From: Mobula hypostoma | Taxonomy: Eukaryota | NCBI RefSeq assembly: GCF_963921235.1 | Contig: NC_086097.1 | Location: 106,270,001 to 106,334,000, forward strand | Length of the DNA: 64,000 nucleotides | Reading direction: 5' to 3' | Shown: in pieces, positions 1 through 64,000 of the stretch | How positions within the stretch are numbered: the stretch's first letter is position 1 | Layout: each line of letters begins with the position of its first letter | Translations under genes and position numbers: made by a program | The notes under the pieces: generated by a model | What the model saw: the letters and a program-made list of their open reading frames with translations, nothing else | Told to the model about the DNA's origin: nothing | Databases searched by the model: none

Positions 1-1677
1 GGAGCACCAGGCCATTGTCTCCCACACCATCATCGACCTTATCAGCTCTGGGGATCTTCCATCCACTGCCACCAACCTCATAGTTCCCACACCCTGCACT
101 TCTCATTTCTACGCCCTACCCAAGATCCACAAACCTGCCTGTCCAGGTAGACCCATTGTTTCAGCTTGCTCCTGACCTACCAAACTCATTTCTACATATC
201 TTGACACTGTTTTATCCACCCGCCCCCCTTCCCACCTATGTTAGTTATAATTCTCATGCTCTGGATTTTTTTCAATGATTTGAAGTTCCCTGGCCCCCAT
301 CGTCTTATTTTCACCATGGATGTGCAGTCCGTACATACCTCCATCCCCCACCAGGAAGGTCTCAAAGCTCTCTGTTTCTTTTTGGATTCCAGACCCAACC
401 AGTTCCCCTCTACCACCACTCTCCTCCACCTAGCAGAATTGGTCCTTACTCTTAATAATTTCTCCTTTGGCTTCTCCCACTTCCTTCAAACTAAAGGTGT
501 AGCCATGGGCACCTGTATGGGTCCCAGCTATGCCTGCCTTTTTGTTGGCTATGTGGAACAGTCCATGTTCCAAACCTATACTGGTATCCGTCCCCCACTT
601 TTCCTTCGCTACATTGACGACTGCATTGGCACTGCTTCCTGCACGCATGCTGAGCTCGTTGACTTCATTAACTTTGCCTCCAACTTCCACCCTGCCCTCA
701 AAGTTACCTGGTCCATTTCTGACACCTCCCCCCCCTTCCTTGATCTCTCTGTCTCTATCTCTGGAGACAGCTTATTGACTGATGTCTACTATAAGCCCAT
801 GGACTCTCACAGCTACCTGGACTATTCCTCTTCCCACCCTGTTACTTGTAAAAATGCCATCCCGTTCTCTCAATTCCTCCGTCTCCACCGCATCTGCTCT
901 CAGAATGAGGCTTTTCATTCCAGGACGAAGGAGATGTCTTCTTTTTTTAAAGAAAGGGGCCTCCCTTCCTCCACCATCAACTCTGCCCTCAAAAGCATCT
1001 CTCCCATTTCACGCACATCTGCTCTTACCCCATCCTCTTGCCACCCCACTAGGGATAGGGTTCCTCTTGTCCTCACCTACCACCCCACCAGCCTCTGTGT
1101 CCAACATATAATTCTCCGTAACTTCCGCCATCTCCAACAGGATCCCACCACCAAGCACATCTTTCCCTCCCCTTCACTTTCTGCTTTCCACAGGAAAGTC
1201 CCTACGTGACTCCGTTGTCCATTCGTTTCCCCCCCAACCCTTCCCACCGATCTCCCACCTGGTATTAATCCTTGTAAGCGGAACAAGTGCTACACCTGCC
1301 CTTACACTTCCTCCCTCACCACCATTCAGGGTCCCAGACAGTCCTTCCAGGTGAGGCAACACTTCACTTGTGAGTCTGCTGATGTGATATACTGTGTCCG
1401 GTGTTCCTGGAGTGGCCTTCTTTATATTGGTGAGACCCGACGCAGATTGGGAGACCGCTTCACTGAACACCTACGCTCTGTCCGCCAGAGGAACCAGGAT
1501 CTCCCAGTGGCCACGCATTTTAATTCCACATCCCATTCCCATTCTGATATGTCAATCCATAGCCTCCTCTGTTGTCGAGATGAGGCCACACTCAGGTTGG
1601 AGGAGCAACACCTTATATTCCGTCTGGGCAGCCTCCAACCTGATGGCATGAACATTGATTTCTCTAACTTCCGTTGA
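1..1677 (+). pseudogene. Disrupted PLE RT/GIY-YIG polyprotein
   Basis: RT and endonuclease lie in separate ORFs (stop at 1207-1209) and upstream coding sequence is also interrupted. Confidence 0.85.
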
Positions 1678-1700
1678 TGCCCCTCCTCCCCTTCTTACCC

Positions 1701-1760
1701 TATCTCTATCTATCTATCTATCTATCTATCTGTCTATTTATTTATTTATTTATTTATTTT
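1701..1760 (+). repeat. (TCTA)n(TTTA)n microsatellite in the PLE 3' UTR
   Basis: Direct reading of the sequence. Confidence 0.9.
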
Positions 1761-2000
1761 CTTTCTTTCTCTCTCACAATAACCCCTTGCCTGTTCTCCA
1801 TCTTCCTCTGGTGCTCCCCTCCCCCTTTCTTTCTTCCAATGGCTTTCGTCCCATGGTACTCCCCCTTCTCCAGCCTTGTATCCCTTTTACCAACTTCCCA
1901 GCTCTTTGCTTCATCACTCCCCCTCCTGTCTTCTCCTATCATTTCGGGTCTTGCCCTCCCCCTCCCACTATCAAATCTCTTACTATCTCTTTTTTCTGTT

Positions 2001-2036
2001 AGTCCTGACGAAGGGTCTCAACCTGTAATGTCAACT
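2001..2036 (+). ncRNA. Degenerate minimal hammerhead ribozyme motif in PLE terminus
   Basis: AGTC-CTGACGA-AGGGTCTCAACCT-GTAATGTC-AACT; CUGANGA intact, GAAA mutated to GTAA. Confidence 0.65.
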
Positions 2037-2130
2037 ATACTTCTTCCTATAGATGCCTCCTGGCCTGGTGCGTTCCACCAGCATTTTGTGTGTGTTGCTT
2101 GAATTTCCAGCATCTGCAGATTTTCTCGTG

Positions 2131-2338
2131 CCTGATTTAACCCTAGCCCAATCAGAGGTCAATTTATAATGACAAATTAACCTACCAATCAGTACGTCTT
2201 TGAACTGTGGGAAGAAAATGGGCACCCGGAGGAAACACACGCAGTACGTACAACTCCCTACAGGCAGCAGTGGCAATTGAACCCAGGTTGCTGGTACTGT
2301 AAAGTGATGTGTTGATCACCATGCTACCCTGCTGTCCC
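2131..2338 (-). mobile_element. tRNA-derived V-SINE-like SINE, cut at its 3' side by the PLE
   Basis: Reverse complement contains A/B-box-like head (GGTAGCATGGTG...GGGTTCAATT) and core GCGTGTGTTTCCTCCGGGTGCCC...TTCCCACAG, similar to 7010 and 40080 copies. Confidence 0.8.
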
Positions 2339-2658
2339 ACCCTGTATTGTACGTGGACAGTACAACTCTGTTCAACACTGACCATTTTAACTGGTGCATA
2401 CACACCGATATTCAGACACATGGATACAGGGGCAAGCGGAATGGGGAGAGACACACATCACAAATGGCTACAAGGCATAGGGAATCAGCCATGGTGTCTC
2501 ACTGGAGGAACTATGTAGACTCGAGTTTTAGGCTTTCATTTCAGTCTTTTATTCATTTATGATGTGCACTGAGATGATTGGCGCATTGTCACTGAATGCA
2601 GAAAATGACAAGCAATGGGAAGCAGTCTATCTCCTAATGTGGCATGGATCCACCAGAG

Positions 2659-2738
2659 CAGGGGTTCCCAACCTTTTAAAAGCTACAGACCAATACCATT
2701 AAGCAAGGGGTCAGTGGACCCCAGGTTGGGAGCCCCTG
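2659..2738. mobile_element. 80-bp hAT-like MITE
   Basis: TIRs CAGGGGTTCCCAACCT / AGGTTGGGAGCCCCTG; flanking 8-mers CACCAGAG and CGCTAGGG match 5/8. Confidence 0.7.
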
Positions 2739-2964
2739 CGCTAGGGTATCACCTTTATTTCAAGTCCTTTATAAGGGCTTGGCTATACTAAGCAGATAAT
2801 GGATCTGGTACAAGCTGCCATGAGGGAACAGGTAAGTGTAATATAACATCTCGCTGCCTCTATGCAGACTCAGGAAGAACTCTGAATTCTGCCTTTTGTC
2901 TGTCATCTTTGGGAGAAAACTGAAGTACCTCACAAACAGTAAGGTGGCACTCGTTCTGCACTGA

Positions 2965-3495
2965 GATGCTATTTATCAGTAAGTCATTGCTCGCTATAAA
3001 TAGTGATTATAGAACACCATTTAGGCCATATTTGGAGTACAGTGTGCAGTTCTGGTTGCTACTTTATATTAAAGGATTTAGAGGCTGTGAAGAGGGTGCA
3101 GAAGAGGTTTACTACAATGACTCATCAGTATTAGCCATGAGAGGTTGGACAAACTTGGATCTGATCCAAGTATATCAAAACATGGAGGTACAGACAGGGT
3201 AGATAGTCAGAGTCTTTTATCCCATGGTGTTAAGGTCAATAGAGGGCATAGGTTAAAGTTAAGAGTGGAAAATTTAAAAAGAATTTTGTAAGGCAAGGTT
3301 TCTTTTTTACACAGAGAGTAGTAGTTGCCTGGAATGTGCTGTAGGGCTGGTGGCAAAAACAGTTATGAAAGCAACAGTTAAGTGTTATTGAGATAGGGAA
3401 TAGAGGGATATAGGTAGATAGGATTAGTAAGCCTGAAATCATGGTGGGTGTAGACATGATGGGCCGAGGGGCCTCTTCCTATTCTATATGTTATC
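2965..3495 (+). mobile_element. Old CR1 LINE 3' fragment
   Basis: RPYLEYSVQFW motif; decayed CR1 tail GATGGGCCGAGGGGCCT...TTCTATATGTT. Confidence 0.8.
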
Positions 3496-3953
3496 AGTTC
3501 GAATACTAAGTGGTTTAAAAATCAACAGAGAGGAAGAGAAATGCTGCTGAAAGACTTTTGAGAAACAGGCCCAGACATTAATCCCTTAGCATTAAGTAGT
3601 GAAGGCAGACCTGGATGAAAATGTGAGAGAAGTCAATGCCTCATCAAAGTGCACTGGGGTTCAGTTATTGCTGGATTCTAATGCTGAATGGACAAGGAAT
3701 GTGACGAGTTGAACATCTTGAGTAAGATCCACCAAGGATTTTGCTAGGTCTTCATGACAACCATCTCTCTATCAGGGAATTCCCAACTGCGTAAACTCCA
3801 TCTAAGGATAAATACTGGCATGAGACTGAGAGTCAACAAGTACTGTAAGGAACAGTTGAAAAGAACTTTCAAGAGAGAGTTCAAGAGGGTGTGAAACTGC
3901 TGAGAGGTAAACGGGTGGATTCTGTGCAGTCCAACTGGAGGGTTCAACCCAGT

Positions 3954-4248
3954 CACGAGGAAATCTGCAGATGCTGGAATTTCAAGCAACACACATAAAA
4001 GTTGCTGTTGAATGCAGCAGGCCAGGCAGCATCTCTAGGAAGAGGTACAGTCGACGTTTCGGGCTGAGACCCTTCGGCAGGACTAACTGAAAGAAGAGCT
4101 AGACTAGCTCTTCTTTCAGTTAGTCCTGCCGAAGGGTCTTGGCCCAAAACGTCACGGTATCTCTTCCTAGAGGTGCAAACGTCGACTGTACCTCTTCCTA
4201 GAGGTGCTGCCTGGCCTGCTGCGTTCACCAGCAACTTTTATGTGTGTT
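3954..4248. mobile_element. Fold-back PLE terminus element (two inverted arms, centre 4103), 13-bp TSD
   Basis: AAGAAGAGCTAG-A-CTAGCTCTTCTT centre; TSD GGTTCAACCCAGT at 3941-3953 and 4249-4261. Confidence 0.9.
4049..4084 (-). ncRNA. Minimal type I hammerhead motif, best-preserved copy (one core change, CUGCCGA)
   Basis: Reverse complement AGTC-CTGCCGA-AGGGTCTCAGCCC-GAAAC-GTC-GACT: stem I AGUC/GACU, stem II GGG/CCC, GUC triplet. Confidence 0.75.
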
Positions 4249-5993
4249 GGTTCAACCCAGTGGCCAGATTGGCCGCATGAGGCAGGGCAAATCTCACTTT
4301 TCCATGAGGTTACTGCCTCCCGTTCGGGCAATGACCCCCCAGATTTAAGATTTGACCCTCCTCCTTTGCTGATATCTTTCTCTTGAGAAGCATGGCCCTT
4401 TGCTGTCTCATTTGTCTTCTTCAAGCATGAGTTTTTGCCTTGCTTAGCTAGGTTAGGGAACTTGCAGGAGACACGTTCTCCTGGAATTTTATTTTAAGGA
4501 AGTTACTGTATTGGCAATGCCATGGATCTGACTATACAATAAGTGGAGAAGCTGTAAGATGCATAAGTATTCGAGGCTATGAAAGCAGCAGCTGGCTCTT
4601 GTGCCCTAATATTCAGACCTCAGGACAGTGCTGTTCCTAAATGTGTCAGGCCAATATGAACTGCCGAAAATGGAAAAGGCATCTGAGTTTTCAGGAAATA
4701 ACTGATCATTTGGATTTTTTAAAACCAGGATAAGTGACAATTTGGATAATGAAAAGTGAAACACTTTCTCTTTGTGAAGAGGTCTGAGTTTTTTGCCAAG
4801 GGGAGCCTTCTAATCTGGCATTCTGGATTTTGGCGATGATAACCTCATCCACACCAATGACCAAATCTCACCTTGATCACAGAGCTTTGGCTATGGGGAA
4901 AAGGAAATGGAACAGGAGCAAAGCTCCACAGAGTACAGTCCAGACTGATGTGTGTAGGTTGTCTCACAGGATGTCACATAACTCAGCCTTTGGAAACCTA
5001 TGTTTCGATATGCATTGTTCCTTGGATGGTCATGATTGGAACTAGCCTTCCCGAGAAGTATCAGTGGGTATGTCCTCTTCCCCCAGCCCCTAATCTCCCT
5101 TCAGTCACCTTACAATATCTAACCTGAACTTCAAACTGTCAGTAATGCAACCAATGATGCCTTTATCACTTTATTTCCTCAGCAATTAAACTCTCCAAAA
5201 AATATAAAAGTACATGCCCGATCTGCTGAGTGTTTCCAGCTTGTTCTGTTTTTGTACCAGTTTATAGCATTGCTAGAACACTCTGGGGTGTTCTTTGCAT
5301 TTTTACAAACTAACTTGCTTTTTGAACTTGTGCACTTCACTTCAGTTTGACATTGTGAATCACTGACATTAGATCTGATCTGTGGTAAAGTGGATTCACA
5401 ATGGATGCTCCTGGTCTTATTTTATAATTGTTGCAAGTTGACCTGAGAATCACTACAAATGTGATTTATACTTGCGTAAATCGATTCTTGATCTCTGTGC
5501 TGAAAAAGACAGTTGGCTGTGATGAAATTTCCTGGCAAGTGGGTAGAAATGCTTCAAGCAGTTGTGATGCTTTAAGATAGATGCGTCTTTGGATAGGTAG
5601 GCATCATGCATTTCCAAAGGCCAATGATATTAAATGAGGTGAGAATGCAGGCCAGACATCAGCGTCACCCCACTACAAACCAATATGAAAGTGAAGCCGA
5701 CACTTCAGACAGCAGTGTGATATATTTTTAATATAGAGAAGTATTTTTATGCCTTCCATAATGTTAATGGAAAATAAACTGCTATTTAAAATGAATTGGT
5801 ATAGTTGATATAACCTCCAAATCTGCTGAAGACCTTAAAGTGGCTGCTTGTACAAATATTTTGTAATTTACATAATACAGTATTCATTTTTTTATCATTG
5901 ACAGCGTGTTTCCACTGTGATTGCACATTATAATATTAAAATTAACAACATTTTTCACAAGAAACACCTGCAAAATGTTCATATATTGAGCAG

Positions 5994-7001
5994 CAAACAC
6001 GAGGAAATCTGCAGATGCTTGAAATTCAAGCAACACGCAAAAAATGCTGGTGGATGCAGCAGGCCAGGCAGCATCTATAGGAAGAAGTACAGTGGCTGTT
6101 TCGGGCTGAGACCCTTCGTCAGGACTAACTGAAAGAAGAGATAGTAAGAGATTTGAAAGTGGAAGGAGGAGGGGGGTAATCCGAAATGACAGGAGAAGAC
6201 AGGAGGGGGAGGGATGAAGCTAAGAGCTGGAAAGTTGATTGGCAAAAGGAATACGAGGCTGGAGAAGGGAGAGGATCATGGGTTGGGAGGCCTAGGGAGA
6301 AATAAAGAGGGAGGGGAGCACCAGAGGAAGATGGAGAGAAGGCAAAGAATTACTGTGAGAGGGATAGAGAGAGAAAAAAAGGGGGAAATAATAAATAAAT
6401 AGGGATGGGGTAAGAAGGGGAGGAGGGGCATTAACGGAAGTTAGAGAAGCAGGATCTTCGAGTGGCCATACATTTTAATTCCGTGTCCCATTCCCATTCT
6501 GTTATGTCTATCCATGGCCTCCTCTACTGTCAAGATGAAGCCACACTCAGGTTGGAGGAACAACACCTTATATTCCGTCTGGATAGCCTCCAACCTGAAG
6601 GCATGAACATTGACTTCTCTAACTTCCGTTAATACCCCTCTTCCCCTTCACACCCCATCCCTTACTTATTTATTTATTGATTATTTCTCCCCCTTTTCTC
6701 TCTCTATCCCTCTCACAATAACTCCTTGCCTGCTCTCCATCTTCCTCTCGTGCTCCCCTCTCCCCTTCTTTCTCCCTAGGCCTCCCATCCCATGATCCTC
6801 TCCCTTCTCCAGCTTGGTATCCCTTTTGCCAATCAACTTTCCAGCTCTTAGCTCCATCCCTCCCCCTCCTGTCTCCCCCGCCTCCTTCCACTTTCAAATC
6901 TCTTACTATCTCTTCTTTCAGTTAGTCCTGACGAAGGGTCTCAGCCCAAGACTTCTTCCTATAGATGTTGCCTGGCCTCCTGCGTTCCACCAGCATTTTG
7001 T
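5994..7001. mobile_element. Fold-back PLE insertion: inverted arm 5994-6449 plus sense arm 6450-7001 containing the GIY-YIG C-terminal coding end; 13-bp TSD
   Basis: Arms are reverse complements over ~400 bp; TSD ATATATTGAGCAG at 5981-5993 and 7002-7014; homologous to 1495-2130. Confidence 0.9.
6091..6126 (-). ncRNA. Hammerhead motif with intact CUGACGA and GAAA, altered cleavage region
   Basis: Reverse complement AGTCCTGACGAAGGGTCTCAGCCCGAAACAGCCACT. Confidence 0.65.
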
Positions 7002-7009
7002 ATATATTG

Positions 7010-7290
7010 AGCAGTATGGCAGTGTAGTGGTTAGCACAATGCTTTGCAGAACTAGCGACGTGGGTTCATTTCCCTGTCACTGCCCGTGAGGAGTTTGCAT
7101 GTTCTCCCTGTGGCTGTGTGGGTTTCCTCCAGGTGCTCTGGTGACCTCCCACAGTCCAATTACTTACCGGTTGGTAGGTTAATTGATCATTGGAAGTAAT
7201 CCCTTTTATTAAACTAGGGCTTAAATGCGCATGGCTGGGCAGCACAGCTTGAATGGCCTATTCCATGCTGTATATCAATAAATAAATTTT
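7010..7290 (+). mobile_element. V-SINE-like tRNA-derived SINE
   Basis: Head GGCAGTGTAGTGGTTAGC...GGGTTCATTTCCC; core GTGTGGGTTTCCTCCAGGTGCTCTGG..CCTCCCACAG; (AATA)n tail. Confidence 0.8.
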
Positions 7291-7869
7291 CTAATAGAAC
7301 AGAAGAAACCCCAAGCAGATGAATAGAATAAAAATGAAGTAAGTCTAAAGAATTAAGAGGATGAAAGTCAGTAATGCTGGCAACGTCAGCCCATTGTACT
7401 CTGCCTCAGGAATTCTACTGACTTCAAAGGAATGAATTTCAAATGATATTGTGTGTTTAGTGCTGCTGTTTTGGAACAAAATTCTCAGCACAAATCTTTA
7501 AGTGATTCTACTTTAAAAATATCTACAGCACTGTATTAACCTGGAAGTATTCCTGACAGCTTTCCCGTGTAAACTCTTCCCGAGTGTACTTAACTTACAA
7601 CACTTTATATAAGTGATTCTACAATGTCTTGGAGGTTTGCTATCGTCTCCCAGAACACTGTAGTACTCTATGTCCACTAAGATGCATCTGCTAAACAACG
7701 CTCTGTTCCTCATCCATTGAAATATTAAGTAGCGTACATTTATAATGGTAGAAATTGAGACTGATAACCTTGCTATGCGTCCTACAATACTTCTTCTATT
7801 GAAATATACACAACTCAGAACATTAGTCCCAACATGATCAAAGTCAGGAAGCAAAAGGTTGAGCATGGT

Positions 7870-8232
7870 GAGACTAATGTTCTAAGCTGCATATATTTCA
7901 GTGCAAGAAGTATTGTAAGAAAGGTGGATGAGCTCAGGGCATGGATCAACACCTGGAATAATGACATTGTAGCCATTAGACAGAGTTGGTTGTAGGAGGG
8001 GCAGGACTGGCAGCTCAATATTCCAGGGTTCTGCTGTTCTAGATGCGACAGAACGGAAGGGATAAAAGGGGAGGGGTGGCATTACCAGTCAGGGAAAATA
8101 CCATGGATGTGCTCAGTCAGAGCAGACTGGAGAGCTCCTCTGGTAAGGCTTTATGCGTGGAACTGAGGAATAAGATGGGTATGATAATGTTAATGGGGTC
8201 ATATCATAGACCTCCCACAGTCCATGGGATTT
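7870..8232 (+). mobile_element. CR1 ORF2 N-terminal (APE endonuclease) fragment
   Basis: Encodes ARSIVRKVDELRAWI...DIVAI, GGVAL, VELRNK; similar to 32555-32900. Confidence 0.75.
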
Positions 8233-8800
8233 AGAGAACATAGAAACATAGAAAACCTACAGCACAATACAGGCGCTTTGGCCCACAAAGTTGTGCCAAA
8301 CATGTCCCTACCTTATAAATTACTAGACTTCCCCATAGCCCTCTGTTTTTCTAAGCTCCATGTACCCATCCAAAAGTCTCTTAAAAGACCCTATTGTATC
8401 TGCCTCCACCACCGTTGCCAGCAGACCATTCCATGCACTCACCACTCTCTGAGTAAAAAACTTACCCCTGACATCACCTCTGTACCTACTCCCCAGCACC
8501 TTAAACCTGTGTCCTCTTGTGGCAACTATTTCAGCCCTGGGAAAAAGTCTCTGATTATCCACACGATCAATGCCTCTCATCATCTTATACACCTCCATCA
8601 GGTCACCTCTCATCCTCTGTCGCTCCAAGGAAAAAAGGCCGAGTTCACTCAACCTGTTTTCATAAGGCATGCTCCCCAATCCAGGCAACATCCCTGTAAA
8701 TCTCATCTGCACCCTTTCTATGGCTTCTACATCCTTCCTGTAGTGAGGCGACCAGAACTGAACACAGTACTCCAAGTGAGGTCTCACCAAGGTCCTCTAT
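8233..8800 (-). mobile_element. CR1 LINE 3' end
   Basis: ORF 8323-8790 VRPHLEYCVQFWSP...FFTQRVVSAWNGL; (TATGTTTC)n tail. Confidence 0.92.
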
Positions 8801-10050
8801 AACATGGCCTGGATGGTGGGGGTCCTTGATGATGGATATTGTTTTCCTGCAAGAGCGCTCCACGAAAATATGCTCAATGGTAGGGAGAGTTATATCCGTG
8901 ATTGGTTGGGTCATATCTGCTACATTTTGTTGTTATGTCTGTTCAAGTGCAATGGTGTCTCCATACAAGGCCGTGATGCAACCAGTCAATATAACAGCCA
9001 CCCATTTACAGAAGTTTTAGATGACATGCAGAATCTTTATAAACTTCAGGGAAAGTAGAGGCACTGTCGTACTTTTTTTGTAATAGCATTTACGTGCTGC
9101 ACCCAAAACAGAACCTCTGTCTTGATAACACCAAGAAATTTAAAGTTGCTGACCCTCTCTTCTTACCCCCTGAAGAAGGCTGGTTCATGGACCTTCAGTT
9201 TCCTACTCCTGAAGTCAATAATTATCTCTTTGGTCTTGCTCACATTGAGTGACGGGTTTTTGGTTATGGCATCTCTCAGCCAGATTTTCAATCTCCCTCC
9301 TATATGCTGAGTCATCACCGCCTTTGATTTGGCTAATGATAGTGATATTATCAGCAAACTTAAATATGGCATTGGAGTTGTGCTTAGTCTCACAGTCATA
9401 AGTATAAAGCGACTAGAGCAGGGGGCTAAGCACAGAGCCTCGTGGTGCACTGGTGCTGATGATGATTGTGGAGGAGATGTTGTTGCCAATCCAAATTGAC
9501 TGTGATCTGCAGCTGAGGAAATCAAAGGATCCATTTGCAGGTGGTTTTGAGGCCTAGGTCTAGGAGCTTATTGATTGGTTTTGTAGGGATGATAGTATTG
9601 AAAGCCGAGTTGTAGTCAATGAAGAGTATCCTGATGTATAAACCTTCACTGTCCAGATGTTCCAGGGATGAGCAAAGAGTGAATGAAATGGCATCTGTTG
9701 TTGACCTGTTATGGTAGTAGGCAAATTGGAGCAGATCCAAGTCACTCTCAGGCAGGAGTTGATATGTTTCATCACCACCCTCTCAAATCACTTTATCACA
9801 GTGGATGTATGTGCTACTGCACGACGGTCATTGAGGCACCTGTATAATTGAAGCCTGCTTGAAGCAGGTGGATACCTCAGACTGCTGAAATGAAAGGTTG
9901 AAGAGATCAGTGAACACTCCAGCCAGTTGATCAGTCTTTAGCATTTGGCCAGGTACCCTATCTGAGAGGATGTTTTCTGTGGGTTCACCCTCCTGAAGAA
10001 TGCTCTCACATTAGCCTCAGAGACTAAAATCATAGGATCGTCGGGAGCAT
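8801..10050 (-). mobile_element. Rex1/Babar-type non-LTR retrotransposon fragment (decayed RT)
   Basis: [61 protein letters not shown]. Confidence 0.85.
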
Positions 10051-10342
10051 TGGGAATCTTCCTATCACATTTCATGAGTTAACAGATCTTCTTGGGTAGG
10101 AGCCACACTAAGGCTGTAGGATGTTCATTTATTGCCCATTTCACCATCTCTCTGGGAGGACCTAATTTGGTGGTGGTACCACATACAGAATTATTTTTTA
10201 CACACCAATAAAGCAAATTCCAATCCTAGTCATTAAAATATTATCTGATTCAGATATTCATGAATACTCATATACATCAATTAATTTAATGTGGATCAGA
10301 AATTGTGGGGTGGGGAGGAGAGTGGTAGGGTAAACAAATGTA

Positions 10343-10638
10343 CACTCAGTGGCCACTTTATTAGGTACACCTCTTCAACTGCTCGTTAATGCAAATATCT
10401 AATCAGCCAATCATGTGGCAGCAACTCATTGAATGAAAGCATGCAGAAAACCACACCGTGATCCACTCCCGTACATAATAAAGTGGCCATTGCGTGTGAA
10501 TTGTTTTGAAAAGCAACTGAACATTTTGACCATGTCTGCATGATTCTAGGCATTGAGTAGCTGCCACATGATTGGCTGATTAAATATTTGTTTTCACGAG
10601 CAGGTTACAAGTGTACCTAATAAAGTGGCCACTAAGTG
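10343..10638. mobile_element. Tc1/mariner-derived MITE with ~100-bp TIRs and TA TSD
   Basis: TA-CACTCAGTGGCCACTTTATTAGGTACAC ... GTGTACCTAATAAAGTGGCCACTAAGTG-TA. Confidence 0.88.
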
Positions 10639-13600
10639 TACACTGTAAATGGTATTTCTTGTCATACCAAGTGACAGCAGAGGGCTTCAACATGATACAT
10701 CTTTGCATGCCTACAATAGTGTTGAGGAATGGAGATCAAAGCTAAGTGGTACTGATGCCAAATGTAGCACCACTCACCACCCCTCCCCCCCACTCACCAC
10801 ACCTGCATTCCTACAGCCAATTCTCCCTCCTCCCTATTACGTAATTTTTTTTTCAAAATCAGCCAGCCCAGTTCACACTGGAAAATAAGTCTATTCATTG
10901 CAAGGTTACGACTAAGTTAAACGACCAATCCTTCAGGAGGGTTAGAACTGAAACTAGATTTTGAAATATCTGCAAAGCCCAAATAAAAGCAGTTACATTT
11001 TTATAGCTCTTGTTAAAATTAGCATTGCACTATTAATGTAGTTTGAAAGAGGCCAGAAAAAAAAGATTTGTTGCATTCTGGGAGACTTGATTTCTTCTGT
11101 TAATGAGAAGCAACATCCCTGACTTGCTAACCGATCCAGACCTTACTGATATAGACTTGGGCTGTTTATTAATAATGAATTTGAATGTTCACATGTGGAA
11201 TGTTATCAGCCTGTGCACAATTCAACCAATAGTTAGCCCTGATGGGGGTAGCTGGGTTCCTCATTAGCAGAACATATTTAATCCAGAAGTTTCTTATCAA
11301 ATGTCACACCTGCATCTCTAAATGGCTTTTTCACATTCAGTTGCAAGTATTTCTGAGATGAGGCTCCAAGGTGCTTTACGGAGATTAAGAACGAGAGAGT
11401 GCAAGCCTATTTTATCATTTAGCAAGTCTGGAAAGAATCCAAGGAGTTTTTTGTTTTGTTGTTGTAATTAAAAAGCCTTTTAGGCAACAGCGTATGCATT
11501 GAAATATGAATATTCAGTGGAAGAGTATAAACTGGAATGCTGCCCCTTTGGATCTGAAGACCCCCTTACTCCACTGAAAAGCACATACTGATAGATCAAA
11601 ATAGAGTACATATTTAAAAATAGGGAATTATTTCAGAGAAATTATGTCCTTAGTTGTACACAAAAAACATCCATTTAAATCAGTGTAAATTTACACGAGG
11701 TTCCGAATAAATGTATGGCATTTGTTTCCAAATAATTGTTTTGATTGCCTTTGTAATAAATGTATTTAATCAACTTTCCTGCAATATTCTAATATCAGAA
11801 ACTATTAAAATATACAGTATAAGATCGAAAGGATTAACACTGTCATGAAGAGAAAGCTGCCAATACTCTATGTGTTTAGGTTTGTTTTCTGAAAGACATT
11901 CTGCTTCCAACTAGAATGTGGAGGCTGCGAGTAACAAGGTACTGTGTCACTGAGCAGTGGGGTGAAAGGGAAATCAGGCATATTGGTCACTCATCATTAG
12001 ATTGCAATATGACCATTAATTTCATTTGAATTGGATCACAGATCTGCTCAGGCAATAAAAGGGATGGACAGTGGTATTAAATGTTTTCTTCTGCTTCCTG
12101 GGATCATGGAAGTTGGTTCCCATGTAGAAAATTATCAAAATGATAACTAAAGGTTGCAGTAAAGGCTAACCTGGCTGCAGCAGTGAAGATGGGACAGGAT
12201 AGTTGCCTGTTTGGCAGCAGGTAGAAGATTATGAGTTTAGATCAGAGGATGAAAGAAAAATAGTATGTATAGGCTCTGAACAAAACCTTAAATGGTGCAG
12301 CACATGGCTTACAATCATAGTTTGGGTGCTTATGATGTTCATTATCTACATCAAAACTCGGGGATGACCACCATAGGAAAATAGTATGGTTTTTCAACCC
12401 AGCTGGTGCACCAATTGTTATAATTGGAAGGCTGGAAGGCACAACATGCAGAATTACCAGAAGTTTAATTTTGTTAAAGCCCACCCCCCCCCCCTTAGTT
12501 CAGTGTGGAAGATCTCAGATATCTCACAAATCAGGACCAGATTAATAGTTTCTGTATACTTAGTAGGACCAAATTGCCCTGATCTTTTGGGGATCATGCA
12601 GGTCTTTGTCTGGAAGGATCAACAAAAGGAGGAAGAAAGTCTGCAAGCTAGCTCCAACTCAATTACTAAATAGTGGAGTAAGGAGAGAAAGCCTAAGTTT
12701 AAAAACTAGCAGAATGGCATCTGATACGGGGATATGCAACAGAATCTAAGAAGCATGCCTTCATCCCACATCCACCCCATTTTGTCTGATGCTAACAGAG
12801 TGGTCAATAATGTCAGGTGGCTGCATAAAAAAGCAATCAAGGCTGCAGTCATTCCCAAAATTAGCAGATTGTTGGCACTAGACATGAAAACATTGTAAAC
12901 TTTGCTGTAGTAGGTGAGAGCAGACTCTGATTCAAGCATGAACAGTGAAAACCCATAGTTTTGGTGTTGACGTCTATTTGAAAGAATGGACCATTTTATT
13001 GAGTGCACCCCCATTAATGGCACAATGCCATAATGTACTACAGAGATGAATAGAGTAATCACTTGTAATTTAGGAATTGTTTTTCCCAAAAGTAAATTCT
13101 CTTTGTTTATTCAAATATGCAAATTATCTTCAGTTAACTGTAGCAATCCTTTTCAATGATCGACATGTCTCTGCTAGGTCAACTTCATGAATTCCAAATG
13201 ACAACTCTTTGATTGCTATACACCTGATATGGTCTCCTCAGTAAATATATTACTGCCATATATGCATATAATTTTAAAGGGAGATTGGTCACTGGCTTTA
13301 AAACCTAGATACAATGGTGAAGTCACAATTTTATGAAAGCTGCTCTGAATATTTGGAACTTACTGTGGGAATTTATGAGCTTACAATCCGATACAGGGTC
13401 TGGCATAATCTACGATCAACAATGGAATTAAGCAAATCATGTTATTAAGTCAAGCTCTGTCCTCAATGTTTGCCTTGGTCATATAAAAAGGGACACAACT
13501 AATTCATTTTATTATGACTCATGTCAATCTTAGGATTTGTTTATTATGTATAAGAAAGTGAATTCCTCCTTCATGGAAGTAGTTACATTTTCTGACTACA

Positions 13601-14323
13601 TGCTCCTGGCATATTCCAGGAGTAGAAATTCGCACTTACAGCTAAATCTTTCCTCACCTTTATGTGCAAGTTGTGTTGAGGCAAAATTGGAACTGCCAGG
13701 GAAATCAGTGGCTTTCTTTATCAGGCATGTAAATTTCTGTCCATTACCACCTGGTGTCCACTATGAAGAGCAGCTCAGAGGTGGTTGATTCCACGGTCTG
13801 AAATATAACAGTTGACTTATAGATCATAACATATTTTTAAGATCACCAGTTTTATGTCTTAATTTTTTTAGTTGACTTCCTTCATTCTTTGTCCTGAAGC
13901 TGTGATATAGTTCCAGAATCACAGTTTAAGTTTGGTATATCCACTGTTATTCTTAGAAAGGCTTTTACAAGTTCATTTATGGAAACATAATGAACAACCA
14001 TAACCAGGACATCATCTGACCTTTGTGCAGCATCAGGATATGGATACCAAATGGCTACTGTGCTTGGAATCTTGGCAGATTTTTCTTTTACCAGATGAGG
14101 AGAAAATGTCTAGTGGTCAGTGTCTCAGTGTGTTGATGATTACTTGTGACTGAGTCCGAAGACCTTAATCCTTCTTTGCAGGTTACTGGATGTCACATGC
14201 TATTAGACAGGAAAATTTGCTAACTCTTCCCTATTTTCTAGGCCGTCGTAAAGGTCAGTTGCAAACTCAGCTATTCCTGAGGTTGGCAGGTTGGTGAAGT
14301 CAACAGAAACAATATTATAACAG

Positions 14324-14541
14324 AGCAACACATGCAAAGTGCTGGAGGAACTCAGCAGATCAGACAGTATCCATGAAAATGAATAAACAGTCGACTTTTT
14401 GGGCCGAGATCCTTCATCATGACTCAGCCCAAGAATTGACTATTTATTCATCTTCATAGATGCTGTCTGACATGCTGAGTTCCTCCAACATTTTGTGTGT
14501 GTTGCTCTGTATTTCCAGCATCTGCAGAATCGCTTGTGTTT
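14324..14541. mobile_element. Fold-back PLE terminus element of an older subfamily, 13-bp TSD
   Basis: Inverted arms meeting near 14425; TSD AATATTATAACAG at 14311-14323 and 14542-14554. Confidence 0.85.
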
Positions 14542-14994
14542 AATATTATAACAGGCATAGTAGGTTTTAATGGAGGTGAAACTGAGCTAGAAATGAGGCA
14601 AGGTTCAGGGAAGGCACTCCAGTGCTTAGGGCTAAGGCCACCAACAGCATCGTAAGGAAAACTGTAGATGCAGAAGAAATCAGAACTGGAGAAATCAATA
14701 AATCATTTAGGCTAGAAACTTAGGGAAAGAGTGAGGATGAGACAACTGAGTAACTGAAAACAAGGCGAATAATACTCAGATCAAAATATAGTTATACCAG
14801 GAGAAAACAGTAGATAGATTAGCTCAGATTGATGATGCAGGTTATAATTCTGCATGAGATACTTGGAAGAACTGAAGGATGGATAGTTTAGGATGGCCCC
14901 ATTCAATCAGGTGTGTACCAGACACAAAGTATTACATAAAAATTAAGCAATTTACATAACTCATAAGAAAATTCTTTTCAGTGAATATCCACAA

Positions 14995-15135
14995 TCTACA
15001 GATGCTGGAAATCTACTACAAAACAGAAAATGCCTGAAGGATCTGTGTGAGAAGACCCTTCATTTCAACCAACAGTCTTTGACCTGAAACAGTACCCCCA
15101 TTTCTCTATCTAGTGAGTTCCTCACAATATTTTAA
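14995..15135. mobile_element. Highly decayed PLE terminus relic
   Basis: CAGATGCTGGAAATCT...GACCCTTCAT...GACCTGAAAC...GAGTTCCTC. Confidence 0.45.
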
Positions 15136-15404
15136 GTGTCTCTTCCAATAAAGAACTTCTATAGACTAAGTTGCAGGTTCAGAAATGGCTAAATAGTATT
15201 GAAGAGTACAACTGCAAAATTAATTCTTCCAACATTTAACTGTTTCCAAAGTGATACCAAAACTGGTGAAGTTAAAGTACGTAGCATCTCGTGAAAGAGT
15301 GAAATAATTCTTTTGGCTTTGCTACATCCTACAACTAGTTCAATCAATCAGTTAATTTGAGTGCATGGTTTGTGGATAAAGGCTATTGGCAATTAAAAGA
15401 AACC

Positions 15405-15750
15405 TGAGGCACAGCAACACAACAGTAGGTGCTACAGTCTCAGAGCTCCGTGACACATGTTTGATCCTGGCTTCAGTTGCCATCAGTGTGGAGCTTGCAC
15501 CTTCTTACCACCATGGCACGCCATGCTTTCAGTACTCTGGTTTCCACAGACATGCTGGTAGGTAAGATGGCTTCTGCAAAATACCACTCATTCTAGGTTG
15601 ATAGCAAAACAAATTGAAAGAGAAATTGGTGAGCATATGGAAGACAGAAGTTACTTAGAAATAAGGGTAGAGGAATGCAATTTATGGAATTGTTCCACTG
15701 GCAGCTGGCCTGTACCTGACAGGTTAAATGGCCTCACTCAGTGTTTTAAA
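15405..15750 (+). mobile_element. Old tRNA-derived SINE with CR1-like tail
   Basis: Decayed head (GTTTGATCCTG, GTGTGGAGCTTGCAC) and tail GTTAAATGGCCT; resembles 61480-61790. Confidence 0.45.
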
Positions 15751-15832
15751 AGTATAAGATGTAAACATAATATAAAACAGAAAAGGACTTTTGAAACATC
15801 AATATGTTGCCAACCTGCTAAATAAGAACTAA

Positions 15833-16305
15833 TGCAACATACCCAAAATACTGGAGAACTCAGCAGGTCAGGCAGCATCTACGGAAATGATTAAACAGTT
15901 GATGTTTTGGGCTGAGACCCTTCTTCAGGACTGAGAAGGAAGGGGGAAGATACCAGAATAAAAAGGTGGGGGCGTAGGGAAAATAGTCTAGGTGAAGCCA
16001 GGTGGATGGGAAATCGAGAGCTGGAGAAGAAAGTATCTGATAGGAGAGGAGAGTGGACAATAGGAGACAGGAAGTGACAGGGAAGTGGTAGGCAGGTGAG
16101 AAGGTCAGAGTGCAAAATAGAGGGGGGTGGGGTGGAACTTGTTTACCAGAAGGAGAAATCAATGTTCATACCATCAGGTTGGAGGATACCCAGACAGAAT
16201 ATAAAGTGTTGCCCCTCCACCCTGAGGGTGATGAGACCACGAATCAACATGTCAAAATGGGAATGGGAACTGGAATTAAAATGTTCGGCCATTGGGAAGT
16301 CCCAT
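15833..16305 (-). mobile_element. PLE 3' fragment (GIY-YIG end + pLTR), hammerhead relic at 15897-15932
   Basis: Antisense of ...QPDGMNIDF; reverse complement AGTCCTGAAGAAGGGTCTCAGCCCAAAACATCAACT. Confidence 0.85.
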
Positions 16306-17212
16306 TTGTGCCCTTAAAATGGGGGTAGATCCAAAGATGCTTATGTTGGAGAGACCCATTTCATGGGATAAAAAAAAATGACAATGCTTCCCAGATATTG
16401 CAAACATTAAAAAAATGTGTGGCAATAATTACTTAGGACCAGAATATCTATAGGATGGACTGATGAAAGTCTTAGCCTCATTGAATATGAAGTGCTCACT
16501 CTTCAAAAGATTGCAGATTGGAAGAGGGCGCCTGCGGCAAGTCTTTGTAAAGTTGATGCATATCAGTTGTAATCTAACTGAAAAATTATAAACGCCATTC
16601 AAAACCATAAAGGGAGAACAGAAATTACAGTTCTGTTTCAATGATATCATGGGTACTCAAACACTTGTATGGCCTTTGCAAGGAGTTGTTCATGAAAATT
16701 CAAACCTTTTTAAAAATTCAAGAACAAAAATGTTATATCACCTACAAAAACTGTATTGTCAGGTCTTACTCTCCTAGACATGGTGACTAGAATTGCAGCC
16801 TGTAGACTCCCACTTCTGCAGTCTAGATGCAGTAGGTGCTGGCCTATGATAACCATGAGTCCGGAGGAAAGGTCTGAAGGACATAAGGGCCTCCGGCGGT
16901 GAGAAGCAGTGCCCCTCACAACCACTGAGATGGTCAGTGGTCAGCAACCTGAGAAAGGGAGCCCTGATACATGTAAAAGCTGCAAATTGTCTCAGACATT
17001 CAGATAGTCCAAAATTGATGCAGCAAATTTATGAAAGGAATCAAAAATAAAAATACGTCCACTAACATACCTAAAATTGCATACAAATTACAAGTATTAA
17101 AGGACAGCAAATAATATTCCTTGCTTCCAATTTCTCCACTTTACAATCCCTTTAAATGTATAGAGTCTTGGATCCTGTGCAGGGTGTGAGGATAAAGCTG
17201 AGGAGCCCTATA

Positions 17213-17328
17213 AGAAAAAGAGATTCTGCAGATGCTGGAAATCCCAAGTAACACACACACACACACAATACTGGAGGAACTCAGGTGGTCAGGCAGCGTC
17301 TATAGAGAGGAATAAAGGGTCAACATGT
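17213..17328 (-). mobile_element. PLE terminal tail fragment
   Basis: AGAGATTCTGCAGATGCTGGAAAT...CTGGAGGAACTCAG...CAGGCAGCGTCTATAG. Confidence 0.75.
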
Positions 17329-17439
17329 CCGTAAGATTGGCCTCCCTGCTAAACTTCATTAAGATTGACTTTCTTGGCCTTCCATACCTGTTATTCCAGG
17401 AATTAAAGCAGTTTCTGTTGAAACCACCATCATAAGCCA

Positions 17440-17720
17440 GAAAAAAATTGTATTTATATTTGCTGTGGAGAAGGACATTACATGCTGTGATTTCAGGGAA
17501 AAGAACAGCAATATCCTGAAATACATCAGCACTATGAAGGATGAAGTATTGGAAGTCATGAAGCCTAAAAAGATGAATTAATGCTCAATGCCTGACCAAG
17601 TATAAACCTGGACATTGTGGGAAGTAAGGGCCCTGGCAGAGAGTTTTTGTATCATTGTTAGCCACAGATGAGGTAGCAAGACTGGAGCTTGGTTAAAGTT
17701 GTGCCCTTATTTAAGATGGA
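17440..17720 (+). mobile_element. Decayed CR1 ORF2 internal fragment
   Basis: Similar to the ..VFTKE..EEVL..KSPGPD..ALAE..DWR.A.VVPLFK region of intact copies. Confidence 0.55.
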
Positions 17721-17798
17721 CCTCTATTGCTTCTAACTTGTTACCATTTAGAAACTATTCAATCTTCTTCAGTTGAAAGTGGATTTGACTGCAATGTA

Positions 17799-20737
17799 CA
17801 GTGGTATGCAAAAGTTTGGGCACCCCCGTCAAAATTTCTGTTACTGTGAATAGCTAAGCGAGTAAAAGATGAACTGATTTCCAAAAGGCATAAAGTTAAA
17901 GATGACACATTTCCTTAATATTTTAAACAAGAAAACATTTTTATTTCCATCTTTTACAGTTTCAAAATAACAAAAAAGGAAAAGGGCACAAAGCAAAAGT
18001 TTGGGCACCCTGCATGGCAGTACTTAGTAGCACCCCCTTTGGCAAGTATCACAGCTTGTAAACGCTTTTTGTAGCCAGCTAATAGTCTTTCAATTCTTGT
18101 TTGGCGGATTTTCGCGCATTCTTCCTTGAAAAAGGCTTCTAGTTCTGTGAGATTCTTGGGCCATCTTGCATGCACTGCTGTTTTGAGGTCTATCCATTCA
18201 AAAGGCTCAAAGGAACATCTAAACAAGCCTGATGCATTTTAGAAACACGTCCTATGGACTGATGAAGTTAAAAATAGAACTTTTTGGCTGCAATGAGCAA
18301 AGGTATGTTTGGAGAAAAAAGGGTGCAGAATTTCATGAAAAAAACCCATATAACCATATAACAACTACAGCACAGAAAAAGGCCATCTCGGCCCTTCTAG
18401 TTTGTGCCAAACTCTTACTCTCACCTAGTCCCACCGACCTGCACTCAGCCCATAACCCTCCATTCCTTTGCTGTCCATATAGCTGTCCAATTTAACTCTA
18501 AATGACAACATTGAACCTGCCTCAACCACTTCTGCTGGAAGCTCGTTCCACACAGCTACCACTCTCTGAGTAAAGAAGTTCCCCCTCATGTTACCTCTAA
18601 ACTTTTGCCCTTTAACTCTCAACTCATGTCCTCTTCTTTGAATCTCCCCCACTCTCAATGGAAAAAAGTCTGTCCACATCAACTCTATCTATCCCCCCTC
18701 ATAATTTCAAATACTTCTATCAAATCCCCCCTCAACCTTCTACGTTCCAAAGAATAAAGACCCAACTTGTTCAACCTTTCTCTGTAACTTCGGAGATGAA
18801 ACCCAGGTAACATTCTAGTAAATCTTCTCTGTACTCTCTCTATTTTGTTGACATCTTTCCTATAGTTTGGTGACCAAAATTGTACACAATACTCCAAATT
18901 TGGCCTCACCAATGCCTTGTACAATTTCAACATTACATCCCAACTCCTATACTCAATGCTCTGATTTATAAAGGCCACCATACCAAAAGCTTTCTTCTCT
19001 ACCCTATCCACATGAGATTCCACCTTCAGGGAACTATGCACCTTATTCCTAGATCCCTCTGTTCTACTGCATTCTTCAATGCCCTACCATTTACCATATA
19101 TGTCCCATTTTGATTAGTCCTACAGCTCACAAATGTGCAGCACCTCACATTTATCAGCATTAAACTCCATCTGCCATCTTTCAGCCCACTCTTCTAACTG
19201 GCCTAAATCTCTCTGCAAGCTTTGAAAACCTACTTCATTACCTACAACTCCACCTATCTTAGTATCATCTGCACACTTACTAATCCAATTTACCATCCCA
19301 TCATCCAGATCATTAATATATATAACAAACAACATTGGACCCAGTACAGATCCCTGAGGCACACCACTAGTCACCGGCCTTCAATCTGACTCACAGTTAT
19401 CCATTCTGGCGTCTCCCAACCAGCCACTGCTGAATCCATTTTACTACTTCAATATTAATACCTAACAATTGAACCTTCCTAACTAACCTTCCGTGTGGAA
19501 CCTTGTCAAAGGCCTTACTGAAGTCCACATAGACAACATCCATCGCTTTACCCTCGTCAACTTTCCTAGTAACCTCTTCAAAAAATTCATAAGATTTGTC
19601 AAACATGACCTTCCACGCACAAATCCATGTTGACTGTTCCTAATCAGACCCTGTCTATCCAGATAATTATATATACCATCTCTAAGAATACTTTCCATCA
19701 ATTTACCCACCACTGACGTCAAACTCACAGGCCGATAATTGCTAGGTTTACTCTTAGAACCCTTTTTAAACAATGGAACAACATGAGCAATATGCCAATC
19801 CTCCATTTCTAATGATATTTGAAATATTTCTGTCAGAGCCCCTGCTATTTCCACACTAACTTCCCTCAAGGTCCCAGGGAATATCCTGTCAGGATCCGGA
19901 GAGTTATCCACTTTTATATTCCTTAAAAGCCCCAGTACTTCCTCTTCTTTAATCATCATAGTTTCCATAACTTCCCTACCTGTTTCCCTTACCTTACACA
20001 ATTCAATATCCTTCTCCTTAGTGAATACAACCCCTCTCCAACTGTTAAGCATGGGGGTGAATCGATCATGCTTTGGGTTTGTGTTGCAGCCAGTGGCACA
20101 GGAAACGTTTACTGGTAGAGGCAAGGATGAATTCAATTAAATACCAGCAAATTCTGGAAGCAAACTTCACAACATCTGTAAAAAAGCCGAAGATGAAAAG
20201 AGGATGGCTTCTACAACAGGATACAGTAATGATCCTAAACACACCTCAAAATTTACAATGGACTACCTCAAGAGGCGCAAGCTGAAGGTTTTGCCATGGC
20301 CCTCATAGTCCCCTGACCTAAACATCATCGAAAATCTGTGGATAGACCTCAAAAGAGCAGTGCATGCAAGACGGCCCAAGAACCTCACAGAAGTAGAAGC
20401 CTTTTGCAAGGAAGAATGGGCAAAAATCCCCCAAACAAGAATTGAAAGACTCTTAGTTGGCTACAAAAAGTGTTTAAAAGCTGTGATACTTGCCAAAGGG
20501 GGTGTTACTAAGTACTGACCATGCAGGGTGCCCAAACTTTTGCTTCGTGCCCTTTTCCTTTTTTGTTATTTTGAAACTGTAAAAGATGGAAATAAAAAAG
20601 TTTTCTTGCTTAAAATGTTAAATAAATGTGTCATCTTTAACTTTGTGCCTTTTGGAAATCAGTTCATCTTTTTCTCGCTTAGCTATTCACAGTAACAGAA
20701 ATTTTGACCGGGGTGCCCAAACTTTTGCATGCCACTG
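17799..20737 (+). mobile_element. Tc1-like DNA transposon (IR/DR type), non-autonomous, with nested CR1
   Basis: TA-CAGTGGTATGCAAAAGTTTGGGCACCC ... GGGTGCCCAAACTTTTGCATGCCACTG-TA; inner direct repeat GCAAAAGTTTGGGCACCC near 17993; transposase motifs WTDE (~18256), PTVKHGG, QQD, SPDLNIIENLW, AKGGVTKY. Confidence 0.95.
18346..20028 (-). mobile_element. 5'-truncated CR1 inserted in the Tc1 transposase
   Basis: RT motifs [40 protein letters not shown]; (GTTATATG)n tail; transposase sequence resumes either side. Confidence 0.95.
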
Positions 20738-22168
20738 TATCTAATCTTTCAGCCCCATTATTTACCATTTATAAACAGTTGCATCAAACCAATTTTAACA
20801 GCTGACACTTTACCCAACTCTTGGTCTCTTCTTGCAGAATAATCTCCTTCATAATTAATATCATATAATTTGTTCTATTTCAGAAAAATTTAGAATATTG
20901 TTTACATAACAATACAAGTGACATGTGAATTGCTTCTATTAAATGGAGAATTGAGCCAAGCATTAGGACCTTTTGCCATCTTGTATCAGAAGTTATCAAT
21001 AATAAATAAGTAAAATTAAGGATGCTATAGGCCATTATCTTTCTGAGAATTTGAAATATGTTTATAAAATGTGCAATCCAGTCAGATGCTTTCTGTAGCA
21101 TTGAATCTTAGTGAGTTTATGTCAAGGCATTGTTAAAGAAATCATCCAAAGGCATTTCAGTATTCAAATGAGATTGGATTGAATAATCTGTAATACAAAT
21201 AGGTTTGAAACAGTGGTAGTAGTTTTGTTTATTCCGTAACCCTTTCAATGTAATGTACTGTTCATTTCTTTTGTTAAACAGTATATGCTTATCAGTTTGG
21301 AACTGTCACCTTTGGAATTTAGCTGCCTGTAGCTCATTTCACATGTCTAAATCTTAACAGGACTATTGCACATTCGGACAAATTTAGCTCTGAAGTCACT
21401 TGGCCCTTTCTGTTTTTAAATTATGCCTAAATTACAAGTCCTTCCTAAGCAGAACAAAATTACTGGATGAATTTCTTCAGCAACTCTTACAGGGATGACA
21501 AGACTTCAATCTGAATGGCAATGCATTATCATGCAGACACAGCTTACCACATGACCTCTGGTGGCTAGGTCAAAAACCAGCCATGTTAGCAATTCAGGTG
21601 TTTCCCTTGCATGATCACAGCACATATTGCTTGATAGAAAGATATTCTTCCACATTTAAGCCTAATGTATCTGTGGAATACATGCCGCTCAACCACCTTC
21701 CATTAGGTAGCACTTTGCCATGGGTCATGTTTCAAGGTTAGAATGATAAAGTAACTTTTGCATTTGATCAGATAAATATTTCCCCCATTCAACTGATGCA
21801 AGCACTCATTTCCAATCAAATGGCTGTTGGTTGAATTGTTCTAAAATTATTTGTGAATATTTTTCTGGCTGGAAGCTTAAGATGCCAGGAAGATTTACAT
21901 TCCAAGCTAGAATTTCTCCCTTAAAATGCAACAGTTTTGATTTCTTACTCTAGTGTTACATTTCATCATGTTATTTATTATTGATTTTTGAGAATATAAA
22001 AATGTATTATCACCATTCGATTACATAGCTTTCATTTTAAAAATAAACAATTTCTGTGAATATGGTCCATTGCAAATACAGTACTTGAAAATATATTTAC
22101 GACAAAATCACAATTTCACACCCTACTTTTATCCCTATAACTCTGGCCTAATTGTATCATATTCAATT

Positions 22169-23990
22169 AGGTATATTAAGAGCTTTTACAGGTATACTAA
22201 GAGCAAAAGAATTGTAAGGGATAAAATTGGTCCTCTTGAAGATCAGAGTGGTTGTCTATGTGCAGAACCAAAGGAAATGGGGGAGATCTTAAATAGGTTT
22301 TTTGCGTCTGTATTTACTAAAGAAACTGGCATGAAGTCTATGGAATTAGGGGAAACAAGTAGTGAGATCATGGAAACTGTACAGATCGAAAAGGAGGAGG
22401 TCCTTGCTGCCTTGAGGAAAATTAAAGTGGATAAATCCCCGGGACCTGACAGGGTGTTCCCTCGGACCTTGAAGGAGACTAGTGTTGAAATTGCAGGGGC
22501 CCTGGCAGAAATATTCAAAATGTCGCTGTCCACAGGTGAGGTGCCGGAGGATTGGAGAGTGGCTCATGTTGTTCCGTTGTTTAAAAAAGGATTGAAAAGT
22601 AATCCAGGAAATTATAGGCCAGTAAGTTTAACGTCGGTAGTAGGTAAGTTATTGGAGGGAGTACTAAAAAACAGAATCTACAGGCATTTGGATAGACAGG
22701 GACTTATTAGGGAGAGTCAACATGGCTTTGTGCGTGGCAGGTCATGTTTGACCAATCGGTTGAAGTTTTTCGAGGAGGTTACCAGGAAAGTGGATGAAGG
22801 GAAGGCAGTGGATATTGTCTACATGGACTTCAGTAAGGCCTTTGACAAGGTCCCGCATGGGAGGTTAGTTAGGAAAATTCAGTCGCTAGGTATACATGGA
22901 GAGGAGGTAAATTGGATCAGACATTGGCTCAATGGAAGAAGCCAAAGAGTGGTAGTAGAGAATTGCTTCTCCGAGTGGAGGCCTGTGACTAGTGGTGTGC
23001 GACAGGGATCAGTGCTGGGTCCATTGTTATTTGTCATCTATATCAATGATCTGGATGATAATGTGGTAAATTGGATCAGCAAATTTGCTGATGATACAAA
23101 GATTGGAGGTGTAGTAGACAGTGAGGAAGGTTTTCAGAGCCTGCAGAGGGACTTGGACCAGCTGGAAAAATGGCAGATGGAGTTTAACACAGACAAGTGT
23201 GAGGTATTGCACGTTGGAAGGACAAACCAAGGTAGAACATACAGAGTTAATGGTAAGGCACTGAGGAGTGCGGTGGAACAGAGGGATCTGGGAATACAGA
23301 TACAAAATTCCCTAAAAGTGGCGTCACAGGTAGATAGGGTCGTAAAGAGAGCTTTTGGTACATTGGCCTTCATTAATCAAAGTATTGAGTATAAGAGCTG
23401 GAATGTTATGATGAGGTTGTATAAGGCATTGGTGAGGCTGAATCTGGAGTATTGTGTTCAGTTTTGGTCACCAAATTACAGGAAGGATATAAATAAGGTT
23501 GAAAGAGTGCAGAGAAGGTTTACAAGGATGTTGCCAGGAGTTGAGAAACTCAGTTACAGAGAAAGGTTGAATAGGTTGGAACTTTATTCCCTGGAGCGTA
23601 GAAGAATGAGGGGAGATTTGATAGAGGTATATAAAATTATGATGGGTATAGATAGAGTGAATGCAAGCAGGCTTCTTCCACTGAGGCAAGGGGAGAAAAA
23701 AACCAGAGGACATGGGTTAAGGGTGAGGGGGGAAATGTTTAAAGGGAACATTAGGGGGGGCTTCTTCACACAGAGAGTGGTGGGAGAATGGAATGAGCTG
23801 CCAGACGAGGTGGTAAATGTGGGTTCTTTTTTAACATTTAAGAATAAATTGGACAGATACATGGATGGGAGGTGTATGGAGGGATATGGTCCGTGTGCAG
23901 GTCAGTGGGACTAGGCAGAAAATGGTTCGGCACAGCCAAGAAGGGCCAAAAAGCATGTTTCTGTGCTGTAGTTTCTATGGTTATATGGTT
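22169..23990 (+). mobile_element. Young 5'-truncated CR1 with uninterrupted RT reading frame
   Basis: Open frame to stop at 23912-23914 with all RT motifs (YRPVSLTS, QHGF, DFSKAFD, QGSVLGP, FADD); tail TTCTATGGTTATATGGTT. Confidence 0.95.
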
Positions 23991-25309
23991 CACACCTCTC
24001 AGGCGCCTCTGTAGAACATGGGAGAAAATCAGTAGCTTCACTGTGCTGGATGCACAACGAGAGCATTAAGGGCCAATTCCTACACCATACTCAATTAACT
24101 CAATCAGCCCTTTGCAAAAAGAATTCATTGGAATTGTTCCAAAGCAATTTTTTTTTCGAAGCAAGTGAAAACAATGGAGGTTGATTATTGAAGAAGTACC
24201 CTCATTGATCAGACAATTTCATGACAGGCCTCTCATTTATTTTCCTTCTTAAGCATTTAATATCTGCCACTGTTATTCCAGAAAGTCTTTTGGAATGATT
24301 GCTTAAAATTCAATCTTTTTCAACTAGATATAAACTAAACACAACACTCGTAATACTGAAAACAAAATGAGGGCATATTAAAATAAATCAGCCAGGAAGA
24401 GACTCAATGGACGGGAAGGAGTAATTCTGCTTCTATGTCTGAAAATGAACACAGAAAGAACAAAATGATAACAAAAAACACAAGTATGTTATTGCCAATG
24501 TAAGTTAACTAGCGAGATGAAAGAAATAATTTTACAATCCCTCAAAGAGAGTGCAGGTCAGAGATATTGCTGCTGCACTGCCTTGCCAGTTGCTTTGCAT
24601 ATGATCCCCTTTGTTCTAGCTTTTACCATGGAAGCTGGATTGTTACCAACTCCAGAAATTACATCTTTGATAAAACAATGGTAATGCAAGCTCATTAATA
24701 ATCTTGTAAATCAACTTTGTGCTTTCCCTTCTGTCCTAATACAGCAACTTGACTTTACTGTGTCCAATGTCGTAAGCAATCCTTTAGTGGAATGGAAACA
24801 GTAAAATCTATTTTAATCAATTTGAACACACGCACCAAAAGTTCTGAAGGGGTGTTACACACATTAAGGTGCCTAAATCAAAGACTAAGGAATATTTTTA
24901 CATTTGAGGTCACAGAAGTAAATCTATTACACACTTGTTTAAAACTTCCTACAGCCATTTTATAAAACAGTAAGATATGTGTGGCTGTAAATTCAATTGC
25001 ACAATATTTTTTTCCTTAGCATTATACAACTCAAAATCTTTTTGTCTTTCTGGAGTGAAACACAACAATAACTACTTTCACTTCATTTGGGAAGTTCGGC
25101 CGCACATTTCTTGTCATGAGTCAGCCTGGTAGCCTGAACAGGGTTCTGTGTCAGGAGCACAGGGCTCTTCTTCAAGCACTGGAGGGCAATTTAATATCAC
25201 ATTCGCCAACAAGCACCAAGCCCAAAGCAGCGATAGTGTACTCCTGAGAGGGTACCTGCAGGGAAACCTATTCTTCTGTAAACTGAACTGCCACCTTCAT
25301 ACATATCAT

Positions 25310-26716
25310 GTTCAAATTACAAAGTAAGTTAACGATCAAAGAGCATACAGTATATGTCACTAAATACAACACTGAGATTTATTTTCTTGTGGACATTCAC
25401 AGTAAATAAAAGAAACACAATACAATCAATGAAAGACTGCACACAACAAGACAGACAATCAATCAATTTTAAAAAGGTAACAAACTGTGCAAATACAAAT
25501 AATAATAATAACAAATAAATAAGCAATAAATATCAAGAACATGAGACGAAGAATCCTTGAAAGTGAATCCATAGGTTGTGGGAACAGTTCAATATTGGGG
25601 TGAGTGAAGTTCAAGAACCTGATGGTTGAGGGGTAGTAACTATTCCTGAACCTGGTGGCAGGGATCCTGAGGCTTCTTTACCTCCTTCCTGATGGTAGCT
25701 GTGAGAAGAGAGCATGGCTTGGATGGTGAGGGTCCTTGATGATAGATGCTGCTTTCCTGTGACAGCACTCCATGTAGATGCGCTCAATGGTGGGGAGGGC
25801 TTCACCCATGACGGATTGGGATGTATCCACTAACACTTTGAAGTCTTGTCCGTTCAAGGGCAATTGTGTTTCCATACCAGGCCCTGATACAAACAGTCAA
25901 TATACTCTCCACAACACATCTACAGAAGTTTGTCAAAGTTTTAGATGACATGCTGAATCTTCGCAACCTTCTCAGAAAGTAGAGGCACTTCCTTCTTTGT
26001 AATGGCACTTACATGCTAGACCCAGGAGAGATCTTCTGCAATGATAATGCTGAGGAATTTAAAGTTGCCGACTCTCCACCTCAGAACTCCTGATCAGTAG
26101 TGGCTCATGGACCTCTGGTTTTCTCCTCCTGTAGTCAATAATCTGCTCCTAGAGCAACACACACAAAACACTCCCTGGTTTTGCTGGCAATGAGTGAAAG
26201 GTTGTCACCATGGCACAACTCAGCCAGATTTTCAATCTCCCTCCTCCATGTGGATTTGTCACTGCCTTTGATTCCGCCCACCACAGTGTGTTAAATATGG
26301 CATTGGAGCTGTCCTTGGCCTCACAGTCATAAGAATAGTGAGTAAAGCAGGGGACTAAGCACAAGACCTTGTGGTGCACCTGTACTGATATTGATTGTGG
26401 AGAAGATATTGTTGTCAATCTGAACTGACTGGGGTCTACAAGTGAGGAAATCGAAGATCCAGTTGCATAAGGAGGTATTGAAGCCTAGGTCTTGGAGCTT
26501 ATTGATTAGCTTTGAAGGAATGATGGTATTGAATGCAGAACTGTAGTCAATGAAGAGCATCCTGATGTATGCATCTTCACTGTCCAGATGTTTCAGAGCT
26601 GAGTGCAGAGCCAATGAAATGGTATCTGATGTTGACCTGTTGTCTCGGTAGGCAAATTGGAGCAGATCACAATCATTTCTCAGGCAGGAGTTGATATGTT
26701 TCATCACCAACCTCTC
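25310..26716 (-). mobile_element. Rex1/Babar-type element, RT C-terminal half and 3' UTR
   Basis: [65 protein letters not shown]. Confidence 0.9.
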
Positions 26717-27230
26717 CTTTCTGATTTCTAGGAAGCTTTGAGAACCCTTTTTCTATGCTACTGGTCCCAACCCTCTCTAACAGTCTGATACTCTTCAATC
26801 TCTGCTCGCCCACAAACTCAGGATCTCCCTTCCCTCAAAAACCTCCAATCTCCATTCTCTGGTGATCAGCTAACCCTGGTGCTCAGATCCCCCAGTCATC
26901 CATCAATTCCTGTTCTAACATCCCCAATCGGCCATCTTCAAAACCAACCCTAACCAGCCCATCCTGAGTCCTCCTTCCAATCCCCCCCCCCTTGGGCTTA
27001 ATCTTAAAAGAGATAAACTGGGTGCTATTGTACCCTAATGGGTGCTCCAGGATGTCTCAGTAAACAAGAATAGTATTCTCCTATTGGTTTCTTATGTTAC
27101 CCATTAAAGACTGCCAAGACAAACATGGAACGCAAATATAGAGTTTTGAACCAATGAATTATATACCTTTATACCAACCAGAACTACAACAATGCTGACA
27201 TTTAGAAAACCTAAAAAAAATGCCAAAAAT

Positions 27231-29775
27231 CAGTGTGAGTAGGCCAGTGAAGGAGTGGAGCTTTGAGGATTTGACTCGACAGGCTTCGACGAGAAGAGGC
27301 GGAGGACGAGCTAGCTCCCAGTTTGTTTTTACAATGTCTCCTGAGACGGTGATGTGCCTCTCATGTGAGATGTCTTGGGGGAACTCCCCTCTCCCGCAGA
27401 GTCACATCTGCCAGAAGTGCATATGGCTGGGCGATCTGGAAGACCATGTAAGGAATCTGGAGCAGAAGCTGGATGACCTTCAACTCATAAGGGAGAATGA
27501 GGCAGTCATAGATGAGAGCTACAGGAAGGTAGTCACACCTAGGCTGTCGGAAGCAGGTCGTTGGGTAACAGTCAGGGGGGGAAAGTGAAGGTGAGCAGAC
27601 AGGTAGTGCAGAACACCCCAGTAGCCATTCCCCTGAATAATAAGTTTACTGTCCTGGATACTGTTGGCAGGGACGACTGACCAGGTGTGAGCCACGGTGG
27701 CAGGGCCTCCAGCACTGAGTCTGACCCTGCGGTGCAGAAGGGTGGGATGGAGAAGAGGAGAGCTGTCGTCATTGGAGACTCTATAGTTAGGGGATTTTGT
27801 GGATATGAGAAGGACACCCGTATGGTTTTTTGCCTCCCAGGTGCCAGGGTCCGGGATGTCTCTGACCGGGTGCACGACATCCTGGTACGAGAGGGAAAGC
27901 AACCAGAAGTCGTGATACATGTTGGGACCAACGACATAGGCAGGAAGAGGGATGAGGTCCTGAAGTGTGAGTTTCGGGAACTAGGCAGAAGGCTGAAGAA
28001 CAGGACCTCAAGGGTGGCGTTCTCAGGATTGCTGCCAGTGCTACGTGACAGTGATGGTAAGAATTGGAGGAGATGGCAGTTGAATGCGTGGCTGAGGAGT
28101 TGGTGCAGGGAGCAGGGTTTTAGATTTTTAGATCATTGGGATCTCTTCTGGGGAAGGTGGGACCTGTACAGATTGGATGGGTTGCACCTGAACTCGACGG
28201 GGAGCAATATCCTTGCAGGTAGGTTTGCTAGCATGGTTCGGGAGGGTTTAAACTAATTTGCGAGGGGGATGGGACCCAGAGCGATAGAGCAGTGAAAGAA
28301 GTGCATGGAGTAAAGCCAGATCTAACATACCACGGGAATGGTACCGGAGGATTGGAGGGAGGCGAATGTTGTCCCCTTCTTCAAAAAAGGTAGTAGGGAT
28401 AGTCTGGGTAATTATACACCAGTGAGCCTTATGTCTGTGGTGGGAAAGCTGTTGGAAAAGATTCTTAGAGATAGGATCTATAGGCATTTAGAGGATCATG
28501 GTCTGATCAGGGACAGTCAGCATGGCTTTGTGAAGGGCAGATCGTGTCTAACAAGCCTGATAGAGTTCTTTGAGGAGGTGACCAGGCATATAGATGAGGG
28601 TAGTGCAGTGGATGTGATCTATATGGATTTTAGTAAGGCATTTGACAAGGTTCCACATGGTAGGCTTATTCAGAAAGTTAGAAGGCATGGGACCCAGGGA
28701 AGTTTGGCCAGGTGGATTCAGAATTGGCTTGCCTGCAGAAGGCAGAGGATGTAGGTGGAGGGAGTACATTCAGATTGGAGGATTGTGACTAGTGGTGTCC
28801 CACAAGGATCAGTTCTGGGACCTCTACTTTTCGTGATTTTTATTAACAACCTGGATATGGGGGTAGAAGGGTAGGTTGGCAAGTTTGCAGGTGACACAAA
28901 GGTTGGTAGTGTTGTAGATAGTGTAGAGGATTGTCAAAGATTGCAGAGAGATATTGATAGGATGCAGAAGTGGGCTAAGAAGTGGCAGATGGAGTTCAAC
29001 CCGGAGAAGTGTGAGGTGGTACACTTTGGAAGGACAAACTCCAAGGCAGAGTACAAAGCAAATGGCAGGATACTTGGTAGTGTGGAGGAGCAGAGGGATC
29101 TCGGGGGACATGTCCACAGATCCCTGAATGTTGCCTCACAGGTGTATAGGGTAGTTAAGAAAGCTTATGGGGTGTTAGCTTTCATAAGTCGAGGGATAGA
29201 GTTTAAGAGTTGCAATGTAATGAAGCAGCTCTATAAAACTCTGGTTAGGCCACACTTGGAGTACTGTGTCCAGTTCTGGTCGCCTTACTATAGGAAGGAT
29301 GTGGAAGCATTGGAAAGGGTACAGAGGAGATTTACCAGGATGCTGCCTGGTTTAGAAAGTATGCGTTATGATCAGAGATTAAGGGAGCTAGGGCTTTACT
29401 CTTTGGAGAGAAGGAGGATGAGAGGAGACATGATAGAGGTGTACAAGATAATAAGAGGAATAGATAGAGTGGATAGCCAGCGCCTCTTCCCCAGGGCACC
29501 ACTGCTCAATACAAGAGGACATGGCTTTAAGGTAAGGGGTGCGAAGTTCAAGGGGGATATTACAGGAAGGTTTTTTACTCAGAGAGTGGTTGGTGCGTGG
29601 AATGCACTGCCTGAGTCAGTGGTGGAGGCAGATACACTAGTGAAGTTTAAGAGACTACTAGACAGGTATATGGAGGAATCTAAGGTGGGGGCTTATATGG
29701 GAGGCAGGGTTTGAGGGTCGGCACAACATTGTGGGCCGAAGGGCATGTACTGTGCTGTACTATTCTATGTTCTAT
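27231..29775 (+). mobile_element. CR1 copy A: 5' UTR, ORF1 and RT, with an internal deletion at 28329/28330 removing APE and linker
   Basis: ORF1 then abrupt jump to MVPEDWREANVVP; (TATGTTC)n tail. Confidence 0.93.
27334..28256 (+). pseudogene. CR1 ORF1: CxxC..CxxC zinc finger, leucine zipper, SGNH esterase-like domain
   Basis: CLSC..CQKC, LEDHVRNLEQKLDDL, VIGDS, HVGTND, DGLH; broken by frameshift and stop near 27585-27680. Confidence 0.85.
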
Positions 29776-31159
29776 CAAAATGGCTCAGAACTCTTTGAAA
29801 ATATTTTATTGGTTACAATGCAAAAGGAAGTCATCTAGCATCTCTATGTTAGAAACAATGGGAATCAGGTTAAACAGCACAAAAGCTTAATAGAATTTGA
29901 TAACTAAAGTAAAATGTGGTGAGAATGTACACTGGTTTGGATTTATATGGGAATTTAAGGACTTGTGCTTCACTTCAAAGCAGAAAAGTTATTTGTAGAT
30001 GCTGACAGTTTTTAGCAAACTTCTCTGCTTTGTGCTGTCAATGGAAACAATGCAAAATATCATTTCAACCTACACAGTTTCCACACCAGACTGCTTTGAA
30101 GCTTTAAAACCATACTTTATCTAAAGTACACATTTGCCACTAGGATTATCACATATGGATTAATACTAAGCAATTTGATTATGCATAAAAGTTCAAGAGG
30201 GAAAATGACAGTCCCAGAATGGATGATTATTCTTTAAAATACTGGCAATGGTGAAAGTGAGGAGGACACAGATATGTTTCTAACCACTGAATACAGAAAT
30301 TTAAAGCATGTATGTGAAAGATTAAACTATAAATTACCGGATGTAAATTATTGCAGTCAGCTCCTTTTAAGGATAATACGTTTACTGTTAGCTTGGAATA
30401 TTCTTGGCAGCATTGCACCTTTGCACCATTAATAACTGCTTCGGACTTTAGAAGGCAAGTGCATAAATTATTCTTTCTCACTGAATACTGTGAGCCAATT
30501 TCCTAATATGAATTATATCATTTTGCATATTTACAAATGAACTAAAACAGTTTCCTCTGCTATTTTTCAAGCTTAACAATCACCATAAACACTGCTAAGG
30601 ATTGTACCTCTATCTAAGGTCAAAAGGTCCACTAGCTATCAGCAGAAAACTCAAATTTGCATTTATTGCGCCTTTCATGTAAAACGCTAGCCCACTCTTG
30701 ATCATTGCCAAAAAGAAGTGCAGACATTGTTATAATGCACGAATTTCTGAAAGGTATCAAGGATATTCTGTGCAGATCACTACCTGCTTTATTGGTGCTC
30801 AAAGGAGAAAATTCACTGTACATTAATCTGCAATGAAACTGAAAAGTTTGCCACTTCTTGCATATGTTACGTAGAAATTGGATAGTGTGCCGCCATTTCC
30901 AGGCACTGTGAATAAATTCACACTCAGAGAAAAAAAAATGGATGGAGACAATATGAGTTTCCAAAGTCCACAATTTTTCTTCTGCAACGTTCGCACATCA
31001 CGAGTGCAATGGAGAAGACCTAATGCGCGTCTGTAAACCGCTTGCCAGATTTTGCATCACATAAAGAATGGTATACTCTTACACAAGCATATGTTTGTGG
31101 TTTCATGTGTCCAGTTCTATGCAGTATAGTAGTAGGAACCTGTGTCAGGGAGTTAGAAC

Positions 31160-31475
31160 ATTAGACATACTTTAGTCTATCACAGCACAGTATAAGCCCT
31201 TTGGTTCATAATGATGTGTTGACATTTTAACTTACTCTAACATCAATCTAACCTTATCCTCCTACACAGTCCTCCATTTTCCTTTCATTCATATCATTCA
31301 TATTTAAGTGTTTCTTACATATCCCTATTGGACCTGCCTTTATCACCACCGATGGCAGTGCATTCCATATAGTTACCATTCTCTGTGTAAAGACTTTACC
31401 TCTAACATTCACCCCTATACTTCCCTCTGCTCACCTTAGAATTATGCCCCCTTGTATTAGTCATTTCCAAACAAG
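31160..31475 (-). mobile_element. Old CR1 3' fragment
   Basis: CACAGCACAGTATAAGCCCTTTGG...GGCAGTGCATTCCA...CTCTGTGTAAA, antisense to the CR1 end. Confidence 0.6.
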
Positions 31476-31949
31476 TTTCTCTTATTTATTTATCATGACA
31501 GTTCTTACTTAGTCTAGTCTCCCCACGACCATCTGTTAACCCTCATCTGACCATTCACTGATCTGCCACTAGAGCCAATCTGACTTGCTCCACTAGTACT
31601 GTGTCCCCTCACACTTAATGAGCCCTGATCTTCAACCTGATAATCCTCGTCTACTAATCTCCTATACAAAGCCTCATCGTATCCTTACGTCACGTCCAGT
31701 GAGAGACGCCCTACCAATCTGAATTGGCCAGTTTCTCATCACAACTCCACTTCCCATATAGGAGCACAAGAGATGACCTTCACCTTGATCCAAATCCCCC
31801 AACAAATCCTTATGAATGGCTTTCCATCAACACCTATTTAAATGTCCTTATGGCTCCTGTCAACCAACTATGATAACTATGACCCTGGAACCTTGCAGTT
31901 ATAACATTTTAAGGGTGAGATTGATCTGTAAATATATATATTTATATAT

Positions 31950-32140
31950 TTTCTGCAGCTGTAATAGTACCCTGACCAGTAATGCCACCCCTCCTCCCCT
32001 TTGTCCCCCCTCTCTATCCCTTTTAAAGCACTGAAATCCAGGAATATTGAGAATCCATTCCTGCCCTGGTGCCAGCCAAGTCTCTCAGTTCATCACCTTT
32101 GTTCCTGATGTTTCTTGCATTGAAGTACACGCACTTTAGC
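31950..32140 (-). mobile_element. Inverted fragment of the CR1 APE region
   Basis: Reverse complement of 32554-32788 with an internal ~45-bp deletion at GAGA microhomology. Confidence 0.9.
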
Positions 32141-32489
32141 TATATGTATGTTAAAGTGATTTCCTTTGAATGTAGTGACAAGTTTGCAAAGAATGTAACC
32201 AAAATTACTGAGAGACCCTTCCGGATATCTGCAAGTGTAATTCACTGTGGAAATCCCGGTTAGATTCACACAGAAATAGTGGCAAACTTCAGTAGTTCCA
32301 CATAATCACTGCCATAAAATCTGGGCCAATCAGAGCAAACTTTCCATCAAAACAATTTCTGAAGAATCAGTCAATGCAAAGCATGATAGAAAACAATTTG
32401 TCCATGCACAAGAGTACCCTTTGGTACCCAGTTTGCATTTCTTCAATTTGTGTCAATCTGTCAAGGGCCCAATGTTTGAGTGTCCATGT

Positions 32490-35400
32490 CATATAGAGAG
32501 GCTTTGAGGAAAGAGAAGCAGAATAAAGGGTGTAAAGGTAGTAAGGTAGAAGGGCTAAAGTGCGTGTACTTCAATGCAAGAAGCATCAGGAACAAAGGTG
32601 ATGAACTGAGAGCATGGATACATACATGGAATTATGAGGTAGTGGCCATTACAGAGACTTGGCTGGCACCAGGGCAGGAATGGATTCTCAATATTCCTGG
32701 ATTTCAGTGCTTTAAAAGGGATCGAGAGGGGGGACAAAGGGGAGGAGGGGTGGCATTACTGGTCAGAGTACTATTACAGCTGCAGAAAGGATGGGTAATG
32801 TAGCAGGATACTCCTTTGAGGCAGTATGGGTGGAAGTCAGGAATAGGAAGGGAGCAGTTACTCTATTGGGAGTATTCCATAGGCCCTGTGGTAGCAGCAG
32901 AGATACAGAGGAGCAGATTGGGAGGCAGATTTTGGAAAAGTGCAAAAATAACAGGGTTGTTATCATGGATGACTTTAACTTCCCGAATATTGATTGGCAC
33001 CTGATTAGTTCCAAGGGTTTAGATGGAGCAGAGTTTGTTAAGTGTGTCCAGGATGGATTCCTGTCACAGTATGTGGACAGGCCGACTAGGGGGAATGCCA
33101 TACTAGATCTAGTATTAGGTAACAAACTGGGTCAGGTCACAGATCTCTCAGTGGGTGAGCATCTGGGGGACAGTGACCACCGCTCCCTGGCCTTTAGCAT
33201 TATCATGGAAAAGGATAGAATCAGAGAGGACAGGAAAATCTTTAATTGGGGAAAGGCAAATTATGAAGCTTAAGGCTAGAACTTGCGGGTGTGAATTGGG
33301 ATGATGTTTTTGCAGGGAAATGTACTATGGACATGTGGTTGATGTTTAGAGATCTCTTGCGGGATGTTAGGGATAAATTTGTCCCGGTGAGGAAGATAAA
33401 GAATGGTAGGGTGAAGGAATCATGAGTGACAAGTGAGGTGGAAAATCTAGTCAGGTGGAAGAAGGCAGCATACATGAGGTTTAGGAAGCAAGGATCAGAT
33501 GGGTCTATTGAGAAATATAGGGAAGCAAGAAAGGAGCTTAAGAAGGGGCTGAGAAGAGCAAGAAGGGAGCATGAGAAGGCCTTGGTGAGTAGGGTAAAGG
33601 AAAACCCTAAGGCATTCTTTAATTATGTGAAGTAAAAAAGGATGACAGGAGTGAAGGTAGGACCGATTAGAGATAAAGGTGGGAAGATGTGCCTGGAGGC
33701 TGTGGAAGTGAGCGAGGTCCTCAATGAATACTTCTTTTCGGTATTCACCAATGAGAGGGAACTTGATGACGGTGAGGACAATATGAGTGAGGTTGATGTT
33801 CTGGAGCATGTTGATATTAAGGGAGAGGAGGTATTGGAGTTGTTAAAATACGTACCATAGAACCATAGAACCATAGAAACTACAGCACAGAAACAAGCCC
33901 TTTGGCCCTTCTTGGCTGTGCCGAACCATTTTCTGCCTAGTCCCACTGACCTGCACACGGACCATATCCCTCCATACACCTCCCATCCATGTATCTGTCC
34001 AATTTATTCTTAAATGTTAAAAAAGAACCCGCATTTACCACCTCGTCTGGCAGTTCATTCCATACTCCCACCACTCTCTGTGTGAAGAAGACCCCTCTAA
34101 TGTTCCCTTTAAACTTTTCCCCCCTCACCCTTAACCCATGTCCTCTGGTTTTTTTCTCCCCTTTCCTCAGTGGAAAAAGCCTGCTTGCATTCACTCTATC
34201 TATACCCATCATAATTTTATATACCTCTATCAAATCTCCCCTCATTCATCTACACTCCAGGGAATAAAGTCCTAACCTATTCAACCTTTCTCTGTAACTG
34301 AGTTTCTCAAGTCCCGGCAACATCCCTGTAAACCTTCTCTGCACTCTTTCAACCTTATTTATATCCTTCCTGTAATTTGGTGACCAAAACTGAACACAAT
34401 ACTCCAGATTCGGCCTCACCAATGCCTTATACAACCTCATCATAACATTCCAGCTCTTATACTCAATACTTTGATTAATAAAGGCCAATGTACCAAAAGC
34501 TCTCTTTACGACCCTATATACCTGTGACGCCACTTTTAGGGAATTTTGTATCTGTATTCCCAGATCCCTCTGTTCCACTGCACTCCTCAGTGCCTTACCA
34601 TTAACTCTGTATGTTCTATGTTGGTTTGTCCTTCCAACGTGCAATACCTCACACTTGTCTATATTAAACTCCATCTGCCATTTTTCAGCCCATTTTTCCA
34701 GCTGGTCCAAGTCCCTCTGCAGGCTCTGAAAACCTTCCTCACTGTCTACTACACCTGTCTACATTAGGACAGATAAGTCCCCGGGGCCCGGCGGAATATT
34801 CCCCAGGCTGCTCCACGAGGCAAGGGAAGAAATTGCTCAGCCTCTGGCTAGGATTTTTATGTCCTCATTGTCTACGGGAATGATACTGGAGGATTGGAGG
34901 GAGGCGAATGTTGTCCCCTTGTTCGGATTGGAGGGTTGTGACTAATGGTGTCCCATAAAGGATCAGTTCTGGGACCTCTACTTTTCGTGATTTTTATTAA
35001 CGACCTGGATGTGGGGGTAGAAGGGTGGGTTGGCAAGTTTGCAGATGACACAAAGGTTGGTGGTGTTGTAGATAGTGTAGAGGATTGTCAAAGATTGCAG
35101 AGAAACATTGATAGGATGCAGAAGTGGGCTGAGAAGTGGCAGATGGAGTTCAATCCGGAGAAGTGTTAGGTGGTACACTTTGGAAGGACAAACTCCAAGG
35201 TAGAGTACAAAGTAAATGACAGGATACTTGGTAGTGTGGAGGAGCAGAGGGATCTCGGAGTACATGTCCACAGATCCCTGAAAGTTGCCTCACAGGTGGA
35301 TAGGGTAGTTAAGAAAGCTTATGGAGTGTTAGCTTTCATAAGTCGAGGGATAGAGTTTAAGAGTCGCGATGTAATGATGCAGCTCTATAAAACTCTGGTT

Positions 35401-35930
35401 AGGCCACACTTGGAGTACTGTGTCCAGTTCTGGTCACCTCACTATAGGAAGGATGTGGAAGCATTGGAAAGGGTACAGAGGAGATTTACCAGGATGCTGC
35501 CTGGTTTAGAAAGTATGCATTATGATCAGAGATTAAGGGAGCTAGGGCTTTACTCTTTGGAGAGAAGGAAGATGAGAGGAGACATGATAGAGGTGTACAA
35601 GATAATAAGAGGAATAGGTCGAGTGGATAGCCAGCGCCTCTTCCCCAGGGCACCACTGCTCAATACAAGAGGACATGGCTTTAAGGTAAGGGGTGCGAAG
35701 TTCAACGGGGATATTAGAGGAAGGTTTTTTACTCAGAGAGTGGTTGGTGCGTGGAATGCACTGCCTGAGTCAGTGGTGGAGGCAGATACACTAGTGAAGT
35801 TTAAGAGACTACTAGACAGGTATATGGAGGAATCTAAGGTGGGGGCTTATATGGGAGGCAGGGTTTGAGGGTCGGCACAACATTGTGGGCCGAAGGGCCT
35901 GTACTGTGCTGTACTATTCTATGTTCTATG
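32490..35930 (+). mobile_element. CR1 copy B: ORF2 start (APE), linker and RT C-terminus; ~390-bp deletion at 34924; nested CR1
   Basis: YFNARSIRNK, AITETWL, GGGVAL, DFNFP, LDLVL, SDH; 3' kilobase closely matches copy A. Confidence 0.93.
33852..34759 (-). mobile_element. CR1 3' kilobase nested in copy B (same subfamily as 22169-23990)
   Basis: ORFs 33937-34710 nearly identical to the 22169 copy; host resumes AAAATAC|ATTAGGAC with TAC duplicated. Confidence 0.93.
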
Positions 35931-35959
35931 AATCCAGGTCTGCTGATCTCAGGGTTTGA

Positions 35960-36182
35960 CAACTGTTTATGGGTGTGGGTGGTAGGAGGAATGGGGCTTG
36001 TTTTGCTGCTATTTTGTTGCTTGTTGTGTTTTGTGTTCTAACATGTCATAACATGTGGACATGTTATGTTGGTGCCGGAATGTGTGGCGACACATCCTTG
36101 GATTGTGCTGGTTGTCAACGCAAACAATGTATTTCACTGTCTGTCTCAATGTGCATGCGATATATATACTTGAATCTTGATG
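35960..36182 (+). repeat. Probable old retroposon 3' UTR fragment
   Basis: TG-rich body ending ATTTCACTGT...TGAATCTTGA, like a non-LTR tail; family not identified. Confidence 0.35.
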
Positions 36183-38848
36183 GCACTGCCTTATTCTGCA
36201 GATTCCAGTTCTCCCTTTTTACTTAAGTCTACTCACACTCCTGTGCCTCTCTTGTACTGCACACCATGTTTTGAGGCCTTTATGAGCCTCTGATTGTTGC
36301 AGCAGCAAGCCAACAAACAAAGCACCATTAGCCTGCCGTGCATCATCCCATCACTGCACTTAAACAAGTTGCTATCCTCTTTTCAGGCCCCAGACATATG
36401 CCACATAATGGCATTTGCTAAGCAATACCGTAGATCAAGTGCAGATGATTGATGGAGAAGGATAGAGAGTGAAAGGATAGAAGGTCACCTTTGATCAGAG
36501 TTCTGCATTGCAGCAAACACTTTTTAACAGAACATCTCAGACAGTAACACATATAAAATTGGAAAACAACTAAGATATTCTGCTGCTGCCAACTCACTCT
36601 CAAACTGAACTTATTCTTGTTCAAAACTTTACTACAGCTTTGAAATTTACAGAAAATTATAATGCAATAAAAGATTTAAACAACTGCCTTCTTGTGTTAC
36701 ATGACTGCTCAATATAGGTATACTATGGTTGATAATGCAGAAGTATTAAACAATTCCTGGCATAACCAAGTCAAAATATCTGACTGTAGCTTTCTATCAG
36801 CCAATAACTACATTATAAACAGTAATTACTTTGAAATCTGCATCTTGTTCAGAATTTGACAGCACAATGGAATTACTTTTTATCAAAGCAGAAGCCCACA
36901 CATACCAGAGGAATCCACGGGTACACTGCGCTGATTAATCCCTGCATTCCAAACGGTCTTAGTCATTTGTAATACCAATGAAAACATAATCAAGATTGTA
37001 TTTAGCATCGCTGCCAGGGAACCTTATCACTCTTAACTGCATAGAAAAGTGATGTCTTTGACCTTGAAAGATTAACTATGATTTCATGATGAGTTTGTCC
37101 TTTTATCTTGTCAGTTGTATTTTTTGGGGAGGGGTGCATAATGAGAGTTGTATCAGCTGAACACATTGTTAGAACATTTGACACACTGCGAGATAATACA
37201 GCTTTAACTTCAACCACAGTATCACCATCAGCGTATCATATGATTACTTCATTCCCATCTCCTCCTCTTCACCTTCTGCCCCAATGGAATATTCCCAATT
37301 TAGGTCTTTCATTGCTGAGATACCCAGATACTCCTGACCGAATTGATTTTGTGATCCAGTTTCTTGGTTACTCAGGTACAGATCAGAATATCACAAAACG
37401 TGAGTGTGCAGACCACAGGACTCTTAAGCTCCACAGCAGCAGGCTATTTAAAATGCTGCATTTTTGGCCTGAATTTAATTCATGTTTATCGATTAAAGCT
37501 GAAATACAGCCTTATATATTCGAACAATGGAAGATCATATATTACAAGGCTATAATCAATGCAGGATTCTATTGACAACAGGAAGCATGAGAGTGCAGCC
37601 CAAATAATTCATGAAGTAAATTAAATAAATACCATTTATAATATTAGAGACACCATACAATTGTAACTTCTTTAAAAGCAAAAGTAATGTTTTATTTCAA
37701 TTGTAAATTGTAGCTTTGTGATTGCTGTGGTGAGATAGAAGGATACAGTGATGCAGGGAAAAACGTTTGACATTGCATGGCAAATGTAAAGTAATGCTAA
37801 GCACTGCGTAATTAAAGTGCATCAATATCCCAGGCTTATAACCTGTACAGTACTATACAGGGGTTGCATATGCCACACAATCATTTTCATTTCAAGATAT
37901 GGGTCAACATCAGATAGACAGATATCAAAGCTAAATCAAGAATGTCATCCTAACAAAATGTTTTTGTTCCTTCATTATGGAGAATCCATTTATGATGCAT
38001 TGGTTGGTGCATTATTCAGTTTCCAGCAAAACACTATCTCCAATTATTCATATTTTAATGTTTACCCCAGTGGCTATTGCTTGGAGGCAATCAATATGTT
38101 GGAAACATAACCTTGGACACATTAGCAGTTACTTTTCTCTAGATAATGTTAATTAGTATGTTATCAGAGAATTGCACCTCATATTTGTATCTGTTCCTCT
38201 CAACATACTTTCTGCCCTTCTTTTGGACACCCTTGTGATACACATCCTTTCCAAACTAAATGGGTAAAAATGCGTCTTGGTGCTGGGTCCTTATGGCATT
38301 GAAAGAATGTAGCAAGGCAATTTGAATGAATGAGCCGTCTGCTTCCTTAGTTTATGCATAATTTCCCTTGCTATGATCACTATTTAAACGGCATTAATGT
38401 TCAGTACGATACTAATAATTGCAGGTAAACTTTCAAGAAGATAAATCTTTGTGAAAATTCTCCCTCTCTGTCAAATGTATTTGAGGAAAATTACAAGATA
38501 TGACTCTAGTTTGCAAACCTGCAGTACAAATCCAATTATTGTTCTTGCCACCTGGTAACATCTATGTACTCAGCAGTACACTACTTTAAAATATAATAAA
38601 TTACTTTTCTCCACTAAATAGACGCACAATTTCTCTACATAAAGTCACTATAACTTCCAAATTATTTTACAATTGCACCTCGATGGAAAGTCAGTTATTC
38701 AAAAAAATTCACCTATGCTGGCAGCCTAAAGTTGGAAACACTGATCAATAACATTAGATATTCCTGTTGATATGTCGGTAGATAGAATTTTAGAGTGTAA
38801 AAGTAAATGAAGTATTTGCACATGGAAACAATACTGTATGTCAAAGGA

Positions 38849-39147
38849 ACACACATCAAAGTTGCTGGTGAACGCAGCAGGCCAGGCAGCATCTCTAGGA
38901 AGAGGTACAGTCGACGTTTTAGGCCAAGACCTTTCATCAGGACTAACTGAAGGAAGAGTTAGTAAGAGATTTGAAAGTGGGAGGGGGAGGGGGAGATCCA
39001 TTTTTTCCTTCAGTTAGTCCTGACGAAGGGTCTTGGCCTAAAACGTCGACTGTACCTCTTCCTGGAGATGCTGCCTGGCCTGCTGCATTCACCAGCAACT
39101 TTGATGTGTGTTGCTTGAATTTCCAGCATCTGCAGAATTCCTGTTGT
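38849..39147. mobile_element. Fold-back PLE terminus element, 14-15 bp TSD; hammerhead motifs at 38909-38944 (-) and 39016-39051 (+)
   Basis: TSD CTGTATGTCAAAGGA at 38834-38848 and 39148-39162; arms are reverse complements. Confidence 0.92.
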
Positions 39148-39529
39148 CTGTATGTCAAAGGACACACTCTAAGCCCCCACATGAGATCAAAATTCTCCTG
39201 ACAGGTCTAGTTGCAGTTGCATCTAACAGAAAGAACGAGAAATAAACATAAAACTTCCTTTCAATAGATAAGGATTTCAAGGGTCCTTCATTGATGATGA
39301 ACAATATACTGTATGCAACTTTGGGGCAAGTTTTGAACCGGTGGTACTCCACATATTTCCTTTCCTCACAGTCTATTCTTACTATGACAGGTGTAGGGTT
39401 ATGTAGTGCCCCTGGTGACCTGAAAGATGTGATTGTTTAAAGGATGAATGGGATTATCAGTCAAGTCTTGCCTTGTCCCGGATTTGTCAAATATTGTGGA
39501 ACTGCACATCCAAGCAAAGGCATAACATT

Positions 39530-39832
39530 CCACCACACTGCCCCTTCTCACCAGTCTATCACTTTCCCCTGGGCCCCCTCCTTCTTCCCTCTCTTCCATT
39601 GTCCACTCTCCTCTCCTATGAGACTCTTCTTCTCCAGCCCTTGACCTTCCCACTGACATGGCTTCACCTATCACCTTTCAGTTAGCCTCCTTCCCCTTGC
39701 TCCACCTTTTTATTCTGGTGTCTTCCCCCTTCCTTCTCAGTCCTGAAGAAGGGTCTCAGCTAGAAATGTTGACTGTTTATTCATTTCCATAGATGCTGCC
39801 TGACCAGCTGAGTTCCCCCAGCATTTTGTATG
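39530..39832 (+). mobile_element. PLE 3' UTR/pLTR fragment, hammerhead relic at 39739-39774
   Basis: AGTCCTGAAGAAGGGTCTCAGCTAGAAATGTTGACT; homologous to 15833-16120. Confidence 0.8.
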
Positions 39833-40079
39833 GGACACTGCTGACTTGTACCTTGTAGGAGACTTTGTAAGATCAGGAAATGGGTCATGCACTGAAGTAC
39901 ATCAGGTGTTTTGCTTTAATCTTTTAACCACAATATATATGTTGCTGATCTTCACTCACTGACTAGCCAATAATGTCAACCAGAAGACTCATGTCCTGTC
40001 AAACTTCACTGAGGAGATGGATATGTCTTCTAATGCTGGAGATGGTCATTGTTTGGCACTTACATGCCATATACTATTT

Positions 40080-40378
40080 GGGCAGATGATAACGTAGTGT
40101 CTAGCGCGACGTTATTATAGCTCAGTGCATCGGAGTTTACAGTTCAATTCCGATGTCATCTGTAAGGAGTTTGCATGCCCCTCCCCGTGAGTGCCTGGGT
40201 TTCCTCCGGGTGCTTCGGTTTCCTCCCACAGTCTAAAGACGTACCAGTTAGTAGGTTAAATTTTCATTGTAAATTGTCTGTGATTAGGCTGGGGTTAGAT
40301 AGGCGGATTGCTGGACGGAGCGGCTTGTTGGGCTGGAAGCTCTATATCTCTAAATAAATAGATAGATTGATAGACAGT
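40080..40378 (+). mobile_element. V-SINE-like SINE
   Basis: B-box AGTTCAATTCC; core TGGGTTTCCTCCGGGTGCTTCGGTTTCCTCCCACAG; (TAAA)/(TAGA) tail. Confidence 0.85.
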
Positions 40379-42291
40379 ATATCCTATTTTAATGGACAAG
40401 GCACGCCTGGGCATTTGTTAAGATGGTCAGGAGGCTGTATCACCTGGCCTTTCTGAGTAAAGGTGATTGTGACTATTTTACTATGCCCTTTGCACTTGTG
40501 TATCGGGCTCTACCATCACTGAGGAACACCAGACTCACTAAATCTCCCCTTTCCTTCAGTTACTTCATTGTCACTTCAAATCACAAGTGGATATTCTCAA
40601 GTGCAGAACTCTGAATGCACATTGAGTGCAAAAAGATACAAAATTAAAACATTTTACTTCAACTAGAAAATCATTACAAGGAAAAATTAGGTCATTTGCA
40701 TTGGAAAAGGAATATGCATTTCACTGCAGAACTTCACTCCTATCTGAAATTATAAGAAACTGCCAATACTTGAAATGATGTGCATGTCTAAAATATTATA
40801 AACATTGTGCCTGATTCATTCAATGAGCAAATGGTTACAGCAGTGACAATACTGGCATCAAAGGTCACAGGTTGAGGCATTGCATCCCTAATTCTTCAGT
40901 TATGAAATTACAGAAGGGGGCGTCAGGTAATTTAACAGTTATATGTCCAAGAGCAATGACTGGGCTCTGATGATGTAGAGATCGATCACATTATGTTTGG
41001 TTAAGGTTGCACAGATTGTGATTTATTTGATTGATGGGGTTGAACTGAATCAGTATAAATATTTAAAGTCTTAAGAATCTCAATAGTACGTTTTCCTTTC
41101 AAACTGTCCATACTCCCTAGCCATATTTTGTTACCATTTACTGTACATAGTTAAACCTTACAATAAAAATAGAATCTACTGAGGGAAGATTGCAGCTTGT
41201 CTATCCGTCAAAGCAATTATTTTATTAATTAAGGTTTAAGATGTCAATGAATTCCTAGACAAGCCTACCCTCAAACAACCTGCATATCAATTAAATATTT
41301 ATTGAGCCTAAGCCTACTGATGCTCTTCTGTATTGGTTTAATTGACTATGGCATTTGTGGCAACAATAATTCAGCAAAGTAGATCTCGCTGCTGAAATCC
41401 ATGGAGGGTGGAGCAATGATAATTAATTCTTCCTTTTTGTAGTAAGGTACGTGGAAAAGTGAAAAGCCACCGTCAAATTATAATGTGGTTATTCTTTATA
41501 CTTTAGATTTCCTAATTTAGAATGTCAGCAAATAATACCAAAGTCATAATTTCTTGTTATTTCTCAATTGTAAGTTATACTCAAATCAGCAAATTCAGTC
41601 TAAAACTCTGTGTAAAAGCAATAATAGTGTTATAATAGGAATGTTCCTCCTGCAAGATGTGAGACGTCAGGGAACCTGATGACTACATCTGTGGGAATAT
41701 GACCCATCTGCAGCTCCTGACAGACTAGGTCAAGAAAATAGAACTGGAGCTGGAGCTGGATGTACACAGGATCTTCTGGGAAGCGGAGAGCTTCATAGAT
41801 GAGGCTTTGACTGAGGCGGTCACATTCGAGTTACAGGCTTCACCAGCAGGAAAAGTAGGGGGAGTAGGAAGTCAGTGCAGTGTTCCCTTGTGGCGTTACC
41901 TTCACTAAAAGGTATACATGTTTGGATAATATCGTGGGCAATGTTGCTTCAGGCGCCAGCAGCAGTAGTCACGTTCCTGACACTGTGATTGGCTCAGAGG
42001 GAAAGGGTGTAGTCAGACAGGGTAATTGTGATAGGAGACTTGATAGTGAGGGGGACTTGACTGATTCTGTGACTGCAGAAGAGACGCCAGAGTGGTGTGT
42101 TGCTTCTAAACCAGGTCTCTGAGCAGCTGCATCAAGTTGCTGAATGGGAAAGCAAAGGACCAGAGGTTGTTGTACATGTTGTGCAAATGATATAGTAGAA
42201 CAAGGGATGAGGTCCTACAGAATGAGTGTAGGGAGAAGTTAAGAAGCAGTACTCCTGGTGACATATGTTAGAAAGAGCAGTAATAGAAAAC

Positions 42292-42810
42292 AGGCTATAT
42301 TATGAAGAAAGCATGGCAGCGCCTCTACTTTCTTAGAAGTTTGCAAAGATTTGGCATGTCATCTAAAACTTTGATAAATTTCTATACATAAGTGATGGAC
42401 AGAATATTTATTGGTTGCATCATGTGCTGGTATAGAAGCACAAATGCCCTTGCAGTGGATATAGCCTAGTCCATCATTGGTAAAGCCCTCTCCACCCCTG
42501 AGTCCATATATATGCAGCACTGTTGTAGGAAAGCAGTATTCATCATCAAGGACCTACACCATCTAGATCATGTTCTCTTCTCGCTGCTGCCATCAGGAAG
42601 AAGGTACAGGAGCCTCAGGACCTATGCCACCTGTATTTGTACATTCTTGTCTTTTGCACATTGATTTTTTTGTCCATCCTGTTGGGGGCAGTCTTTCAGT
42701 GATTCTACTGTGTTTCTTGTATTTACCATGAATGCCAAGAAGACAATGAATCTCAGGGTTGTATATGCTGATGTATTTGTACGTTGATAATAAATTTAGT
42801 CTGAACTTTG
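42292..42810 (+). mobile_element. Rex1/Babar 3' fragment nested in the old CR1 ORF1
   Basis: KKAWQRLYFLR, IIKDLHH..LLPSGRRYRS; 3' UTR like 25310-25600; TGAACTTTG tail. Confidence 0.8.
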
Positions 42811-43351
42811 TTTTGAATTTGTGGATGAGAAGCTGGTGCAGGGACAGGGATTCATGTTCTTGGACCATTGTGATCTCTTCTGACCTCTACAAGAGGGATG
42901 GGTTGCACTTCAACCAGAAAGGGGCCAATATCATTGCAGGGAAACTTGCTCGTGCTACAAGGGAGGGTTTAACTAGATTAGCAATGGGCTGGGACTCTAA
43001 GCAGTAAGTCATAGGATAAAGCAGAAGCAGACGAGTGCAAATCCAATAGTCAGTACAGTGAGGGGGACAGTAAAGGCAGGGAAAGGAATGCCCAGTTTAA
43101 CTGCATTCATTTGAATACTTGAGGTTTAACTGGTAAGGCAAACAAATTCAGAGCATGGATTAGCTCTGAGGTCTAGATGTTGCTGGCATGACAGAAACAT
43201 GGCTGAGAGAAGGGCAAGACTGGCAGCGAATATTCCTGGACATGCTATAGAAGTGACAGAAGTATAGGTAAGTGAGAAATGGGTCTTTTTGATAAGGGAC
43301 GACAAACAGCAGTGGTTGGAGATGGCATTCTTCAGGGATTGTCCAATGAAA

Positions 43352-46300
43352 CCATAAGACCCCCCACTGAGTCTGCTCCGCCATTTTATCATGAGCTGAT
43401 CCATTCTCCCATTTAGTCCCAGTCCCCCGCCTTCTCACCATAACCTTTGATGCCCTGGCTACTCAGATACCTATCAATCTCTGCCTTAAATAGGGAGTTT
43501 GTAGAGTGCCTACGGGATGCATTTTTGGAGCAGCTTGTACGAGAGCCGATCAGGGATAAGGCTATTCTGGATTTAGTGTTGTGCAATGAACAGGATTTGA
43601 TAAGTGATCTTGAAGTAAAGGAGCCATTAGGAGGTAGTGACCATAATATGATAAGTTTTTATCTGCAAGTTGAGAGGGATAAGGGCAGATCAGAAGTGTC
43701 AGTATTGCAGTTGAACAAAGGAGACTATGGAGCCATGAGGGAGGAGCTGGCCAAAGTTGACTGGTCGGATTTCCTAGCAGAAAAGACAGTGGAACAGCAA
43801 TGGCAGATATTCTTGGGAATAATGCACAAGGTGCAAAATCAGTTCATCCAAAGGGCGGGAAGTGGCCACAGTGGTTGACAAAGGAAGTCAGAGATAGCAG
43901 AGCATTAAAAAAGAAGTATAACAGAGCTAGGGTGAGTGGGAAGACGGATGATTGGGAAATTTTTAAGGAGCAACAGAACTTAACTAAAAAGGCAATACGG
44001 GGAGAAAAAAATGAGGTATGAATGCAAGCTAGCTAGGAATATAAAGGAGGATAGCAAAAGTTTTTTTAGGTATGTGAAGAGAAGGAAGATAGTTAAGAAC
44101 AATGTTGGCCCTTGAAGAATGAATTGGGAGAAATTGTTATGTGAAACAGAGAAATGGCAGACGAATTTAATAAGTACTTTGGATCTGTCTTCACAAGCAA
44201 TCTCCCAGATGTATGGATGGGCCAAGGACATAGGGTAACAGAGGAACTGAAACAGATTGACATTAGGAAGGAAACGGTGATGAGTAGACTGATGGGACTG
44301 AAGGCTAACAAATCCCCAGGTCCAGATAGTCTGCATCCTGGGGTACTAAAGGAGGTGGTTCTGGAAATTGCGGATGCATTGCTGATCATTTTCCAATGTT
44401 CCTTAGATTCAGGATCAGTTCTGGAGGATTGGCGAATGGCTAATGTTATCCCACGTTTTAAGAAAGGAGGGAGGGAGAAAACAGAGAACGATTGCCCTGT
44501 TAGCCTAACATTAGTAGTGGGGAATATGCTAGAGTCCATTATTAAAGATGAAATAGTGGCATATCTTGATAGCAGTGATAGGATTGGGCCGAGCCAGCAT
44601 GGATTTACCAAGGATAAATCATGCTTGACTAATCTACTGGAGTTTTTCAAGGATGTAACCAGGAAGATAGACACGGGAGATCCAGTGGATGTGGTGTACC
44701 TTGACTTTCAGAAGGCATTTGGTAAGGTACCACAAAGGAGATTGGTGGGTAAAATCAGAGCTCATGGCATTGTGGGGATGATATTGACATGGATAGAAAA
44801 CTGGTTGGCAGATAGAAAGCAAAGGGTAGCAGTGAATGGGTGTTTCTTGGAATGGCAGGTGGTGACTAGTGGGGTGACACAGGGCTCGGTATTGGGGCCA
44901 CAGCTGTTTACAATTTACGTCAATGATTTAGAGGAAGGCATTGTGAATAACATCAGCAAGTTTGCTGATGATACTAAGCTGGGTGGCAGTGTGACATGTG
45001 ATGAGGATGTTAGGAGAATTCAAGGTGACTTGGATAGGCTGGGTGAATGGGCAGAAACTTGGCAGATGGCGATTAATGTGAATAAGTGTGAGGTAAGAAC
45101 AGGAAGGCAGATTATTATCTGAACGGTGTGGAGTTAGGTAAGGGTGAAATACAAAGAGATCTAGGAGTACTTGTTCATCAGTCTCTGAAGGTGAATGAGC
45201 AAGTGCAGCAGGCAGTGAAGAAGGCTAATGGAATGTTGGCCTTTATTACAAAGGGTATTGAGTACAAAAGCAAGGAAATCCTTTTGCATTTGTACAGGGC
45301 CCTGGTGAGACCACACCTGGAGTATTGTGTGCAGTTTTGGTCTCCAGGGTTAAGGAAGGACATCCTGGCTGTGGAGGAGGTGCAGCGTAGGTTCACTAGG
45401 TTAATTCCTGGTATGTCCGGACTGTCTTACGCAGGGAGGTTAGAGAGACTGGGCTTGTACACGTTGGAATTAAGGAGATTGAGGGGGGATCTGATTGAGA
45501 CATATAAGATTATTAAGGGAGTGGACAAGATAGAGGTGGAAAATATGTTCCAGATGCTGGGAGAGTCCAGTACCAGAGGGCATGGTTTAAGAATAAGGGG
45601 TAGGTCATTTAGGACAGAGTTGAGGAGGAACTTCTTCTCCCGGAGAGTTGTGGAGGTGTGGAATGTGCTGCCTCAGAAGGCAGTGGAGGCCAATTCTCTG
45701 GATGCTTTCAAGAAGGAGTTAGATAGGTATCTTATGGATAGGGGAATCAAGGGTTATGGGGACAAGGCAGGAACCGGGTATTGATAGTAGATGATCAGCC
45801 ATGATCTCAGAATGGCGGTGCAGGCTCGAAGGGCCAAATGGTCTACTTCTGCACCTATTGTCTATTGTCTATTAAATACACTCAATGACTTGGCCTCCAC
45901 TGCCACCCGTGGCAACAAATTCCATAGATTCACCACCCTCTGGCTAAATAAATTTCTTCGCATCTCTGCTCTGAATGGGCACCCTTCAATCCTTAAGTCA
46001 TGCCCTCTCGTACTAGACTTTCCCATCATGGGAAACAACTTTGCCACATCCACTCTGTCCATGCCTTTCAACATTCGAAATGCTTCTATGAGGTCCCCAC
46101 TCATTCTTCTAAACTCCAAGGAATACAGTCCAACAGCGGACAAACGTTCCTCATATGTTAACCCTCTCATTCCCGGAATCATTCTGGTGAATCTTCTCTG
46201 TACCCTCTCCAACGTCAGCACATCCTTTCTTAAATTTGAAGACCAAAACTGCCCACAGTACTCCAAGTGAGGTCTTACCAGCGCTTTATAGAGCCTCAAC

Positions 46301-48533
46301 ATCACATCCCTGCTCCTACACTCTATTCCTCTAGAAATGAATGCCAACATTGCATTTGCCCTCTTCACCACCGACTCATCCTAGAGGTTAACCTGAAGGG
46401 TATCCTGCATGAGGACTCCCAAGTCCCGTTGCATCTCAGAACTTTGAATTCTTTCCCCATTTAAATAATAGTCCGCCCATTTATATCTTCTGCCAAAGTG
46501 CATAACCATACACTTTCCAACATTGTATTTCATTTGCCACTTCCTTGCCCATTCTTCCAATCTATCCAAGTCTCTCTGCAGACTCTCTGTTTCCTCAGCA
46601 TTACCGGCCCCTCCACCTATCTTCGTATCATCAGCAAACTTAGCCACGAAGCCATCTATTCCATAATCCAAATCGTTGATGTACAATGTAAAAAGAAGTG
46701 GCCCCAACACGGACCCCTGTGGAACACCACTGGTAACCAGCAGCCAACCAGAATAGGATCCCTTTATTCCTACTCTCTGTTTCCTGCCAATCAGCCAACA
46801 CTCTATCCACGTATGTAACTTTCCCGTAATTTCATGGCCTCTTATCTTGTTAAGTAGCCTCATGTGTGGCACCTTGTCAAAGGCCTTCTGAAAATCCAAA
46901 TATACAACATCTATTGCATCTCCCTTGTCTAGCCTACTTGTAATTTCCTCAAAAAATTGTAATAGGTTCGTCAGGCAGGATTTTCCCTTCAGGAAACCAT
47001 GCTGAGTTCTACCTATCTTGTCATATGCCTCCAGGTACTCCGTAACCTCATTCTTGACAACCAACAACTTCCCAACCACCGATTTCAAGCTAACAGGTCT
47101 ATAATTTTCTTTTTGCTTCCTTGCCCCCTTCTTAAATAGCGGAGTGACATTTGCAATCTTCCAGTCCTCCGAAACCATGCCAGAATCTATCGACTTTTGA
47201 AAGATTGTTGCTAATGCCTCTGCAATCTCCACAGTTACTTCCTTCAGAACACGAGGGTGCATTCCATCTGGTCAGGGAGATTTATCTACCTTTAGACTAT
47301 TCAGCTTCCCGAGTATTTTCTGTGTCGTAATTGTGACTGCGCACACTTCTCTTCCCTGCTACCCTTGAGTGTCCGGTATACTGCTGATGTCTTCTTCAGT
47401 GAAGACTGATGCAAAATACTCATTCAGTTCCTCCGCCATCTCCTTATCTCCCATTACAATTTCTCCAGCATCATTTTCTATCGGTCCTATATCTACTCTC
47501 ACCTGTCTTTTACTCTTTATACACTTGAAAAAGCCTCTAGTATCCTCTTTGATATTATTTGTTCACTTCCTTTCATCGTTCATCTTTTCCCTCTTAATGA
47601 CCGTCTTAGTTTCCTTTTGTAAGCTTTTGAAAATTTCCCAATCCTCTGTCTTCCCACTATTTTTTGCTTCCTTGTATGCCCTCTCTTTTGCTTTAACTTT
47701 GGCTTTAACTTCTCTTATCAGCCACGGTTGCATCCTTTTTCCATTCGAAAATTTCTTCTTTTTTGGAATATACCTGTCTTGCACATTCCTCACTTCTTGC
47801 ATAAACTCCAGCCACTGCCACTCTGTCATCCTTCCCGCCAGTGTCCCTTTCCAGTCAACTTTGGCCGGCTCCTCTCTCATTCCACTATAATTTCCTTTAA
47901 TCCACTGAAATACCGACATATCGGATTTCGGCTTCTCTTTTTCAAATTTCACAGTGAACTCAATCATGTTATGATCACTGCCTCCTAAGGGTTCCTTCAC
48001 CTCAATCTCTCTAATCACCTCCGGTTCATTACACAATACCCAATCCAGTACAGCCGATCCCCTAGTGGGCTCAACAACAAGCTGTTCTAAAAAGCCATCT
48101 TGCAGACATTCTACAAATTCTCTCTCTTGAGATCCAATGCCGACCTGATTTTCCCAATCCACTCGCATGTTAAAATCTCCCACAATTATCATAACACTGC
48201 CTTTCTGACAAGCCTTTTCTATTTCCTGTTGTAATCTGTAGTCCACATCACTGCAGCTGTTTGGAGGCCTGTATATAACTGCCATCAGGGTCTTTTAACC
48301 CCTGCGATTTCTTAGCTCAACCCATAAAGATTCTGCACCTTCCGATCCTATGTCACCTTTTTCTGGTGATTTGATACCATTTCTTACCAATAAAGCCTCG
48401 CCACTCTCTCTGCCTACCTTCCTATCCTTCTGATACACCGTGTATCCTTGGACGTTCAGCTCCCAGAGACATGCATCCTTTAGCCACGTCTCAGTGATGG
48501 CCACAATATCATACCTGCCAATCTGTAGCTGTA
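43352..48533 (-). mobile_element. CR1 (APE to 3' end) nested in the old CR1 and itself interrupted
   Basis: ORFs 45862-48504 (AITETWL, YRPPNS, GDFN, SDH, RT motifs); 3' tail at 43352-43492. Confidence 0.93.
43493..45871 (+). mobile_element. CR1 of a different subfamily inserted in the minus-strand CR1, 7-bp TSD
   Basis: TSD TTAAATA at 43486-43492 and 45872-45878; RT ORFs 44154-45784; (CTATTGT)n tail. Confidence 0.93.
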
Positions 48534-49096
48534 CTAAGCCACTTAGGTTGAAATTAGAGACAAGAAGGAGAGGGTAACGCTAGAGGGAAAGTATTGTAGA
48601 ACCCAAATAGTCAGTGAGGACTTGAGAAAGACGTGTGTAGAGAAGTTGTTCATAGTTGTAAGAATAACAGTGTTGTATTAGTGGGAGATTTGAATTTTCC
48701 CAGTATTGATTTAGCCACAGAGAGTGTTAAGGGCTTGGACAGAGAGGAATTTGTGAAATGTGCCCAGGAAACTTTCCTGAATCAATACAGAAAGCCCTAC
48801 TCAAGAGAGTAGGGTGCATTACTGGAGAATCTCTCAATGCATTACCTGGGGCAGGTTGCATTGCTGGATAATCTCTGATGGAGTGAGGCAGGTCAAGTAA
48901 CAGAAGTGGCAGTCAGGGATTACGTTGGCTCTAGTGGCCATATTTCTATTAGTTTTAAAAAAGTGATGGCAAAGGATAGAACAGGTCCACAGGTTATGGT
49001 CCTAAACTGGAGCAAGGCTAATTTTGGGGGAGTTAGTCATGATCTAGCAGAGGTCGATTGGGTGAGTCTATTTGAAGGGAAAGTAACAGACAGGAC

Positions 49097-49280
49097 CTAT
49101 CTGGGCTTCCCTCGAACTCTGACTCCTCATCTCTTTTTTTCTCTAGTCCTGCTAAAGGCTCTCAGGCCAAAATGTTGAATGTACTCTTTTCCATTGATGC
49201 TGCCTGGGCTGCTGAGTTCCTCCACAATTTTGTGTGTGTTGCTTGGATTTCCAGCATCTGCAGATTTTCTCTTGTTTGTG
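49097..49280 (+). mobile_element. PLE terminus fragment nested in the old CR1
   Basis: AGTCCTGCTAAAGG...GATGCTGCCTG...CCAGCATCTGCAGATTTTCTCTTG. Confidence 0.8.
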
Positions 49281-50939
49281 ACTGGACAGAAAGTGAGAGG
49301 TTTTTACAAACGAGATATCAGGTACCAGGAGCGGATCATTCCTGTTGGGTTGAAGGATAAACTTCGCAAATTTAGGGAACTTTGCCTGACAAGATATATT
49401 GAGGTTCTGGTTAAGAAAAAGAAGGAAGCATAAATTGGGTTTAGACGTTGGGATTGAGTGAATCCCTTGATGACTATAATAACAGTAAGAATACTCAAGA
49501 GGGATAATAGGAGGCCAAAGAGAGGGCATGAGATGGATCTTGCAGGTGAGGTTAAGGAAAATTCCGAGAGATTTTATAGCTGAATTAAGAGTTAAAGGGT
49601 GGCTAGAGAGTAGGTCTCAATGGAGATCAGTAGAGTCACCTACATCTTGAGCCGCTAGAGATGGATGGGATTTTTAAGGAACATTTCTTGCTGGTGTTTA
49701 CTGAGGAGAAAATCACGTTTGCCCAAAAGGAAAACAAATGGAAGTGTTTAATTACCAGAGCGGAGGTACTTGCAGCCTTATGATACATTAAGCTTGATAA
49801 ATCTCCAGGGCCCGAATCAGTGAATCCTTGGACTTTGTGGGAGGCTAGAAGTGAAATTGCGGAGGCCCTTGCAGAGATATTTGTTAACCACTGGTGAAGT
49901 TCCCAAAGATTGGAATGTGGCTAATGCTGTTCTGTTGTTTAATAAGGGTAGCAAGGACAATTCAAGGTACTGGAGGGCAATCAACTTTCTACCAGCAGAG
50001 ACACAGTTACTGGATGGAATTCAGATGGACAGGATCTATCAGTATTTGGAAAAACAGAGTTAGATTGGCTTTGTGCATGAAAAGTCATACATGACAAACC
50101 TTTTAGAGTTTTCTGAAGAGGTAACCAATAGGTAGATTGGTGGGGGGAGGGCAGTGGATGTTCTTTACCTGGGCTTTAGCAAGGCCTTTGACAAGGTCTT
50201 GTATGATAGTCTGGTTTGGAAGGTTAGTACCCATAGAATCCAGGGAGGGCTATATAGTTGGCTTAGATGTAGGAAGCAGAAGGTGGTGGTTGAAGGTAGA
50301 CTTTTAGAATTTAGGCCAGTAACTAGTGGTGTACAACAAGGATGTTGGGATCCTTGCTTTTGGTATTTATATATAAGATTTAGATGCAAATGCACAAGGC
50401 TTGTTCAGTAAGTTTGCAGTTCGCACAAAATTAGGTGCTATTGATATGGAACAATGTTACTGCGGAATGCAGGGGGATCTACATCAGTTAGGGGAGTGTG
50501 CCGAGGAGAAGCAAATGGCAAATTGATTTTAAAACTGATAAATATGAACTGATGCATTTTGGAAAATCGAACTAGCTAGGAATTATACCATGAATAGGAG
50601 GTTACCAGTGTTATGGAACAGAGGGACCGAGGAATACAAATGCATAGCTAATTGAAAGTGGTTTCACAAGTAGGCAGGGTGATGAAAGAGGCTTTTAACA
50701 TGTTTGCCTTCATCTGTCAGGGTACTGAGTATGGGAATTGGGACATTATGATGCAGTATTATGTCATTGCTGAGGGCGCTGAGTATTGTGCACAGTTTTG
50801 GTCAGCCTGTTATACGAAAGACTGGAAGGAGTGCAGAAAACATTAATAAGGGTGTTGTCAGGACTAGAGTACCTGAGTTATAAGTAGAGGTTGGTAGGGG
50901 TAGGGCTATATTTCTCAAGTGAGGGGAAAGATGAAAAAA

Positions 50940-51097
50940 AATAGAAAAAAAAACATAGAAACATAGAAAACCTACAGCACAATACAGGCCCTTCGGCCCA
51001 CAAAGCTGTGCCGAACATGTCCCTACCTTAGAACTACCTAGGCTTTACCCATAGCCCTCTATTTTTCCAAGCTCCATGTACCCATCCAGGAGTCTCT
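50940..51097 (-). mobile_element. Short CR1 3' end (same subfamily as 8233-8800)
   Basis: CATAGAAACATAGAAAACCTACAGCACAATACAGG identical to 8240-8274. Confidence 0.88.
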
Positions 51098-51581
51098 CAT
51101 AGAGGTTTATAAAATCATGAGGGGCGGAGATAAAGTGGATGGGAGCAGTCTTTTCCTCAGAAAGGGGAGCCTAAAACTAGGGCACATAATTTTAGTGTGA
51201 AAAGGGAAAGATTTAAAAGGGTCTTGAGGGGCAACAGAGTATATGATATGAGCTACCTGAAGTGGTAGAGACAGGTACAATAGTATCATTTAAGAAATAC
51301 ATGTAGCGGCAGGGCTTCAGTGGATATGGGTCGAATGGAGAAGCTGAGACTAGATGAGTAGGCACCATGGTGGGCATGGACTCGTTGGGTCAAATTGCCT
51401 GAATTCCTGCTGTTTCTCTTGACTCTAAAAGTGTTTTATGTCCATGTACACCCAGATACGTGGTAGGGCTGAAATATGATGTATGAGGTACTTTATATTC
51501 AAATAGGCACAGTTAAAATGTATAAAACATAAAGAATTCCCATCATATGTTAATATCAATGCCAAGAAGGATTGGATACTG

Positions 51582-51850
51582 CGAAATGCAAAGAAATTTT
51601 TTTAGTCAGAGGGTGGTGAATCTATGGAATTTGTTGCCACAGGCAGCAGTGGAGGCCAAGTCATTGGGTGTATTTAAGGCAGAGATTGATAGGTATCTGA
51701 GTAGCCAGGGCATCAAAGGTTATGGTGAGAAGGCAGGGGAGTGGGACTAAATAGGAGAAAATAGATCAGCTCATGATAAAATGGTGGAGCAGACTCGATG
51801 GGCCGAATGGCCTACTTCTGCTCCTTTGTCTTATGGTCTTATGGTCTTAC
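51582..51850 (+). mobile_element. Short CR1 3' end
   Basis: RNFFSQRVVNLWNLLPQAAVEAKS; (TATGGTCT)n tail. Confidence 0.9.
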
Positions 51851-51955
51851 GGATACTCTAATAATAAATAACAAAAGGGACCTTCTAACAGTAACAATAA
51901 AAAATTAAGCAGTTTGGAAGAAATTATTAGTCATAATCTAAAAGCATCTGGTTAA

Positions 51956-52709
51956 TCTGCAGCTTAATGTGAAAAAGACTAAGGAGCTGGTGGTAGACCT
52001 GAGGAGAGCTAAGGTACCGGTGATCCCTGTTTCCATCCAGGGGGTCAGTGTGGACATGGTAGAGGATTATAAATACCTGGGGATACGAATTGACAATAAA
52101 CTGGACTGGTCAAAGAACACTGAGGCTGTCTACAAGAAGGGACAGAGCCGTCTCTATTTCCTCAGGAGACTGAGGTCCTTTAACATCTGCCGGACGATGC
52201 TGAGGATGTTCTACGTGTCTGTGGTGGCCAGTGTTACCATGTTTGCTGTCGTGTGCTGGGGCAGCAGGCTGAGGGTAGCAGACACCAAAAGAATCAACAA
52301 ACTCATTTGGAAGGCCAGTGATGTTGTGGGGATGGAACTGGACTCTCTCACGGTGGTGTCTGAAAAGAGGATGCTGTCTAAGTTGCATGCCATCTTGGTC
52401 AATGTCACCCATCCACTACGTAATGTACTGGGTGGGCACAGGAGTACATTCAGTCAGAGACTCATTCCACCGAGATGCAACACAGAGCGTCATAGGAAGT
52501 CATTCCTGCCTGTGGCCATCAAACTTTATAACTCCTCCCTTGGAGGGTCAGACACCCTGACCCAATAGGCTGGTCCTGGACTTATTTCCTGGCATAATTT
52601 ACATATTACTATTTAACTATTTATGGTTTTATTAGTATTTATTATTTATGGTGCAACTGTAACGAAAACCAATTTCCCCCGGGATCAATAAAGTATGACT
52701 ATGACTATA
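51956..52709 (+). mobile_element. Young Rex1/Babar-type 3' end
   Basis: Open ORF KTKELVVDLRR..YKYLG..KGQSRLYFLRRLRSF..SFLPVAIKLYN; AATAAAG(TATGAC)n tail. Confidence 0.88.
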
Positions 52710-53039
52710 ATGTGAGGTGTATTTAAAATGGGGTTTCAACTACAAATTACCAGGAGTAATTTTGTAATTGTAGCCTTTGACATGCATCTTCGAGTGATAG
52801 TCATACAGTCATTGAGCATATCTCTTCACACTATCTCAATAAAACATGATTTCAAGTTTCGTAGATCAACTCAGATTTCTAAAATTAAAATATTGTGTAG
52901 TACAGGGTGAAAGAAAGTATATGACATTCAAAATTAGCATTTCTTAATTAAGACTGGAGATTAAAATTGCTATATTTACCAACAATAATAGCCAAATATA
53001 TGAAAATGACTCCCAAAAATGGGTAACATTTCAAGCTAA

Positions 53040-53660
53040 CTGACTTCCACAGCTGCTGTAACCAGATTTCCTTCATTTTTTTTAGTATGGATCACATTCC
53101 ATTCTCCCAGTTTGGTTATCTCTGTCTCTGTTTCATCTGTTTAGACAATGCCACTACCATCTGACTGTTTCCAACATGTCTTCCTTTTCCCTCAAATATG
53201 AATCCTCTTCCAGCACAAGGTCTTTTCAATTTCCAACTTTCTCTTCTCTTCACATTTTGCATCATGGCAGAAATCTTCTTGCCACATGATCAGGCTTTGT
53301 TTTCAGTGGAACTTTCTGCACAATTTCCTACATCTCCAATGTAATACCTCCACAGGTTTTCCCCTCTGCTACTTTTAGCATTCCAAAGGGATTATTCTTT
53401 CTCCTGATATTATTTTCCCATGTAAATCAGGAACTGGAATGTCCAATCTAGTACCTCCTTCCCTTTCTATTTTTTGGAACTGCAAACAGCGCTTGCATAT
53501 GAAGTAGTGTACTTACATTTCATTCAATTAAATGCACTGCATTTTCTGCTCACAATGTTGTTTCCTCTACACTGGGCTGAGCAAATACTCAGTATACTCA
53601 GTGGGTGACCACTTTGCAGGACACTATCACTGAGTCTAGAAGTGTGATCCCTCTGATCTG
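53040..53660 (+). mobile_element. Ancient PLE coding fragment
   Basis: Patchy similarity to 850-1500 (ATTCCATTCTCCCAGTT; TGCTCACAATGT..CCTCTACACTGG; GGGTGACCACTTTGCAGGACAC). Confidence 0.55.
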
Positions 53661-53834
53661 GATCCTTTTGGCTTTTAGGCAAGTTCAATAGAATTTTCTA
53701 AACTAACATATGACAGCTTTGTGGACTCTGTCCACAAAGATTTCAGGTAATTCTCATTTCCAGCACAGTTATTACAGATTTCCATCATTTCTTCTATCTT
53801 ATATTGGTAATTTCAGATACCCAATCTATATTCA

Positions 53835-55862
53835 CACTGGCATGAGAGAGGAACTGGCCGAAGTTGACTGAAAAGGGACATTGGTGGGAAGAACAGCGGA
53901 GTGGCTGGCGTTTATGCGAGAAGTGAGAAAGGTGCAAGACAGGTATATTCCAACAAAGAAGACATTTTCGAATGGAAAAAGGATGCAACCGTGGCTGATA
54001 AGAGAAGTCAAAGCCAAACTTAAAGCAAAGGAGAGGGCATACAAGGAAGCAAAAATTAGTGGGAAGACAGAGGATTGGGAAGTTTTCAAAAGCTTACAAA
54101 AGGAAACTAAGAAGGTCATTAAGAGGGAAAAGATTAACTATGAAAGGAAGCCAGCAGATAATATCAAAGAGGATACTAAAAGCTTTATCAAGTATATAAA
54201 GAGTAAAAGACAGGTGAGAGTAGATATAGGACCGACAGAAAATGATGCTGGAGAAATTGTAATGGGAGATAAGGAGATGGCAGGGGAACTGAATGAGTAT
54301 TTTGCATCAGTCTTCACTGAGGAAGACAACAGTAGTATACCGGACACACAAGGGTGGCAGGGAAGAGAAGGGTGCGCAGTCAACATTACGACAGAGGAAG
54401 TAATTTTCTCAGGTAGATAAATCTCCCAGGACCAGATGGAATGTTCCCTCGTGTTCTGAAGGAAGTAGCTGTGGGGATTGCAGAGGCATTTGTGATAATC
54501 TTTCAGAAGTCGATAGATTCTGGCATGGTTCCAGAGGACTGGAAGATTGCAAATGTCACTCTGCTATTTAAGAAGGGAGCAAGGAAGCAAAAAGGAAATT
54601 ATAGACCTGTTAGCTTGACATCGGTGGTTGGGAAGTTGTTGGAGTCGATTGTCAAGGATGAGGTCACAGAGTACCTGGAGGCATATGACAAGATAGGCAG
54701 AACTCAGCATGGAGTTCTTAAAGGAAAATCCTGCCTGTCAAACCTATTACAATTTTTCGAGGAAATTACCAGTAGGCTAGACAAGGGAGATGCAGTGGAT
54801 GCTGTATATTTGGATTTTCAGAAGGCTTTTGACAAGGTGCCGCACATGATGCTACTTAACAAAATAAGAGGCCATGGAATTACGGGAAAGTTACATACGT
54901 GGATAGAGCGTTGGCTGATTGGCAGGAAACAGAGAGTGGGAATCCTATTCTGGTTGGCTGCCGGTTACCAGTGGTGTTCCACAGGGGTCCGTGTTGGGGC
55001 CACTTCTTTTTACATTGTACATAAATGATTTGGATTATGGAATAGATGGCTTTGTGGCTAAGTTTGCTGATGATACGAAGAGAGGTGGAGGGGTCGGTAG
55101 TGCTGAGGAAACAGAGAGTCTGCAGAGAGACTTGGATAGATTGGAAGAATTGGCAAAGAAGTGGCAAATGAAATACAATGTTGGAAAGTGTATGGTTATG
55201 CACTTTGGCAGAAGAATTAAACGGGCAGACTATTATTTAAATGGGGAAAGAATTCAAAGTTCTGAGATGCAACAGGACTTGGGAGTCCTCGTACAGGATA
55301 CCCTTAAGGTTAACCTCCAGGTGAAGAAGGCGAATGGAATGTTAGCATTCATTTCTAGAGGAATAGAGTATAGGAACAGGGATGTGATGTTGAGGGTCTA
55401 TAAGTCGCTGGTGAGACCTCACTTGGAGTACTGTGGGCAGTTTTGGTCTCCTTAATTAAGAAAGGATGTGCTGATGTTGGAGAGGCTACAGAGAAGATTC
55501 ACTAGAATGATTCCAGGAATGAGAGGGTTAACATATAAGGAACGTTTGTCCGTTTTTGGTATGAGAGGGCATGACATAAGGATTGAAGGGCGCCCATTCA
55601 GAACAGAAATGCGAAGAAAGTTTTTTAGCCCGAGGGTGGTGAATCTATGGAATTTGTTGCCAAGGGCACCAGTGGAGGCCAAGTCATTGGGTGTATTTAA
55701 GGCAGAGATTGATAGGTATCTGAGTAGCCAGGGCATCAAAGGTTATGGTGAGAAAGCGGGGGAGTGGGACTAAATGGGAGAATGGATCAGCTCATGATAA
55801 AATGGCGGAGCAGACTTGATGGGCCGAATGGCCAACTTCTGCTCCTTTGTCTTATGGTCTTA
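53835..55862 (+). mobile_element. 5'-truncated CR1 (same subfamily as 43352-48533) with internal deletions
   Basis: RT ORFs 54441-55455; closely matches the reverse complement of 45873-47890; TATGGTCT tail. Confidence 0.93.
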
Positions 55863-58800
55863 ATCTAGTGCCTAAATTCTGCAACACGCAAAGAACAAAT
55901 TGCTCAAACAGCACCAAGAAAACTAGTGAGAAACAAAGTATAATACATCAAACTACAAGTCATCGAACAGTCCAGGAATCAAAATGCCGATTGTAGGCTC
56001 CAATTGTAGCGGAATTGCATTTGAAAGAAGAAGAAGAAGAAGCAAAAGAAGTGAAAGAGGTAGTTTCGTGAACTCTCTGAAGGATGTCACCCTTGGTCAT
56101 GCTGTTTGCTGACTCTTATCTTCTTCAGTGAACACATAGTACCCAGGCTGTGGTCTAAGCAGTATCATGTAAAATTCTGGCATAACCTCTGCTCTCATTT
56201 TCCAGGAAATCATCTTAAATGGATGCTTCTGCCCAGAAGAATATCTTCTGAACCGCTGCTGACCTTTTTTCAAAGAAAACTAAATCTAGATTGTGATAAA
56301 CCTTAATGAAGGCGATTTTGCTAGAAATAGGCTGTATCTATTAACAGCTTTGAACTACATATGCTTGCAGTAAAAGTGATGTTAAGATGTAAGAACTTGG
56401 GACTGCACAAAATAAATTAGAAATATCTGACACAAGGATGCTACATTTATCACATGGACTGTTAATAAGAAATTAGCATAATATAACTAGGACTTGAAAA
56501 TGTAAATTTTTATCTTTTTTGTTCAGTTTGGCGTGATTTTTCACTTTTTCTGTTTTGCAACAAGATTTTGTTTATTTAAGTTGCAATTATGTTGGTAATG
56601 ACAAAATAATGTCCGCAGAATTAAGAGCGTCTGTGCAGCTTGTATATTTCATCCAAGTTATAAAGTCTCATTGCTGGCGAGTGTTTTCTATAATGGAGTT
56701 ATAATTAAATGCCATTGTTCAGAAAACATTCACATGTTGAAAAGCAAAATGCATGGCAGATATTTCAAAATAGATTGCTAACACTTTGTTTTTGGGCATA
56801 AAAAGAGCATCGGTGTTTTTCAATTATTATTGCAATCCAAGCCCCAGTTACAACTTGATATTACAGTATTATTGATTTTCATTTTGACTGTGTAGCGATA
56901 TTGCTGAATTCTTTTCCATTGGGTGGACTACTGAGACTGAGAAAATCTGCAATGGTTGAACAGCAATGTGTTCCTGCTTTCAAATTGCCTTACTGTTTTC
57001 TCCACAATAAGTCCATCTTAGATATTTGTTTAATGATGTCTACTGTCATCTTTTCTAAATGCTTTAAACTTTCAATCCACAAAATAATCTTTTTTTTCAT
57101 AATATGACATTGCAGCATTACCTTACAGTGAAGCAATATTAGCCAGAGGTTATTCAGTTTGTGGTTGATCCCCCTAATTAAGGTGTCCAATCTAAAGTAC
57201 ACATTCAAATTCAATCAGCCAGATCATGCTTAATCCATCTCTGACTTCTGTGCCTGTGCAATGGAACAGATAGGTCAGAAATAAGGCAAAACTCATATGC
57301 TGGTGTATCTAATCTCCTGCTTCATTGTTGGATTTAGCACTGAGTCCTGTGGTAGAGCACAAATAACTTGAGTTGAAGGACAGAATGCACCTGCAGAGTA
57401 TTTTGTGTTTGCATTTTACATGTGACACTTTAGTTTCAAACTAGGGATGACTAGCATGGGAAGTGTCCTCATCACCTATTTGAATAAAGAGGAAAGTGCA
57501 CAATTGTAGATCCTTTATGTTTCTTCATTTGATTTTACCATTGAGCTATTTTAACTGAATGCTGATTTTTTTTTTACTTTTTAAAAATTATTACCCGTAT
57601 ACTTAGTTAAATCTATTTCAAATGCTTATAGGTGTCTCTGTTTATCAGAGACATATAACATTGTTCAAAAGCCTTTGACTATAGTAAGTTGCCTAAAGAC
57701 AATCAGGATGTTCCAGGACCCACACCAATGGACTGATGTTCAAAGTCCATTCTGAAAGGTTGTGGCAGTCAGACTCCAAGAATAATTGCCACCAAAGATC
57801 CGTAAGAGATAATAATAATAATTATTATTATTAACACATATCAACAATTTTCTTAAAAATCCTGAAAATGTGCCTGAATTTTTGACAGATGGTGAAACAT
57901 ATCTCTTACCTAAAGGAGAAATCACAAATGATCCATCAAAATATCACCCTTTTCTTGTTTACAAACTATATATAAAATTATAACATCTTGCAACATTTTG
58001 CCACACACTTAGATAAGCACTATATACTTACAGAAGAGCAGAAGGACCTGAAGGATGTAAAGAACAACAGATAATAGATTCTGTAATTCTAAATCAAGCC
58101 TGGCAGTAAAGCAGAAATCTTTCATGTTGCTATAGTGATTCTGTCCCACACTCATAGTTAATAGAAGTTCTTAATATATATATAAACTACACTTAATACT
58201 TGTGAAATTCCTTCAACATCTGAAGAAGCTTTGGTGTATTATAGTCACCCTATCTATTAACAACTAAAAAAGAACAGCCATCACTATCAAAATAAACTGA
58301 GGCATTTTCTGGGGCGACTCTCTAAGCCCACTATGCTTCTGTCTAGCTTTAAACCCACTCTCTAATTTACTGAATCAGATGAAAGCTGGGTATCAAATCA
58401 GAAACAACCAAACAAATTTTACCTTGACATACCATGGATGATTTGAAATTATATACTCCATTAGTAAAACGAAAGCAAATAATTCAAATAATAGAACTAT
58501 TTTTGAAAGATATAACTATGAACTTTGGACTAGATAAGTACAGACAATTAAACATAAAGGAAGGTGCAATAGAGCTAATAGAATAAAAAGCAGACCAGCA
58601 GGGTGTAAAATACCCGATGGATGACATATAAGTATCTGGGATATCAACAGGCAAAGAAAATAGATCATTGTATGATAAAGGGAAAACTTTTGACAGAATT
58701 TATTTCAAGGCTTAAGAAAATCTGCCAAATAGTGCTCAACAGTTAATAAACAGTTCAAAACCACTTTTGCTACACCTATATTAACGTATTCTTTTGGCAT

Positions 58801-58955
58801 AATGGTTGGAAATCAATCTGGAAAATTTACAAAGAAAAGTAAGAACTAAAATGACCAATTTCAGAAAACACTATGCACACTCAACACACTTAGATACTGC
58901 TTAGGGTAGAGGGAGGAAGAGGAATATAAGGCATGAAAAATGTACACAACAGTCA

Positions 58956-59863
58956 AGCTACATCCACACTAGACCGGATAAATCTGCAACCGAAGCTTTT
59001 TCTCTTCGTTTTGACCCTCCGTCCACACTGAAACAGCGTTTTCCTCCTCCAAAAACGGAGATTTTCAGAAACGCTCTCCAGAGTGAATAAATCTGAAAAT
59101 GCCTAATATCTGGAGTAGTGTGTACGGGGTAACTGGCTATTTTTAAAACCGCTGTCATAATGTGCTGGAACAAATGGTGGCGACAGCATGGCATTTCATT
59201 GTTTTCTTGAACACAACCTCCAACACCACAACATCTGACAATAGATGTATAACAGCCGAATGTAACATTGTATGGAAGTACAAGATAACACTGATGTAGA
59301 CATGTTTTATACATTTAACAAGATGCTTCATTAATGTATTGCTTGTGCAAACATTCAATAGATGCAATTGTCACTTTTGTCCAGTAACTCATTTTATTGC
59401 ACATATTAAATACAGCAAAATAATACCCACAGACATGGCAAACAAATGAGGTAACAGCAAATTTCACTTTTGCCCAGTAACAAGCATTTAGTTGTAGCTG
59501 TCGTCCCTTTCATCGGTGAACAGACTATGGCTGTAGGAAATGTTTCTGGACAAAAGCGCACCAAGTCTTTCATTTGGCAATTTCCTTTTAAGTTTTTCTA
59601 GTCTGTAACTGAACAAATGCGCACCAAGTCTTTCATTTGGCAATTTCCTTTTAAGTTTTTCTAGTCTGTAACTGGACAAGTGCGCACCAAGTATACTGTT
59701 TTTTCTTCGCTTGTTTTTTGTAGATGTGTCCTGCGCATGCCCAGTAGGAGGAGATTCGCCCAAATATCCGTTTTAATGTGGACAGAGGTATTTTTAAAAA
59801 CGCCTGTCGTTTTTACGCAAAACCAGTGTTTTCAAAATTATCCAGTCTAGTCTGGATGTAGCC
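58956..59863. mobile_element. PIF/Harbinger-like non-autonomous element, 3-bp TSD (TCA)
   Basis: Left end AGCTACATCCACACTAGACCGGATAA vs reverse complement of right end GGCTACATCCAGACTAGACTGGATAA; TCA at 58953-58955 and 59864-59866. Confidence 0.85.
59546..59692 (+). repeat. 63-bp tandem repeat, ~2.3 copies, inside the Harbinger-like element
   Basis: Units start at 59546, 59609 and 59672. Confidence 0.92.
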
Positions 59864-60865
59864 TCAGATAAAACTTCTAAGGATATATTTTCATTAATGA
59901 AAACAGGAATCAGCACTCCACATGAGCATATGCAATTCTGATAAGATATACACCCCACTAAACTTAAATGAGAGCACAATCCAAAAAGAAAAAGAAGAAA
60001 TTATCACTACTGAAGAAAAGGTTAACCAATGGACGAGCATGACCCTCCACGGAAGACATCCCCATGATCTGAGCAGACTAAATATCGACAAGGAAGTATC
60101 AAATGCCTGGCTTAGAGTAATAAACCTCTTCCCAGAAACAGAGAGGTTCCTTGTGGCAATACAGGACCAGGTGGTTAACACAAAAAAAAATCATCAGAAA
60201 TACAGAATAAAAAACCAACAAACTCAAGATGATAAATGCAGAAAATGCCAAGAGAAACCAGAAACAATCCAACTCATTTCAGGATCCTGTAGCAGTTTAA
60301 CTCAATCTGATTACTTACACAGGCATAATCAAGTAGCAAACATCATTCACCAAAATCTTGCTTTAAAATACAAATTTATAAAAGAAATCATACAAGCCTG
60401 AGCCAGTTTTTAGAGTTAGAATCCCACAAATTATAATACAACTGATCCGTTATTACAGATATAACAATCCATAATGACCGTCCAGATATGATATTACAGG
60501 ATAAACAAGCAGGAACAACTTATTTAATAGATACAACCATTCCAAACACACATAACATACATAAATCAGTAAGTGAAAAATACCAGAAATATGCTGAATT
60601 AAAAGAGGAAACTGAAAGACTATAGAACATGAACAGGGTATACATTGTCCCTATAGTAACATCCACAACTGGTGTCATCCCAAAGGCACTACACAATAGC
60701 ATTAAACAATTAGGCCTACACAGCAATATTTATGTAAATATCCAGAAAGCCGCAATACTAAACTCCATTAGAAGAGTCTGAAAGTTCCCAACAATTGAGA
60801 AATGAGTGTGCTTGGCTATGCCCGTGCCTCAGGTTTTACTAGCTTGAGCCAAGAAAAAATAAAAA

Positions 60866-61390
60866 ATAATAATAATAGTAATAATAACAACATTTATAGA
60901 GCACTTTTTATACAAATTATGCAATTCGAAGTGCTTTACAGTGGGATAAAGAGCAAACACAGAAATAAATGACAAAATTCTGTTTGTTAAAATCACTGTT
61001 AAATAAATCGATTTTGAGCTGCCTTTGGAGTATAGTTAAAAAAGCTGACCTGCCAATTTTTTTTTGAGTAAAATTGTTTAAATTCAAGAGGCTGGCAGAA
61101 GAAGACCTGAGATCTTAAACAGGATTATAAAACAAAAGTGATTCTGTGATGTACTCTGGTCCCAGACCATTGAGAGTTTTAAAAACAAGTTAGAGAACTT
61201 TAAGATCAATTGTAAAAGATAGTGGAAGCCAAAGCATAGTACTTAGAACAGGAGTGGTGTATTCCGTCATCCTGGTTTTAGTTAAAATTCTAGCAGCGGT
61301 GTTCTGAATAAGTTGAAGTTTGCTAAGAGATTGCTTTGGAAAGCCAGTAAAAAGTGCATTGCAGTAATCTAGCCTATCCAGCCTTAGAAA
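60866..61390 (-). mobile_element. L2 LINE 3' fragment
   Basis: RLDYCNAL..KLQLIQNTAARIL..TPVL..LWLP; tail TGTAAAGCACTT...AAGTGCTCTATAAATG followed by (TTA)n. Confidence 0.85.
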
Positions 61391-61477
61391 AATGAGCAAG
61401 GCAAGGGCCTGAGTGGTGGGCCGAATCATGGACACATGATTAGTTTGAGGGAACTCTGTCCATATTAGAGGAATAAT

Positions 61478-61790
61478 GGTGGCAGGACGGTGTAAACGGT
61501 GACACTACCTTACAGTTCGAGGGACATTACCTCAGGTGCTGTTTGAAGTTTGCACTTTCTCTATGTGACTACAGAGGTTTCTTTTCTCATTATAAGTATG
61601 TGTTAGTAGGTTCACTGGCTTCTATAAATTACAGTTCACCTACAGGAATCAAAGGGATAGTTGATGTGCATATGTAGAAGAATAAATTACATTGCTACCG
61701 GGAAATAAGATAAGAGAAAATGGGACTGGTGGGATTGCTCTGCAGCAAGCTGCCATAGACCAGATGGGCCAAATGTTTACCTCTGTGTCA
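61478..61790 (+). mobile_element. Old SINE with CR1-like tail
   Basis: Decayed head and core; tail CATAGACCAGATGGGCCAAATG. Confidence 0.5.
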
Positions 61791-63099
61791 CTGCAAGAAA
61801 GGCTGCACTGATTTAAAATACCGTATGCTATAAATACATTAGAATCAGCAAACTAAAGCAAGGTCTTAAATAAATGGTTGACTGGTATAGTAAAGAGTTC
61901 TAGATGGAACTTTTTGTTAACCAGCCAGGAAAATATCACATTGCAGATTTCTTTGTACTTAGATGTCTATACAGAAAATCAGTTAGACACACTCCATTAT
62001 GATAAGCTTCGAAAGCATGAGCCTTAACATAAGTATTAAATAAAACTGCACGGAAGCCAAGAACACACAGAATAGTCACAGTACCCCCAATCCACCCTAC
62101 AATTCTTCTAGCAACCAACACACAAGCACTGAAATCTACCAGGAAGTTTACTTTTAAACTTCTCTGAAGGATAAAATAAAACACAATAGGCTTTCGGTAA
62201 TGTATTGTATTTGTTTTTATATATAAAATTATTTTTAGATGTATCTGCCGTGCAGGATGCACTAATACCATAATTTTAGCCAATCTGGCTCTGTACAAAT
62301 TTGTATGACTCCTGTCTGTACATTGTCATTTATGATGAATCCACTAAAATAGTTGGTTTGATCACAGTAAAAAAAAAATCATTTTTAAAATATAATGCAT
62401 CGTTTAACAGGAACAGACTTCGTTTTAAAAGATGCTTTACCCTATTACCTTCTAGGTGTTTGCATACACATTAGACCCGCATTAAAGCCAAACTGAAACT
62501 ATGTGGCAGGAAACCCAAGGTAAGTTCACCTATGATGTCTCTCGTGATAAACTTTTTGAGATCCTGTATCATGCTGCAGATGCAAAGCAAATGATTTCAA
62601 ATCAATGTGCTGTGAACAGTATACTTTGTCCCCATTACACTGTGCTTGAGATTATCTGCGGTCTGATGCTATACATTTCATACAAGTTACCTTGATCAGC
62701 AATATTTTGTTACTGTGCTGATGACACTAAGTAGCAAAAAATATCATCAAAGTTACTGGACGAAGGATCAAGTGCACCACTAGTGCAGAAAATTGTAAGA
62801 ATTAATTCCTCATATACATGCTTTCCCTGCAGACTTAATCATAGCCAGCAATGAAATAATACAGCAATTTATGTCATGCTCTAAGCTGTCCCTTAGCAAC
62901 ACTTAAAGTGGCCTGAGGATGTGATGCATAGTCGGTTCACCTCCACGAAATGAAGAGCCAAATGAATTAACAGTTTCTAATTTCTCCTTGAAAAGTTCAT
63001 TTCACAACAAATGTTTTATATTTACAGCCTTGAAATTTAAATGTAGAAGAAAGATGAAACAAAGATCTGTCAGGGTACACTTTGATGCTGTATCAGGTG

Positions 63100-63420
63100 A
63101 ATAGAAAGATTATGGCCTCATGGAATAAATAGAGCAAAAGAAACAGGTGCTCTTATTGCAGGTGACTAATGACATAGAGTGCAAAAACAAAGAAATCAAC
63201 CTCGATTAAACAATGATTTACCTAATACTGGAAAACTGTTTCCAGTTCTGGTCATTGCATTCTTGGAAGGAGCTGAAAACATTATTTACGCGAATGATCC
63301 CAGGAATGAAGGATTTCAGTTGCACAGACTGTTGAAGGTGCAGGTGTTGACTTTAGAAGGTTGAGAGGAGACTGAATGAAAGCATTCTTGAATTTACTGC
63401 CTGAAAGCATGAACAAGGGA
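63100..63420 (+). mobile_element. Ancient CR1 3' fragment
   Basis: CAGTTCTGGTC (QFWS), GATCCCAGGAATGA, AGAAGGTTGAGAGGAGAC. Confidence 0.45.
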
Positions 63421-64000
63421 AGTTCCAGTCTGACTTTTATAAATTAATCAGATTAAAGAAAGCCACAATAAAGATGTAGGTTTATTGAAAAAGAACCAGG
63501 GTACAGAAATTGATGGCACTGTTGTCTTGATGGGCTACCATCAATATTTTACAATGTTTGGACCAATATTACACACTAAGGCAGCCTTTTTTGATGAGGA
63601 AGTCTATTGAAGTAAATGATGTGTGTGCTAACCAGCTAGGCTGTGGGCAGCAATGAGTCATTTTATAATGCACAAATGAGGTTTGAAAAAGAGCTAACAT
63701 TTTATGTTTATGGCTCTCCCAATTGCTCATTTGGGTAAGGCAGCGATTAGCAGAAACATAAAAACCACAAAGATTGCAGGTTTGATCCCATATCTATGAT
63801 GAATTAGATATTGGATTAATGTCAGAGCAGGAGACAGTAATGGCCCCAAGGGCTACTTCCTTCATTGTGTGCACAGAGAAACATTAACTAGACCTTAGTT
63901 GCTGCCAGGAAAAAGTGAGCTTTTTAGAAAAGTGTCCTTATCTCATTGTATGTCCAGTATAGGAATAGATAAAACTACAATTAAGTTCTAAAAACAATAT

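What the first reader, a model, noticed from the sequence alone, without database searches (positions are those of the whole stretch)
2001..49179. About 11 copies of a minimal hammerhead ribozyme in the Penelope-like termini
Seen: aligning the termini at 2001(+), 4049(-), 4122(+), 6091(-), 6924(+, 3' half lost), ~14389(-), 15897(-), 38909(-), 39016(+), 39739(+) and 49144(+) gives the consensus AGTC-CTGANGA-A-GGGTCTCRGCCC-GAAAC-GTC-GACT. This folds as stem I AGUC/GACU, core CUGANGA, stem II GGG(U)/(G)CCC, GAAA, and a GUC cleavage triplet with almost no stem III (self-complementary ACGU). N varies (C, T, A) at the one position hammerheads leave free. Established: PLEs carry minimal type I hammerheads thought to work as dimers, and an extra A after CUGANGA is known in some natural hammerheads. 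Inference: the active parent self-cleaves after GUC. No copy here is perfect, and many changes are CpG-type transitions (CGAAACG to CAAAACA).
Basis: partly seen in the sequence, partly recalled or inferred. Interest (0 to 1): 0.7.

Follow-up and report, generated by a model that had tools for sequence, protein, structure and literature searches.

The report
Penelope hammerheads, mostly copied uncut
The eleven motifs are real but decayed copies of an already described tiny hammerhead-ribozyme motif at the end repeat of a very abundant Penelope-like jumping gene, and the genome's copies suggest that its RNA likely starts at the motif's first base, is predicted to fold the motif shut, and is likely cut there only rarely.

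Summary
All 11 motifs are at the stated places (the last starts at 49145): 1-8 mismatches to the 36-nt consensus, against 12 or more in 100 shuffles. They come from 8 insertions of a Neptune-type Penelope-like element (RT plus GIY-YIG) and fit the published minimal type I hammerhead of PLE pseudo-LTRs (Cervera and de la Pena 2014). None of the 11 is intact; the genome holds 11,669 exact 28-nt cores plus about 7,750 matches mostly of a sister subfamily. Cleavage is not shown. Copies run through the predicted cut; 5' ends pile up at the first base of stem I (43 of 100), likely the RNA start. Starts at the cut show a small excess (98 against 42 at a matched control; about 57 against 40 after removing biased classes, p=0.05). 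No U6 chimera sits at the cut. The monomer is predicted to fold into an inactive rod, and one subfamily carries an A6C core (8 of 9 copies). No two-sided covariation was found. Known kind; the scan has reported it many times on other DNA, also in this genome.

The parts
1..2126 (+). 5'-truncated Penelope-like element (begins 364 bases before the window): RT, GIY-YIG, 3' pseudo-LTR with hammerhead motif and tail
   Evidence: 85% identical over 2502 bases to a young long-ORF copy
205..1209 (+). RT part of the PLE ORF (broken by a stop at its end)
   Evidence: weak RVT_1 match, E 6e-4; 85-90% identical relatives with open frames up to 1169 aa
1210..1677 (+). Cys linker (CKRNKCYTC, Neptune/Nematis type) and GIY-YIG endonuclease
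   Evidence: GIY-YIG E 1.5e-4; linker fits CX2-5CxxC (PMC8557442 passages)
2001..2036 (+). hammerhead motif, GAAA lost; predicted cut would be 2032|2033
3954..4248 (.). head-to-head two-armed insertion; 13-bp target duplication at 3941-3953 and 4249-4261
4049..4084 (-). hammerhead motif, A6C (shared with the other arm), otherwise intact
4122..4157 (+). hammerhead motif, A6C, GAAA lost, internal duplication after GUC
5994..7001 (.). head-to-head two-armed insertion with EN end and pseudo-LTR; 13-bp target duplication at 5981-5993 and 7002-7014
6091..6126 (-). hammerhead motif, cleavage triplet lost
6924..6959 (+). 5' half of the motif; 3' half deleted
14324..14541 (.). head-to-head insertion (subfamily B); 13-bp target duplication at 14311-14323 and 14542-14554; second arm lacks most of the motif
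14389..14424 (-). hammerhead motif, C3 and G12 changed
15834..16297 (-). subfamily B fragment: EN end, pseudo-LTR, tail
15897..15932 (-). hammerhead motif, N7=A, G12 changed
38849..39147 (.). head-to-head two-armed insertion; 15-bp target duplication at 38834-38848 and 39148-39162
38909..38944 (-). hammerhead motif, G12 changed (shared with the other arm)
39016..39051 (+). hammerhead motif, G12 changed
39739..39774 (+). hammerhead motif of subfamily B; core intact, pair 10.1-11.1 broken
49145..49180 (+). hammerhead motif of subfamily C, which has C at core position 6; part of a fragment 49144-49273

Best explanation
The motifs are decayed DNA copies of the minimal type I hammerhead motif in the pseudo-LTR of a Neptune-type Penelope-like retroelement, whose RNA likely starts at the first base of stem I, is predicted to fold the motif into an inactive rod, and is likely cut after GUC only rarely and with help, so that most insertions were copied from uncut RNA. 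Shown: the motif lies about 300 bases after the stop codon and 139 bases before the AUG of the next tandem unit; copies run through the predicted cut and end at about +65 or +99 (the PLE 'tail'); 5' ends pile up 31-32 bases before the cut. Predicted: core bases G5-G8 pair with C15.2-C17, and upstream read-through sequence pairs with the core and abolishes stem I. Inferred: the element's own protein (or a second copy) opens the fold now and then, which would leave the small excess of copies that start at the cut.
For: Architecture equals the published min-HHR consensus, nearest printed examples Acropora Neptune and Ixodes. 11,669 exact 28-nt cores in the 3.48-Gb genome, reversed control 0; 7,754 further matches with a changed loop II, control 78, nearly all of a sister subfamily whose ORF is 75-80% identical. 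Young copies are 97-99% identical with a 1016-aa RT+EN ORF and an intact motif. 22 of 30 ORF-joined copies extend upstream of the cut, 0 of 30 start at it. 43 of the first 100 printed of 3,003 copies broken between -40 and -28 start at -31/-32 (hand count). Monomer MFE is the rod, 2-4 kcal/mol below the open form; with 40 nt of upstream sequence P(stem I) falls to 0.00, 0.04 and 0.09 in three natural copies. Starts at +1: 98 against 42 at +11 with the same upstream filter and 26 at +3. The anole PLE hammerhead cuts only with the element's protein, and its mutants insert normally in vitro (PMC11167929).
Against: No RNA end was observed, so both the RNA start and the cut are inferred from DNA joints. 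The +1 excess is biased: 25 of 98 joints carry a snap-back AAGA that always passes my filter, and the hairpin offers microhomologies; with those classes removed it is about 57 against 40 (p=0.05), and 19 against 8 and 7 for flank-joined copies (p=0.03-0.04 before removing 4 AAGA cases). No U6 3' end is joined at the cut (0 of 24; 0 of 30). The upstream pairing beats shuffled upstream sequence in one copy (0 of 60), weakly in a second (6 of 60), not in a third (28 of 60). Subfamily C has C6 in 8 of 9 copies, a change that cripples cleavage in Mg2+ in other hammerheads (PMC7151607). The -31/-32 ends could also come from a splice acceptor: a pyrimidine tract plus AG precedes the motif in every subfamily.
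Confidence: 0.62

Rival explanations
1. Cleavage by a dimer of two tandem motifs is a required step: it cuts unit-length RNA from a precursor, which is then circularised and copied (model of Cervera and de la Pena 2014).
For: The 15.2-16.2 bases are palindromic (ACGU) in 162 of 180 core-intact subfamily A copies; partial tandems exist (407 exact pLTR-ORF joints); one locus has four motifs 310 bases apart; re-ligation would explain intact motifs in inserts; dimers and trimers of the Schistosoma motif cut weakly (PMC4209133).
Against: In a full unit the two motifs are about 3.5 kb apart; the paired window copies are on opposite strands; 5' ends pile up at -31/-32, not at the cut, and 3' ends at about +65/+99; the two-strand MFE is an extended duplex, not the active dimer; an A6C subfamily spread; anole mutants insert normally in vitro.
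Confidence: 0.13
2. In this family the motif no longer cuts; it is kept as a structure or as overlapping promoter, splice-acceptor or protein-binding sequence, and the joints at +1 come from the hairpin's own complementarity.
For: No two-sided covariation; A6C subfamily; 13 of 35 D/E copies break the fourth stem I pair yet keep the 5' AG; most +1 joints are inverted-arm joints (73 of 98) and 13 of the 22 have 3-4 nt microhomology (hand count); no U6 chimera at the cut; Naiad PLEs thrive without hammerheads (PMC8557442).
Against: Apart from subfamily C, the subfamily consensus sequences keep CUGANGA, the extra A, GAAA, GUC and both stems while flanks, loop II and N7 change; a +1 excess remains after filtering; the related anole motif does cut with protein and is rescued by the C3G/G8C double change.
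Confidence: 0.23
3. The likeness to a hammerhead is chance in a repeat terminus.
For: Rfam reports no hammerhead; the motif is only 36 nt.
Against: All core boxes, both stems, the extra base after A9, G10.1 and the palindromic 15.2/16.2 are present as in the published PLE consensus; a structure-only descriptor gave 117 hits in 882 kb of (selected) loci and 0 in five shuffles; the position in the pLTR is the published one.
Confidence: 0.02

Closest known systems
Minimal type I hammerheads (min-HHR) of metazoan PLE pseudo-LTRs (Cervera and de la Pena 2014, PMC4209133; main text parts 1-2 of 4 and supplementary PDF parts 1-2 of 3 read)
   Same: Same core, short helix I, extra base between 9 and 10.1, G10.1-C11.1 (or G-U), palindromic 15.2/16.2, no helix III, position in the pLTR of an RT+GIY-YIG element, many dispersed single or opposite-strand copies.
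   Different: No cartilaginous fish is among the motifs of their Fig. S3; helix II here is short (4 bp, tetraloop); one subfamily has C6; copy number is far above their 4,000-9,000 for coelacanth and Xenopus.
PAc, Poseidon PLE of Anolis carolinensis with a protein-assisted hammerhead (Frangieh et al. 2024, PMC11167929; parts 1-2 of 4 read)
   Same: Two 3' ends about 35 bases apart downstream of the motif (tail), uncut RNA as main template, motif near the ORF start.
   Different: In PAc the ORF starts inside the motif; here the AUG is 139 bases after the cut. This element has the Neptune/Nematis Cys linker. Activity was tested there, not here.
Neptune clade EN+ PLEs (Craig et al. 2021, PMC8557442; passages read)
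   Same: RT, CX2-5CxxC linker, C-terminal GIY-YIG, partial tandems, inverted 5'-truncated arm, tail.
   Different: Clade not tested by a tree; Nematis has a similar linker.
Natural A6C hammerhead of phage Bcep176 (PMC7151607; passages read)
   Same: C at core position 6 in subfamily C (window copy 49145).
   Different: That is a full bacterial-phage ribozyme assayed in vitro; here it is an old retroelement subfamily seen in about a dozen decayed copies.

Membership tests
PLE minimal hammerhead (min-HHR) | Core CUGANGA and GAAA | tested here: met
   11,669 exact genomic cores; subfamily consensus A, B, D/E; not met in subfamily C (C6 in 8 of 9) nor in most window copies
PLE minimal hammerhead (min-HHR) | Helix I closing the core (type I), 3-5 bp | tested here: met
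   AGUC/GACU plus a fifth U-G or C-G pair
PLE minimal hammerhead (min-HHR) | Helix II with G10.1-C11.1 and one extra base after A9 | tested here: met
   GGGU/GCCY, G-C or G-U closing pair, extra A in 179 of 180 subfamily A copies
PLE minimal hammerhead (min-HHR) | No helix III; palindromic 15.2/16.2; NUH triplet | tested here: met
   C-G in 162 of 180, H17=C in 167 of 180 (the count was made on core-intact copies)
PLE minimal hammerhead (min-HHR) | Located in the pseudo-LTR of an RT + GIY-YIG element | tested here: met
PLE minimal hammerhead (min-HHR) | Covariation of stems across families | tested here: inconclusive
   Only one-sided changes (G-C/G-U, U-G/C-G) and loop II changes; no two-sided change; subfamilies are close kin
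Hammerhead ribozyme (catalytic) | Self-cleavage after NUH | not testable with these tools
   Only indirect genomic signs: small excess of copies starting at the cut
Rfam hammerhead families | Match to an Rfam covariance model | tested here: not met
   No hammerhead family at E<=5 in the window; young intact copies were not scanned
Neptune-clade EN+ PLE | RT followed by C-terminal GIY-YIG in one ORF | tested here: met
Neptune-clade EN+ PLE | CX2-5CxxC linker between RT and EN | tested here: met
   CKRNKCYTC; definition from PMC8557442 passages
Neptune-clade EN+ PLE | RT phylogeny places it in Neptune | not tested
Non-LTR retrozyme | Non-coding tandem repeats of 150-400 bp with canonical type I hammerheads | tested here: not met
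   Window copies are PLE ends with target duplications; one 4 x 310-bp array with minimal motifs exists elsewhere (L368)

The most novel reading that the evidence does not exclude
This PLE's hammerhead is a switched, conditional ribozyme: the RNA starts exactly at stem I, the same sequence in read-through RNA is locked by an upstream pyrimidine tract so that the 3' copy stays uncut for reverse transcription, rare protein-assisted cuts are recorded in the genome as copies (many with a snap-back AAGA) starting at G+1, and a whole subfamily spread with an A6C core, showing that cutting is optional for transposition in vivo.
Probability: 0.3. Interest if true: 0.55.

Novelty: new member of a known kind. 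Interest (0 to 1): 0.27.

Why it matters
The motif itself is known and expected in every canonical PLE, so the finding as written is ordinary. What the hammerhead does in PLEs is an open question (PMC8557442 and PMC11167929 both say so in the passages read). This genome offers a young, 98%-identical family with long open frames, a likely RNA start at stem I, a predicted off-fold, a weak cut footprint and a natural A6C subfamily: a ready set for testing whether cutting happens and whether it matters for transposition.

Tried and rejected
Rfam scan of the window: no hammerhead; the two miRNA hits are the perfect hairpins of the two-armed insertions. U6 chimeras at the cut (lead from e1-8023305): 0 of 24 U6 3' ends (the pattern misses about a quarter of ends by design) and 0 of 30 top Rfam U6 loci (overlapping sets); two U6-PLE joints lie elsewhere (L191, L194). 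3' ends at the cut: of the first 100 printed of 897 matches most are small indels and about 3 end at GUC by eye; no pile-up. Sequencing runs: no RNA holder listed; four runs laid were contigs only, gave no molecule ends, and none of the 15 joints shown (of 294) was a GT-AG skip ending at the motif: uninformative. Splice-acceptor reading of the AG in stem I: upstream sequences of copies starting at -31/-32 are heterogeneous, not one exon, but it is not excluded. The raw peak at +1 (22 of 98 by hand count, 2 indel rows dropped; other 12 positions average 6) was not accepted as evidence because 13 of the 22 have microhomology with the element's own sequence. Rows dropped in the matched counts: 2 tandem duplicates at +1 (100 to 98) and 6 of a 7-copy array at +11 (48 to 42). 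A relaxed pattern for distant hammerhead families was swamped by the sister subfamily, so cross-family covariation could not be tested. Literature searches for a description in sharks or rays (find) and for cut-site starts of truncated copies (listing only) showed none; subscription papers and Repbase were not searchable, and the supplements of the 2026 bioRxiv preprint, which sampled one chondrichthyan genome, are closed and may list this motif.

Full report
Observation. In 100 local shuffles no site had fewer than 12 mismatches. None of the eleven passes a strict minimal-hammerhead descriptor. In the nine unrearranged copies 29 of 46 differences are CpG-type transitions at 10 of 36 positions (window CpG o/e 0.26). 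The motifs belong to eight insertions. Four of them are head-to-head two-armed insertions with 13-15-bp target duplications; in two of these both arms share private changes (A6C at 4049/4122; the G12 change at 38909/39016), so the arms come from one template or were homogenised. Rfam finds no hammerhead.

The element. Window 1-2126 is a truncated Penelope-like element with RT and GIY-YIG. Its family is large and young: the RT search had 98,293 candidates and open frames up to 1169 aa; long copies are 97-99% identical with a 1016-aa ORF and the linker CKRNKCYTC, which fits the CX2-5CxxC linker described for Neptune (PMC8557442, passages; no tree was made). The host is likely a cartilaginous fish; this rests on recall of such repeats and on the 3.48-Gb, CR1-rich, CpG-poor genome, not on a call. 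The motif lies about 300 bases after the stop codon; in partial tandems the same sequence precedes the ORF, whose AUG is 139 bases after the predicted cut (407 exact pLTR-ORF joints). Insertions end mostly near +65 or +99, the two-ended 'tail' of PLEs (PMC11167929).

The motif. It reads stem I AGUC/GACU (plus a fifth pair), CUGANGA, an extra A, stem II GGGU/GCCY with a tetraloop, GAAA, C-G, UC. This is the published min-HHR consensus; the Acropora Neptune and Ixodes rows are the closest printed ones, and no cartilaginous fish is listed (PMC4209133). The genome has 11,669 exact 28-nt cores (control 0) and 7,754 matches with another loop II (control 78), nearly all of a sister subfamily with a 75-80% identical ORF. 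Across subfamilies loop II (CUCG/UCCG), N7 (C/U/A) and the flanks change; stems change on one side only (G-C to G-U at 10.1-11.1 in the young subfamily; U-G or C-G at the fifth stem I pair). No two-sided change was seen, and 13 of 35 D/E copies break the fourth stem I pair. A further subfamily, to which 49145 belongs, has C at core position 6 in 8 of 9 assigned copies, against 5 of 228 in subfamily A, three of which are truncation joints. A6C is a known natural variant that strongly lowers cleavage in Mg2+ (PMC7151607, passages).

Predicted folding. The monomer's lowest-energy fold keeps stems I and II but pairs G5-A6-C7-G8 with C15.2-G16.2-U16.1-C17, 2-4 kcal/mol below the open form. With 40 nt of natural upstream sequence the pyrimidine tract pairs with the core and P(stem I) falls to 0.00, 0.04 and 0.09 in three copies; shuffling the upstream bases reached as low a value in 0, 6 and 28 of 60 trials, so specificity is clear in one copy only.

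What the genome records. Of 30 copies that join the pLTR to the ORF, 22 extend upstream of the cut and none starts at it. Among 3,003 copies whose homology breaks between -40 and -28, 43 of the first 100 printed start at -31 or -32, the first bases of stem I (hand count); 11 of the 20 at -31 have an extra G before them. This likely marks the RNA's 5' end; earlier notes of this scan say the same for this genome. At the cut itself, a raw peak (22 of 98) is confounded by microhomology from the hairpin. With a filter that removes the main microhomology classes, 98 copies start at +1, 42 at +11 (same filter) and 26 at +3 (slightly stricter filter) (p about 1e-6 for 98 against 42). But 25 of the 98 carry AAGA before G+1, the product of a snap-back that needs a cDNA end at +1 yet always passes the filter and is therefore over-counted. 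With microhomology of at most one base the counts are 76 against 40 (p=0.0005), and about 57 against 40 without the snap-back class (p=0.05). Flank-joined copies number 19, 8 and 7. No U6 end is joined at the cut, and 3' ends do not pile up there. So a cut footprint is suggested, small, and not proven; the stem I foot is the far commoner start.

Mechanism. Shown: position, anatomy, copy numbers, joints. Predicted: the off-fold. Inferred: the RNA begins at stem I; reverse transcription starts inside the RNA at about +65 or +99, or at the same places in the 3' pLTR of a longer RNA, and runs over an uncut motif; the motif cuts rarely, likely helped by the element's protein, as shown in vitro for the anole PLE, whose hammerhead mutants still insert. 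I give this 0.62; a motif that no longer cuts 0.23; obligatory dimer cleavage and circles 0.13; chance 0.02. The window's own copies are dead.

Novelty. A new member of a known kind. I found no description for sharks or rays in the searches named under Tried and rejected; a 2026 preprint (10.64898/2026.07.22.740005, passages only) scanned one chondrichthyan genome with canonical and minimal models, and its closed supplements may hold the motif. The scan has reported such motifs in 1,091 findings from at least 49 genomes and many times in this genome. Interest 0.27.

Noticed in passing
window:3780-3920: Fragment of 28S rRNA (pseudogene piece); the well-aligned core of the Rfam LSU hit, right beside the two-armed PLE insertion at 3954.
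   Followed up: no
window:17223-17310 (-): A twelfth PLE tail (+8 to +91) with no recognisable hammerhead motif.
   Followed up: partly
window:49145-49180; L066, L070, L152, L185, L208, L246, L262, L284, L331: An older PLE subfamily with C at hammerhead core position 6 (8 of 9 assigned copies); genome-wide number not counted.
   Followed up: partly
L368 (G000:C2:157816400-157817900, - strand): Tandem array of a 310-bp unit made of the hammerhead, tail and ORF start, with four motifs in one orientation and a short target duplication: retrozyme-like, and able in principle to form dimers.
   Followed up: partly
L360-L366 (G000:C36:22144225-22145157): Seven tandem 151-bp units from +11 of the pLTR into the ORF start, without the hammerhead.
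   Followed up: partly
L191:1500-1700 and L194:1500-1720: U6 snRNA copies joined to PLE sequence, at about +33 of the tail through a 5-base microhomology and inside the EN region; L168 and L183 are U6 retrocopies inserted in PLE copies.
   Followed up: partly
window:27681-28256 (+): ORF1 piece of a CR1/L2-type LINE with an SGNH/GDSL esterase domain (Lipase_GDSL_2, E 4e-15); such esterases in LINE ORF1 are known (recalled).
   Followed up: no
window:59901-60401 (-): ORF fragment with CxxC and HxC motifs that looks like a restriction-like-endonuclease non-LTR element (recalled; no Pfam hit).
   Followed up: no
G000:C1:27960991, 33985949, 34516008: Three matches with a longer helix II (up to 8 bp), perhaps hammerheads of other PLE families.
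   Followed up: no
all subfamilies, directly before the motif (e.g. window:4100-4125, 39715-39742): A pyrimidine tract plus AG, like a 3' splice site, overlaps the 5' strand of stem I, as the intron end does in Drosophila virilis Penelope (PMC4209133); no spliced copy was recognised.
   Followed up: partly

Follow-up and report, generated by a model that had tools for sequence, protein, structure and literature searches.

The window, by which we mean the whole 64,000-nt stretch of DNA that was analysed, contains nine loci with PLE ends: four fold-back insertions, four single-armed copies and one longer copy that runs off the window's left end. The longer copy occupies positions 1..2130 of the forward strand (or to 2134 with four ambiguous bases included) and carries a broken RT frame (205-1206), followed by a frame for a Cys linker and a GIY-YIG domain (1210-1674) and then by a terminal repeat with the tail end, all on the same strand. 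Its domain matches lie below the Pfam cut-off (RVT_1, E 6e-4; GIY-YIG, E 1.5e-4). The protein has 156 relatives, with 70% identity to a Chiloscyllium protein, and several of these relatives contain both RVT_1 and GIY-YIG. The arms of the fold-backs align to this copy at 65-89%.

The available text of PMC8557442 defines EN+ PLEs by two cysteines between GIY and YIG together with conserved R, H, E and N (the CCHH motif), and describes a CX2-5CXXC linker between RT and EN that marks Neptune/Nematis, is missing in Penelope/Poseidon and cannot tell Neptune from Nematis. By eye, the first cysteine and the R, H, E and N are present in 1210-1674, whereas the second cysteine is altered in this decayed copy; the relatives P0010 and P0016 keep both. 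A CX4CXXC linker is found in 1210-1674 and in P0004, P0010 and P0016. The original prediction of a Penelope element thus holds at the level of PLEs, but the linker rules out Penelope/Poseidon proper. The further traits of EN+ PLEs are also present, namely an RT followed by a C-terminal GIY-YIG, a hammerhead motif, and a one-sided tail with an inverted 5′-truncated copy and a TSD. The fold-backs are 5′-truncated ends of a Neptune/Nematis-type PLE.

The window holds 13 PLE 3′ ends, seven of which are tail ends and six internal ends. Two single-armed copies belong to the internal class: one on the reverse strand (15834..16302) lacks the tail and stops at the internal site, and one on the forward strand (39543..39830) stops near it. 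The other two carry the tail (17216..17325, reverse; 49129..49278, forward). A TSD search around these four copies returned no repeat longer than 7 nt: none was found for the first, and none that is convincing for the other three. Pattern scans for further copies gave no matches in metagenomes, prokaryote genomes or viral contigs; a shorter pattern gave 62 loci, taken as chance matches with a best profile score of 16 bits, against 56-141 bits for true arms. Part of the stretch occurs in 20 of the 24 sequencing runs listed and at least half of its words in eight; no RNA run is listed as containing it.

Four fold-back insertions and their junctions

All four fold-backs that had been predicted to share one architecture were confirmed, at 3954-4248 (E1), 5994-7001 (E2), 14324-14541 (E3) and 38849-39147 (E4), with lengths of 295, 1008, 218 and 299. 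In each, two copies of the PLE end lie head-to-head in inverted orientation and are enclosed by a duplicated target. E1 is bounded by an exact 13-bp repeat (3941..3953 and 4249..4261) and comprises a tail-bearing arm on the reverse strand (3954..4102) and a tail-less arm on the forward strand (4103..4248), which includes a 30-nt internal duplication at ~4146-4176. E2, between 13-bp copies at 5981..5993 and 7002..7014, has a tail-bearing arm on the reverse strand (5994..6449) that contains the complete terminal repeat and the final ORF codons, and a tail-less arm on the forward strand (6450..7001); where the two meet (6449/6450), they overlap imperfectly by as much as ~7 nt. E3, which represents a second subfamily, lies between 13-bp copies at 14311..14323, the final four bases of which match the element too, and 14542..14554; its tail-less arm is on the reverse strand (14324..14424) and its tail-bearing arm on the forward strand (14423..14541), the latter beginning within hammerhead stem II and overlapping the former by exactly 2 nt. 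E4, between copies at 38834..38848 and 39148..39162, has a tail-less arm on the reverse strand (38849..39000), a four-base filler at the inner junction (39001..39004) and a tail-bearing arm on the forward strand (39005..39147). The longest exact border repeats are 13, 13, 13 and 15 bp, the last being 14 bp if one shared base is assigned to the element, in line with the predicted TSD lengths; exact repeats of at least 13 bp were reached by 7 of 3,000 random position pairs of the window.

One arm of each fold-back extends to the tail end, and the other, counted up to the maximal TSD, falls short of it by 34 (E1), 45 (E2), 35 (E3) and 36 nt (E4), within the ~25-50 nt originally proposed; these internal ends are confined to a 10-nt zone. 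Both arms of a fold-back cover the same 80-430 nt of the element. At the 5′ side, however, they differ, the tail-less arm being longer by ~164 nt in E2 (extra 3′ sequence of the ORF), ~16 nt in E3, ~45 nt in E4 and 1 nt, a near tie, in E1; in E2-E4 this spacer runs on directly from the tail-less arm. The two arms mismatch by 5.2% (E1), 6.9% (E2), 15.2% (E3) and 7.0% (E4), less than their divergence from any other copy, and among the 13 PLE arms of the window the partner is the nearest neighbour for all eight fold-back arms. The arms of each fold-back thus come from the same source. The elements form two groups ~30% apart across the shared core, as expected from the claim of at least two subfamilies. 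The inner junctions differ in every insertion, with none of the six pairs sharing one, even E1 and E4, the two closest elements, which agrees with the view that these are independent insertions and not one MITE.

The original prediction of 1-3 nt of microhomology at the short arm did not survive, as the exact runs are 1, 0, 4 and 1 nt in E1-E4 (leading exact run, P 0.096); the signal is instead an imperfect match of 8 nt. The first eight TSD bases at the tail-less junction agree with the sequence that would follow in the element at 19 of 32 positions, where simulation gives 9.3 (P 0.0005-0.0007, or ~0.0015 allowing for window choice, in a test designed after the four junctions had been seen), whereas the opposite end of the TSD matches at 7 of 32. 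In all four fold-backs, none of the 20 registers compared scores better than the real endpoint; in E2, three further registers score equally. The test covers the tail-less side of the fold-backs: RNA past the tail lies outside the window, and the four single-armed copies, having no TSD, have a junction definable only by the first mismatch.

The core boxes and stem II of a hammerhead are recognizable across the arms. The hairpins had been expected to present the hammerhead region in both orientations, but the motifs are already mutated, any hairpin transcript would keep them buried, and the tail-bearing arm of E3 (14324) lacks the 5′ half of the core. Read by eye, none of the eight fold-back arms retains the two core boxes together with the cleavage triplet, and active ribozymes in the hairpins were rejected on the basis of a mutated or truncated motif in every arm. 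An Rfam search gave three matches, with no hammerhead among them; two are miRNA-family matches on the hairpins, below the gathering score, which we regard as artefacts of shape. The fold of the whole E4 hairpin is trivially significant (z -26), whereas that of its tail-bearing arm alone is not (z -0.93). The fold-backs are dead, mutated relics and ordinary PLE debris.

Origin of the inverted arms

The architecture of the insertions is real but mostly known. The original prediction had stated that inverted pLTRs and a short tail were already described for Penelope, and in the available text of the literature inverted pLTRs, a tail of 30-40 nt on one side, TSDs, RT that starts at two sites, and nicking and extension of both strands have all been published (PMC3846280, PMC8557442, PMC11167929). 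The origin of the inverted ends and the tail is nevertheless termed undefined in the accessible part of one paper (PMC8557442), and another (PMC11167929) assigns it to steps that are unvalidated. What the present insertions would add is the tail-less arm that reaches further 5′ in three of four cases (the fourth being a near tie) and the 8-base match between target and element, and the junctions give a hint that copying of the element RNA begins from each of the two cut DNA strands.

The reading that we favour, with a probability of roughly 60%, is that each of the two nicked strands primes a cDNA, that these cDNAs span one common 3′ segment and that their ends are then joined. A fold-back would then represent a single retrotransposition event of a Neptune/Nematis-type PLE. 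Judging from TSD length, the GIY-YIG endonuclease would nick the two strands 13-15 nt apart and leave 3′ overhangs. One target 3′ end would prime at the element's tail, and the other 31-46 nt further inward, probably within a GU-rich stem-loop and at the register that lets ~8 nt of the overhang form imperfect pairs with the RNA. Because the two arms represent one and the same 3′ segment, the cDNAs would have to be made either on a shared RNA, by strand displacement, or on two copies of it from one source. Both cDNAs would end early, and their 3′ ends would presumably be joined blunt, through a short overlap or with filler before the gaps are filled. The original proposal that both nicked strands prime, one at the tail and one internally, is supported by the arm polarity, the junction similarity and the in vitro behaviour of the anole PLE PAc, a predicted dimer that nicks and extends both strands and has two RT start sites bounding the tail (PMC11167929). 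PAc, which is of a different clade, is however reported to prime with no need of homology to the DNA that it cuts and to use the start sites alike on both strands (PMC11167929), and such priming alone would not place the tail on exactly one arm. Four of the nine loci, moreover, are single-armed without a convincing TSD, which counts against dual priming.

A more specific version, in which a convoy of two RTs on one RNA is a routine mode of PLE integration, is tentative at best. A protein dimer would place one nick on each strand, at a distance of about one helical turn plus 2-4 nt; the second 3′ overhang would locate its start in the fixed GU-rich loop through imperfect pairing, and the tail-primed RT would trail and displace the cDNA ahead of it. 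On this view the tail-less arm should never be 5′-shorter, as seen in all four fold-backs (one a near tie). If true, a single step would account for pLTR inversion, for a tail on one side and for the TSD, and would replace the self-priming model.

Self-priming itself, in which one cDNA or antisense RNA folds back and copies itself and the hairpin is then opened, is in our estimate unlikely. It is a published proposal, with antisense RNA as the self-priming template (Arkhipova et al. 2013; PMC3846280), and the available text of PMC8557442 attributes the tail to EN-mediated resolution. E1 has the shape that self-priming predicts, being a near-perfect palindrome whose arms meet at a 1-nt centre, which counts against dual priming; partner arms also share derived changes (one core substitution in E1, two changes in E4). 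The internal site might reflect endonuclease trimming or microhomology joining, and a fold-back strand joined through microhomology would give an identical junction signal. However, the spacer of E2-E4 is continuous with the tail-less arm, so the tail-bearing arm was not the loop-bearing template, and a template without a tail cannot provide one. The tail-less arm reaches further 5′, so neither arm is merely a copy of the other, and a simple self-priming fold-back cannot yield such polarity. This argument draws on three of three informative cases, a 1 in 8 outcome by chance, and the off-centre turn could stem from later asymmetric deletion inside a palindrome. The same internal site also ends single-armed copies, and with sense RNA as template PAc initiates RT at both of its sites (PMC11167929).

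It is improbable that read-through transcripts of old fold-backs were copied whole, with the inner junction of a master inherited. In Adineta, pLTRs in cis are enough for the DNA between them to be moved (PMC3846280), and with nine PLE-end loci in 64 kb, four samples could reflect four masters; yet no junction is common to any pair, E1 and E4 included, the arms diverge less from each other than from any other copy, and the account merely defers the first origin of a hairpin. Least probable are two independent side-by-side insertions or a MITE-like DNA element made of PLE ends: such ends are common across the window, and the units resemble a MITE in their inverted ends and short body, but a single TSD surrounds both arms with none between them, the arms are each other's closest relatives, and the asymmetric ends, differing lengths and four junctions depart from the uniform length and junction and symmetric terminal inverted repeats of a MITE.

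Dual priming can be told from self-priming by two countable features, with no need for bench work: which arm bears the spacer, and how well target and RNA match at the tail-less end. A genome in which four of nine PLE ends within 64 kb are clean fold-backs bounded by TSDs offers a very large sample. Hairpins at this density might also feed small-RNA silencing.

Comparison with known systems

The closest likeness is to the complex insertions of EN+ PLEs such as Adineta Pen2a, which, in the available portions of three papers (PMC3846280, PMC8557442, PMC8969392), share the head-to-head inverted ends, a 30-40 nt tail at one end (optional there), variable 5′ truncation, a single TSD around the unit and near-palindromic inner junctions. 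Unlike those insertions, both arms are short here, and the TSDs are 13-15 bp as opposed to 8-10 bp in the Adineta cases (PMC3846280). The same portions put the shape down to self-priming or EN resolution, not to dual priming.

PAc (Poseidon, Anolis carolinensis; PMC11167929) belongs to another clade. As here, its two start sites bound the tail and lie in a stem-loop 3′ of the hammerhead, and both strands are cut and extended. Its start loop is AC-rich, whereas that of the present element is GU-rich, with a fold that is not significant, and its priming is reported as non-homologous, in contrast to the imperfect 8-nt match described above. The text examined does not derive inverted insertions.

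Minimal hammerheads of PLE pLTRs have, according to the accessible text of PMC4209133, core boxes, stem II and a short stem I in the ORF sense, as in the present arms, all of which are damaged and without an Rfam match; in Schistosoma, pairs of them lie 100-700 bp apart on opposite strands. Non-LTR retrozymes, described in the part available (bioRxiv 10.64898/2026.07.22.740005) as units repeated in tandem, every one of which has a complete type I hammerhead, were rejected, as the arms here are inverted and their hammerheads damaged.

Twin priming in L1 was reportedly described by Ostertag and Kazazian in 2001. The original prediction invoked twin priming, and the part by which both nicked strands prime stands, whereas the L1 geometry does not, as the arms overlap across nearly their full length and are not adjacent RNA segments. 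In the available text on L1 (PMC2912911; bioRxiv 10.1101/2024.12.14.628481), both target ends prime and the cDNA ends are joined, as proposed here, and TSD lengths are alike, with a peak at 14-16 bp; the internally primed junction of L1 shows microhomology (PMC2912911). The two L1 cDNAs, however, come from adjacent RNA segments and form no hairpin, whereas here both arms copy one and the same segment, and the second priming site, which is not fixed in L1, falls here within a narrow zone of 10 nt.

Fold-back insertions and their family

The four fold-back insertions of Penelope-like elements (PLEs) put forward in the original prediction were all found, where and as described, at 3954–4248 (E1), 5994–7001 (E2), 14324–14541 (E3) and 38849–39147 (E4). 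In each, one 3′ end is present as the claimed pair of outward-facing copies; one arm reaches the full end, with its tail, and the other falls short by 34, 45, 35 and 36 nt (E1–E4), within the anticipated 25–50 nt. The longest exact direct repeats at the borders, which abut the arms, measure 13, 13, 13 and 15 bp, matching the target-site duplications (TSDs) of 13, 13, 13 and 14–15 bp proposed earlier; among 3,000 random pairs of window positions at the same spacings, at least 13 bp was reached by 7.

A longer copy of the same family runs off the left edge of the window (1–2130) and carries a broken reverse transcriptase (RT) frame and a GIY-YIG frame, both with Pfam scores under the cut-off. 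Longer relatives number 156; the best match with a name, from a bamboo shark, is 70% identical, which makes a cartilaginous fish the probable host. The linker of the long copy contains CX4CXXC, a type of motif ascribed in PMC8557442 to Neptune and Nematis and described there as absent in Penelope/Poseidon. Because of this motif, which both clades have, the family is by its sequence a Neptune/Nematis-type PLE; the earlier label 'Penelope' thus stands for a PLE, as the RT and GIY-YIG frames indicate, and fails for Penelope/Poseidon proper.

Searching the window with a 3′-end profile returned 15 matches: 13 arms at nine loci, an internal duplicate in E1 and a faint remnant at 14993–15039 (profile E 0.0026). 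The loci comprise the four fold-backs, the long copy and four single-armed ends with no convincing TSD (15834–16302, 17216–17325, 39543–39830 and 49129–49278). Seven of the 13 ends are tail ends, lying 10–16 nt beyond a conserved word, and six are internal. No further copies were obtained by pattern scans of metagenomes, prokaryote genomes and viral contigs. The long copy groups with E1, E2 and E4, and E3 with three single-armed copies, the two groups being about 30% apart, in line with the predicted minimum of two subfamilies; 49129–49278 is separate from both.

The inner junctions differ in all four elements, as had been claimed for the inversion point: E1 has a centre of 1 nt, the E2 arms overlap imperfectly over at most about 7 nt (assessed on a reference copy about 20% diverged), the E3 arms have 2 exact bases in common and E4 contains a 4-nt filler. 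Partner arms mismatch at 6/115, 26/378, 14/92 and 8/114 aligned positions (E1–E4). Among the 13 arms, the nearest neighbour of every fold-back arm (8/8) is its own partner, and derived hammerhead-core changes are common to partners. On this sequence evidence, both arms of each element are from one source, though the common changes could also have arisen by one arm converting the other or by CpG decay in parallel.

Other repeats were seen in the window. A CR1-like head-to-head pair (31950–32788; arms 98–99% complementary, unique spacer of 413 nt, gap of roughly 40 nt in the left arm) looks like a young inversion-type insertion. The element at 17797–20739, with inverted ends of about 400 nt (94%), TA flanks and a CR1 piece inside, is presumably Tc1/mariner, and the open reading frame at 27681–28253 reads like what we take to be a CR1 esterase-type ORF1. 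A short MITE-like inverted-repeat element lies at 10339–10642, and a unit of about 70 nt occurs in two tandem copies at 59546–59692.

Junctions, polarity and priming

The tail-less arm extends further 5′-ward than the tail-bearing arm, by about 164 nt in E2, 16 in E3, 45 in E4 and 1 in E1. Since copying by fold-back can yield nothing that the template lacks, the loop-bearing arm would be expected to hold the tail also; this was observed in 0/3 informative cases (E2–E4). Two separately primed cDNAs directly explain this polarity, and one RNA carrying two RTs in convoy predicts the same direction. Against the polarity, 3/3 is a 1 in 8 outcome by chance, and the central sequence of palindromes may have been lost later.

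The 1–3 nt of microhomology proposed at the short arm did not hold: exact matches are 1, 0, 4 and 1 nt, no significant excess over chance (P = 0.096). In a test devised post hoc, with the four junctions already seen, the 8 TSD bases nearest the tail-less junction agreed with the element's continuation at 19/32 positions, where simulated insertions gave 9.3 (P = 0.0005 and 0.0007; 0.0015 corrected for the choice of 3–13 nt windows); the opposite TSD end matched at 7/32. Among 20 registers, the observed endpoint ranked first alone in E1 and E3; it shared first place with three other registers in E2 and with one other in E4. In E2, 7/8 positions pair once three G–T wobbles are counted. The match fits pairing of a target overhang with the RNA ahead of priming; a folded-back strand joined via microhomology, or an endonuclease that favours self-like DNA, would fit as well.

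From the polarity, the junction match and the behaviour of PAc, the Poseidon PLE of Anolis carolinensis assayed in vitro, we again propose, at a probability of roughly 60%, the originally predicted priming by both nicked strands, at the tail and at an internal site. Nicks 13–15 nt apart would leave two 3′ overhangs, one priming at the tail and the second at an internal loop; the two cDNAs would cover one and the same segment, terminate early and then be joined. Such a spacing would exceed by about one helical turn the short overhang that homing GIY-YIG enzymes leave. In PAc, both strands are nicked and extended, reverse transcription begins at two sites flanking the tail, ribozyme cleavage is not required and a dimer is predicted (PMC11167929). 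However, PAc is reported to prime without homology to the cut DNA and without strand preference, which counts against the pairing step, and its behaviour leaves exactly one tailed arm in 4/4 unexplained.

Self-priming with trimming or subsequent deletion is unlikely: E1 has the shape it would give, but the loop lies on the tail-less arm in all three informative elements. Re-mobilised hairpin masters are less probable still, and a MITE, or paired insertions, very improbable. Two countable junction features, in one genome-wide table, could separate dual priming from self-priming.

CTG was seen within the first four target bases (element sense) at 3/4 fold-back tail junctions and after the long copy, and at 1/4 tail-less junctions (2131, 3953, 5993, 14323 and 39148); a nick preference, or pairing with the last RNA bases, is possible.

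Hammerhead remnants and hairpin RNA

Of the predicted read-through hairpin with hammerheads in both orientations, the hairpin was borne out by folding prediction for E4, whose transcript, if made, would form one as any inverted repeat does; an intact hammerhead was not, since in each of the eight arms, read by eye, at least one core box or the cleavage triplet is damaged or missing. Rfam gave no hammerhead match, and the E3 tail arm begins within stem II. We infer that the motif could not fold within the duplex. One core change is common to both E1 arms (4045–4145) and another to both E4 arms (38903–39060); the source RNAs may have carried ribozymes already dead while still mobile, or conversion or CpG decay may have produced these changes. 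Directly past the hammerhead site, the tail-less arm of E1 has a 30-nt tandem duplicate (4146–4176), both copies carrying one change not in the other arm. An Rfam eukaryotic LSU rRNA match at 3543–4145 (52.5 bits; cut-off 50), overlapping the E1 hairpin, is probably spurious.

Comparison with known systems

In the literature searched, mostly openly accessible, no paper was found that sets out dual priming explicitly as the origin of PLE hairpins or states a polarity rule for their arms. Descriptions exist of L1 twin priming (PMC2912911, bioRxiv 10.1101/2024.12.14.628481), retrozymes (bioRxiv 10.64898/2026.07.22.740005) and opposite-strand hammerhead pairs 100–700 bp apart (PMC4209133). Inverted PLE terminal repeats (pLTRs) with a short tail, cited as established in the original prediction, are indeed published: PMC3846280 reports inverted pLTRs, one bearing a tail, together with an allelic site that is empty, and proposes self-priming as the model, and PMC8557442 and PMC8969392 give an inverted 5′-truncated copy with a 30–40 bp tail on one side as a general PLE trait. 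The TSDs in PMC3846280 are 8–10 bp, whereas those of E1–E4 are 13–15 bp. E1–E4 are clean, real cases of the known PLE insertion as an inverted copy plus tail, in a Neptune/Nematis-type family.
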